Positions 1 through 64,000 of a DNA stretch of 64,000 nucleotides are shown here, in pieces. This DNA comes from a virus. How positions within the stretch are numbered: position 1 is the first letter of the stretch; each line of letters opens with the position of its first letter. The stretch is taken from IMG/VR virus record IMGVR_UViG_3300031722_000011, positions 1 through 64,000 of that record, one strand, 5' to 3'. The notes under the pieces were generated by a model. The model saw nothing but the letters and a program-made list of their open reading frames with translations. It was not told where the DNA came from and made no database searches. The position numbers and the translations under genes were made by a program.

Positions 1-726
1 TAATATAATAGTTCGTGTTTTAAAAATTCATCATTCAAAACTGCATCACCTAATCAGCAACAGCCAACAAGTCAAGAGTAGATAAAAGATTGATTTTAAT
101 AGTAGTTATTGATTACTTGGATCAAATTTACTGCTATATTTATTATACTAATCAGTATAGTTTTATTGCACTAAATTGTTATTTAGTTTAATTAATTTGA
201 AAGCGTTGGTATCACTAGGTTTGCAGGTTTTGAAGTGCTAAAAAGTAGATTATTTATGATATTTGATTGGATATAATTCATTGCCTAGTAAGTACATAGG
301 TATAGTGGGGGCATGTTTTACATTATTAGTTCAATATCTGAACACAATAGTTGCTCTATCACATCTACAAACGCATTTTTCAGAAACCCTATCGATTAAC
401 CAAAACACGAACATTATCTCCAAACCTCATTCGTCCCATGTTTCGATGTAACTCCCTATCTACCCCATTTCACTCTAAAATTTACCATCAAAAATACCCT
501 AAAATACCCTCAATTCACACTACTAAAACCTTCAAACCCAGTAACCTCAACACCTAAGACGATTAACACATCATAACTTCAAATAACTAGTTATCAACTC
601 AATATATAAAACCACTTCAAACCCTTACTATGACTAACCTACAACCAATTATTAATATACATAAAAAGTAGGCACACGACATCAACGCATCGTATACCTA
701 TCTTAACTAAATTTATAATCTAATTT

Positions 727-1083
727 TTATAATAACCATTCTTCTAACATTCCTTTTAAAATTATTTCTTTAGTTAATCCTATTTCTTCACACTTCTTAT
801 CAAAATCTTCTATAAGTTCTCTATCCAGTCTTACACTTAAAACTTTAGTAGTTATTTTTTGTTTCTTTGTAAACTCCATACCCTTTTTAGTTTGCTCTTT
901 AACTTTAGCAACATTAACAGTACCCAAATATTCCATAGCTTCATCTTTGGTTTTAAAACTTTTATATACAGATGGGTATCCTAAAACTAACTTCTGACAT
1001 TCAGTCCATGTATTTACTATCTTATCCTTAACACCTTTACCTTCTTTTATTGCATAATATTTCTGTTTAACTTTTTTAGCCAT
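727..1083 (-). CDS. RNase H1 N-terminal (viroplasmin/hybrid-binding) domain fused to a C-terminal ribbon-helix-helix
   Basis: KYYAIKEG..IVNTWTECQKLVLGY..YKSFKTKDEAMEYL matches the RNase H1 N-domain pattern; VLSVRLDRELIEDFDKKCEEIGLTKEIILKGMLEEWL is RHH-like; no catalytic RNase H domain. Confidence 0.75.
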   Translation of the reverse strand: MAKKVKQKYYAIKEGKGVKDKIVNTWTECQKLVLGYPSVYKSFKTKDEAMEYLGTVNVAKVKEQTKKGMEFTKKQKITTKVLSVRLDRELIEDFDKKCEEIGLTKEIILKGMLEEWLL

Positions 1084-1675
1084 AATTTCTCCTTTTAATC
1101 TATAGAATATATTTTAAGTTTACACTTTATCTAAAAAAATAACAACATCACTCAAAACCACTCTCACATCAATTCTCCCACTCTAAAATCCTCCCTAACT
1201 AACTATTACCTAAAATCCTTAACACATATCTTACAATCCATCTCTAAGCTTGTCTAAATTCAATAATCATAAAAACCAATACATAAATAATAATTATCCA
1301 AAACAAAAAAGAAACCATTCTAAACTAATAAAAGTTCAAAACAGTTTCTTAATAGTGGTTGATAGGTATTAAATTATAAAATATTTGAAAAACAAAAAAA
1401 GTAAATGAAACAATATAATCTACACAAGAATATTATAACCCAAACCAACCATATATTTCTACTAAAAAATAATACCAGTTTGTAATTATACTAAAAATAT
1501 CATATCTAAGTCAATCTACCATAGGGAGGGGCTATATTTTAAAATCCAGAATCTAAGTACCTATATATACTACCTACCCTATATAAAATCCTATAAATAA
1601 TCAAACTAAATCAAAACATAAAAAAATAAGACCATACAAAATATGATCTTAATAATATCCCAATAACAAAACAAT

Positions 1676-1975
1676 CTATATTCTAGCAATTTCTAAATAT
1701 TCTTTCATTAATTCCTTAGTATCAACCTCATTATATTGTTGTAAAAGGTCTACAGTAACATCTCCTAATTGATTCGCTTCATTCCCAATCAACATTAAAG
1801 CTACAACTTGAACTACAAATATCAATTCTAAAGTCACAATACCTAACAAATTTCTATTAGTTATTATATTAAATACAGTATTATCTATTCTGCTATGTTC
1901 TCTTCTAATTTCTCTTAATGTAATTTCACCTGTTTTATATTTATTGTATTGGTCAATTGTCATTATTGTTTTCAT
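1676..1975 (-). CDS. hypothetical membrane protein
   Basis: 99-aa ORF with one hydrophobic segment; overlaps upstream gene; its N-terminus resembles that of its neighbour. Confidence 0.6.
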   Translation of the reverse strand: MKTIMTIDQYNKYKTGEITLREIRREHSRIDNTVFNIITNRNLLGIVTLELIFVVQVVALMLIGNEANQLGDVTVDLLQQYNEVDTKELMKEYLEIARI

Positions 1976-2342
1976 TATCTATTTGCTCCTTATTATTTAA
2001 TTTCTTATATTCTGATATTTTTGCACATTTGTATCCTATTATATACCAACAAATAATAACCATTAATACAAATATACTTTGTCTTGTAATTGTTGGAATT
2101 GGTTCTATTAAACTATTAAATCCTGTTGCAATAACTTGTTTTTCTTTTACAGTTTCTCCTACTGGTATTGTAAGCAAGTTAGTTGTAAAGAATAAAGTTA
2201 TGGCAAATCTTCTTAACTTTTTATCATTAATAATTTTAGTGGTAAAGGATTCTAAATTATTATCTTTTATTATTTGCTCTAGAGATATCTTACCATGTTC
2301 CATTTCAAAAAATTGATTTATACTCATGGTTATTTCTTTCAT
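1953..2342 (-). CDS. hypothetical membrane protein
   Basis: GGAG RBS before ATG at 2342; two hydrophobic segments. Confidence 0.6.
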   Translation of the reverse strand: MKEITMSINQFFEMEHGKISLEQIIKDNNLESFTTKIINDKKLRRFAITLFFTTNLLTIPVGETVKEKQVIATGFNSLIEPIPTITRQSIFVLMVIICWYIIGYKCAKISEYKKLNNKEQIDNENNNDN

Positions 2343-2408
2343 ACATTCTCCTTTATACATAAAATTGTTTATTTAGTTAATACTATATTTAAAGTGAGGT
2401 GGTTATAA

Positions 2409-2477
2409 ATGTTTGCATTTACTATAGGTGTAATAACCTGTTATACAGTAGTTGTAGGGATAATAACATTTTTATAG
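2409..2477 (+). CDS. 22-aa hydrophobic peptide (MFAFTIGVITCYTVVVGIITFL)
   Basis: GAGGTGG RBS, ATG..TAG, followed by hairpin plus U-tract near 2535-2568. Confidence 0.35.
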   Translation: MFAFTIGVITCYTVVVGIITFL

Positions 2478-2572
2478 ATTAATTAATTAATTTGCATATA
2501 TTATTGGTGTATAGTCAAATGTTATATTTATCTTAAGTCTATTCTTAATTGGATAGGCTTCTTTTTTATATT

Positions 2573-2731
2573 CTAATCCTTTTTATTTAATTCATTTTCC
2601 ATAGCTAGTTTAAGAACATCCTTAATATATCCTGACTTTGAAGACTTATTATTGAGCCAATTATATAATTCCATATCTAAATCATTATTTCTCTTAAATG
2701 ATACATGAATTACAATAGGTTTATTATCCAA
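2573..2731 (-). CDS. small RHH-like DNA-binding protein (52 aa, MDNKPIVIHVSFKRNN...GYIKDVLKLAM)
   Basis: AAGGAG RBS and TTG start; beta-strand then two helices; below the ORF-track size cut-off. Confidence 0.6.
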   Translation of the reverse strand: MDNKPIVIHVSFKRNNDLDMELYNWLNNKSSKSGYIKDVLKLAMENELNKKD

Positions 2732-2953
2732 TCTCAATCTCCTTTTCTCATTCTTTATATTAGTAATATATGACTAAAATTAGCTAAGTGTTACTATTTT
2801 TAAATATATTTTAGAAAAAATTGGTAATAAATACAAAATAAAAAAGGACTACCATATAATTAGTAATCCTTAAATAAATATACTTATAAGTTATTAAATA
2901 CCATTTAACTTCTCTATATAAAGAGTTATTAAATACCACATATAATTTTATGT

Positions 2954-3217
2954 TTAATTTTCCTTTTTAATATTAAACCTAACTAGCTCTATTTTCTTTT
3001 TGGTCTTGCTAGTTATAACATACTCTTCATCGTTTATAATACATTTATCATAAATTCCAAACATGTACCATTTTGTTTCCATCATTAGTTTTAAAATCTC
3101 ATTTGTATTAAGTTTATTTAATGTATTTATATTTATATTTTTAACTGTAATCTCAACTTCATTATCTAATATAAAACTTGTATTAACTACTAATTTATAA
3201 TCTTCCTCGCCTGCCAT
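2954..3217 (-). CDS. hypothetical protein
   Basis: 87-aa ORF with GAGGG RBS. Confidence 0.55.
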   Translation of the reverse strand: MAGEEDYKLVVNTSFILDNEVEITVKNININTLNKLNTNEILKLMMETKWYMFGIYDKCIINDEEYVITSKTKKKIELVRFNIKKEN

Positions 3218-3740
3218 TCCTATCCCTCAAATCAATTACTTTATATATTATATGCTAGTCCTTAAAAATAATTTACACTTTTTATTATATTCATGTATAA
3301 TATCTTATCCATAAGGTAATACTATTACTGTATACAATCCTAAACATAAAACTGAACACAAGTCGCAATTCAATTCCTTAAACAACTGTCTTCGCTTTTC
3401 GGTCTAATTACTCTTATTTCTCCTCCCCTATTACTTTTATTATCTTATTGAATAAATTCAAGCCCTCTATGACTCACTTTAGAGCCTCCAATGGTCAATG
3501 AGTCAATGATATAGAATACTACAAATAAAAATACAATTGAAACATACTACTAAAACTGATTATAAATAAGCACAAAATAAAAGGACTAGTCTAACTACTA
3601 ATTAAACGTAATCCTCAAATAGAATATATGTAAGATAAAAGTAAGGAGAAAATAGAAATATAAGCTAGTGCAAAAATGCAGAAATCAAATATATTATCTA
3701 TTTCTCACTTACCAAAGTAATAAAGCTAGACCTAAGAAAA

Positions 3741-4328
3741 CTATGCTTCTTTTGGTAAAATCAAATTATTACTTATGAATTCAGTTAGGTACTGATAGTC
3801 AGCTTTTGTTAATACAGAGCTTTTACTTAGAGTATAGATTTCATGCATATCATTCTTAAATTCAAAACCTTTATAAACTTCTATATGAGTACCAAGTCTA
3901 TAGATCAATTCTGATTTTAGTTGTAATATACATTGTCTATTCATTAGTTTGTTCTTTACACTTGCCTTAAGTACATTACTAAACTCCATATAACCATCAG
4001 TAGTAACAACCTTTAATTTATGCTTGTCTTCCACTGTATTAGGCTTTTGGATTGACTTTGGCATATTTGTATTAGTATCATTACATTTACCTTCAGAATC
4101 TAATCCTATAAATTTAAGACCACCTAGAATAAGATTAAATAAGAATACAACTATAATAGGTATCATTGGTACTAATAATCCTACTGATAATATTGCAACA
4201 GCAATTCTCTCAAAGACTGTATCCATTGCATTGTATAACATTAGAACATTCATTGCTAAGAATCCTAAGATACCACTAAATATTAATGATTGTCTAATAC
4301 TTTTTTTAAACATGCTTTGTTTTTTCAT
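3741..4328 (-). CDS. hypothetical membrane protein
   Basis: two N-terminal TM segments; start overlaps the upstream stop. Confidence 0.65.
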   Translation of the reverse strand: MKKQSMFKKSIRQSLIFSGILGFLAMNVLMLYNAMDTVFERIAVAILSVGLLVPMIPIIVVFLFNLILGGLKFIGLDSEGKCNDTNTNMPKSIQKPNTVEDKHKLKVVTTDGYMEFSNVLKASVKNKLMNRQCILQLKSELIYRLGTHIEVYKGFEFKNDMHEIYTLSKSSVLTKADYQYLTEFISNNLILPKEA

Positions 4329-4873
4329 TTAATTTTCCTCCTTTTGTATTTAAAAATTGCTTTGATTCTTGATATTATTGATTTTTCAACTATACAATAT
4401 TCATCATTTTTAATTACACACTTAATATGATAATCTTCATTTAAAAAATGTTGTAATTTATCATATTGAAGATATTCTAATGTTTCTAAATTAATCATAT
4501 CAAATGAACACCAATCGTCTGTATCTGTAATTATGAATCTAGTGTCATCATCCATTATTAGAATATTACCAGTACATAAATCTTTGTTTGAATATTCTCT
4601 TTGTAAAATCTCATTGGAGTTAAATTTTATAAGATAACCATCATTCTTAATAATTCTTTTTATTTGAAATTTACCATTATCTAAGAACTCGTCAACATGT
4701 TCATAATATAGAGTAATTAAATTTTCTAAATCCATAGCATAAAAAGAACTTCTAGTTACAGTAATGAAGAATTTGCTATCATCATTTAATATAACTATAT
4801 CTCCTACTTGAATATTTTCTTTATCTTCATTTGTAATTTCTTGATTTTTATTAATATTTAATTTTAAGTTCAT
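4325..4873 (-). CDS. hypothetical protein with an internal duplication
   Basis: GDIVILNDDSKFFIT..MDLENL..Y / GNILIMDDDTRFIIT..MINLETL..Y, each followed by IK.(I/V)IKND. Confidence 0.7.
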   Translation of the reverse strand: MNLKLNINKNQEITNEDKENIQVGDIVILNDDSKFFITVTRSSFYAMDLENLITLYYEHVDEFLDNGKFQIKRIIKNDGYLIKFNSNEILQREYSNKDLCTGNILIMDDDTRFIITDTDDWCSFDMINLETLEYLQYDKLQHFLNEDYHIKCVIKNDEYCIVEKSIISRIKAIFKYKRRKIK

Positions 4874-4904
4874 TTACTATCTACTCCTTCGTATTTTTAA
4901 ATTT

Positions 4905-5033
4905 TTATCTACTATACTTTACACACATCTTATCTAATCTTTCTAATTTTCTCCAGTTAATGGTGTCCTCACCTTTGCTATTTTCTTTCATAAAACTTCT
5001 GTAATAATAGTTATAAATTAAATCTTTAATCAT
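4905..5033 (-). CDS. small hypothetical protein (42 aa)
   Basis: AGGAG RBS; fills the gap in the operon. Confidence 0.45.
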   Translation of the reverse strand: MIKDLIYNYYYRSFMKENSKGEDTINWRKLERLDKMCVKYSR

Positions 5034-5054
5034 ATTTACATTCTCCTTTGTAAT

Positions 5055-5222
5055 TTAAAATAGTTCTATTTCTTCAGTATCTTCATTGATTTCAAATCCA
5101 TTATTATCATATAAACCATCTATAAGTGATTCTAAATCAAATGTATTGGAACAAAGACAATTTACATTAGTGTTATTTATTTCGTTATATCTTTGGATTA
5201 TTTCATCAAATGTTACTATCAT
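5055..5222 (-). CDS. small acidic hypothetical protein (55 aa)
   Basis: AAGGAG RBS; MIVTFDEIIQRY...EEIELF. Confidence 0.5.
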   Translation of the reverse strand: MIVTFDEIIQRYNEINNTNVNCLCSNTFDLESLIDGLYDNNGFEINEDTEEIELF

Positions 5223-5304
5223 TTGTATAATCTCCTTTCTTAATTAATTCATATATTTAATATATGTACTGGGGCTATAATTAACATTCACCCCACTATA
5301 TTGC

Positions 5305-5931
5305 TCATGACATTACTATTTTTTGTAATAAATCAGTAAAATTATAATCTAAACCTATAATATCAAAATCTTCTCTGTCACTTGATTCACATTTTCCGTT
5401 GTAGTTTATTATCATAACGTCTGGAAACCAATCATCTATATCGTAATGTTCTTTATACCATGCTTGAACTTCTTCGCTATCATATATTGAGTTATACTTT
5501 TCTCTTGGATTGGTTTTATGATGTTTGTCAAATTCTATTAGATAAGAATTAAATTTAGGTTTTCCATTAATATTATTGTGAAATATGATATGTGCATCGC
5601 TTCTTCTTTTTGATAGTGACCAAGTTTCTTCTAGCTTAAAATAATTCACTTCAGTTACTATACTGTTTATTTCTGCATAGAGATTTAATAAATAATAACT
5701 ATGGTCTGATATTGTATTTTTACTAAATTGATATATTAATTCTTTCCCATATTTGTTTTTATTAGCTACTATATCTTTGTTGTTTGTTAACCTTGTTAAT
5801 ACTCTTCTTGCCATGTCTATTTTACATTTGTCATCTTTATAGAATAAATTAGCACATATTCTAGTGGTTATAAATCCATATTTTTCTATGAAGTTAAGTA
5901 TATTTCTTACCTTTTGTGTATATCTAATCAT
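5305..5931 (-). CDS. replication-relaxation family protein (wHTH plus PD-(D/E)xK-like)
   Basis: N-terminal HTH; RSDAHI...YLIEFD motif; directly downstream of FtsK as in Firmicute phage modules. Confidence 0.65.
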   Translation of the reverse strand: MIRYTQKVRNILNFIEKYGFITTRICANLFYKDDKCKIDMARRVLTRLTNNKDIVANKNKYGKELIYQFSKNTISDHSYYLLNLYAEINSIVTEVNYFKLEETWSLSKRRSDAHIIFHNNINGKPKFNSYLIEFDKHHKTNPREKYNSIYDSEEVQAWYKEHYDIDDWFPDVMIINYNGKCESSDREDFDIIGLDYNFTDLLQKIVMS

Positions 5932-5933
5932 TC

Positions 5934-7619
5934 TTATTTTCTCCTTTCTTGATATTTACTCCATTTTGATTGTTTTGATTCTCTTGATTTTTTAGTAAAA
6001 TCTATAGTTTTTTTAACATTTTCTTCTGATTTTTGTTCTTTTTCAGTATTTTCTTGTTGTTTTTCTTGATTTTCATTAATTAATAGTTCATTTTCTTTTT
6101 GAACAATATTCCCTTGATTGTCCAATTCCATAAACTCTTTATCTTTTTCTATTAATGGCTTTAAATAATCAATAACCATTTTAGAATCTAAATATAATGT
6201 TTTCCCATGATATATTTCATCTGCAACTGCAATAAATTCTCTTTGTTTCTTTTGTCTAATTGCTAATGATGCCAATTCTCCTTCTCCTAATATAGTTAAT
6301 GCACTAGCAGTATTGGGAAAATAAAAACAAATTTGATTCCCTAAATTTCCCTTTACATCTCCAGACATATGAGTAAGTGAACCTCTTTGAGTACAGAGAA
6401 TACAATAAACTCCACTTGATCTACCTTCTCTAGCAAGCTTCCACATTAAAGCATTACATTTTTCTTTATCTTTTTTCTCATTATCATTTTCTTCAGCACC
6501 ATTTACTGCAAAACTTGCGACCTCATCAATACAAAAGTATATAAGTGGTAACTTTATATCATGACAATCATTATATTCATAAACATTGGTGATGCTTCCA
6601 CTATCATCAACTTCATCAAACATTTTATTACGTCTTGAAACTTCTCTGCTTAGATACCTTAATTCTTTTAAAGCTGATTTAGTATCCTTAGCGTAATATT
6701 TGCAGTGTTTTATATTTTTAAACATTCTAAGATCTTGCTTATCACTCAGCATACAAATTGCTAATTGAACTAAACTTTCGTCATTACTTAATACTAAATT
6801 TAATAATCCCATTATCATAGATATAGTTTTTCCAGAACCTGCTGAACCTCCGATAAGAACATTTGGGCTGGTTTTAAAATTTAATATAATAGCCTTATAA
6901 GCATGTGTCATTCCATTATATAACTCCCAAGGTTTAACTTTAATTGGTTCATATTTTTCTTTATCAGGAACTTTAGTATTCATTATTTCTATACTTGTTT
7001 GATTTTTAGTATCATCAAAATGTAGGGAGCAAATTCCAAATATTTTATTTAAATCAACTATATTTTCTTCCAATACATCATAACTAAGTCCATTTGGAAT
7101 AGAAATTTTAAAGTTATAACCTATTAGCACTTTGTTTCCCTTTTTATCTAGTTTAGTGGGATGATATATTTTTTCAGATTCATCTAACTTGAATGTTTCA
7201 CCATTACCATTCCTTTTTTTAGAGTCAGCAAATGCACTATACCAATTGAATTTGATTGAGTCTATTTCATTAATATCTAATCCTTGCAAATGACATCTCA
7301 TGTATATACTTGATTTAGTAGAACTATATTCTGCTATTACTTCACCTCTATAAACTACCCCGATTGCAGGTAACAACTTTCTAAAATCATTTAAACTTTT
7401 TCCGTAAGGCATTACTACTATTACATCAAATCCATAATGTTTTATAAATATATCTTCTAGTACATAGTAGTTTGCTTTTTTATTAAAATCACTATAAGTT
7501 TTATTTGTTGGTACATCTTTACTTAAATCAATACTATTAACTCTTTCCATTAATATTTTCCATTTATTTTTTATGTTGTTTTTAACTTGATGCTCTGCAA
7601 AATAACTACTTAACTCCAT
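5934..7619 (-). CDS. FtsK/SpoIIIE-family ATPase
   Basis: Walker A GGSAGSGKT, Walker B FCIDE, LAREGRSSGV..ILCTQR. Confidence 0.9.
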   Translation of the reverse strand: MELSSYFAEHQVKNNIKNKWKILMERVNSIDLSKDVPTNKTYSDFNKKANYYVLEDIFIKHYGFDVIVVMPYGKSLNDFRKLLPAIGVVYRGEVIAEYSSTKSSIYMRCHLQGLDINEIDSIKFNWYSAFADSKKRNGNGETFKLDESEKIYHPTKLDKKGNKVLIGYNFKISIPNGLSYDVLEENIVDLNKIFGICSLHFDDTKNQTSIEIMNTKVPDKEKYEPIKVKPWELYNGMTHAYKAIILNFKTSPNVLIGGSAGSGKTISMIMGLLNLVLSNDESLVQLAICMLSDKQDLRMFKNIKHCKYYAKDTKSALKELRYLSREVSRRNKMFDEVDDSGSITNVYEYNDCHDIKLPLIYFCIDEVASFAVNGAEENDNEKKDKEKCNALMWKLAREGRSSGVYCILCTQRGSLTHMSGDVKGNLGNQICFYFPNTASALTILGEGELASLAIRQKKQREFIAVADEIYHGKTLYLDSKMVIDYLKPLIEKDKEFMELDNQGNIVQKENELLINENQEKQQENTEKEQKSEENVKKTIDFTKKSRESKQSKWSKYQERRK

Positions 7620-7621
7620 TA

Positions 7622-7903
7622 TTATCTGTCCTTTCTTTTATTAATTTTTTCAATTAATTTTGTCAATTCACTATCATCGGATAAACCATCATTTTTTAGT
7701 GCCTTTAGAAAATGTTTTGTAAGTATAGGTGCAAATCCAACCATTGTGCCCTCTATCAACAACCACCATGGAGCGACTCCAGTTCCTCCAGCGAATGTAA
7801 TCATAGTTCCAGCTTTATATAATCCATAAAATTTTGTAGAAAACATAAATGTTTCTGCTCCCAAAATACCCCAAGCACTGCCATATATAATTTTCTTAAT
7901 CAT
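7622..7903 (-). CDS. small membrane protein of the FtsK module
   Basis: Gly-rich hydrophobic helices; first gene of the operon. Confidence 0.6.
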   Translation of the reverse strand: MIKKIIYGSAWGILGAETFMFSTKFYGLYKAGTMITFAGGTGVAPWWLLIEGTMVGFAPILTKHFLKALKNDGLSDDSELTKLIEKINKRKDR

Positions 7904-7982
7904 GTATAACTCTCCTCTTTTTTGTTTATACTATATGTATATTCAGTTATTCTAAAAATGTGCTTAAAGGAGGTAGTTTTTT

Positions 7983-8549
7983 ATGTATTTAATTTTAGGC
8001 ATTATATGTGTATTTATAATTGCATGTTGGATTGCTTCTGAGTGGATAATTCGCAGTAATTATAAAGATAGTCATGATGGTAAAAAATACAGTATAAACA
8101 GACAGTTAAAATTGATATCAGATTCTATAAATCAGCTTGACGGATTTGAATTTGAAGAATTTTGTATGTACATGTTCAAATTAGGAGGATTAAATGCAAA
8201 AGTCACTAAGAAAACTAATGATGGTGGCAAGGATATAATAATTAAAGATAAAGATGGTATCATATATGTTGAATGTAAGCATTACGCTGAAGAAAATAAA
8301 ATTACAGTAAATTTAATTCATAAGTTAATAAGTGCATGTACTGTTGACAATGTAAAGCGTGGAATATTTATTACCACTTCGGTTTATACAAGTTCGGCTA
8401 TTGAGTTAATTAAGAAATGCAAAGCAGTTGATATAGATATATGGTATAAAGACGATGTTCTCGATTACTGTAGGAATATTGATAGAATAGTGTTATTAGA
8501 ATGGCTAGGATATGATAGATATGAGGTGATGAAGTATTGTACAATATAA
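7983..8549 (+). CDS. membrane-anchored Mrr-like restriction endonuclease
   Basis: N-terminal TM; FEFEE..., DGGKDI...VECKHY, GIFITTS (Mrr_cat pattern). Confidence 0.85.
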   Translation: MYLILGIICVFIIACWIASEWIIRSNYKDSHDGKKYSINRQLKLISDSINQLDGFEFEEFCMYMFKLGGLNAKVTKKTNDGGKDIIIKDKDGIIYVECKHYAEENKITVNLIHKLISACTVDNVKRGIFITTSVYTSSAIELIKKCKAVDIDIWYKDDVLDYCRNIDRIVLLEWLGYDRYEVMKYCTI

Positions 8550-8599
8550 AAATAAAGCCTATTCTATTTAATTAATATTTAGAATAGGCTTTATTTTTA
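8548..8599. terminator. bidirectional intrinsic terminator
   Basis: ATAAAGCCTATTCT / AGAATAGGCTTTAT inverted repeat between convergent genes. Confidence 0.8.
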
Positions 8600-8606
8600 T
8601 ATAAAA

Positions 8607-9722
8607 CTATTTTCCAAGATTCATATATTTATCTCTTATAGAAGATGATTTCCTTTTTGTACGGTCTATAGTTGTAGATGTCTTAGATTGAATACTTTTA
8701 GTATTATTAACCTTATTCATAATACTAAAATCAATCTCTATATCGTCCTTAATGCTATCCATACTTTGTTTTTCAACTTCTTTTTTCTTGTCCATTATAC
8801 TTTTGTATGATGTTTTTAACTCTGTAATAATATTATTATTAAAGCTTGTACCTGCGGAAACGATAATATTTGTTTCATCATCCCAAACTGAGTCATGTGT
8901 AAAAGTAGCATAACCAAATAGATCCCTAATTAATTCTAAATTAATATCCTGCTTATGTTTTTTATTCAAAATCATTCCATCTACTTTTGGATTCTTTAAT
9001 GGTTCTACATATATACTTCTATTAACTGCATCAGATAATCCATTACCAAAATCATCATTGGCAAATTCCAATATTGTTGTAAATCCACTAGTTGTCAGTA
9101 AAACTTCTAATTCATTTTCATCTAAATTACCTTCTGCTGTAATATGATCGTAGTTTAATAATCTGGACATAGTGATTGAAAAATCTCTATTAATATCCAT
9201 TTTATTCTCTCTTGAATTATTATCAAGTAATTGAATATTAGTAATAAAACCCTTACCATCATTATAAGCATCTCTTAATTGTTCTAAACTTTGAATTGCA
9301 TTACCTTGCATTCCTAAGTCTTCATTAGCTCTTGGTAATACGGCTACTACATTAGATATCTTACCTTCTTCTCCATATATTTCACCAAAAGCTTCTGCAA
9401 TTATACCACCCATTGTGCCTCCAGTTCCACCTGATAATGTATATACAAAGTAATATATCAATGAATTTGCATATCTTTCATAAATTCTTCTACAAATCTT
9501 ATCGGCTATATCATCTTGGGTAATTACATTAATGGCATATTGTCTATTTTTAGCCATGCCTTTTAGTCCATCAATATGATATTTATTTTTATTATCTGTA
9601 TCAATTGTTAGCAAATCCTCAAGACTTGTATTTACATAGAAAGCGTTACACCCTTCTTTTTCAAGTTCTCTAACTATATTTCCTCCACCTTGACCGATTG
9701 CAATAAAAACTACGTTTTCCAC
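8607..9722 (-). CDS. tubZ: tubulin/FtsZ-like partition GTPase
   Basis: IAIGQGGGN, VNTS..DL, SGGTGG signature loop, NLDENE T7 loop, basic C-terminal tail. Confidence 0.9.
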   Translation of the reverse strand: MENVVFIAIGQGGGNIVRELEKEGCNAFYVNTSLEDLLTIDTDNKNKYHIDGLKGMAKNRQYAINVITQDDIADKICRRIYERYANSLIYYFVYTLSGGTGGTMGGIIAEAFGEIYGEEGKISNVVAVLPRANEDLGMQGNAIQSLEQLRDAYNDGKGFITNIQLLDNNSRENKMDINRDFSITMSRLLNYDHITAEGNLDENELEVLLTTSGFTTILEFANDDFGNGLSDAVNRSIYVEPLKNPKVDGMILNKKHKQDINLELIRDLFGYATFTHDSVWDDETNIIVSAGTSFNNNIITELKTSYKSIMDKKKEVEKQSMDSIKDDIEIDFSIMNKVNNTKSIQSKTSTTIDRTKRKSSSIRDKYMNLGK

Positions 9723-9724
9723 AA

Positions 9725-10024
9725 TTACTCATTCCTTTCATTCATCATATTTTGAATATCTTGATCTTTTAAATTATGTGCTATTTTAAAATTTTCAATT
9801 CCATTTTGACTAACATAGTAGGTTTTAAATTGCCCATCTTTAGTACCTTCTAAAATTAAACCAGTCATCAAAAAATATTTAATAACATTTCGTATCTTAG
9901 ATGATGATAATTCTGTTAAATTCATCAACTGTATTCTATTTAATGATGCTACTGAGGAAACACAATTATTAGCAATTAATTCTTCCAATACTCTATAATC
10001 TCGTTTATTAAATAATTCAGACAT
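9725..10024 (-). CDS. tubR: winged-helix centromere-binding protein
   Basis: 99-aa wHTH directly upstream of tubZ. Confidence 0.7.
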   Translation of the reverse strand: MSELFNKRDYRVLEELIANNCVSSVASLNRIQLMNLTELSSSKIRNVIKYFLMTGLILEGTKDGQFKTYYVSQNGIENFKIAHNLKDQDIQNMMNERNE

Positions 10025-10084
10025 AATATATCACCACCTTATAACATTTAACTAGACAAATAATACCATTATACATATCACTTG

Positions 10085-10480
10085 TCAATATACTACTATC
10101 ATCATTTGATACTTTATATAAATAATATACTAACTATGTATTAAAAGTGTTACTACTATCACAAAATTATTTAATCATACTGTTAATACAATGTACTCAT
10201 AATGATTAAACAATGCATATATACTGCTTATAAAGTATCAATATAATGCTATTATAGTGATTATACAATGTTAATATAGTTAGTATATTATATATTAATT
10301 ATAAGTACGTAATAGCCACATCAACTCAAGTGTACTATAGTTGTAATTGAACTTTTCTAAAGTAAACTATAGTTATAGTATAAATAACTTAAACTAAAGT
10401 CAATTTGAACCATAGAAAATTTAAACTGAATTCTATTGTATACTTGAGTATAGATTTGTTATACTATAACTATAGTTTAA
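10085..10480. repeat. putative tubC centromere / tubR-tubY divergent control region
   Basis: inverted pairs TGATACTTTATA/TATAAAGTATCA and TAATATACTAACTAT/ATAGTTAGTATATTA, direct TACTACTATCA x2, several AACTATAGTT-like units. Confidence 0.55.
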
Positions 10481-10497
10481 TTTAATGGAGGTTTAAC

Positions 10498-11298
10498 ATG
10501 CATAATAATATTATTGACGTTGATTATATAGACATAGAAAAGGTAGTATTTTTAACAGCACCAGATGTAGCTAGAGAAATACCAGCAGATGAAAAAAGGG
10601 TTAGATATTGGGGCGATGTATTTGGCGATATTAAAGAATGTGGAGTACGCAAGATAGACGGACGTAAAAAATATACTAAACAGACTATTAAGGCTTTTAA
10701 GATTATTCAAAAATTAATTGATGATAAGCAGTTTTCTCATATACAAGTAAGAGATTATATAAGTAAAAATGGATTTGAATACATTACTGATCCTGATTCA
10801 AAAGATTTATCTAAGGATTTAATTGGATATAATGGCTTATCAAGTGAGTTATCAGTAGAAATAGAACAGAGATTAAATTCTTTTCTTAATAGTTTAAAAA
10901 CTCAGATATTAGAAAACAATGAAATATTAAAAAATGATATAAAAGAACAAGTTGCAATGACAGTTGACGAAGTAATAACTGATATACTAGAAGAATCTAT
11001 GAGTGGTATAGATAAAGAACTACAATTACAAAAAGAAAGTAATATGCAACTGTCACAACAATTATCTGATGTTCAACAAGAACTAGCACTTACCAAAGAA
11101 TCAAATCAAAAGCAATTAGAATCTCAATCTAAACAATTACAAACTAATCTTGAAAATATGACTAATAAAATCATTAAAGATATCATAGAAGATAATGACA
11201 AGGCAATAAATGAATTTAAATGTATAACATTGGAACAAATAAAAAATAATCAAGAACCAAAAGGAATAATTGCTAAAATATTTAACTTAATGAAATAA
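10498..11298 (+). CDS. tubY: MerR-like HTH plus coiled-coil partition regulator
   Basis: N-terminal MerR-type HTH (VAREI..RVRYW..GRKKYT), long coiled coil, amphipathic tail KGIIAKIF; adjacent to tubRZ. Confidence 0.75.
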   Translation: MHNNIIDVDYIDIEKVVFLTAPDVAREIPADEKRVRYWGDVFGDIKECGVRKIDGRKKYTKQTIKAFKIIQKLIDDKQFSHIQVRDYISKNGFEYITDPDSKDLSKDLIGYNGLSSELSVEIEQRLNSFLNSLKTQILENNEILKNDIKEQVAMTVDEVITDILEESMSGIDKELQLQKESNMQLSQQLSDVQQELALTKESNQKQLESQSKQLQTNLENMTNKIIKDIIEDNDKAINEFKCITLEQIKNNQEPKGIIAKIFNLMK

Positions 11299-11467
11299 CA
11301 ACTCAACATAGGAATATATTTGTCACAATAGAGATTAATTTCTGATACTATAACAGGCTCTAGGAATAGAGATAGAAGTTTAAAGGTAATAGTTGTTGTC
11401 TTTAGAATTGGACTGTGTATGAGAGCGAGAAGTGGGTTTAAATTAATATGAATGGGAGCATGAATTT

Positions 11468-12232
11468 ATGTACGGAATATATAATATTTATAGTAATGGT
11501 AAGCTAATTTATATTGGAAAAACAATTAATTTTTATACAAGATTAAAAACTCATATTTCACAACAACCTTGGAGTAATGAGATAACACACATTTCTGTTG
11601 CTAAATGCAAAACTAAAGTAGATATGGATTTATATGAAAAGTATTATATCAATAAACTAAATCCTAAATATAATAAAGCAATTGTATACAATGAAACACC
11701 AACTTTTGCAGTAGAAGAATTAAACTTTCAAAGTTTTACTCTTGAAAAATTCTTAAAAATTAACGAACCAAAAAATCTGAGAAACAGCAATGTTAATAAA
11801 AGCTATGAGAAACGTAAATTAGAAATATCAGAATTTCTAAAAACTTCAGTTGAAATAAAAGATGGTATAAAAATAGACTTTTCAAACTCCAATAATACAT
11901 TGTATCATTGGTGGAATACACTTAAAACAGATATTAATTTTTTACACATAGACGGAGATATTCAATTCTTTAAGCAAATTTTAAAAGGTGTCAAAGAAAA
12001 TAAGTATGAATTTATTTTTGAAAATAGTGAAGAAATTTTTAGAAACCTTGATTTATATAGCTTAGGATTGAGAATTGATAGTTATTCAATTAGTAATAAG
12101 AGAATCAGTAAAGGATTTACTGGAGTTAATTTCATTTTAGGAATGAATATGAATCCAAGAACAAAAGATGTTACTGTAAGAGTAAATAGATATATGCTAG
12201 AAGAATATTTTGATAAGTATTTTATCTATTAA
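11468..12232 (+). CDS. GIY-YIG nuclease domain protein
   Basis: GIY..IYIGKT..RLKTH..E.YYI..P.YN. Confidence 0.85.
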   Translation: MYGIYNIYSNGKLIYIGKTINFYTRLKTHISQQPWSNEITHISVAKCKTKVDMDLYEKYYINKLNPKYNKAIVYNETPTFAVEELNFQSFTLEKFLKINEPKNLRNSNVNKSYEKRKLEISEFLKTSVEIKDGIKIDFSNSNNTLYHWWNTLKTDINFLHIDGDIQFFKQILKGVKENKYEFIFENSEEIFRNLDLYSLGLRIDSYSISNKRISKGFTGVNFILGMNMNPRTKDVTVRVNRYMLEEYFDKYFIY

Positions 12233-12238
12233 TAATCT

Positions 12239-12660
12239 AGTCGGTTATTTATCTATAACTAAATTTTTATTATAAAAATAATTAGATAAATAACCGACTA
12301 CTATTTGGAATAGAAAAGAGAGAAGTTGTGTTGCTTTTATTCCTTTTTAGTGAATAGTCTAAAGACTATTTTAAGAAGAGAATAGTTTAAATAGAATATA
12401 GGAGGCTGAAACTAACTGGTATCACTACGATTAGAGTATGTCAGGTCGGTATTTTATCCAATTGTGGTCGGTATTCTATCTGTTGATAACGTGTTTACAG
12501 TCGGTATTTAATCTATGAGTAGTCGGTATTTAATCTATACAAAGTCGCTATTTTATCATATAATATTACTTATAAACAACTAAATTCAACATAAACTGTG
12601 GAAAACATACTCAACATATTGATATTATCGTAATTTTATTGTGGATAAACTTGTGGAAAA
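12239..12660. promoter_or_regulatory. iteron-type replication origin with DnaA boxes
   Basis: RGTCGGTATTTWATCT-like repeats at 12444, 12466, 12499, 12521, 12543 (22/33-bp spacing); inverted pair 12239/12283; AT-rich stretch; DnaA box TGTGGATAA 12640-12648 plus near matches at 12597 and 12652. Confidence 0.85.
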
Positions 12661-12670
12661 GGAGATTCTT

Positions 12671-13987
12671 ATGGGTAAATCTAGTAGCAAAAATAAAGAA
12701 GCATTTAAATCAATAATTGGAAAAACTAAAGTTATAAAATTAAGGAATGGTGAATCTATAATGGACGGTAATTCTGTTCAAACTCCATTTTTAGCACCAT
12801 ACCGAATTGCAAAAGATGACAAAGGAAAACCTATGCCAATAACATTTGTTGAATATGAATGGACTGCTATTGAAGATGGTGTAGAAATAAAAAGGGGAAT
12901 TGAAGTTAGTGGTCATGGTGCATTGGGTGTACCTACTTTAAAAGATAAAGAAACTTTAAGAGCATTACAAGACATTTATGTGTGGAGTAAGATAGATAAA
13001 GGTATATTGGAACTAGAAATAGATGAAAGTAAGGTTACTGAGTCTGATTTGATGATAGATTTTATTTCTATAGATAATATAGCGACCTCATTAGGATATA
13101 ATAGTACTAGTGGACAACAAAGAAGTGCTATTAAGGAATCTATTGAAAGATTAGTAGGTACAAAAATATCTAGTAAACATCATGGAGGACTGTATGATCC
13201 AGTAAAAAAGAGATATATTACCGACTCAAAAAAAACTTTTAGTTATCTAGATAGTATGGAAAATTATATTGAATATGATTGCGATAATTGCTTATACTTC
13301 AATGGTTGTCACAGAAATACCGACAATTGTTTGAATGAAGAACATCAAAGAAAAGATGTTACCAAAATCAAAATGAGCATGTTTCTATATCTTAGTATAG
13401 CTAATAATTATCGACTTTATTACAATAGAGATAAGGCTAATGAAATCAAAAATCTAATTTCTAAAAACATATATCTAATTTCTCGTAAATGGCTAGGAGA
13501 TGGTTATATATCTAGAGCTAATATACAAAAATATATGGATAGAATACCTATGAACGCTAAACAGGAAAAACATAGAAAGCAGGCTATTAAAGAGGGGATA
13601 GATATTTTAAATGAATATGATTTTGTTGAAGCTTCTATTGAAAAGGACGTAATTAAGGTTATTCATTTAGATAAAAAACCGACTAAATTTAAAGAAGTTG
13701 CTTTAGATAAATTGCCGACTAAAGATGGTAGCTATCTAAAAGATAAATATTGTTTATTTAGTGAATTAAGAGAAGGTTTATTAGATATAGGTATCACTGA
13801 ATTAGAGTTTAGCAGTATAGTAGACGGTAATATAGAAAAAATAGAGTATATCAAAGCCCTATTAAGATACGTAATGTTAAAACAAATATATGATAAGAAT
13901 ATAGATGCGAGGGAATATTTCTTAAACTGCTGGTATAAAGAAGGTGGGACACCAATAGATAAGAAGTATTACAATGAAATAATATAG
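12671..13987 (+). CDS. plasmid-type replication initiator protein A
   Basis: GVPTLKDKETLRAL and AIKESIERL..TKI motifs of RepA-like initiators; adjacent to iterons; AAGGAG RBS before ATG 12671. Confidence 0.75.
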   Translation: MGKSSSKNKEAFKSIIGKTKVIKLRNGESIMDGNSVQTPFLAPYRIAKDDKGKPMPITFVEYEWTAIEDGVEIKRGIEVSGHGALGVPTLKDKETLRALQDIYVWSKIDKGILELEIDESKVTESDLMIDFISIDNIATSLGYNSTSGQQRSAIKESIERLVGTKISSKHHGGLYDPVKKRYITDSKKTFSYLDSMENYIEYDCDNCLYFNGCHRNTDNCLNEEHQRKDVTKIKMSMFLYLSIANNYRLYYNRDKANEIKNLISKNIYLISRKWLGDGYISRANIQKYMDRIPMNAKQEKHRKQAIKEGIDILNEYDFVEASIEKDVIKVIHLDKKPTKFKEVALDKLPTKDGSYLKDKYCLFSELREGLLDIGITELEFSSIVDGNIEKIEYIKALLRYVMLKQIYDKNIDAREYFLNCWYKEGGTPIDKKYYNEII

Positions 13988-14104
13988 TCGGTATTTTATC
14001 TGTAAAGTTTTTCAAAAAAATAAGGTAATATTATATAAATTCAATATAGTGTAATAGGATTTATTGCACTATATTTTCTCAGAAACAAAATAAAAACAAT
14101 ATAG

Positions 14105-14133
14105 TTGACAAGTAATATTATAATTGATAAACT
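14105..14133 (+). promoter_or_regulatory. sigma-A promoter
   Basis: TTGACA-17-TAAACT with TGn extension. Confidence 0.65.
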
Positions 14134-14138
14134 ATCAA

Positions 14139-14256
14139 TAGGGATAAATTTTGAGGTCGCTCCTCATTATTGATAAGGCTATTTTATCAATCGGTAGCTT
14201 TCCCTACTTGCAATAGATTGGTAAATAAATTAAAATATAAGGAGATTGATAAAATG
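14139..14256 (+). ncRNA. cloverleaf leader RNA (c4/CI-like), copy 1
   Basis: outer stem TAGGGA/TCCCTA, hairpin TGAGG-TCGCT-CCTCA, hairpin GCTAT-loop-GTAGC; loop TTTATCAATC complementary to 14216-14225 and 14244-14253. Confidence 0.65.
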
Positions 14257-15165
14257 ATAGGAATTTACAAAATTACAAATAAGATTAACGGGAGAGCGTA
14301 CATAGGACAAAGTAAGAATATAGGAACACGATGGAGCAATCATATAAACAGACTTGAATGTAAAAAACACGAAAACAAAGAACTGCAAAAGGGTTTTAAT
14401 AATTTTGGATACTTTAATTTCTCCTTTGAAATTATCGAAGAGTGTCAAGAAAAAGAATTATTATCTGTGGAACTAAAATATATTAACCTTTATCAAGGCA
14501 ATAGTTATAATATAACAAGTAATTCTAATAGTACTCTTTATGTTGATAATTTTAAATTTAATAAACATATAAATATTAATTTAAATTATAATATTTTATC
14601 TCAAAGAGTAATTTTAACAGCATTAAAGAAATATTATGAAAGAAATACTAAAGAAATAAATATAGCATGTAGTGATATAATGAAAGAATATGATTTTGAT
14701 CACTCGATATATTATAAAGGTATTCAAAGAATATATGATGAAATATCGCATTGTGAATTATTTGAACAAGTATTAATTGAAAATTCATCTATTTTTAATT
14801 TGAAATTTAATGAGCAATATTACTTTTTAGCTAAATTGTTTTATGATAATAATATAATAGACAGTACAAAGAATTTTATAAGACGTGGTTCGTTGAATTT
14901 ATATGTAAAGATATTATGTAATAAGTTAAAGTTATATTATCATTTGGAAGATTTTAAAAGAGAATACAATATAAATGAATTACCTTCATATAAACATTTT
15001 TCAAACATTAAAAGAATATTATTAATACCAATGATTGAAGAAATAGAACTAGTATTAAATAAAAATATAATTATCGATGAACAAAAAGAAAGAGGAAAGA
15101 TTGTAGGATTTAATATTATTACATCAAATACTCTACAAGAAACGCATTCTATACCCTCAAATTAA
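14254..15165 (+). CDS. GIY-YIG endonuclease fused to a Rep_3-like winged-helix region
   Basis: MIGIYKITNKING..YIGQS..RW..H; C-terminal EDFKREY..SYKHFSNIKRILLIPMIEEI..KERGKIVGFNI resembles initiator WH2. Confidence 0.75.
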   Translation: MIGIYKITNKINGRAYIGQSKNIGTRWSNHINRLECKKHENKELQKGFNNFGYFNFSFEIIEECQEKELLSVELKYINLYQGNSYNITSNSNSTLYVDNFKFNKHININLNYNILSQRVILTALKKYYERNTKEINIACSDIMKEYDFDHSIYYKGIQRIYDEISHCELFEQVLIENSSIFNLKFNEQYYFLAKLFYDNNIIDSTKNFIRRGSLNLYVKILCNKLKLYYHLEDFKREYNINELPSYKHFSNIKRILLIPMIEEIELVLNKNIIIDEQKERGKIVGFNIITSNTLQETHSIPSN

Positions 15166-15467
15166 AGCCTTACTTAGTCACAGGTATTAGTTGTTGTCTA
15201 AAAATGGAACGCCTTAGAGAGTTAAATGAACGCAAATAAAGCCTATATATAAATATATGACAAGAGTAGTAGAAAATATTACTCTTATTTTTATGTTTTT
15301 GATTATTATTATAACTACAGTATTTATATAGGAATTGTATTAGAAATGTTTTTTACAAAGTTGGTAATTGTACCTTAAATAATAAATTAATGTATAAACG
15401 ATTGACAAATATTAAGTATTGGATTAATATGGTATTAGAAAGAAAAGAAAGGAGGGAGAGTATTTGG

Positions 15468-16403
15468 ATGAAAGAAGTAAAAGGTATATTCAACAATAAA
15501 CCATTTTCAATGATACCAAATATATTTGTAAAAAATATTGATGGTGAAGATTGCATAATGAATGAAAAGCAATTAGCTATAGCATCTATTATTTATATGA
15601 CTAGGAGTAGTAAAGATGTGTGCATTTTCAGTATAAATTCCATATGTGATAACTTAGGACTAGCATATAACTCAAGGATAAAGAAAACTATAATAGATAC
15701 ATTGCAACTATTAACTGATGAGGATCAAGTTCATTTCAAAAGTAAAATATATTTAAATGATGATTATACTATTAAACATTTAAATATATTAAAAGCCAAT
15801 GATATTATATATGGACAACTAATTAATCATATGGATGGAGATTTTTGTATGTTTTGTGATTTAGATATAGATAAATTAGTAAAATATTCAATTGATAACG
15901 AAGTTGACTTATATTATTTAGTAAAACAATACATATACATATGCAGTTGTCTAAATAAAGATGAGAAATGCGAAGATTATTTATGTGCATATCCAAAATT
16001 AGATAGTATAGCTAATGCTTGCAATATAAAATCCAAAAATACAATTGTAAAATATAATAGTATCTTTAAAGAGTTAAAAATATTTAGTTTTGATTATGCA
16101 GGATATAAAATTGACAAAAATGGAAATGAAACAATAAGGAATGGAGTAATGTTTTATACTCCTTATGGCAATGAAGAAATATTATTACAACGTCTAAAAA
16201 TAGATAGAGATAAACATGGGTATTATAAAGTGAGTAATAAGTATAAAGAACTTATGAATTTGCAAATATCCATAAGTAAGAAAATAACTAATATTAACCA
16301 ATTAAAGGATAAGTCTATAATAGATTTAGAAAAATTAAAATTATTAGAACAAGAAAAAGAAAAAATAATTGAAATGATAAAAGAAGAAAAATTACCATTG
16401 TGA
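15468..16403 (+). CDS. putative second replication initiator (tandem wHTH)
   Basis: FSMIPN start, AYPKLDSIANAC.IKSKNTIVKY HTH; followed by phased repeats. Confidence 0.5.
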   Translation: MKEVKGIFNNKPFSMIPNIFVKNIDGEDCIMNEKQLAIASIIYMTRSSKDVCIFSINSICDNLGLAYNSRIKKTIIDTLQLLTDEDQVHFKSKIYLNDDYTIKHLNILKANDIIYGQLINHMDGDFCMFCDLDIDKLVKYSIDNEVDLYYLVKQYIYICSCLNKDEKCEDYLCAYPKLDSIANACNIKSKNTIVKYNSIFKELKIFSFDYAGYKIDKNGNETIRNGVMFYTPYGNEEILLQRLKIDRDKHGYYKVSNKYKELMNLQISISKKITNINQLKDKSIIDLEKLKLLEQEKEKIIEMIKEEKLPL

Positions 16404-16496
16404 ACGAAAAGTTTTTCGTGAATCAATAATTCTCTATTGTATTAATATTTATTATATGGATATGTATTATATTTAATATATATTGTTACGGTACAG

Positions 16497-16610
16497 TACA
16501 GGACTACTTTTCGTACAAATTAATTTCAAAATGTACAAAAAGTCGGTCAGTAATTTTTAATAAAGTACAAAAACCAGTCCTGTAAAATTTAGATATGTAC
16601 AAAAAGTAGG
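16497..16610. repeat. iteron-like repeats (GTACAAAAAGTNGTCCTGTA consensus)
   Basis: direct copies at 16533, 16565, 16597 (32-bp period), inverted copy 16497-16516, AT-rich stretch upstream. Confidence 0.7.
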
Positions 16611-16660
16611 AATTTGACAGTTTTAGTTAAAATAAAATATGAAAAGGAGATTTTATAAAA

Positions 16661-17545
16661 ATGAATAAAACAGAATACAAATTACATTATAATAATTTTG
16701 AAGAATTAAAAGTAAAAGGTGTTTATTTGATAAAGAATAAAGATAATGATAAATTAAAAATAGGTATAACCAATAATTTAATGAGAAGGTTAAGTGAAAT
16801 AAAAAAGAGTTTTCAATTTTGTGGAGTAATTCCAGAGTTAGATATAGAATGTTATATTGAATATAAACATAATCTAGAATTAGAACAATATTTACATAAA
16901 GAATTAAAGGAATATAATTATCAGAATGAATGGTTTAGTATTGATAATATAGATATAGTATTAGAAAAATTAAATGATTTTAAATATGAAAAAGAACTCA
17001 AAGAAATTAAACCATTAATTAAAGAAAATTTTAATATACCTGAAGAAAATAATATAGATAAATTTATGGTAAAATCAATGAAATACTATTTATATAACCA
17101 TTATGAGTGGCATGACTGTAAGAATTATACAAGATATAGTATTTATATAAAATGTAATGGAGACGAGTGGACGGCATGTAGTATGATAGATGATATACAA
17201 GGAGATATATTTCATGATTGGAATTATTTCACGCATTGTTATGAAAAAGAACGTTATAATAAATTTGATGCTAGTGATGAATTAATAGATAAATTCAAAG
17301 AGTTAAATACTAACGCAATAATAAAAACAGAAAATGGAAATATAAATAGTTTAGAAGATCACTTTATACAAAAGTATAATAATTATTTATCAAATACATT
17401 AACCGATATTAAAGATTATATAAATAATACAGACGTTGAAATAGAGAATACATATGATATATCATTGAAAAGAGTTAAATTAGAAGAAAAAATTGAATAT
17501 CTAATTAATAGAATGAAAACCATTAAAGAAAACTTAAGCATGTAA
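16661..17545 (+). CDS. T5orf172/GIY-YIG-like nuclease domain protein
   Basis: GVYLI..KIGIT..RRL..LEQYLH..NEWF. Confidence 0.8.
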   Translation: MNKTEYKLHYNNFEELKVKGVYLIKNKDNDKLKIGITNNLMRRLSEIKKSFQFCGVIPELDIECYIEYKHNLELEQYLHKELKEYNYQNEWFSIDNIDIVLEKLNDFKYEKELKEIKPLIKENFNIPEENNIDKFMVKSMKYYLYNHYEWHDCKNYTRYSIYIKCNGDEWTACSMIDDIQGDIFHDWNYFTHCYEKERYNKFDASDELIDKFKELNTNAIIKTENGNINSLEDHFIQKYNNYLSNTLTDIKDYINNTDVEIENTYDISLKRVKLEEKIEYLINRMKTIKENLSM

Positions 17546-17564
17546 CAAATTAATGTATAAAATG

Positions 17565-17593
17565 TTGACACAAAACCCAAAATATGTTAGAAT
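17565..17593 (+). promoter_or_regulatory. sigma-A promoter
   Basis: TTGACA-17-TAGAAT with TGn extension. Confidence 0.65.
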
Positions 17594-17678
17594 AATATTA
17601 TGGACAAGATAGTAGATATTTACTTGATTTCCAAAATGATAATAAATTAATATAAAGATAATAAAGGAGGTGAGAGTT

Positions 17679-17885
17679 ATGAATAATGTAATAAAGTTTG
17701 CATCATTTAAGTCAAGAAAGGTTGAAGTAGATTTATATGAAACTAAATTAGCTAGATTTTGTGAGTTAAAGCCAAAGAACTTTAGTGATACTTTTGAAGG
17801 AAATGAAGAAATTGAGTTTGAAAATCTATATAACTGGTTGCAAATACATAAAAAGAACGAAAAACAAAGCAGAATGGCAAATTAA
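17679..17885 (+). CDS. hypothetical protein
   Basis: AAGGAGGTG RBS. Confidence 0.6.
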   Translation: MNNVIKFASFKSRKVEVDLYETKLARFCELKPKNFSDTFEGNEEIEFENLYNWLQIHKKNEKQSRMAN

Positions 17886-17936
17886 TAATAAAATAATGTA
17901 TAAATAAAAAATAATAAAGAAGGATGGTAAAAGAAA

Positions 17937-18158
17937 ATGACTGAAAACGGACAACCAAGCAAAAGAGAACAACATATGGATTTCGGAGGGAACATTGTTT
18001 ATAGGAAATATAGGATATGGGAAGAAAATACAGAAAGAAAAGATACTTCTTACATATATGAGGACGATTTTGACATAAAAGAAAGGATGGAGGCTATTGA
18101 ATGGGAAGAACAGTATAAGAAGAAGTGTCAAAAGATGCTAGATGAAAATAATAAATAA
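17937..18158 (+). CDS. hypothetical protein
   Basis: ORF with RBS, co-directional with neighbours. Confidence 0.55.
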   Translation: MTENGQPSKREQHMDFGGNIVYRKYRIWEENTERKDTSYIYEDDFDIKERMEAIEWEEQYKKKCQKMLDENNK

Positions 18159-18311
18159 TACATATTGAATATAAATAAATAGTACATAAGTTATTCTAAA
18201 ATTAAGAAGTGATGAACGAGTAATAAAATTGCACCTTGAAATAAGTAAGGGTTATTATTACTAATAAGTTCATTAATAAAAAGTAAGTCAAAATTGATAT
18301 GGAGGGATAAA

Positions 18312-18764
18312 ATGAATAGATATATAGGTCAGTATAGAACAGTTTGCGAATTTGACCAATCTACACTAAAACCCAATAAGGAGAATACATATATTTACTG
18401 TAATGGTGAAGGATCAATATGGAGAAGAAGTGAAGATATATTAGTTTACACCAGAGAAAAGAAGGGTATATCAAACATACTAATAGAAAATTTAAATAAA
18501 CTAGGAGTAGAAATAATATCTGATGAAAGTACAAGAGAAGATATTCAATTAGTTTTTAATGAAGGAGATTTAGGTGTAGTTGCAACATATTTTAAGGCTA
18601 GAGAAAGTGGTACAAACATTAATCCTTGGTCAAGGAAGAATCTAAATCTATTTAAATGGTTCAAAAATAACAAACAAAAGTACATAGACAATGGATATTA
18701 TAAAGTTAGCGAGGAATTAACTGATGAAGAAAAAGAGATATTTAGACAAAGGTTTAATAAGTAG
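18312..18764 (+). CDS. hypothetical protein
   Basis: GGAGG RBS before MNRYIGQYR. Confidence 0.65.
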   Translation: MNRYIGQYRTVCEFDQSTLKPNKENTYIYCNGEGSIWRRSEDILVYTREKKGISNILIENLNKLGVEIISDESTREDIQLVFNEGDLGVVATYFKARESGTNINPWSRKNLNLFKWFKNNKQKYIDNGYYKVSEELTDEEKEIFRQRFNK

Positions 18765-19161
18765 TCATGTATATAATTTTAAAGGAGAAAATGAGATAGT
18801 TTTGGGTTTAATTTAAGTTTTAGAGTGGACAAGGTAGAATAAGTCTAGTTGATAATTTAAATTAAAATAAAGCCTAAAGTATTGATTTAAGTAAATATTT
18901 TATTAATTGTATTAGTTTGAGTTATATTTAAGAATTAAAAAGAGAGTAATGCAATTTATCGTTAATCTGACTGGAATGGAAATTAGAGTCAAAAGTATGT
19001 CAAAAAGTCCTTTAAAATTATATAGGGAGTGAGTATGTAAAGAGTGTTATAATAAATTAATTTATAAATAACAGAATAAATTGCGTGTTTTATTGGAAAT
19101 TTAAAAGAGAAATAAAGGAGAAAAATGACAATATATTAATATAAATAAGTGAGGTGACGGA

Positions 19162-21952
19162 ATGTCTAAACAATTATCTAATCAGAAGAATATACTTAAA
19201 ATACATACAAAAAGACTAAGAAAAAATAATTGGAGTTTAGACTTAGCATTGGAAGAAGCTAAAAAAAATAAAGAAGTTATTCAACTAGGAGATAGCCAAA
19301 CTCTAAGATTTATTAATGAAATATTGGAAATAGAAAATCAAGATGAACAAATTAACAAAATAAAAGAAGAAATAAAGGAACTTGAAAAATTAGATAACTC
19401 CATAGAAAATAGAAAAAAAATAAAAGAATTAAATAAAAAGAAAAATGGATTGAAATTTAATCAAGATTATTTATGTTTGGTTATAGATAAAATTGGAGAT
19501 TTTGATAAATGTAATAGAAGATGTAGTTTCTTTGTAAATGGGAAACAATTTGTAAGATTATTAGGAACTACAGGTGGAATAAAAAACGAAACTATAGTAT
19601 ACGTTAGTAGAGATGTATTTGACCAATTACATAAAAAATTGGATAATGGTAGAGATTTAGATAAACCTTTAGTTCCAGCTAAATTAGAAGCATATAAAGC
19701 ATTATCTTGTAGTATGAGTGTTCCAGTTAGAGATCCAAAAAGCATATTGGTAGTAGATGATTGCATAACTCATTTCAAAGAAGATATAATACAAATAGAT
19801 GATTCTAAAGGAGAAAGACCAGTTTTAGAAATAATAAAAGATTTTGATGTTGAATTAATTGATAGTGATGGTTATGGTCTTATATCTCCACAATTAAGTA
19901 AGTTATGGGGAGTAGATATTAAAGAATGTGAATTAAAAGACAAATTTGTACCAACAGGTTTTTGTATTAGAAATGCTTTTACTAAGGGAATGGTTTTTAC
20001 ATTTGATTTTAAGAGATTTGCAAAACAAATAGCACATAAAAAAATAGTTAAAGATGTGTGGGGGCAAGAGAGAAATATAAATAAAGTTGATTTAATATTA
20101 ACTACTTCCATGCTTAAATTATGGGACAGTTATGAATCATTAGAACACTATTTAGCTTGTTGCAAAGAAAATGAATGGACTTTTAGTATTACAAAAATGT
20201 GTCCAAAAGAATTAGAAAATGAAAGAACATTAAATTATCAATTTTTACAGTCTTTTAAACTTAATGATGAAGATATTAAAGAATTAATTAAACCAACTGT
20301 AGATAGTATCAAAGACAGTTTAACAATGGACTATGCAAAAACATTACTATTCCTAAAGGGAACTAAATTGAATGATAAAAACTCATTTGTTGGAGAAGAT
20401 GATTATGTTAAAGCGTTAATGGTTGATGAAGAATTATTAAATGATCCTTATATACAAGATAGAGTATATAATATGCGAAAGAAACGTATTCAAGATGCAA
20501 AAGTTGGTGTTTTAAATATGCAAGGATGCTATGCTATAATATCTGGCGACCCCTATTCACTATGTCAAAGTATATTTGGTTTAGATGTAACAGGATTACT
20601 AAAAGCCGATGAATTATATAGTAAATATTGGTCAGATAAGAACAGTAAAGAAATAATAGCTTTTAGAGCACCTATGACATGTCATAATAATATAAGAAAA
20701 TTACAAGTAACATCTACAGAAGAAATGCAACAATGGTATAAGTATATGAAAACATGCTTGATACTAAATTCATGGGACACCACAACTCATGCTGAGAACG
20801 GTGCCTGACAAAGATTCAGATGCATTTATTACCACAGATAATCCAGTTCTATTGAGAACGTATGAAAAATTGTTGGCTATATTTTGTGTTCAAAAATCAG
20901 CACAAAAAATTAAAGTCACTGAAAAAAGTCTTATTAAAGCAAACAAAGATGGTTTCGGAGATGATATAGGTACAACTACAAATAGAATAACTGAAATGTT
21001 TGATATATTAGCTAAGTTTAAAGAAGACTCATTAGAATATAAGGAATTAATGTATCGTATAATGTGTGGACAACATTATCAACAATGTGCGATAGATAAA
21101 ATCAAGGGCATAAAATCTAATCCTATGCCTAAAGAATGGTATGATTCAAGAGTAAATAGGATTAAAGTAGATACTAATACAGGAGAAATATTGGATAATG
21201 AAGAAATTATAAAATTAAAAGAGTTTAATACAAAAATTGTAGCTGATAAAAAACCATATTTCTTTATATACATATATCCTCAATTAAAAAATTCATATGA
21301 TAAATTTATAAAAGAAACTGAAAATAAATGTATTACTCAGTTTGGAATTTCATTAAATGAATTATTCAAAAAGAAGAATAAAAATGAGATAGAAGAAAGT
21401 TTCATAAAATATTACAACTTAAAAAATCCAGTTAGTAATAATAATTGTGTAATGAATAAAATATGCAGAGAAATAGAAAGAGAGTTTAAAGGAATTAAAA
21501 ACAAATTAAACAAAACAAAGTTTGATTATACTGTTTTAAAAACAGATGAAAAATACACAAAGAATACTTATAATAAAATAAAAATCATATATGAAGAATA
21601 CATGATTGAGTTGTCACAATTTAAAATGTTGTCTAAAAAGAATAGAGTAGGTAAAGAAGATAAAAACGATGGAATGATAATATTAAAACAAAACTTCAAA
21701 GAAAAATGTCAAGAAGAATGTATTAATAAAGATGAACTTTGCAATATATTAGTTGATATGTGTTATAATACTGAAAAATCTAAACAATTCGTTTGGGATA
21801 TGTGTGGTAATCAAATAATAAATAATTTATTACATAAAAATAATTTCATTATTAACTATCCTGAATTAGATAATATTAATGGAGATGTAGAATTTGGTGG
21901 AGAAAACTTTATTCTAAATACTATTGAAATAAAGAAAGGAGAAGATAAATAA
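19162..21952 (+). CDS. yonO: YonO-like single-subunit (RdRP-related) RNA polymerase, split by a +1 frameshift at 20803-20809
   Basis: DSDGYGLIS, FCIRNAFTKG, AFRAP motifs; ORF1 ends HAENGA* and the +1 frame continues DKDSDAF, rebuilding NGADKDSD; later IDKIKG; HU and morphogenesis genes follow as in SPbeta. Confidence 0.85.
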
Positions 21953-22740
21953 TGAAATTAGAATTAAATGAAAATAGTAAAATAAAAACAATATTAGAAG
22001 AAGGTATAGTATCAGATAAACCAAGTGAAACTATTAACTTATTGGCTAGACATTATAATAAGCAGAGTATGAATCAAGAGCAAATAGTACAAGCAATAAA
22101 TAAATTTATGATAAAAAATGATTCTAGTAAGTATAATAGTGTTACTTGGGAAGATTTAGTCGAAGGAATAGTAAAGACAGTTATAAAAAATAATAATGAT
22201 TTAATAGAGGTAAAAGAAGTTAAGATGACTAAATCAGAAATAGAATATATTAAATCATTAGAAAACGAGAAAATGCAAAAATTAATCTTTACATATTTAG
22301 TGTATGCTAAAATATTCAATCAAATAAATTCTAAAAATAAGAATTGGGTTAAAGGAGAATGTAGGAATGAAGTATTTAAAGACGCAGATATAAAAGAGAC
22401 TGGGAAGGAACAATTAAAAACAATACATAAGTTAGTTAGTCTTGAAGTATTAAAGATAGCTAAAAATATAACAAATAATAGTGTTAATTTAGATAATGTA
22501 ATTAATGATAATAGTGAAGCAGAGTTAATAATAAACGATTTTAGAGAATTAGGATTACAATGGCTTAGATATATAGGTATAAAAGGTGTGTGTAGTTGTA
22601 GTGAATGTGGAACGCTATTTAAAAAGAAGTCTCCTAATAGTAAACAAAAAGTTTGCAACATATGTGCAAAAAATATAAAGAATGAACAGAATAAAGGTTA
22701 TTATCATAATTTAGGAAAATGTAAAACAACGTCTAAGTAA
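21952..22740 (+). CDS. hypothetical protein with C-terminal Zn ribbon, coupled to the RNAP gene
   Basis: TAATG overlap; CSECG..VCNIC. Confidence 0.75.
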   Translation: MKLELNENSKIKTILEEGIVSDKPSETINLLARHYNKQSMNQEQIVQAINKFMIKNDSSKYNSVTWEDLVEGIVKTVIKNNNDLIEVKEVKMTKSEIEYIKSLENEKMQKLIFTYLVYAKIFNQINSKNKNWVKGECRNEVFKDADIKETGKEQLKTIHKLVSLEVLKIAKNITNNSVNLDNVINDNSEAELIINDFRELGLQWLRYIGIKGVCSCSECGTLFKKKSPNSKQKVCNICAKNIKNEQNKGYYHNLGKCKTTSK

Positions 22741-23050
22741 GTAATATCAACGCTTAACAGAGCTACCTCCAGTTTCCTATAGTGATAGGATATAAGCGAT
22801 ATTATTCCTGTCAAATACTTTTAATTTTTTCATTTTTCCACATCTACCTTTATAATTATTTTAACTCTCTCCTGACATTGGCAAGGTACAAACAGGTATT
22901 CTTGCCTTGTTAGAGAAAGAAAATATGATTGTGGTATGAATTGAATGGTAAAACAAAAATAAATTAATGTATAAAACAATGCTTAATTCAACTGAAAAGT
23001 TGTTTTAAAATAAGCGTGACTGCTGAAAACGTCACTAGGAGGAATTAACA

Positions 23051-23608
23051 ATGTATTGCAAAATATGTAAGAAAGAAAAATTAGAACAAAAATTTTACAA
23101 AGGATTTAAAGAATGTAAAGATTGTTTAGAAGAGCATCTAAATAAATTACCTAATACCGTAGCTTATGAAAAAGTAAAAGATTTATTACAAAATAATAAC
23201 TATGTTGTTAATGAAGAATTGTTACATAGTATTTTCTTTAGCGATGAAGATACTATAAGAGGAAAAAATAATATTGGTAGATTAGGTCATTATTTAAAGG
23301 ATATAAATAGTCTTCCACAATATAATAAATATAGAATTAAAGTTGTTGAAAAATCAGATATAGACTTTATAAATGATGATATTAAACAATTAAAGAAGAA
23401 TATAGAAAATGCAATTCAAAAAGAAGATTTCAATGCACATAATAAATGGATGAACTGTTTAAGAGATGCTATTGAGTTGAGAGAAACATTACTAGGAGGT
23501 AGTAAATATACTATTAATCTAGGTACAATTAATGTTAATAGTAGTAGTGCTGAAGATCTTATGAATGAAATAATAAAATTAGCAGAAAAGAAAGTAAAAT
23601 GTAATTAG
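23051..23608 (+). CDS. Zn-finger protein, N-terminus paralogous to 36077-37117
   Basis: YCKICKKEK..KFYK..CKDC; GHYLKDI. Confidence 0.7.
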   Translation: MYCKICKKEKLEQKFYKGFKECKDCLEEHLNKLPNTVAYEKVKDLLQNNNYVVNEELLHSIFFSDEDTIRGKNNIGRLGHYLKDINSLPQYNKYRIKVVEKSDIDFINDDIKQLKKNIENAIQKEDFNAHNKWMNCLRDAIELRETLLGGSKYTINLGTINVNSSSAEDLMNEIIKLAEKKVKCN

Positions 23609-23677
23609 TAATTAAAACACGTTAAAATGTTTTAAAATATATTTTAGGTGGCGACTGACGCTAAGGAGATAATAAAT

Positions 23678-24202
23678 ATGACAAATCAATTTTTAGAAAA
23701 CGAGAAAATATCTTTAGAAGATAAAATTACAAAAGCTAGAGAAGGTAATAATGAAAATACATACAAGAATTTAATTCAAGCTTATGAAAGAGTTTTAGAA
23801 TTGATTAGAAAAGAAAATGTATGGACAGATATGTATTCACATTATAAATTGAAAATTGAAGATGAGTTTCAAGACGTAGTATCTACGTGGAAGCAAAAGG
23901 GTGAAGACATCAAAGACCATAAGATTTATAAAATTGAAAAAGAAATAACAAATGATAATGAAAAAATAGGTATAGCATTAAAAAGTATGTTTGAAAAATA
24001 TCAAAGTAATGAAACTAAAAAAGCAATTGAATCTATAATAAAACGTAAAATAGATGAAGATGAAAGTTTTTATGATGTATTAAAATCTTTATCAAATGAA
24101 TGGGATGATTTTACTGAAAACAATAAGAAAAATATTAGTAGAACAATTGCAGGAATAAGAAATGAAGATTGCTTTAAAGCATTATTAGATAATTTAAAAT
24201 AA
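23678..24202 (+). CDS. hypothetical protein with a tape-measure-like C-terminal segment
   Basis: AAGGAG RBS; C-terminal WDDFTENNKKNISRTIAGIRNEDCFKALLDN. Confidence 0.65.
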   Translation: MTNQFLENEKISLEDKITKAREGNNENTYKNLIQAYERVLELIRKENVWTDMYSHYKLKIEDEFQDVVSTWKQKGEDIKDHKIYKIEKEITNDNEKIGIALKSMFEKYQSNETKKAIESIIKRKIDEDESFYDVLKSLSNEWDDFTENNKKNISRTIAGIRNEDCFKALLDNLK

Positions 24203-24308
24203 AATATAACTTTTAAGATAATAAATTAATGTATAAACAAATAGTAAATATCCCTATTAAGGGTTATAAAATAAATTAAATTAGAGAGAAGAAAGAGGAG
24301 ATTAAAAA

Positions 24309-24638
24309 ATGAGTAAAGTAAAAACAATTAAAAAGGACGAAATTTTAACAATTATTAAAGATGTATATGGATTCTCTACAAAGAAAGAAGCTGAAACTAG
24401 ATTTTGTGATTTGGATTCTTTAATAGAAGTTATTTCAAGTAATTTAAATGCTGGAGAAAAGGTTAATATAGGAAAGTATTTAGTTTTAGAAAAGAAGCAT
24501 GTGGAAGCTAAACCATCTAAGAACGGAGAAATGACTAGAGTAATTGATGGAGTTAATACAAAAGTACCTTATACTACAGAAGCTAAACCAGAACACGATG
24601 AAGTTAGACTAAAATCAACCAAACAGTTAAATAAATAA
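24309..24638 (+). CDS. HU-like DNA-binding protein
   Basis: KDEIL..TKKEAE..LNAGEKVNIG..beta arm..VRLKSTKQL; syntenic with SPbeta yonN. Confidence 0.75.
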   Translation: MSKVKTIKKDEILTIIKDVYGFSTKKEAETRFCDLDSLIEVISSNLNAGEKVNIGKYLVLEKKHVEAKPSKNGEMTRVIDGVNTKVPYTTEAKPEHDEVRLKSTKQLNK

Positions 24639-24786
24639 TAAATAGACCTTTGAGAAGGACTAGATTAGAAATAATTAGTCCTTCTTTTTATATTAATCAT
24701 AGAACTTATATTATTGTATAGGTTGTTAGTTAATATAAAACAAAAATATATACCGTATATATCGGTGGAGGGTTTGAGGGAGAATT

Positions 24787-26268
24787 ATGGGAGGAAAAAA
24801 GAATAAAGAAAATGAAATTGTAATAAGTTTAAATGGAAATCAATCACAAGAAGTAGTAGGCAGTAATATGAGCATTTCATATTTATCAGATACAGGTAGA
24901 AAATGTGTTTTAGTTGAATTAGGAATGATACAAAATAATGATATGGCTGACGAATATATACTAAATAAGGAAATGTTAAATAATATTCCTATTAAAGAGT
25001 CAGATTATTGTTTTATGTTTCATTTACATTGTGACCATATTGGGCTGTTCCCGTCGCTATCTTCAATGGGATTTAAAGGCAGGATAATAACAACAAAAAC
25101 CAATGCAATATTATCTAAACCAATGTTAAAAGATTGCATTAAGATTCATGTAAAAAATTGTGAGTATTTAAGGGAGAATAAAGATAAATTTAAAAAGAAA
25201 ATAAAAGGAAAAGTTAAAGAATTATTTGAAGAAAAAGACTTAGATAATGTAATGAGTATGATGGACGTTTATGAATTAGATAACATACATCATTTAGATG
25301 ATTATTTATCTTTTAGATTTACAAATAACTCACATATTATTGGTGCTACACAATTAGAGATTTTCATAAAGAAATTTGGAACAAATGTTGTAAAAAAGAT
25401 TTGTATTACAAGTGACTTAGGAAATACAGATAATTATTCATATACATATTTTACAGAACCAACAATTCCAGTGTCTAGTTCAAATATTCTTTTCGTAGAA
25501 AGTACATATGGATTAGGAGATAGAAATTTCAACAAGAGAATTTGTATAGAAGAAAGAAAACAATTGGAAAAAGATATATTAGGATTTGTTAATTACAATC
25601 ATTCATGTATGATACCATGTTTTGCTTTATCTAGGCTTAGCAATATGATGTGTTGGCTCTATGATACATTTAAAGATAGATGGGACATGTCTAAGCCAAT
25701 TGTAATAGCAACTAATCTAGGTAAAAAAATAAATGATAAAATGTATGAAGTTTTGGATAATGAAGACTTGGCTTATTGGGATGAAGTTATGACTTGGAAA
25801 GCTTTTAAATTCATAAATGACAACAAGAGTTGTGAAGCGTTTGTTAATTCTAAACCAAAAAGCTATTTAGTTTTAAGTTCTAGTGGGATGATTTCGGGTG
25901 GGTTTAGTAATCTATTTGTTAATCAAATGTTACAAGATTCTCATAATGGAATATTATTTTGTGGATACTGCTCGCCAAATACAATAGGTGGTCAATTATT
26001 AGATGATAGTACAGATACAGTTATTGTTGATGGCAAGACATTAAAAAAGAGATGTATTGTGAAAAGATATTATTCATTTAGTAGCCATGCATCACAAAAA
26101 GATATTATAAATTATATCAAACAATGTGATTGTCAAAAAGTAATATTACAACATGGTTCAAATGATGCAAAAGAAGAATTAAAGAAATTATCTGAAATAG
26201 AATTAAGCAAAATGAACAGAACAACAAAAGTTATTTCATCGTATAAGGATATGCAAATGACTTTATAA
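24787..26268 (+). CDS. MBL-fold beta-CASP metallo-hydrolase (probable RNase)
   Basis: HLHCDHIG, SHIIGA, TSDLG, VESTYG, SSSGM, FSSHA, QHG. Confidence 0.9.
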   Translation: MGGKKNKENEIVISLNGNQSQEVVGSNMSISYLSDTGRKCVLVELGMIQNNDMADEYILNKEMLNNIPIKESDYCFMFHLHCDHIGLFPSLSSMGFKGRIITTKTNAILSKPMLKDCIKIHVKNCEYLRENKDKFKKKIKGKVKELFEEKDLDNVMSMMDVYELDNIHHLDDYLSFRFTNNSHIIGATQLEIFIKKFGTNVVKKICITSDLGNTDNYSYTYFTEPTIPVSSSNILFVESTYGLGDRNFNKRICIEERKQLEKDILGFVNYNHSCMIPCFALSRLSNMMCWLYDTFKDRWDMSKPIVIATNLGKKINDKMYEVLDNEDLAYWDEVMTWKAFKFINDNKSCEAFVNSKPKSYLVLSSSGMISGGFSNLFVNQMLQDSHNGILFCGYCSPNTIGGQLLDDSTDTVIVDGKTLKKRCIVKRYYSFSSHASQKDIINYIKQCDCQKVILQHGSNDAKEELKKLSEIELSKMNRTTKVISSYKDMQMTL

Positions 26269-26304
26269 AATAAATTAAAACATAATTAAAGGAGATAGAG
26301 AAAA

Positions 26305-26643
26305 ATGGGAAAAGCAATTAAAGTAGATTATAAAGGTATTAAAGCAGAATATAAAGATGGTGAATTTAAGGGAACTCTTGAAACATTAAATGAAGAAGGT
26401 ACTGAAACTGTAGTTACTGAGGTAAACATAACAGATGAGGTAAAAGAATTATTAGCTTCACTTGAAGAAGAAGATACAATTGCAATTAATATTAAGAAAT
26501 TTAAAGAAACAGTACCAAAAGAAAAACAACCTATCTTTAAATATCATTGTAGTTGTGAAGAAAAGGAAATAAAAAGTAAAAATGAAGGTTTACATATTCA
26601 TTGTAATGATTGCGATGAAGACTTTACTCAAATTGATAAATAG
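26305..26643 (+). CDS. hypothetical protein with C-terminal Zn ribbon
   Basis: YHCSC..IHCNDC. Confidence 0.7.
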   Translation: MGKAIKVDYKGIKAEYKDGEFKGTLETLNEEGTETVVTEVNITDEVKELLASLEEEDTIAINIKKFKETVPKEKQPIFKYHCSCEEKEIKSKNEGLHIHCNDCDEDFTQIDK

Positions 26644-26699
26644 TGTAAAATGTTATTATATATAGTTCTAAGGGATTTACCTAAAAGTCCCTTTCCAAT

Positions 26700-26815
26700 A
26701 GTAGAGACAAATTAAGGAGTCATGACCTTAATTAAAATAGCTTATCTCAATCGGCTATGTCTCTATTTTATTAATGATTGAGAAATAAATTATAGAAAGA
26801 AGATTGAGAAAAATG
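26700..26815 (+). ncRNA. cloverleaf leader RNA (c4/CI-like), copy 2
   Basis: outer stem AGTAGAGACA/TGTCTCTATT, hairpin AATTAAGG/CCTTAATT, hairpin ATAGCT-TATCTCAATC-GGCTAT; targets GATTGAGA at 26776 and 26802. Confidence 0.7.
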
Positions 26816-28243
26816 AAAAAGATAAGTAGAAAAATAATTTTAGATAATTTACCTAGAATTAAAGAAAATAGAAATAAAGAACGTATAGATTGGAGAAATT
26901 CGATTGGATATACAATAAATTTTATATATGCTGAGGTAGAAGGTTCAGTTTATATAAAACAATATAATAATGACAAAAGAGATTTGGTTATTGTATATAA
27001 AGGAGAAGATTTTCATATTACATGTGATAACCTTGCAAAATGTGCTTTTGGAAAAATTTTAGGATTAATGACAAAAAACTTTAAAGTTGAAATAGGTACA
27101 AGATTTAAAGATAATAAAAGAGATATAACCATAACAGACAGAGAATATAGAAAAGATAAAAGGGGACAAAATTGGAAATGGTATAAATACACTTGCAACA
27201 CATGTAACTGGACAGAAGGTTGGGTTGAAGAAGGAAATTTGCAAAGAGGTGATAATTGTTCTTGTTGTCGTGGTCTTGTTGTTATAGAAGGAATAAACGA
27301 TATACCTACAACTGCTCCTTGGTTAATTCCTTATTTTCAAGGTGGTTATAATGAGGCTAAATTGTACACTAAATGGGGAACTGGAAACTCCAATAATTTT
27401 GGAGGTTATATAAATCCTGTTTGTCCAGATTGTATAAGAATCAAAGATAAAAAAATTAAAATTAGAGATATATATACAAATAAATCAATAGGATGTATCT
27501 GTAGTGATGGTCAGAGTTTTCCTAATAAGACAATGTTTAATATTTTAGAACAATTAGGAATAGATTTTATACCAGAATACAATCCAGAATGGATTAAACC
27601 TAAACGTTATGATTTTTATATACCTTCAATAAATAAAATAATAGAAATGGATGGACAATTTCATAAAAATAACAATCAAATGAATGGACAAACTTCCAAA
27701 GAAAGTAATGAGTTAGATGAGTATAAAGATAATTTAGCAAGAGAACGTGATATAGAGGTTATTAGAATTGATTGTGATTATCCTAACATGGAAACTAGAT
27801 TTGAATATATAAAAAATAATGTAATTCATAATAGTAGATTAAATAATCTATTTGATTTGAGTAAAATAGACTGGTTTAAATGTAACGAATTTGCTTTAAG
27901 TAATCTAGTTAAAGTAGCTTGTGACTTATGGAATAAAGGAATATATAGTATAAAAGGAATATCTAGTATTATGCATATAAATGTTACAACAACTAGAACT
28001 TATTTAAAGAATGGAACAGAAAATAGTTGGTGCAATTACAATGGTGAAAAAGAACAAAATAAAAATATTAAACAAATGGCAAGTAAAATATCTAAACCCA
28101 TAAAATGTTTAACTGATAATAAATCATTTAAAAGTATAGTTGAAGCATCAAAATATTATAATATGGGAGAATCAACTATAAGCATGGTTTGTGGTGGGAA
28201 AAGAAAAACTGCGAAAGGTATGGTCTTTGAATATGAAATGTGA
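26813..28243 (+). CDS. free-standing endonuclease: Zn ribbons, Vsr/DUF559-like nuclease, NUMOD1-like tail
   Basis: CxxC pairs; RYDFYIP..IIEMDGQFH; C-terminal FKSIVEAS..ISMVCGGKRKTAKGMVF. Confidence 0.8.
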   Translation: MKKISRKIILDNLPRIKENRNKERIDWRNSIGYTINFIYAEVEGSVYIKQYNNDKRDLVIVYKGEDFHITCDNLAKCAFGKILGLMTKNFKVEIGTRFKDNKRDITITDREYRKDKRGQNWKWYKYTCNTCNWTEGWVEEGNLQRGDNCSCCRGLVVIEGINDIPTTAPWLIPYFQGGYNEAKLYTKWGTGNSNNFGGYINPVCPDCIRIKDKKIKIRDIYTNKSIGCICSDGQSFPNKTMFNILEQLGIDFIPEYNPEWIKPKRYDFYIPSINKIIEMDGQFHKNNNQMNGQTSKESNELDEYKDNLARERDIEVIRIDCDYPNMETRFEYIKNNVIHNSRLNNLFDLSKIDWFKCNEFALSNLVKVACDLWNKGIYSIKGISSIMHINVTTTRTYLKNGTENSWCNYNGEKEQNKNIKQMASKISKPIKCLTDNKSFKSIVEASKYYNMGESTISMVCGGKRKTAKGMVFEYEM

Positions 28244-28358
28244 TTTATGTCAACATCAAAGAGTATGTTGGATGTATAAAGACCATATTAGTAAAATAGT
28301 AGACGGTGGAATTCAAATAACTATAGATAAATGTAGAGAATTTGATGAAGTTAGATAA
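28233..28358 (+). CDS. small Cys-rich protein (41 aa, MKCDLCQHQRVC...KCREF)
   Basis: CxxCxHxxVC..C pattern; overlaps the endonuclease stop; followed by a terminator-like hairpin. Confidence 0.55.
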   Translation: MKCDLCQHQRVCWMYKDHISKIVDGGIQITIDKCREFDEVR

Positions 28359-28387
28359 GGCATATACTCGTTGAGATATGACCTTTT

Positions 28388-28743
28388 ATATGGGTGGATA
28401 GTGGAGTGATTAAAACAACTAATTTATTAGGAAATTAAGAATCGTGTATTGGTAATACAAATCGAATAAGAATAGCTTCGATTTCCGAGCTATCGGACAT
28501 TAATATATAGCATTTGACCTAGTTAGGGTATGGATACTAATCTGCTATTCAAGGCGTTATTCGGATTATCGTCTTTAGTTATGTTTTTACATATGCTAAA
28601 AATCCGATACCAAAAGACCTCACAAGGCTATGACTTTTCACTTGATGTTTGTCGGGCTAAAGTTATCCTCAAATAGTGCCAATTATTTATGATGATGAAG
28701 TACAAGTCATTATAATATCACGTAGGCTAGTGGTTATCCATAT
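28388..28743 (+). ncRNA. unidentified large structured RNA (~355 nt)
   Basis: ORF-free, higher GC than flanks, closing stem 28388-28397/28734-28743 and many internal helices with G-U pairs that favour the + strand. Confidence 0.65.
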
Positions 28744-28848
28744 GGGCGTGAAAATAATAAATATTTATAATAAAGATAATCCTTGAACGTTGATGATAAT
28801 GTGCAAGGTATTTTTTAATGAATATTTAAAAAGATGGAGAGATATGAG

Positions 28849-29049
28849 ATGGGAGAAAAAGAATACAATCAACAAAGAGAATCTAAGAAACATAAAAGAA
28901 GAGTACAAAAAGTTATATGTCCTAATGCAGAATGCAAGGCTAAAATTATAGTTGAAGATGAAATAGAAAATGGCAATTTTAGTGAAATATCAGGAGTTAA
29001 ATTTATTGAGTGTCCGTCATGTGGACAAGACATTATAATTAAGAAATAA
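28849..29049 (+). CDS. small Zn-ribbon protein
   Basis: CPNAEC..ECPSCG. Confidence 0.7.
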   Translation: MGEKEYNQQRESKKHKRRVQKVICPNAECKAKIIVEDEIENGNFSEISGVKFIECPSCGQDIIIKK

Positions 29050-29074
29050 AATAGTAATATGGGAGAGAATTATT

Positions 29075-30307
29075 ATGGAAGAAAGGTATTTAAAATTAGA
29101 AGATGAGAGTAGAGAAAAATATATACATAGAATGTATTCTAATAAGGTTCAAAATAATTTAACAAATAGTCAAGTAAGAGAAATTGTAAATGAAGTATTA
29201 GATGTATCATGGCAAGAGAGCTATATGCGTGGTATTTTTAAAAACTATGAAATTGGATATTCTGAAGCATTGGAATCTTTAAAGAGTGAAAAAGAATGTA
29301 AAAACAAAATAGATGAAGTTGCAGAATTAATTGGTGAATTAGATTTAAAAAAGATGTTAGTTAGAAACGATACAACTAAGCTTAATAAAATTAAAAGAGA
29401 TTTTGTTAAAAATATTGAAATAGCAAATTACATAAATGAGTACATAGATAGAGAATGCGAAAACTTTTTGCCTTTATCTTATAAAAGAATAGAGAATGAA
29501 TCAGAAAAAACATTAATAGTTGGAATTTCAGACTGGCATGTAGGATATGTAATTAAGGATTATAAAGGCAATAGTTATAATTATGAAATTGCTAAAAAGA
29601 GATTAGCTAAATTCTTATCTGAAATTAAAAAGGAAATACATAAGAATGATATAACTAAGGTAATTGTAGTGCAAGCTGGAGATTTAACAGAAGGAATTTA
29701 TATGCGTGGGCAAGATCAATCATACAGTTGTGAATTTAATAGTAATGAACAAATAGTTATGGCTGAAGAATTATTATATGGCTTTGTTACAAGTATATCT
29801 GAAATGAAGGTAAATGTAGATTTATATTCAGTCGGTGGCAATCATCAAAGAGGAAACCAAGCTAACAAAGATTCCAATATTGAAGGAGATAACAATAACT
29901 TAGTGATAGTTAAGAATCTAAAGAAGTGGTTTACTTTAGCTAAAAATGATAGAGTAAATGTTTGTGATATTGATTTTAAAGAAGATTGTGGAGAATTTGA
30001 TTTAGGATTTGGAATTATTAAAGTCAAACATGGCGACAAGAGTCCTAAAAAAGATAAAGATTTTTATAATAGTGAAGTTAGTATGAATAATACAAGATAC
30101 TCAATGTTAATTAGGGGACACTATCATAATTTCAATATGAGTTCTCAAAATATGGGTGCATATGTGGTGACAATAGGTTCATTATTCGGATTTAATCCTT
30201 ATAGCGTAGATAAAGTTCAATGTACAACACATGCGAGTCAATCTCTAATTGTAGTTAACTATGATGGAGTTGAATATATCAGAGATATAAATTTACAAAT
30301 AAATTAA
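29075..30307 (+). CDS. calcineurin-like metallophosphoesterase
   Basis: SDWH, GD, GNH, HGD, GHYH motifs. Confidence 0.9.
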   Translation: MEERYLKLEDESREKYIHRMYSNKVQNNLTNSQVREIVNEVLDVSWQESYMRGIFKNYEIGYSEALESLKSEKECKNKIDEVAELIGELDLKKMLVRNDTTKLNKIKRDFVKNIEIANYINEYIDRECENFLPLSYKRIENESEKTLIVGISDWHVGYVIKDYKGNSYNYEIAKKRLAKFLSEIKKEIHKNDITKVIVVQAGDLTEGIYMRGQDQSYSCEFNSNEQIVMAEELLYGFVTSISEMKVNVDLYSVGGNHQRGNQANKDSNIEGDNNNLVIVKNLKKWFTLAKNDRVNVCDIDFKEDCGEFDLGFGIIKVKHGDKSPKKDKDFYNSEVSMNNTRYSMLIRGHYHNFNMSSQNMGAYVVTIGSLFGFNPYSVDKVQCTTHASQSLIVVNYDGVEYIRDINLQIN

Positions 30308-30339
30308 AAATAAAATAAAGGATTAAAATGGTGAAAGTT

Positions 30340-30939
30340 ATGGGAGAAATATATCAACCAATAAACCGTCTTTTAGAAGAAATGAAATTAAGTGATTACT
30401 TACATAAAAATATAATATACCTCGATACAGAAGTAGATAGAGATAGTCAAGTAATGTTTTGTAGACAATTAACAAAATTAGCAGAACAAGAATTAAGTAA
30501 ACCTGAAAAAGAAAGACAACCTATAAAAATAAGAATTTCAAGTTTTGGTGGTTGGGTTGTAAGTTTTATGGCTTTGGCAAGTATAATGTTGCATTATCAA
30601 GAAAAGGGAATAATCATAGAAACTTACTGTGATGGGTTTTGTATGTCAGCAGGAGCTTATCTTTTAATGTTAGGGACAAAAGGACATAGATATGCTACTA
30701 GATTTTCAGATATATTAATTCACCAAACTCAGTTTTCATGTGGTGGACATCAAACTTATAGAGAAAAAGAAAAGAGTTTTGAATACGATAAAAGAGATTG
30801 GAAAATGTTATGTGATTTAATGAGAGACTATACCGAATTATCAGAAGAAGATATTGAAGGATTAACAAAATATAACTTAGATATATCATTTAGTAGTATA
30901 GAAGCATTAGAACATGGAATAATTGATAAAATAATATAA
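30340..30939 (+). CDS. ClpP-like serine protease
   Basis: ISSFGG, GFCMSAG (catalytic Ser), LIHQ, EALEHGIIDKI. Confidence 0.85.
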   Translation: MGEIYQPINRLLEEMKLSDYLHKNIIYLDTEVDRDSQVMFCRQLTKLAEQELSKPEKERQPIKIRISSFGGWVVSFMALASIMLHYQEKGIIIETYCDGFCMSAGAYLLMLGTKGHRYATRFSDILIHQTQFSCGGHQTYREKEKSFEYDKRDWKMLCDLMRDYTELSEEDIEGLTKYNLDISFSSIEALEHGIIDKII

Positions 30940-30957
30940 GGATTATGGTGAGAGAAT

Positions 30958-31341
30958 ATGTGTAAAGAAGAATTAAATCAAATTGAAGATATTGAAGATG
31001 AAATTAACGAAGAAATGACATTAGATGATATGTCTAAAGACCAGTTAATTAATGTTATTGAACAATTAATGAGTTCAAAAGAAGTTGATATTAATACTGA
31101 AAATGTACAAGAGTTAGAATTAAATCCACAAGAATTCCAAGCTGGAATAGACTCAATATCATTTTTAGTAGGTCAATATTCAGCTTTAAAGAGTGTTGGT
31201 ATTGATTCTACAAGTGCAATTGATGTTATTCTTAATGAAAGAAATATTGAGTATAATCTTGAACTTAATAGAATGACTTGTGATAATAATAAAGAAATTG
31301 CTAAAACTCAACAAACAATTACCGAGCAAAACCAACCATAA
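30958..31341 (+). CDS. hypothetical acidic protein
   Basis: ORF within the operon. Confidence 0.65.
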   Translation: MCKEELNQIEDIEDEINEEMTLDDMSKDQLINVIEQLMSSKEVDINTENVQELELNPQEFQAGIDSISFLVGQYSALKSVGIDSTSAIDVILNERNIEYNLELNRMTCDNNKEIAKTQQTITEQNQP

Positions 31342-31355
31342 GTGAGGTAACATAT

Positions 31356-31544
31356 ATGGCTAAATATGATGATGTTCATGAAAACATTGGTGAAATATTT
31401 GTATCAGAATTATTTTCTAGTATCGATAATGAAAATATAATAAGTGATGAATTATTTAAAAGAAAATTGGTAAACAAATTTATTGAAGCAATTAATGAAT
31501 TACAAGAAGCAATGGATTCTATAAATTCATTAAAAACCAAATGA
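31356..31544 (+). CDS. hypothetical protein
   Basis: GAGG RBS. Confidence 0.55.
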   Translation: MAKYDDVHENIGEIFVSELFSSIDNENIISDELFKRKLVNKFIEAINELQEAMDSINSLKTK

Positions 31545-31635
31545 TAAATTAATGTACAAATCAATATAAAAGTAATGTTTTATTGACTGTTAAAGATTAG
31601 AAATAAATTACAAAACACAAGGAGGAAAATAAAAA

Positions 31636-31994
31636 ATGAAATTAGCAAATGGAATTCAATTTAATGATGGTACGAATTTAGAAGAATTTAAAGCACAAGT
31701 AGATTTACTTTCGGGTGCATCTGTTGAAGGTTCTAGCAATACAGATACGTCTTATGTAGATAATAAAGTAAGGAGGTTAAAGCTGAAATTACTGATGCTT
31801 TAGGAAAAGAAATAGCTGATTTATCTGCAAAGGTAAGTGGTATAGTAGTTCCTGATGTTAGTGGACTTGCTAAAGCAGAAGATGTAGATAGTAAGATTGC
31901 TACAGTTGTGGCTAGTTTGAATCAATTGATTACTGATTTACAAGCTGGAAAATATAATAGCATTGCTACAGATGTTAGTGCTACAACAGTATAA
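31636..31994 (+). pseudogene. ~119-aa gene broken by a -1 frameshift near 31767-31773
   Basis: strong AAGGAGG RBS; MKLANGIQF..SYVDNKV then continues in the -1 frame as EVKAEITDALGKE..ATTV* with typical codon usage; terminator follows. Confidence 0.65.
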
Positions 31995-32118
31995 TAATAA
32001 GATTATATGGATTAGATGACTAGGTGAATTTTGCCTAGTCTTTTAATTAAATTTTATTGTTTAGTAATGTTTATCTATATTGGTAAGCAATTAAAATAAT
32101 AAAAGGAGTTTGATAAAA

Positions 32119-32730
32119 ATGAGTGAGATGAGAGTTTATCAAGAAAAAATGTTAAATAGTAAAAAGGAAATTGTAGTATGTAATTGGGAACGTGGAGAAG
32201 GTAAAACTTATTCTATATTTAGAAAAATTATGGAGAATAAAAATGGTAAGTATTTATATATTTCACCTTTTGAACCGAGAGCATTGCAAGATTATTTTAG
32301 AGAGTATGTTTATGAAGAAAATATTTTGATTAAATTGCACAAATGTTCTAGAGATAAAATTAGTATAGAATTTAACAATGGAGATATATTGGAAGTATTT
32401 TGTTATAAACCTAATAATGAACCAAGAGCATTGAGAAATATTAGCATTACATTTTTTGATGAGTATTATCCTAGTAAAGAATATATAGATAGTATAGTTA
32501 AACCTAAAGATGTTATACAAATATTTATAATGATGAGTAATAATACTATTGAATACATAGATAGTAGAACAAATAAAATTACTCGTAGTAATTTCTGTGA
32601 TATTCAAATAGAAGAATTAATGATTGAATATGCTGAAACACCTAAGAATAAAAATACAACTTTATCAAGAGAAAATATATTAAAACAAATTAATGTATTA
32701 CAAAATATGAGGTGTGGCAACAAGGAGTAG
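32119..32730 (+). CDS. truncated terminase-like P-loop protein
   Basis: YQEKML, WERGEGKT (Walker A-like), ITFFDEY (Walker B-like). Confidence 0.6.
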   Translation: MSEMRVYQEKMLNSKKEIVVCNWERGEGKTYSIFRKIMENKNGKYLYISPFEPRALQDYFREYVYEENILIKLHKCSRDKISIEFNNGDILEVFCYKPNNEPRALRNISITFFDEYYPSKEYIDSIVKPKDVIQIFIMMSNNTIEYIDSRTNKITRSNFCDIQIEELMIEYAETPKNKNTTLSRENILKQINVLQNMRCGNKE

Positions 32731-33005
32731 ATTTATACTCTACGAGGTTGTCATGCTAACGCATGATTTATTGTTGCGTAATCAGAGATTACTTACAATA
32801 TAAATTGATTTTAAATGTGAATGAATTTGACTAGATGATTTAGTTTATCTAGTCTCTTTTATTATTTTTGTAGTGCTTATTTTTTATAGGAATGGGTAGT
32901 TATAAATAATAAATAAATTAAAAATAATATTGTTGTAAATTAGTATTCTATATGGTAATATTATCTTAAGAATACTTAAATAAATTATATAGGAGGAATT
33001 TGAAT

Positions 33006-33296
33006 ATGGAAAAGGTAAATTATAAATATAGTCAATCAGAAATGGTGGCTTACCTACTGCTCAATGGTTATACATATAATAATGTTGAGGTAAAAGAAAA
33101 TAAAAGATATAAAGGTGATTATAAAGTATTCTTTTATATTGAAGGCTATAAGAATGAATTAATTAAATTAGAACAAGATTTCAAAAATAAAACCAATATA
33201 TGTCTACAGGATTATATTAACAAACTATTGCAAGTGAAGAAAGTAATAGCTGATGCTATTAGAACTCAAAATAATGCGAAGAACAAAGAAGAGTAA
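33006..33296 (+). CDS. hypothetical protein
   Basis: AGGAGG RBS; co-transcribed with downstream HTH gene. Confidence 0.65.
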   Translation: MEKVNYKYSQSEMVAYLLLNGYTYNNVEVKENKRYKGDYKVFFYIEGYKNELIKLEQDFKNKTNICLQDYINKLLQVKKVIADAIRTQNNAKNKEE

Positions 33297-33435
33297 GTTT
33301 GTAAAGTGTTGATATAACTAATGTTGAACAAATTAAATATGATTGTTAAATATGAAAGACTGAACTACATGCAGTATTAACTGTTGTGACGTTCAGTCTT
33401 TTGTTATGTGTAAAAATAAATTTTAAGGAGGCATT

Positions 33436-34104
33436 ATGAAGATGCAAAATAATAATATAGGTGAATTGATAAGAGATTTTATAATTGAAGAAGATAGTAA
33501 GTTTTTAGAAATACAAGGTGGAAGTTTTATTCAGTCTGAAAATGGTGAATTTATAACAAAATCAGAACATGATAAGATAATACAAACTAAATTAGAAAAG
33601 TATAAAACAGAAATGTTTGCTACTGCTAATTACGTGTCTAATACTGAATTTGGTATAGGGAACGAGCAAAGTTTAACTAAGAAAAAAGTTAAAAAGAAAA
33701 AGAGTGGTAAAGCAAGAGAAAATTTTGATAATGGTGAATTCAATATAGTTTATAGAAATAAAATTGAGGGAGTGATGAACATGAAATTAAATACAAATGA
33801 AAAGTTGGTATTTTACATAATGAGAGATTTCATTCAGCATCCTACTAATTGTATTGTAATTAATGATCACATACCTACTATCAAAGAATTAGAACCAATT
33901 ATAGGATTAACTGAAAGAAGTATAATTACTGCTTTGAAATCTTTAGAAGATAAAAATATGTTAAAAAGAGTTCAATATGGTCATAAGAAATCTATTTATA
34001 TAAATCCAGAATATTATACATCAGGCAAGGAACTTGATTTAGATAGTTTAAAGTTATTCGGATTAGTGAAAATTGATAATGAAAAAGTTGAAAGTTATTT
34101 ATAA
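33436..34104 (+). CDS. RepL/MarR-like wHTH protein
   Basis: PTIKELEPIIGLTERSIITALKSLEDK..IYINPEY. Confidence 0.7.
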   Translation: MKMQNNNIGELIRDFIIEEDSKFLEIQGGSFIQSENGEFITKSEHDKIIQTKLEKYKTEMFATANYVSNTEFGIGNEQSLTKKKVKKKKSGKARENFDNGEFNIVYRNKIEGVMNMKLNTNEKLVFYIMRDFIQHPTNCIVINDHIPTIKELEPIIGLTERSIITALKSLEDKNMLKRVQYGHKKSIYINPEYYTSGKELDLDSLKLFGLVKIDNEKVESYL

Positions 34105-34161
34105 AATAAATTAAAAATAAATAAGCTATGTGATATTAGCAATTCAAGGAGGAATTTGATT

Positions 34162-35367
34162 ATGTTATTAAGTAAAAAAGTAGAAGTAAATTGGACGAAC
34201 TATAATAGAAAATGGTATGAGAGTAAGGGATATATATTTACTAGAAAAGAAGATGTATTTGAGGTAAAAGTTGAAGATTTAACATTAAGTTCGCAAGCAT
34301 TAGTACGTGCGAAATGTGATTATTGTGATGAAATATATGAAACAACATATCAAAAATATAACAACAATAGAGATAGATGTATAGTTAAAAAAGACGCTTG
34401 TAAGAAGCATAAATATGAGAAGCTTAAAGAAGCTAATATGATTAAGTATGGAGTAGAGAATGTAAAACAATTAGAATCTTCTAAAGAAAAGGCTAGACAA
34501 ACTCAATTAGATAGATATGGTGCTACAAATGTTATGAAATTAGATAAATACAAAGATAAATTAAAAGATACTATGATATCAAAATATGGTGTAGAGAATC
34601 CAATGTATGTAAATGAATTTAAGGATAAAATCAAAGAAACTAATTTAGAACGTTATGGAACTGAATGCAGTATGAATAATGAAGAGATACGGAGTAAAAT
34701 AATACAAAATAATGTTGAAAAATACGGAGTAGAATACTATAGTCAAACAGATGAATGTAAAGATAAGGTTAAACAAACTAGTTTAGATAAGTTTGGAAAA
34801 GAATATTATATGCAGACAGACGAATGGAAAGATAAAATAATAGAAACTTGCAATGATAAATATGGAGTAGATAATATATCTCAGACTCAAGATGTTAAAA
34901 ATAAAAAATCAGAATCATTTTATAAAAATGGAACAGTTAAAACATCTAATCAACAAAGATATTTGTGGAAATTACTAGGTGGAGAATTAAACTATAGCAA
35001 TGAAACTCCTAGTTTAGATATTGCTTTTCCTAATGAAAAAATTTATTTAGAGTTTAATGGATCAGGGCATGATTTATGTGTAAAAATGGGAAATATGACT
35101 CAATCACAACATGATAATAGAGAACGTGCAAGATATTATTATATGAAAAAGCGAGGTTGGAAAGGTATATTTATAAATTCATCTAGAGATTATTTGCCTA
35201 CTGATGAAATAATATTAGACGAAATTAATAAAGCTAAAGAATGGTTTAGCATAGAAGGTAAAAATCATAGTCACTATAATATTGATATTGGGATATTAAT
35301 AAATGATGAAATGTATGGAAAGTTAAGAAAAATAAAAGAAAAAGACTTAGAAGTTGCTAATTTTTAG
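34162..35367 (+). CDS. free-standing endonuclease with K.T.LERYG repeats
   Basis: six or seven ~23-aa repeats (K..ETNLERYG..); C-terminal LDIAF..IYLEFNGSGH PD-(D/E)xK-like domain. Confidence 0.75.
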   Translation: MLLSKKVEVNWTNYNRKWYESKGYIFTRKEDVFEVKVEDLTLSSQALVRAKCDYCDEIYETTYQKYNNNRDRCIVKKDACKKHKYEKLKEANMIKYGVENVKQLESSKEKARQTQLDRYGATNVMKLDKYKDKLKDTMISKYGVENPMYVNEFKDKIKETNLERYGTECSMNNEEIRSKIIQNNVEKYGVEYYSQTDECKDKVKQTSLDKFGKEYYMQTDEWKDKIIETCNDKYGVDNISQTQDVKNKKSESFYKNGTVKTSNQQRYLWKLLGGELNYSNETPSLDIAFPNEKIYLEFNGSGHDLCVKMGNMTQSQHDNRERARYYYMKKRGWKGIFINSSRDYLPTDEIILDEINKAKEWFSIEGKNHSHYNIDIGILINDEMYGKLRKIKEKDLEVANF

Positions 35368-35411
35368 TAGCTTCTTTTTGTATGTAGAAATATAAAGGAA
35401 GTGAAAATAAA

Positions 35412-35753
35412 ATGAGTTTTAAACCAGTAATAGGTATATTTATATCCAATGAAAAAGAATTAGAGAATTTATTAGATAGTTATCCATATAAAGACGAGGT
35501 TGCAAAAACTAATAGAATTTCTTTTAATGTTAGAATTATGGAATTTGAACATTATGATTTAAAAATATTTTATAGTGTGAATCAAAGTGCAAGAGGTTAT
35601 AGATTTAGCAATGTTATAGTATCACAATCTATAATGAAAAGTATTGAAAATAGTAGTAATAATAATGATGATTATATAGGAATGTTATATAACTTTATAA
35701 ATCCGTATAATTATTTTGGTGCAAATATTAATGTTGTTGATTTGAGTTGGTAA
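35412..35753 (+). CDS. hypothetical protein
   Basis: ORF with RBS; ARGYRFSNVIV. Confidence 0.6.
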   Translation: MSFKPVIGIFISNEKELENLLDSYPYKDEVAKTNRISFNVRIMEFEHYDLKIFYSVNQSARGYRFSNVIVSQSIMKSIENSSNNNDDYIGMLYNFINPYNYFGANINVVDLSW

Positions 35754-35764
35754 AGGAGACTTTA

Positions 35765-36046
35765 ATGAAATATAATCCTAAAATAATAGCCCTATATAAA
35801 GAAGATAATGAATTAAATAATGTTCTCATATCAAGATTATTACAATATGAAAATATCGAAGTTAAAACTATAAAGATAAATAAAAAATCAGATTATTATA
35901 ATTTACATGGTACTAGAATAGATGGACTTTATATATCTAGTAAATTATATGGAGTAATTTTAGAAGATGATATTTTAGATGTATTAGAGCCAATGCTAAA
36001 CGTAAGTATATTTAATTCAAGGATTATATGGTTTAGTGAAGAGTAA
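35765..36046 (+). CDS. hypothetical protein
   Basis: AAGGAG RBS; LHGTRIDGLYI. Confidence 0.6.
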   Translation: MKYNPKIIALYKEDNELNNVLISRLLQYENIEVKTIKINKKSDYYNLHGTRIDGLYISSKLYGVILEDDILDVLEPMLNVSIFNSRIIWFSEE

Positions 36047-36076
36047 TAAAAACAAAATAAAGGAGGTGTATTAATC

Positions 36077-37117
36077 GTGGCAAAAAAAGCACAAGGTAAT
36101 ACAGAGATGACAGATAGAGAACTAATATATTGTACAGGTTGTGACCACGATAAGAAACCTAGTGAATTCTATAAAAGTTATGGCACAACTAAATCTGGCA
36201 CACTACCATACTGTAAACAATGTTGTATAAATATGAGTTTAAATAATATTGGAAGTTTAGATGTTGATAATTTTAAAAATATGTTATCTAAGGTAGATAG
36301 ACCATTTCTATATCAAACATTAGCCGATAATTTAAAAAAATATCCTAACAAAATAGAATCTGCTATAGGTTTTTATTTTAAGGATTTAGGCATGGTTCAA
36401 AATAGAGGATCTAAGTATAAAGATAGTATTTTTGAACCTAGTAATATTAATGAAAATTCAGCAAGTAGTATTATTACTTCAAAAAAAGCAAAATATGAAA
36501 TAGAAGATATGACATATGAACAATTAGAAGATAAATATGGTGTGGGATATACAGATGAAGAATACTATTGTTTTGAGAAAAAATGGAGAAAACTTGCAGA
36601 TAGTTATGGTCAAAAAACATCAATACATACAGAATCGTTGACTACATATATAAGATTCAGAGTCAAAGAAGAGTTAGCAACAGCAAAAGGTGATGTAGCA
36701 GAAGCTACTAAATGGGGAGGATTAGCTGAAAAAGCTCAACAGTCTGGAAAGCTAAATGTATCTCAATTAAGTAAATCGGACATAAGTGGCGGAGTTGATC
36801 TACTGCCTCAATTATTTGAAGCAGTAGAAGATAAAGTTGGCATAATTCCAATTCTTCCTAAATTAAAAGAACAACCATATGACGATGCTGATTTGATAAT
36901 ATGGTCAATTATAGAATATATGCAAAGATTAGAGGATAAACCAAGAACACAATATAAAGATATATGGAATTTTTATGATGAAATGCTTGTAGATTTTTAC
37001 AAGCAAAAAGGTTTTTCTGATGAAAAAATACAAGAAGAAAGAAATAAAAGAAATGCTGTATTTAGAGATTTAACAGACGTATATAAAGAACCATTATATG
37101 AAGATGGTGATATATAA
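36077..37117 (+). CDS. Zn-finger packaging-region protein (putative small terminase)
   Basis: CxxC..CxxC; TAATG-coupled to the large terminase. Confidence 0.55.
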   Translation: MAKKAQGNTEMTDRELIYCTGCDHDKKPSEFYKSYGTTKSGTLPYCKQCCINMSLNNIGSLDVDNFKNMLSKVDRPFLYQTLADNLKKYPNKIESAIGFYFKDLGMVQNRGSKYKDSIFEPSNINENSASSIITSKKAKYEIEDMTYEQLEDKYGVGYTDEEYYCFEKKWRKLADSYGQKTSIHTESLTTYIRFRVKEELATAKGDVAEATKWGGLAEKAQQSGKLNVSQLSKSDISGGVDLLPQLFEAVEDKVGIIPILPKLKEQPYDDADLIIWSIIEYMQRLEDKPRTQYKDIWNFYDEMLVDFYKQKGFSDEKIQEERNKRNAVFRDLTDVYKEPLYEDGDI

Positions 37118-38889
37118 TGGGTACTTATGAAAACTTCAAAGATAATGATAAATATTCAGAGAGCAGAACGGATATATATAATCCATCTTTTGAATCACCA
37201 GTTAAGCCTTCTGATGAAAATGGAAATATTGTAGATAGGCATATTGAAGAATTTACTGAATTATGTTCATTTTTAAGATTTTATCCTGATATATTTTGGG
37301 ATATGTATAAGCCCGAAAGGGGAGGATTGACATTTGACCTACATCAAAGAGTAATGCTAAGAGCTTTATCTAGATTTGGAGAAAATTATTTCTGTGCTCC
37401 TAGAGGAATATCTAAAACTTTAGTACATGTTATGGCACAATATCATACTTGTTGTTGTTTTCCTAATATAACTACTTCACTAACTGCCTCAACTAAAGAG
37501 TCGGCAGTAAAAATATGGAGAGATAAGCATGATGAAATATTAAGATTCTATCCTGCTTTTGCTGATAATATAAGAAAAGCAAATTTTAGTAAAGATTATG
37601 GAATGGTTGAATTTGTTAATGGTTCAATAATTGATAGTTTGGCTAACTCCCAACAATCTAAAGGATTGAGGCGAAGAAGGGGTGGATTGGAAGAATCGGC
37701 ATTAATAGACAAAGAAACCTACGATGATGCAATTGAGCCTATTTTCAATATAAGTAGACCTACTATGACAGGAGCAATTGATCCAGAAGAATTAAATGGG
37801 CAAATAAACAGATATACAACGTCTGGATATAAGAACAGCGATGAGTATGACCAAATATTAAAAGTTTTACATGGTATGATTAATTTAGATGGTTCTTTTG
37901 TTTTTGGTTCAGATTGGAGAATTCCTATTCATTTTGGAAGACAAAAAATGTCTACAATTATTAAAGCAAGGGATAGAAACGTAATTAGATTCAGACAAAA
38001 TTATCTGTGTGATTGGATAGGTGTAAGTGATGGTGGATTAATTAATATATCAAAACTTATAAAGGCAAGAACACTAGATAAAAATGATATGGAATTTGAA
38101 TGTACTAAAGATAAAAAAGGAAATTTTGAATTAAATGAATATGTTATCTCTATGGACGTAGCTAGAAGTGAAAGTGAGAATAATAATAAAACTGCTATAA
38201 TTATTTTAAAAGTAATTAGAAATAAGAACGGTAAGATAAGACAAGTTAGAGTAGTAAATATAATAACTCCTCCTAATGGATTTAATTTTAGTGAACAAAC
38301 TGCAATAGTTAAGAGATTATTTTATAAATATGGTGGAAGTTTAGATGAAACTAAAAGTCGAGTAAAAGCAATAATTGTCGATGCAAACGGAGTTGGAAGT
38401 GCATGTGTAGATTGTTTTTTAGAAGAGCAAACTGATAATGAAACCAATGAAGAATTAGGGTGTTTTGCAACAATAAATACAGACCAAAAGCCACAAACTG
38501 CTGATGCTCCAAAAATGATATATGCTTTAAAGGCTCAATCTTGCAATAAAGAAATGATAGTAAATTTTATAAATTATGTTGAATCCTCAAGGCTTAAATT
38601 AATTAAAAAAATAGACAATGATGATTTAGCAGACATAGATACAAGTATTTCGAATGATGGAAAAGTTATAATAGAACAACAATCTAAACAAGTACAAAAA
38701 CTAATAGATGAGGTTTCAAATTTAAAATTAAAAACAACAGAAAAAACAACTACGGTAATACAAGTGGTTAAAAAAATAGATAAAGATAGATATAGTTCTT
38801 TAATAATGGGATTATATTATATAAATACCTTTATGGATGTAATTGAAGATGATGATGACGATGAAGACCGTCAATACGTATTCTATTAG
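37117..38889 (+). CDS. terL: terminase large subunit
   Basis: APRGISKT Walker A, GLRR..LEESA, nuclease motifs SMDVAR, VDANGVG, KDRYSS. Confidence 0.9.
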   Translation: MGTYENFKDNDKYSESRTDIYNPSFESPVKPSDENGNIVDRHIEEFTELCSFLRFYPDIFWDMYKPERGGLTFDLHQRVMLRALSRFGENYFCAPRGISKTLVHVMAQYHTCCCFPNITTSLTASTKESAVKIWRDKHDEILRFYPAFADNIRKANFSKDYGMVEFVNGSIIDSLANSQQSKGLRRRRGGLEESALIDKETYDDAIEPIFNISRPTMTGAIDPEELNGQINRYTTSGYKNSDEYDQILKVLHGMINLDGSFVFGSDWRIPIHFGRQKMSTIIKARDRNVIRFRQNYLCDWIGVSDGGLINISKLIKARTLDKNDMEFECTKDKKGNFELNEYVISMDVARSESENNNKTAIIILKVIRNKNGKIRQVRVVNIITPPNGFNFSEQTAIVKRLFYKYGGSLDETKSRVKAIIVDANGVGSACVDCFLEEQTDNETNEELGCFATINTDQKPQTADAPKMIYALKAQSCNKEMIVNFINYVESSRLKLIKKIDNDDLADIDTSISNDGKVIIEQQSKQVQKLIDEVSNLKLKTTEKTTTVIQVVKKIDKDRYSSLIMGLYYINTFMDVIEDDDDDEDRQYVFY

Positions 38890-38917
38890 GATAAATAAAA
38901 TAAAAGGAGGTGTAAAC

Positions 38918-40543
38918 TTGGCGAACACAAACTCTACAGAAACTAAAAAATCAACCAATGCAGGTAGACCAATAGGTAGTAAAAACACTTTTACAAAAAA
39001 GCAAGTATCCGATATGCAACTAAGGATAGATGAATTAGAAAAACAACATAATTCTTATAATGATGTTGTAGATAGTTTCGTAGATGGATTTGTGTTAGAA
39101 ATGACACAAAATATAAAAACAATAGATATGGAAACTTTGCAAAGATGGTTTAGTAATCCAGATGATTATATGAAACAAATAAATAATTTACTTACATACT
39201 ATTATATTATTGATGGAAATATATCTCAACTTTATGATTTAATATTTTCACTACCAGAACTAAATTTTAAGATAAAAACTTATAAAAGATTAGGTAGTTA
39301 TGAAAATGACATATTAGCTATAAAAATTGCCTTAGAAAGAAATGTTAAACATAAAATATTAACTAGAGAATTACTTGTTCAATTAGCTAACAATGGTTCT
39401 GTTGTTGGCACATGGCTAGGTAATAAAAAAGAACCTTATTTTAATGTATTTGATGATTTAGAGTATATTTATCCGTATGGAAACTATAAAGGGAAAATGG
39501 TAGGAGTGTTTGATTTATCATATATTGATACATTAACAAATGAACAGAAGAAAGCCTTATATAATAATTTAACCCCCTTAGTAACAGAAAATATGTATAA
39601 AAAATGGAAGAATGAAAACAATGCTGATAAGAAAAAAGAATTACAGTTAATTGTATTACCTCCAGATAGGTCATTAGTTGCTAGAACTAGAGTATTATCA
39701 CATAATCAAAGATTAGGATTGCCAATGGGAACTCAAGCAATTTTTGATTTACAACATAAACAAAAGATGAAAGATTTAGAACGTTCTATGGCTGACAAGA
39801 TTATAAGAGCTATAGCCGTAGTAAAAATGAGAGATAAAGATGACAATGATGTTAAAGTAAAAGAATCGGTGCAAAGAAAAGTATTTGATAAAATAAAGAA
39901 AGCATTAGAGAAAAATACAAGTGGGAAGAATGGATTAACTTGTATATCAATGCCATCTTTTGCTGACTTTTCATATCCTGAGTTTAAAGGTGCTGATGAT
40001 ATATTAGATTCTGGTAAGTATGACAGTGTAAATAATGATATTACTACTGGTACAAGCATATCCTCAACATTAGCAAATGGAACAGGGGGCAATTACGCTA
40101 GTGCAAATCTAAATCTTGATATGATTTATCAAAAAATAGGTACAATGTTAGAACAAATTGAAGAAATATATAATCAATTAATTGTTATCATACTAGGACA
40201 AAATAAAGGTTCTAATTATTATTTTGAATATGATAAACAAAAGGCACTTACAAAAAAAGAAAAATTAGATATTTATAAAGGTCTATCCGATAAAGGGTTC
40301 AGTATTAGACCGATGATTGAATTGATTGGTGGAGATTTTGAAGCATTTATAAATGAAAGTATATATGAAATAGATGATTTAAAATTAAGAGAAAAAATTA
40401 TCCCACAATTAACATCATTTACGGCTTCAGATACAGATTCAGATCAAATAGGAAGACCTACTAATGAAGCTGATACAAATACTAGCACAATCCAAACAAA
40501 AGAAACTGATGGAAATTCAAATCCGAAACCTAGCACAACATAA
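38918..40543 (+). CDS. portal protein
   Basis: size and position after terL; AAGGAGG plus TTG start. Confidence 0.75.
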   Translation: MANTNSTETKKSTNAGRPIGSKNTFTKKQVSDMQLRIDELEKQHNSYNDVVDSFVDGFVLEMTQNIKTIDMETLQRWFSNPDDYMKQINNLLTYYYIIDGNISQLYDLIFSLPELNFKIKTYKRLGSYENDILAIKIALERNVKHKILTRELLVQLANNGSVVGTWLGNKKEPYFNVFDDLEYIYPYGNYKGKMVGVFDLSYIDTLTNEQKKALYNNLTPLVTENMYKKWKNENNADKKKELQLIVLPPDRSLVARTRVLSHNQRLGLPMGTQAIFDLQHKQKMKDLERSMADKIIRAIAVVKMRDKDDNDVKVKESVQRKVFDKIKKALEKNTSGKNGLTCISMPSFADFSYPEFKGADDILDSGKYDSVNNDITTGTSISSTLANGTGGNYASANLNLDMIYQKIGTMLEQIEEIYNQLIVIILGQNKGSNYYFEYDKQKALTKKEKLDIYKGLSDKGFSIRPMIELIGGDFEAFINESIYEIDDLKLREKIIPQLTSFTASDTDSDQIGRPTNEADTNTSTIQTKETDGNSNPKPSTT

Positions 40544-40548
40544 AGTAG

Positions 40549-40734
40549 GTGATAAATATGAAGATACTAGTAGTTAAAAAAGAAGGATTGATTACTATTA
40601 GTTCTAATGGTAAGAAATTGTTTATTGATGAAAATAGTAAATTATACGATAAATTAAAAGAATTATCAAAAGATGATATTAAGATTTGGTATGAAACTAA
40701 TAGATTTAATAATTTATTAGACTTAAATAATTAA
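40549..40734 (+). CDS. small hypothetical protein
   Basis: ORF between portal and protease genes. Confidence 0.5.
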   Translation: MINMKILVVKKEGLITISSNGKKLFIDENSKLYDKLKELSKDDIKIWYETNRFNNLLDLNN

Positions 40735-40809
40735 ATATTGAATTAATTTAATTATTTATTGTATGTATTTCAATATTTAATAGATTATACATTGAAAGGT
40801 GGTGATAAA

Positions 40810-42390
40810 TTGGAAAATAAGTTTGATAAAATTGGACAAGTCAATATGTCTTTTAATACTTTAAATACTGTACCAAATGATCCTACAATAATGAAGGGAA
40901 AAGTAATAATATTTGATTTTGAAGAAAGTGGAAATCACCAAATAATAACTGAAGAAATAGCTATAGAAAATATTCAAACTTTAGTTGGTAAAAGAATTTG
41001 TTGCAAATACATAACCAAAAGTGAAAATGATGGTATTGATGCGTTAGGTTCACATGAAGAACATGAAACTACTGATAGACAAGGTAATGATGTAATTTAT
41101 TGCGATACTGATGCTATTGGATATATAGAAAATGTATATATAGATGATTATACAGATAAAAATGAAATTACTAAAAGGGTTGTTTACGGTGACATTATAT
41201 TATGGTGTGATGACCATTACGCAGACATAATTGGATTACTTCAAGAATGGCTTAATAACGGAATTGGTATTAATATGTCAGTTGAATATTTATATTTTAA
41301 TTATTTAGTTAAGGATAAAATTGAATATATTCAATCCCCAATTCTATTTACTGCTCATACTTTATTGAATAGTGAGGATAGGGGTTATGCAATTGAAGTA
41401 TTGCCATCATATGATTGTGCAACATTAACAAGCTTTAATGAATTAAAAGACCAATGGAACAAAGCTGTAAATAGTTTAAAGTCTAACAATGAGTTAGATT
41501 CTAATAAATTAAACCAAAAGGAGGATATAAAAACAATGGAAAATAAATTTTTAAAAGCCCTAAATGAGATTTCATTAGGCGATTTAAGAAGTAAAATTTT
41601 AGGACAACTAGGAGATGTAATGACTGCTAATGAATATGAATATATGTGGTTAAGCAATTATTCAATATTCCCAGAAAGTAAATATTTTATATATGAAACT
41701 TATGATAAGGAATCTGAAAAATGGGTGAATTATAAAGTTACATATGTATTAGGTGAAGATGATTCACTAACAGTAAACTATGACACTAAGGAAAAGATGG
41801 AATATCAATACACATTAGTTTCAGTAAATGAATTACAAGAACTTGAAACCTCTAAAAATGCAGTATTAGATTTAGAAACAGCTAATGCTAAGATTGAAGA
41901 ATTGAATGGTGAAATCGTATCTTTAAATGAAAAAGTTGTTGAGAAATCAAATAACTCAAAAGTAGATACTGATAAATTTAATGAATTAACAAATAAATTA
42001 GTTGCCATGAATTCTATGATAACAGAAATGCAACCAATTGTAGATCAATATAATAAAGAAGTATTTGAAAAATCATTAAATGAAGCAACAGAATTGTATA
42101 AAATTAAATTTACTAGCGTAAATGCTCTAGATATATTTGATGAAGATTCTACACAAGAATTAATTAAAGAATCTATTAATTCAGTAAAAGAAAAAGCTGA
42201 TAAAGCCAAGTATAGTTTAAATGCTTTAATTGTTGAGAGTATTAAACCAATTGAAAAAGAGATTGATACAGATGATATTATGTTAAATGTACCTAAAATA
42301 AGTATTAATCAAATTGTTAAATTAGAAGATAATGAAGATTTAATACCTGCAGATGACAATATCTTATCAAAATATGGACTAAACTACTAA
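40810..42390 (+). CDS. capsid maturation protease/scaffold
   Basis: GSHE..., MSVE catalytic-like motif, C-terminal coiled coil; lies between portal and capsid genes. Confidence 0.7.
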   Translation: MENKFDKIGQVNMSFNTLNTVPNDPTIMKGKVIIFDFEESGNHQIITEEIAIENIQTLVGKRICCKYITKSENDGIDALGSHEEHETTDRQGNDVIYCDTDAIGYIENVYIDDYTDKNEITKRVVYGDIILWCDDHYADIIGLLQEWLNNGIGINMSVEYLYFNYLVKDKIEYIQSPILFTAHTLLNSEDRGYAIEVLPSYDCATLTSFNELKDQWNKAVNSLKSNNELDSNKLNQKEDIKTMENKFLKALNEISLGDLRSKILGQLGDVMTANEYEYMWLSNYSIFPESKYFIYETYDKESEKWVNYKVTYVLGEDDSLTVNYDTKEKMEYQYTLVSVNELQELETSKNAVLDLETANAKIEELNGEIVSLNEKVVEKSNNSKVDTDKFNELTNKLVAMNSMITEMQPIVDQYNKEVFEKSLNEATELYKIKFTSVNALDIFDEDSTQELIKESINSVKEKADKAKYSLNALIVESIKPIEKEIDTDDIMLNVPKISINQIVKLEDNEDLIPADDNILSKYGLNY

Positions 42391-42495
42391 AAATAAAAAT
42401 TAAATATTTGTTAATTGAAATGATATATATTAATAAATATTAAATAAATTAAAAAGCAAAGAACAATAATTTTATAAATAAAGGAGACGATTTTT

Positions 42496-43017
42496 ATGGC
42501 TACAATTTTAAGAGACGCATTGTTCCTTCCTGGGAATCATTCTATAAGTGAGATAAATACAATTTGGGCTAAACCAGTAGCAAATGGTGCTATTTTAACA
42601 GGTTCGAATATGGATAATGGAGGATTAGTAGAATTTGCAGGAAGAGATGCTAATGGAAATAGACAATGCAAACCATTTGATGGAACAGGAGAATATTTTA
42701 TATTACAAACTCATGTTGAAGACCAATTACTAATTGATATGGGTGAAACAGATTATAAAAATTTCTACAATAAAATCGGAGAACCTGTAAGATTAGTTAG
42801 AGCAGAAAAAGGAGTAAATCAAGAAGTATCAGGATATACCGTTAAAGGTGGAGTTACTCTAGCTTTAGATTTACCTGTAATTTGGGATGCTACTAATAAA
42901 GTATTCCAAGTAATAGATGTTATAACAACTGAAACACAAATAGCAACTGTAGTTGGATTGGACACTGACTTTGGTTACAATGCTGGTGTAACAACAATTA
43001 GAATCGAATACAAATAA
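42496..43017 (+). CDS. putative head decoration protein
   Basis: position before MCP, beta-rich. Confidence 0.55.
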   Translation: MATILRDALFLPGNHSISEINTIWAKPVANGAILTGSNMDNGGLVEFAGRDANGNRQCKPFDGTGEYFILQTHVEDQLLIDMGETDYKNFYNKIGEPVRLVRAEKGVNQEVSGYTVKGGVTLALDLPVIWDATNKVFQVIDVITTETQIATVVGLDTDFGYNAGVTTIRIEYK

Positions 43018-43051
43018 TAAATAAATTATAAAAAGAAAGGATGATAATAAA

Positions 43052-44113
43052 ATGGAATTAAATAAAGAATTCTTACAATTAGGTAAAAGAGTATATAACA
43101 ATAAAACATCAGTAAACGAAGAAGGAGTAAATGAGGATGAAAATGTAATAATTGAATTAGTTAATAAAGCTTATAATTCAAATGCTACTATAAACAACAT
43201 TCAAGCTTATAGAGATCTAAATCAATTAATCGTGACTACTGCTGAACAATTACAAGTAGTGGATAGACAAAGATATATCGACCTAGTTTCTGATTATAAA
43301 AAAGTAGGGACTAATGATATAATGCAATATAATGTAGCAGATAAAGTAGCCAAGGTTACTACTGCTGTAACAGCAACTGGTACAGGAGTTAATTTTACTA
43401 AAGTACCTTCTTTTACAAGCAAAGTTTATGCTACTCCATTTAAACACCAATTCGGTATTAAGTATTCTGTTTCAGATATGCTTTCAAATCCAATTAACCA
43501 ATTTAGAAATGCTGTAAATTTAGTTAATGAAGAAAAGACTAGATATATATTATCACAAATATTCGTTGCAGTAAGAGAAGCTTCTGCAAATGCTAAAATT
43601 CCTACAAAACAAAAAAGTACAGTGGCAAATATTACTTTTGCTGGATTCAAAGGAATTGAAAGTTCTCTATTAAGATATGGTAGAAATGTTAAACCTGTTA
43701 TGATAGCTGATACTGCTTTTATAAGTGCTTTAGCAGATAAACAAGCTAGTGTATCTGTAACTGGAATGACTAATGTACCTTTATATTTAACAGACGCTAT
43801 GAAGGAATCATTATTAAGAGATGCTACAATAGAACAAATTTCTAAAACACTTGCTATTTCTATAGATAATCCTTACACAGATAACATGAATTCAAAAGTA
43901 GATTTACCAGTTGATGAAGCAATTTTGATTGCTGGAGGTTCTGCTAGTCCATTAAAAGTTACAGAATTTGGAGATATGGCTTTACTTTCAGATACTATGC
44001 AAGAACATATCGAAAATGAAGAAGTATTTATGAAAATATCTTATAAAGTAGATATAACTTTATTATTAAATAGAGCTATTGGTTACATAAAAGATACTTC
44101 TGTAGTTCTTTAA
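43052..44113 (+). CDS. major capsid protein
   Basis: 353 aa, position, high-expression codon bias, terminator after. Confidence 0.75.
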   Translation: MELNKEFLQLGKRVYNNKTSVNEEGVNEDENVIIELVNKAYNSNATINNIQAYRDLNQLIVTTAEQLQVVDRQRYIDLVSDYKKVGTNDIMQYNVADKVAKVTTAVTATGTGVNFTKVPSFTSKVYATPFKHQFGIKYSVSDMLSNPINQFRNAVNLVNEEKTRYILSQIFVAVREASANAKIPTKQKSTVANITFAGFKGIESSLLRYGRNVKPVMIADTAFISALADKQASVSVTGMTNVPLYLTDAMKESLLRDATIEQISKTLAISIDNPYTDNMNSKVDLPVDEAILIAGGSASPLKVTEFGDMALLSDTMQEHIENEEVFMKISYKVDITLLLNRAIGYIKDTSVVL

Positions 44114-44185
44114 TCAATATAATTAGGACTTCTTTAATTAGAAGTCCTTTATTTTAATAATTTATAAATTAAGGAGAGAAAAATA

Positions 44186-44728
44186 ATGAGTAAAAATACA
44201 GTAACATTAGTAAGAAAACAATCTGATACATTTGAGGTAAATTACCCTTTTGCATTACCCGATGGGAAATTAACACATTTTGATTGGACGGGAACTAAAG
44301 GTAGTATTATAAGTAGAAGAGATGTTCCAGTAGAAGTATTTCAATGGTTAAAAGATAGTACAACTACTTTTACATCAGGACAATTAATGGTTGAAGAACA
44401 AGGTAATGAAGATTTAGAAGAAGATGTTAAATATTTAGTAGAAGATGTTGAAGAAAAACAATTAGAAATAAAAGATGCTATAAAAACTAGAGATGAAATA
44501 CAAGCAATGTTAACAACAGGAAATCAACTTGTATTAAAAAAAGCTTTAAATGATTTAGTCAAAGATATTACAGATGAAATACAAGTAAAAGAAGTAAAAG
44601 CTTATATATATAGAACTGCAATTGATATCGGTATAGATTCCAATGCAAAAAGAAAAGTAGTTTGTGAATGGTATGGATTATCAGATTATGAAAATTGTGG
44701 TTATATTTTTGATGAAGAAACTAAATAA
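44186..44728 (+). CDS. virion-cluster hypothetical protein
   Basis: follows MCP. Confidence 0.65.
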   Translation: MSKNTVTLVRKQSDTFEVNYPFALPDGKLTHFDWTGTKGSIISRRDVPVEVFQWLKDSTTTFTSGQLMVEEQGNEDLEEDVKYLVEDVEEKQLEIKDAIKTRDEIQAMLTTGNQLVLKKALNDLVKDITDEIQVKEVKAYIYRTAIDIGIDSNAKRKVVCEWYGLSDYENCGYIFDEETK

Positions 44729-44948
44729 AATATAGAAAGGTGTGATATTATAATGACTGTTACAGATTATCAGATTATGAAAATTGTGGTTATATTTTTG
44801 ATGAAGAAACTAAATAAAATATAGAAAGGTGTGATATTATAATGACTGTTACAGATTATCAGATTATGAAAATTGTGGTTATATTTTTGATGAAGAAACT
44901 AAATAAAATATAGAAAGGTGTGATATTATAATGACTGTTACAGATTAT
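44682..44948 (+). repeat. perfect 89-bp tandem triplication
   Basis: units start at 44682, 44771, 44860; CAGATTAT microhomology at the junctions. Confidence 0.95.
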
Positions 44949-45344
44949 GATACTATATGGGAAACCTTTCGAGATATCTCAGGATTAGATGACGAATTAC
45001 TACCTTCTGATAGCCAAGGAATATATATAGAAATTCATAATGCAGTAAGAAAATATAATATCAAAACCGATGATCGTGAAGAAAAGTTAACCTATATAGA
45101 TTCAGCAGAAACTATAAGTAGGTTGTTAGATGATAATAGATTAGAATTACTTGCATTATTTATTAAACAAAATATATTAGAAAGTAAATTGGAATACTTC
45201 GAGCAAATATATCAATATGATTTGAAAGAAGTTAAAAGTAAATTCTTCAAAGATCAAGTTTCTACTAGACAATCCACTATTGAAAAAGTAGAAAAAGATA
45301 TACTAGAAAGACTGAGTTACATGGATACTCATGATTTAAATTAA
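44931..45344 (+). CDS. putative head-tail adaptor
   Basis: helical, position. Confidence 0.55.
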   Translation: MTVTDYDTIWETFRDISGLDDELLPSDSQGIYIEIHNAVRKYNIKTDDREEKLTYIDSAETISRLLDDNRLELLALFIKQNILESKLEYFEQIYQYDLKEVKSKFFKDQVSTRQSTIEKVEKDILERLSYMDTHDLN

Positions 45345-46612
45345 TGAAAGATTACAGTAACTATAAAAAACATGTTCAAATTGATATGAAGGATTATAGT
45401 GGTAAATTCCATTTCAATGAACAATTAAAACAAGAAGGCACTGATATAAAAATAAATGGGAAAAGTACACAATTAATTAATGGAGAAGAAAAGGTAATCA
45501 GAGCAATAGTTAGAAACTCAGGCGTAGAAAACAAAGAGGCTAATGAGGAACGTTCAATAATGATTGGAAAAGAATATGCTTATAAATATGGTGACTATGT
45601 AGAATATTTAGAGGATATTTATTTAACAAATGTTTCAGTAGATAAAGATAATCCATTTTTTAATACTGCAAAAATGAAAAGAACTAACCATCTATTCAAA
45701 TGGATATATAAAGGTGTTGTATACTCTGCTTATGGCATAGGTACTAATCAAACTAAATATACGTTAGGAACTAGTAATTTAGTTGTTGGAATCACTGAGA
45801 GTGACTCACGTTATTCAATTGACTTCCCAAATAATGTTAATTGTAAAACAATAAAAGTAGGGCAAAGATTTATATTTAATGATGGAGCATGGAAGGTAAC
45901 TCAAATAGAATATGTAAGTAGCCAAGACGCTATTCGTTCTATTCTACTAGGACAAGATAGTATTAATTATGAAATTGATGATACAGAACATGAAATTGCA
46001 GGAGCATATGAAAATAAACATACTTATACATATGATATTCCTACAAGTTTTGAAGTTGCTAACGGAAGTGAATATACTATAAATTATAGCGTTAAAGATG
46101 AATCAGGTAAAGACTTTGATTATAGTTTAGTAAATGTTACAACTACTAACAACACATTGGTTCAAGTAACTAATACTAACGGTGTAATATCTATAAAAGG
46201 TTTATCTGTTGGAGCAGGTAGTATTAAACTTTCAGTACCTATTGGTTCAAGTAGCCAAGATTTTGACATCTCATTTGAAGTAAAAGATATTGTAGTAGAT
46301 AAGATCGAATATAAATATGATTTCAAACAAGGAACTACAATAAAACAATACGTTACAAATTTAGTCACAATAACTAAATTAAACAAAGGTATTAAAGATG
46401 ATACATTAAAAATAAATTATAGTTTTGACAATAATACACAGATTTTAATTAATGCTAAAAAGATTATTATTACCGATATCAACAATTCAAGTTTCAATAT
46501 CAAAAATGCTTTAGTTAGTACTAAAACTATTATTTATCTTACTGTTAATGATATAGGCACAGGAACTAAGATATTAGATAACTTCCCATTGACTTTAATT
46601 ACTGGTATATAA
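45344..46612 (+). CDS. putative head-closure protein with Ig-like C-terminal domains
   Basis: position; GVISIKGLSVGAGSIKLS Ig-like pattern. Confidence 0.55.
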   Translation: MKDYSNYKKHVQIDMKDYSGKFHFNEQLKQEGTDIKINGKSTQLINGEEKVIRAIVRNSGVENKEANEERSIMIGKEYAYKYGDYVEYLEDIYLTNVSVDKDNPFFNTAKMKRTNHLFKWIYKGVVYSAYGIGTNQTKYTLGTSNLVVGITESDSRYSIDFPNNVNCKTIKVGQRFIFNDGAWKVTQIEYVSSQDAIRSILLGQDSINYEIDDTEHEIAGAYENKHTYTYDIPTSFEVANGSEYTINYSVKDESGKDFDYSLVNVTTTNNTLVQVTNTNGVISIKGLSVGAGSIKLSVPIGSSSQDFDISFEVKDIVVDKIEYKYDFKQGTTIKQYVTNLVTITKLNKGIKDDTLKINYSFDNNTQILINAKKIIITDINNSSFNIKNALVSTKTIIYLTVNDIGTGTKILDNFPLTLITGI

Positions 46613-46649
46613 ACAAAATATAAAACTTATAAATGGAGGTGATGGATAA

Positions 46650-47219
46650 ATGAGTTCGTTGGATAGTTTTAAAGTGTTTAAAGATTATATTAAAAGGTTT
46701 GTACTTGAAGACCAAGAATTACAAAAACTCATCTACTATCCTTATAGTACTTGCTTAGATGAAAATAACTTAGCAAATCCATTTGATATATTTTCAGAAG
46801 AAACTGCAACAGATAATGAAAATGGGGTACATGGGGTGCTATTGTTTAAAAGACAATCTGATATTGTTATGAATGCAGAAATGCCATTGGTTCTAGTGTC
46901 GTTTGAGAATGCAAAGAAGAGTAAAGAGTTTTCAAACATTTATATAATTTTCAAAATTATTTGTAAAGGTAATAATATACAGGAATTAGAAAATGGAGAT
47001 TCTAGAATTTATAGTATTCAAAGAAAAATAAACGATAATTTTGCTATGGCAAATGTAAATGGATTAGGACAAGTTGAAGAAAACTCATTCAAAGAACTTT
47101 CTATAAACTCTAATAATGATGCCATGCTCTTAATGTATAAGGCATATTCATTCAATTCAAACATATCAACTAATAAAAACTTTAAGAAAAGAATGTTTGG
47201 TGACAATTATGCAAATTGA
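46650..47219 (+). CDS. putative tail terminator
   Basis: position before the tail tube gene. Confidence 0.45.
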   Translation: MSSLDSFKVFKDYIKRFVLEDQELQKLIYYPYSTCLDENNLANPFDIFSEETATDNENGVHGVLLFKRQSDIVMNAEMPLVLVSFENAKKSKEFSNIYIIFKIICKGNNIQELENGDSRIYSIQRKINDNFAMANVNGLGQVEENSFKELSINSNNDAMLLMYKAYSFNSNISTNKNFKKRMFGDNYAN

Positions 47220-48030
47220 TGATTTAGAATATAGGTTGATTAGGTCGTTAAATATTCCTTATATGAGAGTCAAAATTAGACAACCTCGTTTAAGTGATAT
47301 AGATGATGAGAGTGTAGGTTTATTAAGATATTCAAGCTATAAATCTTTATTTACTCTTAGAAAAGAGCATTTAAATATGAATGAAGAATTAATTGATATA
47401 ACTAAAGACAATAGTTTTTTTGAAACTTTATTTATAATAGACGATTATTATATGAAGCAGGGTTTGATTGATAGAGTTCCATTTATTGATATGTTAATAA
47501 TGTCGTTAATCTTCTTTTTAGATGTGAATGTTGATACTGATAAAATAAGTAAAAACGTTAGAGAGAAATATATTGGTATATTTAATGAACAAGAACAACC
47601 GATATTTATATTGAGCAATGATAATTTTGAAGAATTTAGTGAATTAATTAGAATTATTTGTTGTTGTAATATGATTGAGGTTGAAAGTGATAAGCCTAAA
47701 AATCCCTATAAAAATGAAAGTCTAAGAAGAAAATTTGAAAAAATACAAAGACAAAATGCAGAAGTAGAAGCAAAGAAGAGAAAAGAGAATGAAATAACTA
47801 TTGCTGATATGATTGGCTTAATAGGAATTAATGAAATAACAAAATATAAATTAAATCAAGATATGGATAATTTGACTATATGGCAATTAAATTATATTTA
47901 CAATGGAATGTTTGTTAGAGAAAGTAATGAGTTCACAAAAATGCAATTTTGTAGTTATAAATTTTCTTTTGAAAAAACACCATCATTTAATTGGATAAAA
48001 GAGACAAAAGTTAAATTACCTGAAAAGTAA
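47209..48030 (+). CDS. virion-cluster hypothetical protein
   Basis: LTIWQL motif; overlaps upstream gene. Confidence 0.6.
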   Translation: MQIDDLEYRLIRSLNIPYMRVKIRQPRLSDIDDESVGLLRYSSYKSLFTLRKEHLNMNEELIDITKDNSFFETLFIIDDYYMKQGLIDRVPFIDMLIMSLIFFLDVNVDTDKISKNVREKYIGIFNEQEQPIFILSNDNFEEFSELIRIICCCNMIEVESDKPKNPYKNESLRRKFEKIQRQNAEVEAKKRKENEITIADMIGLIGINEITKYKLNQDMDNLTIWQLNYIYNGMFVRESNEFTKMQFCSYKFSFEKTPSFNWIKETKVKLPEK

Positions 48031-48123
48031 CAAAATAAAGCAAATGATTTAGTTCTTACAAATGTGTAAGGGCTTTTTTATTATATACAAAATTAAACAA
48101 AAATAAAAAGGAGGAATTTTATT

Positions 48124-49227
48124 ATGATAGCAAATTCAAATTTACTTGGTAGAATGGCAATTATAGGTGGTGCAGACGCATACATATATAGTGCTAAAAC
48201 AAAAGCATTAGAAACAATTTTTGAAAATTGCAATAATTTAGAATTAACAGCAAAGGGGGATAAAGTAGACATCAAAGAAAAAGGTGCTATAGTTATGTCT
48301 GTAGCAAAACCAATGTCTTGTACATTAAAATTCACAGCAGAAACAACTTCTTTTGATAAGGTTGCTATGGCATTAGGTAGTGCTGGATTTACAAAAACTA
48401 CAACACTTGATACTTATCAAAAAAATGAAATGTTTAGAGTTACAGATACTGCTTCAATGGTGTTTAATTTAAAAGGAGTTGCAGAAACTCTAGATAATGT
48501 GGTTAATGTACATTTAGTTACTGAAGATGGAGAAAAAGCAAAAGTATTAGCATTTACATTAGATACTACAAAGAGAATAGTTACAGTAACAGCAGACTCA
48601 GATATTGCAGTAGGAGACTACATACGAATCAATTACAATTCTGTTGTTGCAAGTGGTAAAATGTATCAATTTAAAGTACCAAGTAAAAGTAACACAGACG
48701 CAAAGAGAGTTGTTATAGATGCAATTGGATTAAGAAAATTAGACAAATCTCAAATATTAATGCAATTTGAATTCTATAAAGTTGCAGTTGAAGAAGGTAT
48801 TACATTGTCATTTGATGGAGAAAAAGCTACATCATTTGATATAAGTATGACTGTTTTAGCTGATAATACAAAATTAACAGATATAGAAGGAAGTCAATTC
48901 TTTAGACAAATGGTATTAACAGATGATGCTAATGCTATTTCTAATTTAGCAGGAACTTCATCTGTTGCAGGTAAAGTAGCATTAACATTTAATGCACCAA
49001 CAGGGGCAACATCTGTTGATTTACAATATAAACTTTCAAGTGGTTCAACTTGGGCTTCAGTAGCTACTAGTGGAACAACTGGAGTTTATATAAGTGGAGC
49101 TTTAACTAGTGTATCAACAGGAACTACAGTTAATGGATTAACAACAACAAGTCCATATGACTTTAAAGTAATTGTTACTGATGGTTCTTATGAAGGAACT
49201 TCAAATATCATAACAGTTACGCCCTAA
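48124..49227 (+). CDS. major tail (tube) protein with FN3-like C-terminal domain; ends CCC TAA
   Basis: position; VNGLTTTSPYDFKVIV FN3-like; +1-frame extension to 49285. Confidence 0.75.
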   Translation: MIANSNLLGRMAIIGGADAYIYSAKTKALETIFENCNNLELTAKGDKVDIKEKGAIVMSVAKPMSCTLKFTAETTSFDKVAMALGSAGFTKTTTLDTYQKNEMFRVTDTASMVFNLKGVAETLDNVVNVHLVTEDGEKAKVLAFTLDTTKRIVTVTADSDIAVGDYIRINYNSVVASGKMYQFKVPSKSNTDAKRVVIDAIGLRKLDKSQILMQFEFYKVAVEEGITLSFDGEKATSFDISMTVLADNTKLTDIEGSQFFRQMVLTDDANAISNLAGTSSVAGKVALTFNAPTGATSVDLQYKLSSGSTWASVATSGTTGVYISGALTSVSTGTTVNGLTTTSPYDFKVIVTDGSYEGTSNIITVTP

Positions 49228-49374
49228 TGGAGCTAGTTCTTCACGAATTGGGACTGGCGAAATAGGTTTTGCAATCGTAGGATAAAATATAATATTAAGA
49301 ATGGACATCTATACGGTGTCCATCTATTAGTATTATAGAGAATTAATAAATTAAACCTAAAGGAGAATAAAACA

Positions 49375-49827
49375 ATGGCAGATTTTGATAGTATAGAGTC
49401 ATTTATACGAGAAGCTAAAAAACAAATAGAAAATACAATGAAAAAGGAGATGTTACCTGCATTAAAAGAAAAGGCACAGGAGATAGTAATAACAAAAATT
49501 TACTCTGCTTATACACCTAAAATTTATGAAAGAACAAACGAATTAATTGAAGCATTTGAAATAGAATGCAAATGGGAAGGAGATACTTGTTGGGGTATAT
49601 TAAAAGTAAAAGAAGACTTACATAGTGATAACCCAACATGGAAAGGTCAAATATATCCACTAGATGAAATCATAAATTATTACTTTGCTGAAGGACATGG
49701 ATGGGGTGAAGGAACTAATAGACCAGCAGTTGATACTTTAGCATTGACCAATGAAGAAATGATTGAAACGGGAGAAGCATTAAGAATAATATATGATGAG
49801 TTAAAGAAACATTTCGATATTATATGA
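49375..49827 (+). CDS. putative tail-completion protein
   Basis: YTPKIYERT motif; position. Confidence 0.5.
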   Translation: MADFDSIESFIREAKKQIENTMKKEMLPALKEKAQEIVITKIYSAYTPKIYERTNELIEAFEIECKWEGDTCWGILKVKEDLHSDNPTWKGQIYPLDEIINYYFAEGHGWGEGTNRPAVDTLALTNEEMIETGEALRIIYDELKKHFDII

Positions 49828-49944
49828 AATAACATAAATTGTTCATTTTAAAAGAAATATTAATCTATATATTGTAGTGTTAATGGAGATGATACTACAA
49901 TATATAGTGTGTGAAAATAAAATAATAAATTAATATATAAAGTG

Positions 49945-49973
49945 TTGACAAGAATTTAAATTGGTATTATAGT
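49945..49973 (+). promoter_or_regulatory. sigma-A promoter of the antirepressor unit
   Basis: TTGACA with TATTATAGT -10 region, flanked by two AAATTAATRTATAAA boxes. Confidence 0.6.
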
Positions 49974-50013
49974 ATAAACATACCAATTAATAAATTAATG
50001 TATAAAACAACAG

Positions 50014-50195
50014 TAGATATATACGTATTTTTTAATGATGTTCTCCGACATCAAAATTTATTTAATGTATGTATGAGTAATTTATGACTAAGGGTAGCTC
50101 CCTTAGTCGGATTATTCTAATTAAATAAACAATGGGGAATATGATTAAAATGTATGTGAAAATACATACATTAAATAAATTATTAAAGGAGATGT
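50014..50195 (+). ncRNA. two-hairpin leader RNA (c4-like) upstream of the antirepressor
   Basis: GATGT-TCTCCG-ACATC and GACTAAGGG-TAGCT-CCCTTAGTC hairpins; loop complementary to GGGGAATA 50134 and SD GGAGA 50188. Confidence 0.55.
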
Positions 50196-50202
50196 TTCAA
50201 AA

Positions 50203-51138
50203 ATGGAACAAAACAAAATTATTAAATTATTTACAGAAGGAAAGGTACAAGTAAAAGAAAGAAAGTTCACCCGTTTATTAGGAGGGTTTTCTGAGACAAG
50301 CCCGATTGTTACAACAAAACAAATTGCAGAACTTTTAGGAAAAGAAATTAAACATGTAAATGAAAGGATCAATGCAAATATTGAACATTTTGAAGATGTA
50401 CATATTCTAGATTTAAAAGTAGTCGACCAAACCGACTACAATTTAGAAGCTCTGAAAACACTAGGTTATACTAATATGCAGATATCAAAAGCCAATAATA
50501 TTTATATTCTTTCAGAATCGGGATTTTTATTATATTTAAAATTTGCAGAAGGCGAAAAAGCAGTAGAAATATATAAAGAATTCTTAGAGGATTATTTTAA
50601 AATTAAGGCAGAAAATAAAATTTTAAAAGCAACTTTAAAAGAACAAATTTCTCAATTAAGAGATACATATTATGTTACTTTCGGAAAAGGAATTGCAACT
50701 GGTGATACAGAACTATTAATGAAGTCTCAACAAATTAACAATCAAATAATAGAATTAGAAAAACAATTAACTGAAGAATTAACTATAGAAAAGTATAAAG
50801 TATATGAAGATAAATATAATCAATTTATGGATAATGATGGTTGTTTCACTTTTGAAAATGCTAGTAAAATACTTAGTACAACCGCAAATAATAATGGATT
50901 AAAAGTAAAATTAAATAAAATATCACTACCTAAAATGCTAAGAGAAAAATGTATTATATCAAAAGATAAGAGTGGAGATAGTTATAGAAATTTACCTAAT
51001 AGTGGATATGAAGAATATTTTAATGTTACTACTCGTAATTATACTACTCCTGCTGGTGAAAATAAGTCTAAAACACAATCAACAATTACAACTAAAGGAT
51101 TAGATTTTATTTATGGGATATTAAAAGAAGCTAATTAG
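50203..51138 (+). CDS. phage antirepressor (ORF6N plus KilAC/ANT domain)
   Basis: VTTKQIAEL..INANIEHF, YILSESGF; C-terminal TITTKGLDFI. Confidence 0.85.
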   Translation: MEQNKIIKLFTEGKVQVKERKFTRLLGGFSETSPIVTTKQIAELLGKEIKHVNERINANIEHFEDVHILDLKVVDQTDYNLEALKTLGYTNMQISKANNIYILSESGFLLYLKFAEGEKAVEIYKEFLEDYFKIKAENKILKATLKEQISQLRDTYYVTFGKGIATGDTELLMKSQQINNQIIELEKQLTEELTIEKYKVYEDKYNQFMDNDGCFTFENASKILSTTANNNGLKVKLNKISLPKMLREKCIISKDKSGDSYRNLPNSGYEEYFNVTTRNYTTPAGENKSKTQSTITTKGLDFIYGILKEAN

Positions 51139-51267
51139 TAACAAATTAATAGAAATAAAACTAAACAAATGACAATATAGAAATGGACTGAAATAACGAT
51201 GAGTAAACTTAGAAGACTTTAGAAATTATTGAATTAATTCTAAAGTGTTCATTTTTAAATTAAACTA

Positions 51268-51380
51268 TTGACAGATAATAGTAAAAGAGTATAATAGTAA
51301 TTGTAAAGAAGTTAAAAACAAAATTATATAAATGTTTCATGCGATAAGATGCTTAGTTCCAGTAAGTATCTTATTTTTTA
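51268..51380 (+). ncRNA. putative type I antitoxin sRNA with its promoter
   Basis: TTGACA-16-TATAAT, ~80-nt transcript, terminator; carries a copy of the toxin start region. Confidence 0.65.
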
Positions 51381-51497
51381 TATGTAAAAAGAACTTTCTA
51401 TATTGCTTCATTACCATCTCACATGAGTTCCAGTCACGCTTTTTAATTACACAATATTTACTCGTTCTTATTTCCAACTATTAAATTTTTCGATTAG

Positions 51498-51620
51498 TTA
51501 TTTAATTATTGGGATATGTATATTTAAAACTGATGCTATCATATTAAAAAGTCCGCCTAAGAAGATAAGTACTGATTTCAACAATTCGTTATCTATAGTA
51601 AATTTCTTGCAATGTTTCAT
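51498..51620 (-). CDS. putative type I toxin (40 aa, MKHCKKFTIDNELLKSVLIFLGGLFNMIASVLNIHIPIIK)
   Basis: TTGTAA-17-TATAAT promoter, GGAGG RBS inside a hairpin, one TM helix. Confidence 0.65.
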   Translation of the reverse strand: MKHCKKFTIDNELLKSVLIFLGGLFNMIASVLNIHIPIIK

Positions 51621-51714
51621 GCCATCGCCTCCCTCCCAATTAGGAATATTCGAGATGGCAATATAATTATAACATTGTATGGAAGTAATTACAATTTAAT
51701 GGAAAATAAATTTA

Positions 51715-51900
51715 TTGTAAATAAGTATAGAATTGTGATATAATGGAGATAATAAAAAGAAAAAGCCTAGCGTTGAAGCACTAAGCTATTTCTATAAACA
51801 ATATCACGTTTTTAAAGTTTTCAAAGGACTATTGAATTGATATGTAAATGAATACTAAATCACTGAATTAGCACTACTTAGTGGGGGGTGCTTTTTTCAG
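51715..51900 (+). ncRNA. putative type I antitoxin RNA with its promoter
   Basis: TTGTAA..TGATATAAT; terminator AGCACT..GGTGCT-TTTTT overlaps the toxin 3' end. Confidence 0.55.
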
Positions 51901-52024
51901 TTGTCTCAAAATAAAAATCTTTGTAATGAATTTTAACTAGGTTTTCGGAATTTAGTGCTTTATATAAAATTAATATAATACCTAATAATTCAATTACTTT
52001 AATAATAAAATCAAACATATCCAA
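51878..52024 (-). CDS. putative type I toxin (48 aa, MDMFDFIIKVIELLGIILILYKAL...EKSTPH)
   Basis: AGGAGGTG RBS, N-terminal TM helix, charged tail. Confidence 0.65.
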   Translation of the reverse strand: MDMFDFIIKVIELLGIILILYKALNSENLVKIHYKDFYFETTEKSTPH

Positions 52025-52337
52025 TAGCAACACCTCCTAGAATTATATTTTCAATAATCCTTTGAGGTAGGAAACGTAATCAACCACCGATCCACCATAT
52101 CGGCATTAAAACAAATTAATATAAAATAAATTAATACTAAAAGGAGAGAATTAAAAATGTTATATATAAAACTATAACTATAGTTAATTTCTTTTAGTAC
52201 AAAATTAGTATACCATATATTTGTAAAAATGGATATAGTTAAATAAATATATTTGTTTATAAAATATGTAAATATTGTAACATTCCCTTACAAATGGTAT
52301 AATTAGAAAAATACTATTTAATAGGGGTTGGATAATA

Positions 52338-53093
52338 ATGAATAAAATCTTTAAAAAGTTTATATCAATAGGAATAATAGCAAGTTCAATAAGTATATTA
52401 CCTTTAACTGGGGCAAGTGCAGAATGGAAACAAGACACTAAAGGTTGGTGGAATGCTGAGGACAGTTCGTGGTCTAAAGGTTGGAAACAAATAGATGGCA
52501 AATGGTATTATTTTGGGCAAGACGGGTATATGGCTCATGATACCATAGTTGATGGATTTAAAATTGATAATAATGGAGTATGGATTCAAAATAACACTGT
52601 AAATAATACAACTGAAACAAGTACAAATGTTTCGAATACTGCTAATAGTAATAATAGTTCTAATACTAATTTAACTAGCAATGTAGATAATAGTACAAGT
52701 AGTAATGCAAGTGTAACATTAAATAATACTGGTGTGATTAATGCAAATACAACTAATAATGTAGCCGTAGATAATGTAAGTAAAGAAGAAAAAGATTATT
52801 ATAAAGCATTGAAGAAAATCCAAGAAACTAATCAACAAAATGCTCAAAATGCCCAAGATAATTTAAAGGCATATTATCAAAAACAATTAAAACAAGCAAA
52901 AGATGATTTAGCAGAAGCACAAAAAGAATTGAATAATGTCAAAGGGCAATTAACTAATAAGACATTAGTTAAACAAGCAGATGGAACATGGCAATACGTA
53001 TATGTTGCAGATACTCAAAAAGTTGCACAGTATGAAAAGAAAGTGAAATCTTGTCAAGATAATGTTGATTATTATGAAAAATTAGCTAAATAA
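52338..53093 (+). CDS. secreted cell-wall/choline-binding repeat protein (moron)
   Basis: signal peptide ..GASA|EWKQD, GWKQIDGKWYYF. Confidence 0.85.
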   Translation: MNKIFKKFISIGIIASSISILPLTGASAEWKQDTKGWWNAEDSSWSKGWKQIDGKWYYFGQDGYMAHDTIVDGFKIDNNGVWIQNNTVNNTTETSTNVSNTANSNNSSNTNLTSNVDNSTSSNASVTLNNTGVINANTTNNVAVDNVSKEEKDYYKALKKIQETNQQNAQNAQDNLKAYYQKQLKQAKDDLAEAQKELNNVKGQLTNKTLVKQADGTWQYVYVADTQKVAQYEKKVKSCQDNVDYYEKLAK

Positions 53094-53184
53094 TTCTAAA
53101 TTGATTAAGACTTTAGATATGAATGTCTAAGGTCTTTTATTGTTGTGGGAAGTTGTAAAATATGTAAGACTAGAATTTTGAGTT

Positions 53185-53667
53185 CTAGTCTTTTTCCAAT
53201 TCGTACTTTTCATCATCTAAAAATTGTATTCCTGTTTTTAATGGTTTATAATTTTTATTTAAATATTCAAATATTTCAACTAAAGATTTATTTAATTCTT
53301 CATTTTTCAATATTATTGAAAGCATCATTAAATTGTTGTCAGTATTTTTATTCAAAGGATTAGCTAATGCAAATATGTTAGAAATAAATCCTTCAAACAA
53401 ATTTATATCCATATGACCACGTTTTAATTGTGTTATTATTCCAGAATCAACCTTTGTCTTAGGAATCCATGCTAATTCACAATCTAATATATCAGCTAAG
53501 GCTTTTACCTCGGTATATCTAACTGTATCTCTATTCAATTTATTAGTAAAAGCATTTGTAGTAGTAGATATTCCATAATTATTTAACTTATCAATTATTT
53601 CGAAATATTTTAAATCACTATTGAATATATATTCTTTTAATTCTGTTTTTGTAGAGTTTTTATTCAT
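53185..53667 (-). CDS. putative HTH regulator
   Basis: NAFTNKLNRDTVRYTEVKALADILDCEL; divergent promoter region. Confidence 0.6.
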   Translation of the reverse strand: MNKNSTKTELKEYIFNSDLKYFEIIDKLNNYGISTTTNAFTNKLNRDTVRYTEVKALADILDCELAWIPKTKVDSGIITQLKRGHMDINLFEGFISNIFALANPLNKNTDNNLMMLSIILKNEELNKSLVEIFEYLNKNYKPLKTGIQFLDDEKYELEKD

Positions 53668-53743
53668 AAAAATCATCTCCTTACATTTATATTATAGCAC
53701 TAAGTGTCAATTGATACAAATATAAAAAATAATTACTAATACG

Positions 53744-53772
53744 TTGACAAGGTAACTAATGAGTGATATTAT
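53744..53772 (+). promoter_or_regulatory. sigma-A promoter
   Basis: TTGACA-17-TATTAT with TGn extension. Confidence 0.65.
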
Positions 53773-53902
53773 AAATACATAAGGTTGGTAAACAAAACCA
53801 ATCTAATAAAAATAAGGCAATAACAAAAGTAGTTATCACCTAGTATATCGCAAATATTAGTATAACACATGTTAGAGTCTAATTCAAGGGAGATGTTGTA
53901 TT

Positions 53903-54601
53903 ATGGAAAATTTTATGCAAACAGGTTTGAAAAGAGAAGCAATAATTGAGAACAATGAAGTGAGCAAGTACATTAAAGAACTGCATAAAGAATACGATTG
54001 GTTTTGTCAGTTTTACGAAATAGAAGATGTAGATTTTATAGGTAATTATGAATTGTTCTTATCTTGTGGACATGTAGAATGGAATATTGATAGGCAAAAT
54101 TTTTATTCCATTAAAGAAAATCAATTATATAATTTCTTTAGAAGATTAAAAACTGGTATTTATAGAAGTATTTTAGTTAATGATAAAGAAGTATTAATTG
54201 ATGATGATAACCTTACAGATTGTTTGTATAAAACTTTAGTTGAAAAAATAGAAAACTCAAGTATTGTTATGGGTTGTGACTCCTTAAAAGTCATACATAT
54301 ATATGGAGAAATAAGTGAACTAAAAGGATATGATGAAATGTCATATTTTGAAATATTTACAAGACAATTTTTAAATAATGAATGTGGTGAAGATTTTGGA
54401 TTGATTGTTAAAAACGATCCTTATCAAAATGAGTTTAAGGATACTCAGTTTAAAGATGTTGATGACTATTATAAGAGATGTAGTAATATAGTATTTGCTG
54501 AATATGTAGAAGAAAACAAATCAATGAATGGCAATGCTATTAGAGTTCAGTATAAAGGACGAGATGGACAAGTATTGAGTGAGATATGGCAACCGATATA
54601 A
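53903..54601 (+). CDS. hypothetical protein
   Basis: 232-aa ORF with RBS and its own promoter. Confidence 0.7.
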   Translation: MENFMQTGLKREAIIENNEVSKYIKELHKEYDWFCQFYEIEDVDFIGNYELFLSCGHVEWNIDRQNFYSIKENQLYNFFRRLKTGIYRSILVNDKEVLIDDDNLTDCLYKTLVEKIENSSIVMGCDSLKVIHIYGEISELKGYDEMSYFEIFTRQFLNNECGEDFGLIVKNDPYQNEFKDTQFKDVDDYYKRCSNIVFAEYVEENKSMNGNAIRVQYKGRDGQVLSEIWQPI

Positions 54602-54721
54602 AATTAAATATTGTTTAAATGAATAAATATGGTATAATTAGAGTATAATAAAAGAAAAAGGACGATTGCTCGTCCTATGTATCTCAGCCAGATGTAGGCT
54701 CTAATTTAAGTATTCGGCTCT

Positions 54722-54901
54722 TTACTTCAGAATATTTATAATTAGAGTCTTTATTATGTCTTGGTTAACACCATTTACAATAGCTTTAGATATCGAGTCT
54801 AATGCTAAAATAAACAATATAACTTTCCAAAGGCTTAATCCATTCTTTTTAACTGAAACTGGTTTAGTTTCGTAATCCAAATGAATACGTCTCTCTTTCA
54901 T
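54722..54901 (-). CDS. putative type I toxin-like membrane peptide (59 aa)
   Basis: GGAGGAGG RBS at the base of a long CCAAAGTATTTTA/TAAAATACTTTGG hairpin; hydrophobic segment; convergent promoter at 54611-54638. Confidence 0.55.
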   Translation of the reverse strand: MKERRIHLDYETKPVSVKKNGLSLWKVILFILALDSISKAIVNGVNQDIIKTLIINILK

Positions 54902-55363
54902 CAAAATCACCTCCTCCAAAGTATTTTACCTTAAAAATAACTTATTATATCTAAGATAAAATACTTTGGATTATGGTCGTTAGAACCATGAAAGACTACG
55001 TGATTTACTATATTGTTATAGATATTAATCTAATGTTTTAAGGTTTAATTTTGGACATGATTTGTTCAAATTCATTTTTCATAACATTTCATTTTTAACC
55101 CTTTATCTATTTTAATACAGTGAATACATTATACCATAAATTTGAAAATATAGATATTATTATTTTAATGAATTGATATTATAGGAATTGAAGAAAAGAA
55201 ATTTAGAGATAACTTTATGCATACATAACGGAATTTGAGGATAAAATTAATATAATTATTGAATTAAATGGTGAAAGACAAGAATATATTTTGGAAATAG
55301 CTTAATTAATTTAATGGTTATTTAGAGTTGATTATAGGCAGAAATGCTTTATAATATAGATAT

Positions 55364-55491
55364 GGAAGAAATAGATGTGGAATAAGGTTCGAAACTTATA
55401 TTACATTGAACGGGCTATCTCCAATTAGCTTTTCTTCCTTTTTATTAATATTGGAGAAATAAATTAAATTATATTGGAGGAATTTAGGATG
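55364..55491 (+). ncRNA. cloverleaf leader RNA (c4/CI-like), copy 3
   Basis: outer stem GGAAGAAA/TTTCTTCC, T-loop-like hairpin ATAAG-GTTCGAAA-CTTAT, hairpin GGCTA-TCTCCAAT-TAGCT; targets ATTGGAGA 55450 and ATTGGAGG (SD) 55473. Confidence 0.7.
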
Positions 55492-56736
55492 AACATAGGT
55501 AACTTAGAAGTATATGGAATTATATATAAAGTTGAAAATTTAGTTAATGGAAAAGTTTATATTGGACAAACTACAGAAGATAAAGGATTTGATGGACGAT
55601 ATTGTAGAAAAGGAGAAGATGTAGAAAGAGTTTATAAACAGAATAAAAGATTAAAAGAGTTAGGATTAAGTTATAATAAACATTTATTAAGTTCTATAGA
55701 AAAGTATGGTTTTGATAATTTTAAAGTAGATAAAGAACTTGATTATGCCTTTAGTCGCAATGAATTAAATATAAAAGAACAATGTTGGATAAGTATTTTT
55801 AACAGTTTTAATAATGGATATAATAATAATCATGGAGGAGCTGGGAATTCAGGATATGAAGGGCTAAAAGGAATAGATAATCCTATGAGTAGAGAAGTTG
55901 TACAATTATCTTTAGAAGGAATTTTTATAAAAACGTGGGACTGTATGGAATATGTTTCTCAAGCATTAAATATAAATAAAGCACATATATGTGGAGTATG
56001 TAATAATACTTATGGAAGAAAATCAACTGGTGGTTATATGTTTATGTATAAAGAAGATTATCAAAAACTAACTAATAAGGATACTATACATTATAATAAC
56101 GAAATTGGAGAATATAACAAAGAACCAGTTATGCAATTAGATTTGAACGGTAAATTTATTCAAGAATTTAACTCTATTTCAGAAGCTAGTAGATTAGTAA
56201 ATGGAGCAACAATAGCAAAGATATCTAAGTGTTGTAAAAAAGAGAGAAAGTCGAATGGTGGTTTCATATGGATATATAAAAAAGATTATTCTGATAACAA
56301 CACGTATTCATGGAATGGCATACACAACGGAAAATCAAAAGAAGTTATACAATTATCTCTGAATGGTGATTTTATAAGTGAATATTCTTCTATTACTGAA
56401 GCTTCTAAATTTGTAAAAAATACATCAGTAAGTAAAATATCAAAATGTTGTAATGGAAATTCAAAATCTCATGCAAGTTATATATGGGTATTTAAAAATG
56501 ATTATAATAAAGACATCAATTATAAGTTAGATACAAAACATACTGGAAAATCTAAAAAAATAATTAAATTATCATTGAATGGAGATTTTTTAAATGAATA
56601 TGATTCAGCAAAAGAAGCCGAAGAAAGTAATAATATATCAAGAAAAGCGATAACTAAATGTTGTAGTGGAAAAAGTAAAACATCAGGAGGATATATTTGG
56701 AAATATAAAGAAGATTATAATAAAATAGCAATATAA
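55489..56736 (+). CDS. GIY-YIG homing endonuclease with four NUMOD1-like repeats
   Basis: GIIYKVENLVNGKVYIGQT; 4x V.QL.L.G.FI..S..EA..I.KCC..S.GG.IW. Confidence 0.9.
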   Translation: MNIGNLEVYGIIYKVENLVNGKVYIGQTTEDKGFDGRYCRKGEDVERVYKQNKRLKELGLSYNKHLLSSIEKYGFDNFKVDKELDYAFSRNELNIKEQCWISIFNSFNNGYNNNHGGAGNSGYEGLKGIDNPMSREVVQLSLEGIFIKTWDCMEYVSQALNINKAHICGVCNNTYGRKSTGGYMFMYKEDYQKLTNKDTIHYNNEIGEYNKEPVMQLDLNGKFIQEFNSISEASRLVNGATIAKISKCCKKERKSNGGFIWIYKKDYSDNNTYSWNGIHNGKSKEVIQLSLNGDFISEYSSITEASKFVKNTSVSKISKCCNGNSKSHASYIWVFKNDYNKDINYKLDTKHTGKSKKIIKLSLNGDFLNEYDSAKEAEESNNISRKAITKCCSGKSKTSGGYIWKYKEDYNKIAI

Positions 56737-56794
56737 AATGATTGGAATAATTATCTAACATATGGTATATTATACTATAAGAGGTGATTATACT

Positions 56795-57076
56795 ATGGGA
56801 TTAAATCAAATTATTTTTTTGTTAATTATTTTAATTGTTATAAGTTGTATTATATGGCAATTATTTAAAAGTAGACAGTTATTTTTAGCAGGATTTATAT
56901 TAAATTCTAATTCATATATATTATATTTATTTTCTTTAATAGTTCCGTTAGTAGGAATTATAGTTGGTTCTATAAAGATTAGCAAAGATGATAATTATAA
57001 TAGAAATGTAGGGATTAATTGTATAATATTAAGCATAGTATCAACTATTATAGGGATAATAATTATTACAAAATAG
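56795..57076 (+). CDS. small membrane protein (moron)
   Basis: three hydrophobic helices; GAGGTG RBS. Confidence 0.6.
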   Translation: MGLNQIIFLLIILIVISCIIWQLFKSRQLFLAGFILNSNSYILYLFSLIVPLVGIIVGSIKISKDDNYNRNVGINCIILSIVSTIIGIIIITK

Positions 57077-57162
57077 GAATATGAAAATAATATAATAATT
57101 TAGATAAGACTTAGTAAATCTAGGTCTTTTTATTATGTAAAAAATAAAGGAGAAATGTATAA

Positions 57163-57696
57163 ATGGGAATTTTAGAAAAACACCAAAAGTCAAATATTAG
57201 ATATTCAAATAAAGATATAACATTTTTTGAACCTACTGATGAACAATTAAAAGAAGTAAAAGAAATCATTGAAAATAACATTACAATGATAAATGAACTA
57301 ACAGTAAATCAAGAATTAGATACAAAAAGTATAAGATTTATTATTCGTGAATTAACCAACATTGGTGCAGAAATAGACGAATTTACAGATGAAGAATTAT
57401 TAAATAAATTAAATGATGGTGATAGAATTTTAAAACTTTTATTAAGAGAAGTGCAAAAATTTGTTAATGAAGTAGTAGATGACATATTAGATGAACAAAT
57501 TGAAAATGTAAAAGCTTTTAATACCTTAATTAATATTTTAAATAGTAAGCAAGATATTAAAATATTAGAAACAAAAGTAAATAAATTCTTTAAAAGGAAT
57601 AAAATAAACATGAAATTTGAGGAATTGAAAGATTTTAAAAATAATCCAGAAAAAGCACAAGAATTAATAAATAAATTAAATATAAAAACTAAGTAA
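57163..57696 (+). CDS. putative tail assembly chaperone
   Basis: immediately upstream of the tape measure gene. Confidence 0.5.
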   Translation: MGILEKHQKSNIRYSNKDITFFEPTDEQLKEVKEIIENNITMINELTVNQELDTKSIRFIIRELTNIGAEIDEFTDEELLNKLNDGDRILKLLLREVQKFVNEVVDDILDEQIENVKAFNTLINILNSKQDIKILETKVNKFFKRNKINMKFEELKDFKNNPEKAQELINKLNIKTK

Positions 57697-57756
57697 AGAA
57701 GTGCCAAATAATCGGTACTTCTTTTATTTTTGAAATGAAAGGAGAAAAGATTATAA

Positions 57757-60700
57757 ATGGCAGGACAATATAAAAATTCAATTAGCTTAGGTATAAAATT
57801 ACAACCTACTAGTGAGGTACAAATAGAATTAAAAACTGCAATAGAACAATTGAATAAAAATTCCAGTATAGATTTAAAAATAGATACAACACAAATAAAT
57901 CAATCTTTAAAAGATTTTTCAAGTACTTTAATGAATGTTGGAGATCAATTAAAATCACATTTTAATATGCATGGTGTAAGTGATGAGATTGATATGTTAC
58001 AAAAAAAGATTACAAAAGTCAAAGGAAGTTCCTTAGATATTGGAGATGGTTCAAAGGGATTTGATGAACTTCAACAACGTGCTAAGGTAATTAGGGAAAC
58101 TGTTGATGAATTAGCTAAAATCAGTTTTAATACAACAAAAAGTGGTTCAGTTAAAGACGCAAGTATTACGTATACTGATAATATGGGAAAACTTGTAACC
58201 GAAACGATGAAATGGAAAAATGTTTCTGGAGATGCTGAAAATGAAGTTAAAAGAGTATTTACTACTACTAATATAGCAGTTAGTGAAAATATTAAAACAT
58301 TAGAAAATTATAAGCAAAAACTAGAAGAAACTAAATCTAAAATGCAATCTAGTTTGAATACATTATCAAGTAATTCAAAAAACAGTAATAATCTTAATGG
58401 GTTCATAGATGAATCTGTAATAAAAAGTATACAGTCACGATTGAATTCTATTAATACAAATACTGCCGATAGTGAGATTAAGGAATTACAAAATACTATT
58501 AAAAACTTAGGTAGTAGTGAGTCACAAATAGTAAGAGTTCAAAATGCAATATTGAAGCTAGAAAATGGATTGACTAACCTACGTGGAAAATATTCTGGAT
58601 TAGTGGGGGACTCAAGTTCTAAGGCTGAATTGTCAAATTATATTTCTCAAATAGAAAATCTTAAAAAGGTATTATCTAGTTTAAATAATGGAGATAGTTT
58701 GAATGGAGCTAAAATATCTCAAGAAATAGGAAAAGGAACTAATGCTAGTAGAGAATTAAGTACGGCAGTTAAAAACTCATCCAATGCACTTAAGCTTGCA
58801 ACTACAGACAGTGAATCATTTGGACAAAGCATAAGAAGAACCCTAAGCAATGCAGGCATTTACATGGGAACTTATCAAGCTATAAACATGATTACTAGTG
58901 CTTTAAAAGATGGTATAAAAAATATAATAGACATAGATACACAAATGCGTGATTTAGCTAAGGTTAGTAGTGCAACTACAGAACAACTATCAAAGTTTTC
59001 ACAAGTAGCAAATAAAATAGCAATAAATGTTGGAACTTCTACTGAATCTGTAATATCTGCTACAACTTATTATAGCAAACTAGGATATTCTATAGAAGAA
59101 GCAAGCAAACGTGCAGAAAAAGCTAGTATATTTGCAAATGTTGCAGATATGGGAATAGATGATGCGTCAAAGGCTTTAATAACTATTCAAAAGGGTTTTG
59201 ATTTAAATAGTTTAGAAGATATGAATAGAGTAATGGACGTAGCAAATGCAGTAGGAAATAACTATTCATCAACTTCTCAAAATGTTGCCGAAGGTTTAAG
59301 GCGTATGGGTAATGCTATGAAAGAAGCAGGAAATAGTTATGAGCAATCAGTAGGTTTATTTGTAGCTGGTAATGCTTCGGTTCAAGATGCTGAAGTTGTA
59401 GGAAATGCCATCAAAACAATAACTATGAGATTACGTGGAATGAAGACCGAAATAGATGAAACAGGCATCCCTGCAACCAAATTAAGACAAGCAATTAAAG
59501 ATGTGACAGCAACAACTGGGCAAGAAATTGATATTATGAAGGATGATAATACATTCAAATCTACTTATCAACAAATGACTGAATTATCGCAAGTTTATCC
59601 AAAATTAACAGATGCTCAAAGGTCTTATTTACAATATGTAATTGCTGGTCAAAGGCAAGGAAATATTTTTAGTGGTATGATGACTAACATGAAAGAAGGA
59701 ACAGACGCTTACACGACTGCATTGAACTCAAATGGATCAGCTATGCGTGAACAACAAATTTTTATGAATAGTATTGAAGGTAAACTAAACAAATTAAAAG
59801 AAACATTTAAGCAATTTTGGGTATCAACGATATCAAGTGATTCTGTAAAAAATATGGTTGATGGATTAACTAGTGTAGTTTCAATTTTTGGGAATTTGCC
59901 CAGTATTGTAGGACTTGCAACTACTGCTTTTTTAATATTCAAAGGACAAGCAATAATAGGTGCTATTAGTGGATTAATGCAATATGCCACAACATTAACT
60001 TCAGTTATATCAAGAGTAGGTTTAATGAAAATTGCAATTGGCGAATTAAGCATTGCTATGTCTACGAATCCTTTTGGTTTATTAGCAATAGGTATAACTA
60101 CAGCAGTTATTGCATTAGATTTATTTGGAACATCTACAGAACAAGCTAAACAAAAAAATGAAGAATTATTAAAAAGTATTCAACAAAGTAAAACTGATAT
60201 TAGTTCATTGGAACAATTAAAAACCCAATATGAAAATTTAAATAAAGAATTAGATAATGGAAGTCTTTCTACGGAACAAGCAAAGCAAAAGAAACAAGAA
60301 TTATCAGGAGTATATCAAAAATTAATCCAACTAGCACCAGAATTAGAAGGTTTATTGAACAGTGAAAGTGAAGATTACAAAAATCAATCAAAAGCTATTC
60401 AAAATATAATTGATTTAAAAAAACAAGAAATGGCTTTGAAGTCTGAAAAATATTTTGATGATAATAGTATCAGTGATAAAACCATACAACAAAAAATAGA
60501 ACAAATGAAGAGATATAGACAAATGATGGAGTCTAATGCGAAATACGCAACGATGTCTGATGAAGAATTAAAAAATAATAATGCACTTGGTTGGAGTAGT
60601 GGAGATACTGTCAGGGATCAAAATAAACATTCAGAATTACAGAATAAACAGAAACTTATGGATATAAATCAAGAATTACAAACCATTATGACAAATTATA

Positions 60701-63700
60701 ATACTCTCAATGGTATGGGTTTAAAAAGTCCAATAAGTAATGAAATGATTAATAGTATAAAAGAAGCATCATCAAGCATGGATGTTTATGGTAAAGAAAT
60801 AAAAACTACATCATCAAATGCTAATAGTAATACTAAATTAGTTTCTGAGGCTATGAATCAAATAAGACAGGGTTCTTCGGTAAGTTCGGAAACTATTAGT
60901 AAAATATCACAATCGTATCCTAACTTAGGTATAAATGCAAGTAATGCAAAGCAAAAAATTCAAGAATTAAATAAAGCAATTTCTGATACCCCAAGTGTAG
61001 ATGACCAAACAAATAAAGAACAAGAAAATGCAAATGCTATAGCAAATGCTACTAAAGAATATGGAAAATCTACAGAAGCAATTGCCAAAATGCAAGGATA
61101 TCTTGATAAAATTAATAAAACACATTCGTTAACACCGACTCTTGTTACACAAATCTCTAAGGCTTATCCTGAATTAGCGAGTCAAGTTGGAAATGTAACA
61201 CAACTTGAAGAGTCGTTAAAACAAAAGATACAAGAACAAGCAGATTCTCAGTTGGCTAACTATGAAATCATGATGGGATCAGACCAAGAATTTTATTCAC
61301 AAAAAATAAAAAACAATCAAAGCTTTGAAGATTCGCTTAATGCATTTCTAAATTCATTTGTGACTAATAGTGAAGATGCTTACAATATTGACACAAATAA
61401 TTACAAAACACTAAATGAACTTAAGCAAGGCATTCAGGGAGATTTTGGCGAATCGATTAATCAATGGCTTAGTCAGTATGTTGATACATCTGTAAAAGGA
61501 TATTCTATTGATCTAAGTAATTTTAAAAGTTTAGCAGATGCGAAACAAGGTATATTAAAAATACTTAAAGGTGAAATGGATAAACTTAATCAAGCTATGG
61601 CGACTATGACTAAAAATATAGCAGACCAAGCCAAAGCTATAGATAATGCTAAAAGTAGTGATGTTAACTCTCTAAATTCAGAAAAGCTATATGGTAAAGA
61701 TATTCAAGCGTTAGAAAGTTTAGCTGATAAACAAAAACAAGTACAAGGTGGAATTAATGATTTTAATGCTAGTTTTGATAAGTTCGGAATAGCTGAAAAA
61801 GGTCTTAGTGGTGGAAGTATAGGTAATGGTGGGACTGGAACACCAGCTAAAGACACCTCGAAAGCAGATGCTAAAAAAGCAGAAAAAGAACTTGAAGATT
61901 CTGAAAAGAAAATGATTGATAATATCACTGATGCTTATAATAAAGCAAAAGATATCATATCGAATGATATTGAAGAAATAGATGCTAAAATAACTGGATT
62001 AGGTGATATAGATGATTCTAATTTTACTCAAAAAGTTTCACTTGTAAATGATAAAATAGGTGAACAAAAGAAAATAGTAGATGAAGCTGATAAACAGTTA
62101 CAAGCTTTAAAAAACACAACAGTAACTACAGCAGATGCACAAGAAAGTCTAGAAAATGCGACACTTAAAGCATCGAAAGAATTACGGCAAGAAAGTTTAG
62201 AAGTAGCAAAACTTCAATCAGAAATCGAAAAAACTGATATTGATGAATTAAAGAAGATGTATGAAGACCAAAAGAGCATTGAAACTGAAACTTTAGAAGC
62301 TAATCAAAAAGCACAAACAGATAAAATAGAATCTATTAAGCAAGCACAAGAAGATGCACATAACCAAATAATGAATGATTATGAAGATGAATTAACTGCT
62401 TTAGATAACAAATCTAAGAAATTAGATGAAGATAATGACAAAATAGAAAGAGCTAATGAATTAGAAAAAGAGAAAAATGATTTATTAGAGAAGCAAAAAG
62501 AGTTAAGTAACTTAGAATCACAAAAGACTGTAAAAACTTTAAAACAGGATAGTTCAGGGGCATGGTCATATGTAGGTGAAGTAGACACTACTGCTATAGC
62601 AACTAAACAAAAAGAAGTTACAGAAGCTCAAAAAACTCTCGATGATACAAATAGAAAAAATGCTTTAGATGATGCAAAAAAAGAAATAGAAGATAAAAAA
62701 ACTGTTATTGAAGCAGAAAAAACAGCAGAAGATGACTTGTATAAAAAGAAAAAAGAATATTTAGATAAGTATTCAGATGATTTGAAAGAATCACAAGATA
62801 GAGATACGAAGCGTCTCGAGAATAATTATTCCGACATTGAAAAAATGGCAAAAGATACATTAAAAAAATTAGAAGAAGAACACAATAATGATTGGAATGC
62901 TATTTCAGATTCAATTTCGCTTACATTAACTAGAACTAAGAAAGCATTAGAAGACTTAACTACATTAAGAGCCAATTTTACAACATCAGAAGCAAATGAT
63001 GCTATTAATAGTGGAGATGTATCAGGATATGTAACAAAAAATAAGGATAAAATGAATCTAAAAGCAAATGTAGATGAAAGTGACATAGATGCTCATTTAA
63101 GTGCTATTAGTGATAATGCAGATGAGGCTACTACTTCAATTACCATATTAAATAAAACCTATGATGAGTTATTATCTAAGAAAAGTATTAGTAATATAAC
63201 CGAAGCTGATATTAATGATAAAAAAGTACAAGTTCAAAAAACGGTGGATATAGACAATGAGGGCTTAACTAATACTCTAAATAATTTAAAAACTATTAAT
63301 GCTACAATTGAAGCAGAAATAGATTCTCACTATGCAAAATTACTTGATAAACAAAATATATCGCAACAAAGTGAAATGGACAGTTTAAAGGTTTTTGCAG
63401 AAGAATATACTACTTATTATAATAAATTTTTAGAATTAGTACAAACAGTTAATGACTTTAGGTTTAATAATATTGTAGTTAATGTGCAAAGTTCAGTAGA
63501 TAATGTATTACAAGGATTAGAAGTTATTGCAAAAGCTTATGAAAAATATGCTAAAGCCTATAATATTATGCATCCAAAAGACAAGATTTCATCCAGCGTA
63601 GATATATCAGATGTGCAAAGTGCAAATAATACATATAAGCAATCTGTAACAGGCTATCAAGCTAATGTATTAGCATCTTATTCAACAGAGTCATTTGAAA

Positions 63701-63948
63701 AATATGCAAGTCAAATAGGAAGTGGTATAGGAGATAGTATAGTTAGTAAATTAAATAGTTATTCTTCTTCAACTGGTGTTTCAACAAGTACTAGTAACTC
63801 CACAACTAATAATAGCAATAAGTCAACAACAAGTAGTACAAGCATTGTAATAAACGGAGTAACTGTGAATGCAGATAATGCAGAAGATTTCCTAAGTAGT
63901 TTATTAACAAAAGCAAAGCAAACAAGTGTATTAAAATCAATAAATTAA
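57757..63948 (+). CDS. tail tape measure protein (TP901-type core)
   Basis: 2063 aa, coiled coils, IDTQMRDLAKVS..VGNAIKTITMRL core, central hydrophobic segment. Confidence 0.92.
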   Translation: MAGQYKNSISLGIKLQPTSEVQIELKTAIEQLNKNSSIDLKIDTTQINQSLKDFSSTLMNVGDQLKSHFNMHGVSDEIDMLQKKITKVKGSSLDIGDGSKGFDELQQRAKVIRETVDELAKISFNTTKSGSVKDASITYTDNMGKLVTETMKWKNVSGDAENEVKRVFTTTNIAVSENIKTLENYKQKLEETKSKMQSSLNTLSSNSKNSNNLNGFIDESVIKSIQSRLNSINTNTADSEIKELQNTIKNLGSSESQIVRVQNAILKLENGLTNLRGKYSGLVGDSSSKAELSNYISQIENLKKVLSSLNNGDSLNGAKISQEIGKGTNASRELSTAVKNSSNALKLATTDSESFGQSIRRTLSNAGIYMGTYQAINMITSALKDGIKNIIDIDTQMRDLAKVSSATTEQLSKFSQVANKIAINVGTSTESVISATTYYSKLGYSIEEASKRAEKASIFANVADMGIDDASKALITIQKGFDLNSLEDMNRVMDVANAVGNNYSSTSQNVAEGLRRMGNAMKEAGNSYEQSVGLFVAGNASVQDAEVVGNAIKTITMRLRGMKTEIDETGIPATKLRQAIKDVTATTGQEIDIMKDDNTFKSTYQQMTELSQVYPKLTDAQRSYLQYVIAGQRQGNIFSGMMTNMKEGTDAYTTALNSNGSAMREQQIFMNSIEGKLNKLKETFKQFWVSTISSDSVKNMVDGLTSVVSIFGNLPSIVGLATTAFLIFKGQAIIGAISGLMQYATTLTSVISRVGLMKIAIGELSIAMSTNPFGLLAIGITTAVIALDLFGTSTEQAKQKNEELLKSIQQSKTDISSLEQLKTQYENLNKELDNGSLSTEQAKQKKQELSGVYQKLIQLAPELEGLLNSESEDYKNQSKAIQNIIDLKKQEMALKSEKYFDDNSISDKTIQQKIEQMKRYRQMMESNAKYATMSDEELKNNNALGWSSGDTVRDQNKHSELQNKQKLMDINQELQTIMTNYNTLNGMGLKSPISNEMINSIKEASSSMDVYGKEIKTTSSNANSNTKLVSEAMNQIRQGSSVSSETISKISQSYPNLGINASNAKQKIQELNKAISDTPSVDDQTNKEQENANAIANATKEYGKSTEAIAKMQGYLDKINKTHSLTPTLVTQISKAYPELASQVGNVTQLEESLKQKIQEQADSQLANYEIMMGSDQEFYSQKIKNNQSFEDSLNAFLNSFVTNSEDAYNIDTNNYKTLNELKQGIQGDFGESINQWLSQYVDTSVKGYSIDLSNFKSLADAKQGILKILKGEMDKLNQAMATMTKNIADQAKAIDNAKSSDVNSLNSEKLYGKDIQALESLADKQKQVQGGINDFNASFDKFGIAEKGLSGGSIGNGGTGTPAKDTSKADAKKAEKELEDSEKKMIDNITDAYNKAKDIISNDIEEIDAKITGLGDIDDSNFTQKVSLVNDKIGEQKKIVDEADKQLQALKNTTVTTADAQESLENATLKASKELRQESLEVAKLQSEIEKTDIDELKKMYEDQKSIETETLEANQKAQTDKIESIKQAQEDAHNQIMNDYEDELTALDNKSKKLDEDNDKIERANELEKEKNDLLEKQKELSNLESQKTVKTLKQDSSGAWSYVGEVDTTAIATKQKEVTEAQKTLDDTNRKNALDDAKKEIEDKKTVIEAEKTAEDDLYKKKKEYLDKYSDDLKESQDRDTKRLENNYSDIEKMAKDTLKKLEEEHNNDWNAISDSISLTLTRTKKALEDLTTLRANFTTSEANDAINSGDVSGYVTKNKDKMNLKANVDESDIDAHLSAISDNADEATTSITILNKTYDELLSKKSISNITEADINDKKVQVQKTVDIDNEGLTNTLNNLKTINATIEAEIDSHYAKLLDKQNISQQSEMDSLKVFAEEYTTYYNKFLELVQTVNDFRFNNIVVNVQSSVDNVLQGLEVIAKAYEKYAKAYNIMHPKDKISSSVDISDVQSANNTYKQSVTGYQANVLASYSTESFEKYASQIGSGIGDSIVSKLNSYSSSTGVSTSTSNSTTNNSNKSTTSSTSIVINGVTVNADNAEDFLSSLLTKAKQTSVLKSIN

Positions 63949-64000
63949 ATAATAGAGATACTAGATAATATTTTAGTATCTCTTACTCTATAAGGAGGAA

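Follow-up and report, generated by a model that had tools for sequence, protein, structure and literature searches.

Three-way-junction leader RNAs in front of phage homing endonuclease genes: a family that looks like an apparently undescribed device for their restraint

The DNA analysed here (the window) is a 64-kb stretch that forms the first part of the 103-kb contig of an uncultured phage from peat. A preliminary description of the window had reported leaders (L1, L2 and L3) in front of three endonuclease genes; all three were found in the sequence at the positions given, and every element listed for them was recovered. A fourth leader copy was located beyond the window, at 77,311-77,401 of the same contig. 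In each leader an outer stem encloses two hairpins (A and B), and the loop of hairpin B is complementary to two downstream repeats, here called T1 and T2. The features are as follows, in positions of the window:

14105..14133, +: sigma-70-type promoter of L1 (TTGACA, 17-nt spacer, TAAACT, with TG upstream; 10/12 matches), ending 6 nt before the outer stem
14139..14206, +: L1 three-way junction (MFE = centroid, z = -2.55; matched by the covariance model)
14139-14144/14201-14206, +: L1 outer stem
14152-14166, +: L1 hairpin A
14177-14199, +: L1 hairpin B, antisense loop 14182-14194
14216-14225, +: L1 T1, with one G-U wobble, running into the AAATAAATT box at 14223-14231
14244-14254, +: L1 T2, between the Shine-Dalgarno sequence (SD; AAGGAG) and the ATG at 14254 and overlapping the ATG; 11 contiguous pairs
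14254..15165, +: GIY-YIG homing endonuclease gene behind L1 (303 aa; PF01541, 6e-11; phrog_7168/314)
26635..26701, +: region upstream of L2, with a weaker promoter-like pair TTGATA...TATATA (by eye); best score 6-7 of 12
26671-26696, +: extra 5' hairpin of L2
26702..26765, +: L2 three-way junction (MFE = centroid, z = -4.19; covariance model E = 3.5e-10)
26702-26709/26758-26765, +: L2 outer stem
26711-26732, +: L2 hairpin A, palindromic loop core TCATGA
26738-26757, +: L2 hairpin B, antisense loop 26743-26752
26766-26773, +: L2 U-rich tract, directly after the outer stem
26776-26783, +: L2 T1, GATTGAGA, abutting AAATAAATT at 26783-26791
26802-26809, +: L2 T2, GATTGAGA, in the ribosome-binding-site (RBS) window, 3 nt before the ATG at 26813
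26813..28243, +: phrog_4538/9084-type homing endonuclease gene behind L2 (476 aa; phrog_4538, 3e-57; phrog_9084 'homing endonuclease', 2e-19)
55328..55355, +: sigma-70-type promoter of L3 (TTGATT, 16-nt spacer, TATAAT)
55364..55438, +: L3 three-way junction (MFE = centroid, z = -3.12; covariance model E = 7e-6)
55364-55371/55431-55438, +: L3 outer stem
55375-55406, +: L3 hairpin A, loop 55387-55394 with the palindrome TTCGAA
55413-55430, +: L3 hairpin B, antisense loop 55418-55425
55439-55443, +: L3 U-tract, directly after the outer stem
55450-55457, +: L3 T1, ATTGGAGA, abutting AAATAAATT at 55457-55465
55473-55480, +: L3 T2, ATTGGAGG, which is the SD, 8 nt before the ATG at 55489; the last pair is a G-U wobble
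55489..56736, +: GIY-YIG-type homing endonuclease gene behind L3 (415 aa; NUMOD1 and I-HmuI NUMOD-like domains)

In the endonuclease behind L2, a PD-(D/E)XK-like core is followed by an I-HmuI NUMOD-like domain at the C terminus. The genes had been taken for three different nuclease architectures; two are in fact of GIY-YIG type and one of phrog_4538/9084 type.

Folding of the junction segments alone gave the three-way junction as both the predicted MFE and the centroid structure, with loops A and B open, and the folding energy of the whole leaders was unexceptional (z = -0.8 for L1, -2.2 for L2 and -0.7 for L3). The fold has three helices, so that what had been called a cloverleaf is a three-way junction. 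A tRNA or tRNA-like cloverleaf was considered as a candidate and rejected, as there are three helices and not four arms, and no tRNA or tmRNA was found by ARAGORN in the window. The covariance-model search that had been proposed was run and yielded 21 family members across five contigs of related peat-soil phages, with a single borderline match in 1.27 Mb of unrelated phage DNA. Among the 20 aligned members, 94% of the pairs were canonical, whereas shuffles reached 66% and sliding of the partners left no more than 53%, and compensatory double changes were observed at 15 of the 16 pairs, a number equalled in none of 500 shuffles. The three-way junction is strongly backed by this covariation, and the single architecture claimed for leaders of differing sequence is that of a real RNA family.

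The contig was also scanned blindly for any 7-mer preceded by its reverse complement and followed by another copy of itself, which returned seven matches on the + strand, L2, L3 and the fourth copy among them, compared with 0-4 in shuffles; the family-level statistics exclude a chance origin of the leader pattern. A comparison with Rfam, likewise proposed beforehand, gave no match to any family, c4 and its relatives included, when the whole window was searched with cmscan at the gathering threshold, and no match in any leader at E <= 10; at the laxest filters, the four 170-nt leader loci gave only chance-level matches to unrelated Rfam families. With 21 members on five contigs, the leaders constitute a new structured RNA class for the databases.

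A complement of loop B was found twice downstream in all 21 members. The antisense loop is 8-13 nt long across the family, and about 13 different loop sequences occur among the 18 non-redundant members. A loop scored 7.7 and 7.4 paired nt against its own T1 and T2, compared with 4.2 and 4.6 for the targets of other members, and none of 20,000 permutations reached this preference. Exact compensatory switches were seen between close homologues; between the fourth copy and G001:73562, two loop bases and both targets have changed together. The loop and its two targets do co-vary, as had been noticed from the three copies. Where they are paired, the only differences between T1 and T2 are A/G exchanges opposite a U of the loop, so that one loop can pair with both. 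The duplexes are short (5-11 bp) and AU-rich, with T2 pairing of only 5 bp in a few members. The idea that each gene has a code of its own did not hold strictly within a genome, as two cassettes share a code in G003 and two more in G004. The loop/target code has been rewritten at least a dozen times, a natural example of antisense specificity evolving by compensatory change at three sites simultaneously.

In all members the distance from the end of T2 to the ATG is within the range of -1 to 12 nt, in agreement with the placement of the second copy on the SD or start codon in the preliminary description. T1 lies 0-1 nt from the AAATAAATT box in every case and is often the better match to the loop; the first copy had been said to run into AAATAAATT, and this adjacency is constant, but the box is not part of the target. 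Throughout the family, AAATAAATT comes after loop B and before T2. Contig-wide there are 40 copies of it on the + strand against 7 on the - strand, most of them shortly before a gene, and an ORF starts within 46 nt after 21 of the 40 + strand boxes; the ORFs behind AAATAAATT boxes include virion structural and head-protease genes. By its strand bias, gene-proximal position and downstream virion genes, AAATAAATT appears to be a general, late-promoter-like box of the phage. Its promoter status and start site are uncertain, as only 2-4 nt separate it from some SDs, a distance that fits a classical -10 element poorly.

Nearly every leader has a predicted sigma-70-type promoter close upstream of its outer stem (at least 10/12 matches in 12 of 21 members, compared with 1.7% of random windows); the exceptions are L2 and its G001 orthologue, which have none directly at the outer stem. 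In the placement that recurs across the family, 8-12 nt separate the end of the predicted -10 element from the model start, and such a spacing suggests that the 5' end of the RNA would be a primary one and not the product of release by RNase P. Downstream of the outer stem, T is enriched in most members (counted by eye), and the tract is weak or absent in about one third.

The loop of hairpin A carries a 6-nt palindrome in 20 of 21 members, compared with a mean of 5.4 in shuffles of the same composition. Seven different palindromes occur, usually flanked by unpaired purines, and orthologous leaders at the same genomic site have TTCGAA, TTGCAA, GTCGAC or TCGCGA, the palindrome being kept. The loop GTTCGAAA, described before as T-loop-like, is instead one of these seven palindromic types. 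No downstream complement of the hairpin-A loop was found; only the hairpin-B loop has targets. A 6-nt self-complementary open loop flanked by purines is a hallmark of kissing-loop homodimerisation, and the palindromes suggest that the leaders may form kissing-loop dimers, which might tie such dimerisation to targeting at two sites. The likeness to the HIV-1 dimerisation initiation site and phi29 pRNA, found in these 20 of 21 loops, is at the level of sequence only, and the context is entirely different.

Homing endonuclease genes are selfish, and a phage must see to it that they stay quiet and are well timed; the RNA-level control known to us so far consists of simple RBS-masking hairpins in T4-like phages. 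In T4-type endonuclease genes, long early or middle transcripts carry an upstream sequence that pairs with their RBS, and a late promoter between the mask and the RBS gives rise to translatable late transcripts (PMC2988022). The peat leaders resemble this masking (I-TevI, I-TevII, I-TevIII, segB and Aeh1 mobE) in that phage homing endonuclease genes are the controlled genes and the SD/start region has an upstream complement, loop B pairing with T2 in all members. In the place of the T4 late promoter there is the AAATAAATT box, promoter-like by position and strand bias, between loop B and T2; it is this promoter-like box beside T1 that brings in control of the I-TevI type. Whereas the T4-type mask is one arm of a simple hairpin, the anti-RBS sequence here lies in a loop of a covarying three-way junction, giving a pseudoknot-type contact. 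Unlike the T4-type elements, the leaders also have a predicted host-type promoter of their own and often a U-tract, a second target abutting the promoter box, and a recognisable family that recombines over many cassettes.

The comparison with P1 c4 and P4 CI RNAs that had been drawn is apt as logic, an antisense element acting on repeated targets in its own transcript. In c4 of P1/P7, which is processed by RNase P, two loops (a' and b') act on two different target sequences. The likeness lies in a structured antisense RNA just upstream of the silenced gene, with repeated targets of which one covers the RBS; but c4 uses two loops, each with its own target pair (a1/a2 and b1/b2), and here loop B alone has two equal targets. 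In P4 CI, a small structured RNA, one antisense segment base-pairs at two complementary sites of the transcription unit to which it belongs (PMC4825925), and an antisense segment with two such complements is also found here. The P4 targets flank the RNA (seqA upstream, seqC downstream), whereas both targets here are downstream and one is on the RBS. The outcome in P4 is transcription termination that maintains lysogeny, and the genes here are endonucleases of a probably lytic large phage. P4 CI is excised from its leader by RNase P (PMC5499578), in contrast to the peat leaders, which appear to start at their own predicted promoters. In its logic, the probable system would combine T4 I-TevI control with that of the P1 c4/P4 CI RNAs, but in structure it is new.

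We consider it reasonably probable that the antisense leader RNA masks the endonuclease RBS through T2 and that late transcripts from AAATAAATT, which lack the leader, escape masking in cis. Each cassette would encode a 65-85-nt three-way-junction RNA, transcribed from its own host-type (sigma-70-like) promoter and directly preceding a free-standing homing endonuclease gene. Loop B would be the antisense element and would pair with two direct repeats, T1 just upstream of AAATAAATT and T2 on the SD/start codon. Pairing with T2 would occlude the RBS, so that the endonuclease would remain untranslated from leader-bearing transcripts, presumably the early ones, made by host polymerase that has passed the weak U-tract behind the outer stem. 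Transcripts starting at AAATAAATT would escape, as in T4 I-TevI, although leader RNA that has accumulated from the strong early promoter might dampen them in trans, in the manner of P1 c4 or P4 CI. The production of the RNA, translational repression by pairing, its timing and the role of T1 are all points that we infer from sequence.

Simple cis masking does not explain why there is a second, often better target, T1, that lies outside the late transcript and always touches the box, nor why a leader that masks only its own transcript should have a dedicated strong promoter. In an alternative reading, most transcripts would end at the U-tract and the resulting RNA of about 70-90 nt would act in trans as a dimer, kissing through hairpin A, with its two B loops clamping T1 and T2 together on endonuclease transcripts. 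Two identical B loops per dimer would account for a single loop having two equal targets, spaced 18-33 nt from each other. We hold this possible but rather doubtful. The palindromes at 20 of 21 hairpin-A apices, of seven kinds and kept between orthologues, argue for it, as do their self-complementary central tetramer, which intramolecular pairing cannot explain, the strong predicted promoter dedicated to each leader, the T enrichment seen by eye after the outer stem in most members, and the openness of loops A and B in the predicted fold. On the other hand, L1 has no palindrome, L2 and the fourth copy have the same one and would form heterodimers, about a third of the family has a weak U-tract or none, a branched structure would be an unusual terminator, and T1 would be present only on read-through transcripts. 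A bolder version is speculative and in our view improbable: the leaders as programmable, self-dimerising riboregulators, in which an early host-promoter RNA with a variable palindromic kissing loop and two antisense loops would clamp repeats bracketing the late promoter and 5' UTR, acting in trans also on co-infecting relatives with the same code. If it were true, mobile endonuclease cassettes would possess an RNA 'immunity' system whose codes diversify by compensatory change.

The constant contact of T1 with the A/U-rich box (0-1 nt), and its often better match, could instead point to transcriptional control of the P4 CI type, in which the RNA stops transcription when it pairs at two sites of the transcript that carries it (PMC4825925). 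Loop B would then bind T1 (and T2) of the nascent read-through RNA ahead of the weakly hybridising box and provoke premature termination or cleavage, keeping host-polymerase transcription from the leader promoter and upstream genes out of the endonuclease gene. This seems unlikely: the tract after T1 is A-rich and not U-rich, no terminator-like hairpin or site was predicted after T1 or T2, and T2 sits exactly at the RBS throughout the family, a placement that speaks for control of translation. Loop, T1 and T2 might also be DNA operators bound by the DNA-binding domain of the endonuclease itself, the RNA fold being incidental; I-TevI represses its own late promoter through an overlapping operator (PMC2988022), T1 touches a promoter-like box, and gene-specific sites would be expected to differ among endonucleases. 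That such autorepression accounts for the leaders is very improbable, given that the same code stands before unrelated endonuclease families and before different C-terminal domains, near-identical C-terminal domains are paired with different codes, the inverted copy is always in the loop of a hairpin with covarying stems, and all T1/T2 differences are G-U compatible. The family would offer a collection of short riboregulator pairs, apparently modular and ready for use with Firmicute-type expression signals.

The link of leaders to endonuclease genes, proposed from three cases, extends to the five contigs, where 17 of 21 intact endonuclease matches carry a leader, and four leaders precede genes without proof of endonuclease identity; the leader family is strongly associated with homing endonuclease genes. 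The accompanying claim that the leader travels with its endonuclease was borne out in part. At one site promoter, leader and gene have been swapped en bloc, but at another the leader is conserved and the endonuclease ORF behind it has been replaced by one of an unrelated family, and leader types were found recombined with other endonuclease types. This independent exchange of leaders and endonuclease ORFs bears on the spread of free-standing endonuclease cassettes.

The architecture ascribed to the three leaders in the preliminary description was borne out: in each, the loop of hairpin B is complementary to two downstream repeats, of which the first (T1) runs into the AAATAAATT box and the second (T2) lies on the Shine-Dalgarno sequence (SD)/start codon. 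When trimmed to the outer stem, the leaders at 14139-14256 (L1), 26700-26815 (L2) and 55364-55491 (L3) were predicted to fold into a three-way junction of outer stem, hairpin A and hairpin B (MFE = centroid; z = -2.6, -4.2 and -3.1, respectively), with the apical loops of both hairpins open. L2, L3 and a fourth copy (L4), located beyond the window, were recovered when the contig was scanned blindly for the triple-repeat layout; the contig's third GAGAAATAAATT site, at 88,923, has no leader. The gene behind L4 gave a GIY-YIG-like alignment only, which was non-significant.

Leader-associated features of the contig
14254-15165: GIY-YIG enzyme gene behind L1 (endonuclease 1)
26813-28243: phrog_4538/9084-type endonuclease gene with a NUMOD-like C-terminus, behind L2 (endonuclease 2)
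55489-56736: GIY-YIG/NUMOD1 enzyme gene behind L3 (endonuclease 3)
77,311-77,401 of the contig: L4, preceding a 252-aa gene

A hammerhead-like reading of the junction was ruled out by eye, as the lengths and sequences of the junction strands did not fit. At window position 26734 the A-run between hairpins A and B of L2 is one base shorter in contigs from three peat runs; the orthologue of L2 in the related peat-phage contig G001 shows the same difference, so junction length varies naturally.

Related peat-phage contigs were reached through relatives of endonuclease 3 together with a leader-derived pattern. MAFFT misaligned the leaders structurally, and a covariance model was bootstrapped instead, with two near-identical members as the seed and 14 members in the rebuilt version. 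It identified 21 members in five contigs (the present one and G001-G004; 766 kb in total) and matched the original three leaders with E values of 4e-10 to 8e-6, while 1.27 Mb of unrelated phage DNA gave one borderline match (E = 0.04). Scans of IMG/VR with two loose DNA patterns returned chance matches only (one of them was unable to match known members), and as a specificity control the model rejected 143 of 144 random loci from these scans. In a 20-member alignment, which is model-fitted and hence biased towards the structure, canonical pairs accounted for 94% of cells, while the figure was 66% for shuffles and did not exceed 53% when partners were slid, the latter control nonetheless being far lower; double compensatory changes were observed in 15 of the 16 pairs (0/500 shuffles).

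A capsid-based search for further relatives gave two contigs only, and an IMG/VR protein search with endonuclease 1 gave no relatives. Endonuclease 2 has relatives in cultured phages (Clostridium phage BG3P and Staphylococcus Silviavirus); the regions upstream of these genes are short and promoter-only and gave no match to the model. ARAGORN detected no tRNA-like gene. At all three stringencies used against Rfam there was no relevant match, c4-type families included. The leader family is structurally new and in a new context.

About 13 different loop sequences were found among 18 non-redundant members. Loop B paired with its own targets over a mean of 7.7 nt (T1) and 7.4 nt (T2), compared to 4.2 and 4.6 nt with the targets of other members (0/20,000 permutations), and exact triple switches, involving the loop and both targets, were observed between close homologues; L4 and G001:73562, for example, differ in two adjacent loop bases, with matching changes in both targets. 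Within the paired stretch T1 and T2 differ by A/G opposite loop U only, meaning that one loop can read both, and several of these wobbles have Watson-Crick pairs on either side. The starts of T1 and T2 are 18-33 nt apart, T1 ends within one base of the AAATAAATT box, and the distance between the end of T2 and the ATG is -1 to 12 nt in all members. When trans targets of the four loops (L1-L4) were sought, no other ribosome-binding site (RBS) in the contig was found to carry one.

Upstream of 12 of the 21 leaders there is a sigma-70-type promoter with a score of 10/12 or more, compared to 1.7% of random windows, and several further members have TG-extended TATAAT boxes. The sigma-70-type -10 element ends 8-12 nt 5' of the model start, so that the predicted transcript would begin at the outer stem. 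L2 and its orthologue have a weaker upstream promoter-like site instead, separated from the outer stem by an extra 5' hairpin (AAGGGA...TCCCTT type; window 26671-26696), which is seen in these two members and in no others. Directly 3' of the outer stem, most members have a T-rich run (counted by eye); in about one in three, L1 included, the run is weak or missing.

The AAATAAATT box is not specific to the cassettes: 40 copies were found on the + strand and 7 on the - strand, an ORF starts within 46 nt 3' of 21 of the 40 + strand copies, and the head protease gene and two genes for virion structural proteins have a box upstream. It is probably a phage late (or middle/late) promoter box and can be likened to T4 TATAAATA; in a few genes the SD is only 2-4 nt 3' of the box, which makes the transcription start site uncertain.

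AAATAAATT boxes in the window
24269, 26268, 30297, 31601, 32978, 33414, 42442, 43019, 50173, 52124, and others: boxes of the kind found 13-45 nt upstream of many start codons, those of virion and head-protease genes included

A 6-nt palindrome is located at the hairpin-A apex in 20 of the 21 members; L1 (14157-14161) is the only one to lack it. Seven palindromes were observed (TCATGA, TAATTA, TTCGAA, TTGCAA, GTCGAC, TCGCGA and TGATCA), usually with unpaired purines on the flanks, and the loop previously described as T-loop-like, GTTCGAAA, proved to be a member of this palindromic set. Four different palindromes occur in orthologous leaders at one genomic site. As the central tetramer is self-complementary, it is not explicable by intramolecular pairing. 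A 6-nt loop palindrome with purine flanks is the signature of kissing-loop homodimers, and the loop sequences suggest that the leaders may form kissing-loop dimers via hairpin A. In such a dimer the B loop would be present as two identical copies, which would explain why each cassette has two equal targets.

Examples of hairpin-A palindromes
Window 26720-26725
Window 55388-55393
L182:58-63

Across the five contigs, a leader was present upstream of 14 of 16 intact phrog_4538-type matches and 3 of 5 intact GIY-YIG-type matches, while four leaders stand before genes not proven to be endonucleases. The leaderless endonuclease genes of G001 (L187, L188, L190 and L191), which start a few bases from, or overlap, the preceding ORF, are promoter-less cassettes and resemble several T4 seg/mob genes.

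G004 contains two leaders (L055 and L057) that are identical, T1 and T2 included, and inverted relative to each other at a distance of about 4 kb. Each stands before a different phrog_4538-type endonuclease paralogue, and the paralogue sequences diverge from just past the start codon.

Identical leaders in G004
186686-186770, minus strand
190720-190804, plus strand

Comparison of the L1 site with that of G001 revealed flanks which are 83-90% identical and a block (13,994-15,152) which differs throughout; it opens just past the upstream stop codon and closes 12 nt short of the endonuclease stop. Within this block are the promoter, a leader that is homologous but diverged and has a changed code (loop/target sequence), and an endonuclease of another family. 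At the L3 site in G003 the leader is kept (78%), but from the ATG up to a point 36 nt short of the stop the ORF is replaced by that of an unrelated endonuclease family. In G002 an L4-type leader stands before an endonuclease-3-type gene. One code can therefore be found in front of different enzymes, and C-terminal DNA-binding domains that are nearly identical are paired with different codes; both observations argue against the view that the enzyme itself uses T1 and T2 as operators. On the sequence evidence, the best supported reading is that of an antisense RNA with a B loop that would mask the endonuclease RBS, and by analogy the element would work like known antisense or RBS-masking controls. 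The cassette layout of putative mask, promoter-like box and RBS would follow the logic documented for T4 I-TevI, segB and Aeh1 mobE (PMC2988022). Beyond the T4-type scheme, the leader cassettes have a dedicated promoter, a U-tract, a second target and a palindromic loop, features which suggest a small RNA that is free and possibly dimeric; in its action this putative RNA would be similar to P4 CI and P1 c4 (PMC4825925, PMC5499578).

The source record (103,443 bp, 27% G+C) is an estimated 42% complete, and the window encodes virion proteins, the head protease and several homing endonucleases. Among cultured phages no close relative was found (0 megablast matches for the L1 region). The stretch was present in 24 sequencing runs, all of peat metagenome DNA, with 0 RNA runs listed among them; contigs from four runs over the region were fragmented and of low depth, and the cassettes were neither bridged nor cleanly deleted. 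In G002 (L185:6146-8429) a leader and GIY-YIG cassette follows sequence homologous to the interior of the 2063-aa ORF (window 57757-63948), and the large gene may thus be shorter or interrupted there. A beta-CASP/RMMBL nuclease gene (24787-26268) could be a module that is mobile or shared widely: depth over window 24407-26107 was 5-10 times that of the surroundings in four peat metagenomes, and the syntenic place in G001 is without the gene, an L2-type leader lying directly 3' of the homologue of 24199-24696.

What the first reader, a model, noticed from the sequence alone, without database searches (positions are those of the whole stretch)
20791..20830. YonO-like RNA polymerase broken by one extra base exactly at its catalytic aspartate motif (GGT GCC TGA C AAA GAT TCA GAT)
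Seen: ORF1 ends NGA-stop and the +1 frame resumes D-K-D-S-D, so skipping one nucleotide rebuilds NGADKDSD. Both halves are otherwise open over ~930 codons, with no intron or intein present. Known: YonO/RdRP-type polymerases use a DxDGD metal-binding motif (DKDSD here), and prfB frameshifts +1 at CUU UGA C, the same weak UGA-C stop context. Inference: either a recoding switch gating the late-gene polymerase, a recent inactivating mutation, or a sequencing indel. GCC re-pairs poorly in the +1 frame, so simple tRNA slippage is not an obvious mechanism.
Basis: partly seen in the sequence, partly recalled or inferred. Interest (0 to 1): 0.75.

Follow-up and report, generated by a model that had tools for sequence, protein, structure and literature searches.

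The report
Conserved +1 frameshift in phage RNA polymerase
A phage gene for a YonO-type RNA polymerase has one extra base just before its catalytic aspartates, and because diverged relatives keep the same break while both halves stay under strong selection, the full enzyme is most likely made by ribosomes shifting +1 at GCC-UGA-C.

Summary
ORF1 (19162-20808) ends ...HAENGA-TGA. The +1 frame continues DKDSDAF... from 20807 to 21952. Skipping one base gives a 929-aa protein colinear with intact ~920-aa homologues.

It is not a private error or a dead gene:
- The exact ORF1 and ORF2 proteins occur on 11 and 18 contigs from three assembly sources.
- Six distinct ORF1/ORF2 pairs, down to 78%/70% identity, have the same arrangement. 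Reading both overlapping frames fixes their DNA as CATGCTGAGAACGG[T/A]GCCTGA.
- dN/dS against an intact relative is 0.08 (N half) and 0.12 (C half).
- The frameshifted forms keep 66-67 of 67 family-conserved columns downstream of the break.
- ORF2 has no ribosome-binding site.
- GCC is a rare codon here, and GCCTGA occurs once in 103 kb.

Best reading (about 0.6): a +1 ribosomal frameshift at a shifty stop, GCC_UGA_C, closest to yeast antizyme GCG_UGA_C and prfB CUU_UGA_C. No stimulatory element was found. No reads, RNA or protein data could be obtained. DNA of the other frameshifted lineages was inferred only from their proteins.

Relatives such as Clostridium phage c-st carry probable group I introns 9 nt downstream, so the extra base might also protect against intron homing. 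That idea is untested.

The scan had noted such introns on other DNA before, but not this frameshift.

The parts
19162..20808 (+). ORF1 (zero frame), 548 aa. N-terminal 60% of a YonO/RdRP-type two-barrel RNA polymerase. Ends ...SWDTTTHAENGA then TGA.
   Evidence: Pfam RdRP PF05183 at 38.2 bits (cut-off 23.8). phrog_25339 at E 3e-207. Strong Shine-Dalgarno before ATG 19162 (-11.6 kcal/mol).
20803..20809 (+). Proposed +1 shift site GCC_UGA_C: rare Ala codon in the P site, UGA in the A site, then C. After the shift GAC (Asp, first of the triad) is read.
   Evidence: GCCTGA occurs once in the 103-kb genome. GCC is 47 of 892 Ala codons. TGA ends 5 of 58 ORFs, TGAC once. The same GCC TGA is fixed in all frameshifted relatives by two-frame reading.
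20807..21952 (+). ORF2 coding part (+1 frame), 381 aa. Begins with the catalytic loop DKDSD (20807-20821) and carries the rest of the polymerase.
   Evidence: phrog_35857 at E 3e-78. dN/dS 0.115 against L004. 67 of 67 family-conserved columns kept.
20789..20791 (+). ATG in the +1 frame that gene callers use as the ORF2 start. Probably a by-product of the His-Ala codons CAT GCT, not a real start.
   Evidence: No Shine-Dalgarno (-3.9 kcal/mol against -8 to -15 for real genes). The same +1-frame ATG is present in 72 of 98 mostly intact homologous loci.
21952..22740 (+). ORF3, 262 aa. A separate coupled gene with its own Shine-Dalgarno and a C-terminal Cys cluster (CxCxxC...CxxC). It is the conserved partner of this polymerase type, homologous to c-st CST177.
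   Evidence: (phrog_30716). c-st annotation.

Best explanation
The gene encodes a single-chain two-barrel (YonO/QDE-1-type) RNA polymerase whose full-length form needs a +1 ribosomal frameshift at GCC_UGA_C (20803-20809). Proposed mechanism (inferred): the ribosome holds peptidyl-tRNA-Ala on the rare codon GCC and meets UGA followed by C, a context known from prfB as a poor terminator. While release by RF2 is slow, the frame moves one base forward and GAC is read as the first catalytic Asp. This could happen by slippage of tRNA-Ala onto CCU (two of three pairs) or by out-of-frame binding of Asp-tRNA, as proposed for Ty3 and antizyme. The result is ...ENGA-DKDSD..., a 929-aa enzyme. Ribosomes that terminate release a 548-aa product without the Asp triad. 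Shown: the extra base is real, it is conserved in diverged lineages, both halves are under purifying selection, ORF2 has no ribosome-binding site, and the shift must occur at the last codon. Inferred: that the correction is ribosomal, that its direction is +1 rather than -2, its efficiency, and any regulatory use.
For: 1. Not an artefact. The exact ORF1 is on 11 contigs and the exact ORF2 on 18 contigs from JGI, ENA and Logan assemblies.

2. Conserved. Nine distinct ORF1 variants end HAENGA-stop at the same residue. Seven ORF2 variants begin MLRT[V/E]PDKDSD. Six pairs share a contig. The two overlapping frames determine the DNA uniquely as CATGCTGAGAACGG[T/A]GCCTGA[C/T]. The one difference, GGT to GGA, is synonymous in frame 0 and Val to Glu in frame +1, so frame 0 is the constrained frame up to the stop.

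3. Old. The frameshifted forms fall in a 100/99-supported clade with two sub-clades only 78% (N half) and 70% (C half) identical. dS against the intact member is 1.4-1.7.

4. Functional. dN/dS is 0.084 (N half) and 0.115 (C half). The frameshifted proteins keep 66-67 of 67 columns that are at least 95% conserved in 40 intact homologues downstream of the break, while other columns are 65% identical.

5. ORF2 has no ribosome-binding site, unlike ORF1, ORF3 and most other tested starts, and its ATG is a by-product.

6. The +1 frame is open only from 20768, and the invariant W, D, T, N, G residues upstream must be read in frame 0. The shift is therefore confined to GCC/UGA.

7. GCC is rare (5% of Ala codons) yet retained in all frameshifted lineages. 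C-ending four-fold codons are retained in only 6 of 25 cases at this divergence. The intact relative uses GCT GAT.

8. Precedent. Yeast antizyme GCG_UGA_C has an intrinsic shiftiness of 37%, and Ty3 shifts +1 on an Ala codon without re-pairing (PMC5009743).

9. The fused form is a contiguous QDE-1/RDR2-like fold (pLDDT 88.9; Foldseek E 8e-17 to 1e-13). The break lies in the loop before strand 547-554. The Asp triad is essential in YonO (PMC5467207).
Against: No stimulatory element was found. Folding up- and downstream is no better than shuffles (z -0.3 to -0.7). The only SD-like bases (GGUG or GGAG) abut the shift codon instead of lying 3 nt upstream as in prfB.

tRNA-Ala re-pairs on CCU at only two of three positions. 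GCC_UGA has no experimental record that I could find.

UGA is partly forced by the overlapping Asp codon (xGA), so only the T is free to vary.

DNA of the other frameshifted lineages was not seen directly. It was inferred from protein pairs.

The retention statistics for GCC and the six upstream codons are weak (p about 0.03-0.2).

Host and host tRNA set are unknown.
Confidence: 0.62

Rival explanations
1. A true split enzyme. ORF1 and ORF2 are made as two polypeptides, with ORF2 started at AUG 20789 by termination-reinitiation after the UGA 17 nt downstream. They assemble non-covalently into an active polymerase whose catalytic loop is the N-terminus of the second chain.
For: An ATG is present in the +1 frame in every frameshifted lineague. 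Purifying selection on both halves fits this reading equally well. Phage and cellular two-barrel polymerases tolerate some natural splits (own knowledge; phiKZ-type polymerases in PMC2919709). ORF3 is already a separate coupled subunit.
Against: There is no Shine-Dalgarno before ATG 20789, whereas ORF1, ORF3 and most other tested starts have one. The ATG occurs in 72 of 98 mostly intact homologues as a by-product of the His/Asp-Ala codons. The break lies inside the catalytic barrel, between its strands. About 100 homologous loci are single-chain, or are interrupted at the motif by probable introns that splicing would rejoin. A split gene would have no reason to keep the rare GCC codon.
Confidence: 0.17
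2. Another recoding route restores the frame: a host- or phage-encoded tRNA with an expanded anticodon loop reads a four-base codon (GCCU or UGAC), a -2 shift gives ...GA-P-DKD..., or the mRNA loses one base.
For: The same comparative evidence applies: the frame must be restored somehow. The contig is only about 42% of the phage genome, so a phage tRNA could lie outside it.
Against: No tRNA gene was found in the 103 kb held. There is no homopolymer run for transcriptional slippage; the site has only CC and AAA. A -2 shift would insert a residue into an invariant loop. No base-deleting RNA editing is known in phages (own knowledge).
Confidence: 0.07
3. An inactivating mutation, with the polymerase gene decaying and the phage relying on host RNA polymerase.
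For: A frameshift directly before the catalytic residues is what a knockout would look like. An intact allele exists in the same 90% cluster.
Against: ORF2 is open in all seven variants. dN/dS is 0.115, and 66-67 of 67 conserved columns are kept at 30% overall divergence. The frameshift is shared by sub-clades separated by saturated synonymous divergence.
Confidence: 0.03
4. A sequencing or assembly indel.
For: The window is a metagenome-assembled contig. Two unrelated low-coverage assemblies do show sporadic frameshifts elsewhere in this gene (L060 and L062).
Against: The same protein pair occurs on 11 to 18 contigs from three independent assembly sources, and in lineages 6-30% diverged. The site is not a homopolymer.
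Confidence: 0.01

Closest known systems
YonO of Bacillus prophage SPbeta, a single-chain DNA-dependent RNA polymerase (Forrest et al. 2017, PMC5467207)
   Same: Homologous: the intact relative P0004 hits yonO at 24% identity, E 5e-23, across the motif. It has the Pfam RdRP domain, an invariant Asp triad, a two-barrel QDE-1/RDR2-like fold, and a phage context upstream of structural genes.
   Different: This clostridial-type enzyme is ~920 aa and comes with a separate 262-aa Cys-cluster partner gene. It is only distantly related to YonO, its loop is DKDSD, and in this clade the gene needs a frame change. YonO itself is a plain ORF.
prfB (release factor 2) programmed +1 frameshift, CUU_UGA_C
   Same: A zero-frame UGA followed by C directly after the shift codon. 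The +1 frame carries most of the protein. The site is conserved in evolution.
   Different: prfB has a CUU codon that re-pairs well as UUU, and a Shine-Dalgarno-like stimulator 3 nt upstream. Here the codon is GCC (two of three re-pairing) and no correctly spaced stimulator is present. No autoregulatory logic is evident.
Antizyme +1 frameshift (UCC_UGA_U; S. cerevisiae OAZ1 GCG_UGA_C) and Ty3 (GCG_AGU_U), reviewed in PMC5009743
   Same: An Ala (or Ser) NCN codon followed by UGA, then GAY read as Asp after skipping the U. OAZ1 differs from the window's site by one base (GCG against GCC). The shift occurs without standard re-pairing.
   Different: These are eukaryotic ribosomes and tRNAs, with polyamine sensing and nascent-peptide modulators. 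Nothing shows that a bacterial ribosome behaves the same way on GCC_UGA_C.
Phage +1 'shifty stop' sites in structural genes
   Same: Phages of a Gram-positive host with a +1 shift at a C-rich codon next to a stop. The same genome has a candidate CCC_TAA site at the end of its tail gene.
   Different: Those sites add a C-terminal extension to a fraction of a structural protein. Here the shift is obligatory for any active enzyme and lies at the catalytic centre.
Probable group I intron-split YonO-type genes (Clostridium phage c-st CST179/CST178; Enterocloster phage CB473P3; several metagenome loci)
   Same: The same gene family is interrupted at the same catalytic motif, and annotators call two genes.
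   Different: Those have 0.29-1.08-kb inserts placed exactly after the second Asp codon. The 5' exon ends in T and the insert ends in G. The window has no insert, only one extra base 9 nt upstream of that insertion site.
T4 gene 60 translational bypass and 'savior indels' (Bonocora et al. 2011, as cited in PMC5009743)
   Same: A small non-coding insertion in an essential phage enzyme gene is compensated during translation. In T4 the insert protects against a homing endonuclease.
   Different: That case is a 50-nt hop, not a 1-nt shift. Protection from an endonuclease is only a hypothesis here.

Membership tests
YonO/QDE-1-type single-chain two-barrel RNA polymerase (Pfam RdRP PF05183) | Significant match to the family profile | tested here: met
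   ORF1 matches PF05183 at 38.2 bits against a cut-off of 23.8, ending right at the break. It also matches phrog_8308, an 847-position profile of unknown function that I assumed but did not check to be the YonO family. P0004 matches SPbeta yonO by tblastn at E 5e-23.
YonO/QDE-1-type single-chain two-barrel RNA polymerase (Pfam RdRP PF05183) | Invariant metal-binding Asp triad D-x-D-x-D after N-G | tested here: met
   Present as DKDSD at 20807-20821, but only in the +1 frame. N542, G543, D545, D547 and D549 are invariant in 42 homologues. The fourth position is G, S or A across the family.
YonO/QDE-1-type single-chain two-barrel RNA polymerase (Pfam RdRP PF05183) | Two double-psi beta-barrel fold like QDE-1/RDR2 | tested here: met
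   The AlphaFold model of the intact 81%-identical relative has pLDDT 88.9 and pTM 0.80. Foldseek top hits are RDR2 7w82 (E 8e-17) and QDE-1 (E about 1e-13 to 1e-14), then phage polymerases 8f5m, 8f72 and 6vr4. This was tested on the relative, not on the window's own chain.
YonO/QDE-1-type single-chain two-barrel RNA polymerase (Pfam RdRP PF05183) | DNA-dependent RNA synthesis and transcription of late genes | not testable with these tools
   Needs biochemistry or genetics.
Programmed +1 ribosomal frameshift at a shifty stop (prfB/antizyme kind) | Zero-frame stop directly 3' of the shift codon, with the +1 ORF continuing the homologous protein | tested here: met
Programmed +1 ribosomal frameshift at a shifty stop (prfB/antizyme kind) | Shift site conserved among diverged lineages, with both ORFs under purifying selection | tested here: met
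   (site). (selection). (tree). DNA of relatives was inferred from protein pairs.
Programmed +1 ribosomal frameshift at a shifty stop (prfB/antizyme kind) | P-site tRNA can re-pair in the +1 frame | tested here: inconclusive
   GCC to CCU gives two of three pairs with a GGC or UGC anticodon (reasoned from the sequence). This is not required in Ty3 or antizyme (PMC5009743). The host tRNA set is unknown.
Programmed +1 ribosomal frameshift at a shifty stop (prfB/antizyme kind) | Stimulatory element (SD-like sequence 3 nt upstream as in prfB, or a 3' structure) | tested here: not met
   No structure better than shuffles. GGUG/GGAG abuts the shift codon with no spacer. Not every known +1 site has a stimulator.
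Programmed +1 ribosomal frameshift at a shifty stop (prfB/antizyme kind) | Trans-frame protein actually made | not testable with these tools
No proteomics was available.
Group I intron-interrupted YonO-type gene | An intervening sequence of a few hundred bases between the exons | tested here: not met
   The two reading-frame segments abut. There is no Rfam hit in the window. Inserts exist in L001, L002, L009, L018, L019 and L030 only.

The most novel reading that the evidence does not exclude
The extra base is a 'savior indel'. It shifts the spacing of the DNA target around the catalytic-motif codons, which in related phages is the homing site of probable group I introns inserted 9 nt downstream. 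It would thereby make this polymerase gene immune to intron or homing-endonuclease invasion, while a naturally shifty GCC_UGA_C lets ribosomes pay the cost. This would be a one-base counterpart of the T4 gene 60 bypass cassette. It would also establish a new bacterial +1 site that works on an Ala codon without re-pairing, and that could tie production of the late polymerase to RF2 activity.
Probability: 0.15. Interest if true: 0.85.

Novelty: new variant of a known kind. Interest (0 to 1): 0.62.

Why it matters
If confirmed, this would be a new natural +1 recoding site in bacteria and phages, GCC_UGA_C, with an Ala codon and no obvious stimulator. It is the first case I know of in a phage RNA polymerase, placed one codon before the catalytic aspartates.

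It offers a simple test of whether bacterial ribosomes can shift +1 without P-site re-pairing, as Ty3 and antizyme do in yeast.

It also shows that one short, invariant stretch of a gene can be interrupted in three ways in nature: intact, intron-bearing and frameshifted.

Practically, annotators split this gene into two 'hypothetical proteins', for example WP_346938155.1 and WP_346938156.1. It should be joined.

Tried and rejected

- IMG/VR by protein and by a degenerate junction pattern.
- The one metagenome scan (best 56% identity).
- The one genome scan (best 48%).
- Phage and plasmid collections (only c-st-like at 65%).

Other negative results:
- Rfam found nothing in the window, in the c-st insert, or in 28200-29100. 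The c-st-type inserts are called probable group I introns from their boundaries (5' exon ends in T, insert ends in G), their shared insertion site and earlier scan follow-ups, not from a model hit.
- Sequence and profile searches of the PDB gave nothing. The fold search did.
The match exists, but 62% of 10-mers in this gene have such a partner in the window, so it is at chance level.
- Reading TGA as a sense codon was rejected: frame 0 stops 11 codons later at TAA.
- A phage frameshift-suppressor tRNA was rejected for the 103 kb held.
- A link between the frameshift and a neighbouring homing-endonuclease gene could not be shown. The 3 kb upstream of the intact relative's gene shares no detected genes with the window.
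- Literature searches for YonO plus frameshift or intron, and for 'GCC UGA', returned nothing relevant.
Full report
**What is there.** The window is the first 64 kb of a 103-kb metagenomic virus contig with 27% G+C. At 20800-20821 the sequence reads GGT GCC TGA C AAA GAT TCA GAT. ORF1 (19162-20808, 548 aa) ends ...SWDTTTHAENGA-stop. The +1 frame is open from 20768 and runs to 21952. Reading GCCT as one step gives a single open 929-aa protein. ORF1 matches Pfam RdRP PF05183 above its cut-off, and that match stops at the break. PHROGs holds separate families for 'ORF1-like' (558 positions) and 'ORF2-like' (354 positions) proteins, which was the first sign that breaks at this spot recur.

**The gene family.** Thousands of homologues exist. 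Most are 900-935 aa and cover ORF1 plus ORF2 in one chain. The closest intact one, P0004 (81% identical in the N half; locus L004), reads ...THAENGADKDSDAFITTDN... This is exactly the window's sequence with one base skipped. Its DNA is GGA GCT GAT where the window has GGT GCC T GAC. In 42 homologues N, G and the three Asp are invariant, and the fourth motif position is G, S or A.
- P0004 hits SPbeta yonO by tblastn at 24% identity, E 5e-23, across the motif.
- Its AlphaFold model (pLDDT 88.9) matches RDR2 and QDE-1 over about 900 columns (E 8e-17 to 1e-13), followed by phage two-barrel polymerases.
- The break falls in the loop just before strand 547-554, inside the catalytic barrel.
- In YonO the Asp triad is essential, and the enzyme transcribes the late genes (PMC5467207).

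A third gene, ORF3 (21952-22740), has its own Shine-Dalgarno and a C-terminal Cys cluster. It is conserved next to the polymerase in L004 and in phage c-st.

**Not an error, not private.**
- The exact ORF1 protein is on 11 contigs and the exact ORF2 protein on 18 contigs, from JGI, ENA and Logan assemblies.
- Nine different ORF1 variants end HAENGA-stop. Seven ORF2 variants start MLRT[V/E]PDKDSD.
- Six pairs share a contig. One pair has adjacent RefSeq accessions, WP_346938155.1 and WP_346938156.1.
- ORF2's first six residues are the +1 reading of ORF1's last six codons, so the two proteins together fix the DNA uniquely as CATGCTGAGAACGG[T/A]GCCTGA[C/T].
- The single difference (GGT to GGA) is silent in frame 0 and changes Val to Glu in frame +1. 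Frame 0 is therefore the selected frame up to the stop.

**Age and selection.** In a maximum-likelihood tree of the N halves, the frameshifted forms lie in one clade with 100/99 support. That clade consists of the window's group (5 variants) plus a second group in which the intact pair P0004/P0253 is sister to four frameshifted variants. Every outgroup row in the tree is either intact or ends within the Asp motif. Where DNA could be read in other family members, such ends are 0.3-1.1-kb inserts; the DNA of these outgroup rows was not read. The frameshift therefore arose either once with one reversion, or twice. In both cases it has persisted through 22% (N half) and 30% (C half) protein divergence.
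- Against L004, dS is saturated (1.4-1.7), with dN/dS 0.084 for the N half and 0.115 for the C half.
- Downstream of the break, the frameshifted proteins keep 66-67 of the 67 columns that are at least 95% conserved in 40 intact homologues, while the remaining columns are only 65% identical between the two sub-clades.
- ORF2 is therefore expressed and functional in the frameshifted phages.

**How the frame is restored.**
- ORF2 has no ribosome-binding site: -3.9 kcal/mol against the anti-SD, compared with -11.6 for ORF1, -11.7 for ORF3 and -8 to -15 for most of the 36 starts tested.
- Its ATG is a by-product of the conserved His/Asp-Ala codons, and is present in 72 of 98 mostly intact homologous loci.
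- The +1 frame opens only 13 codons before the stop. The invariant W, D, T, N, G residues must be read in frame 0, so the change of frame has to occur at GCC or UGA.
- There is no homopolymer for transcriptional slippage, no tRNA gene in the 103 kb, and no intervening sequence.
- The site combines a rare Ala codon (GCC, 5% of Ala codons), the rarest stop (TGA, 5 of 58 ORFs) and the following C. GCCTGA occurs once in the genome.
- The intact relative uses the common GCT GAT.
- GCC is kept in all frameshifted lineages, although C-ending four-fold codons survive in only 6 of 25 cases at this divergence. The six upstream codons being identical has p of about 0.03. These are weak statistics.

All of this fits a +1 'shifty stop'. 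The nearest precedent is yeast antizyme GCG_UGA_C (intrinsic shiftiness 37%) and Ty3, where an Ala-tRNA does not re-pair (PMC5009743). prfB shares the UGA-C context. Unlike prfB, no correctly spaced SD-like stimulator exists, and no RNA structure stands out.

**Rivals.** A split enzyme made by termination-reinitiation at the upstream AUG is possible. It is disfavoured by the missing ribosome-binding site, by the break lying inside the barrel, and by the lack of any reason to keep GCC. Four-base decoding, a -2 shift or RNA-level correction cannot be excluded without protein and cDNA data. Pseudogene and sequencing error are excluded for practical purposes.

**Context: a hot spot for interruptions.**
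- In Clostridium phage c-st (L001), Enterocloster phage CB473P3 (L002) and four metagenome or virus loci (L009, L018, L019, L030), the same gene carries 286-1077-nt inserts placed exactly after the second Asp codon.
- In each, the 5' exon ends in T, the insert ends in G, and the insert ends are similar. Two of them carry a ~222-aa ORF.
- These look like one family of group I introns, although Rfam does not score them. Earlier follow-ups in this scan reached the same view on other DNA.
- The window's extra base lies 9 nt upstream of that insertion site.
- This suggests, without testing it, that the indel may protect the site from intron homing, with frameshifting as the compensation, as argued for the T4 gene 60 insert (PMC5009743).

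**Limits.** The host is unknown; relatives are labelled Clostridium or Sarcina. The mechanism, its efficiency and any regulatory role are inferences.

**Verdict.** This is a new, conserved instance and variant of +1 shifty-stop frameshifting, in a gene family and at a position where it had not been described.

Noticed in passing
L001:4672-4988 (Clostridium phage c-st); also L002:2345-2777, L009:4919-5204, L018:1559-2616, L019:3270-4346, L030:5611-5963: Inserts of 0.29-1.08 kb sit exactly after the second Asp codon of the DxD|GD motif in YonO-type genes. The 5' exon ends in T and the insert ends in G. L018 and L019 carry a ~222-aa ORF. They are probable group I introns, are not scored by Rfam, and the genes are annotated as two separate genes (CST179/CST178).
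   Followed up: partly
window 49219-49285: The tail-gene ORF 48124-49227 ends ACG CCC TAA. The +1 frame continues for 19 codons (NGASSSRIGTGEIGFAIVG) to TAA.
   Followed up: partly
window 21952-22740: A 262-aa gene translationally coupled to the polymerase (ATG overlaps the ORF2 stop, strong SD) with a C-terminal CxCxxC...CxxC cluster. It is conserved in L004 and c-st (CST177, annotated there as 'YonO C-ter'). It is a likely partner or specificity subunit.
   Followed up: partly
window 14170-15165, 16661-17545, 26804-28243: There are three homing-endonuclease-type genes within 14 kb: GIY-YIG, T5orf172/MUG113, and HNH with an I-HmuI-like NUMOD domain. The genome is rich in mobile endonucleases.
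   Followed up: no
window 28244-29074: An 830-nt gap without an ORF lies between the HNH endonuclease gene and an exonuclease gene. No Rfam match at E up to 1. The 10-nt antisense match of 28648-28657 to the shift site is at chance level.
   Followed up: partly
window 24787-26268: A beta-CASP/RMMBL metallo-beta-lactamase-fold nuclease gene. It follows the polymerase module directly in L004, but in the window it is separated from it by three small ORFs (23051-24638).
   Followed up: no
L060:6920-6926 and L062:6983-7031: Sporadic frameshifts occur elsewhere in the same gene in two human-gut assemblies with coverage of only 1.4x and 2.0x. They are probably assembly errors and are a useful contrast to the conserved site.
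   Followed up: no
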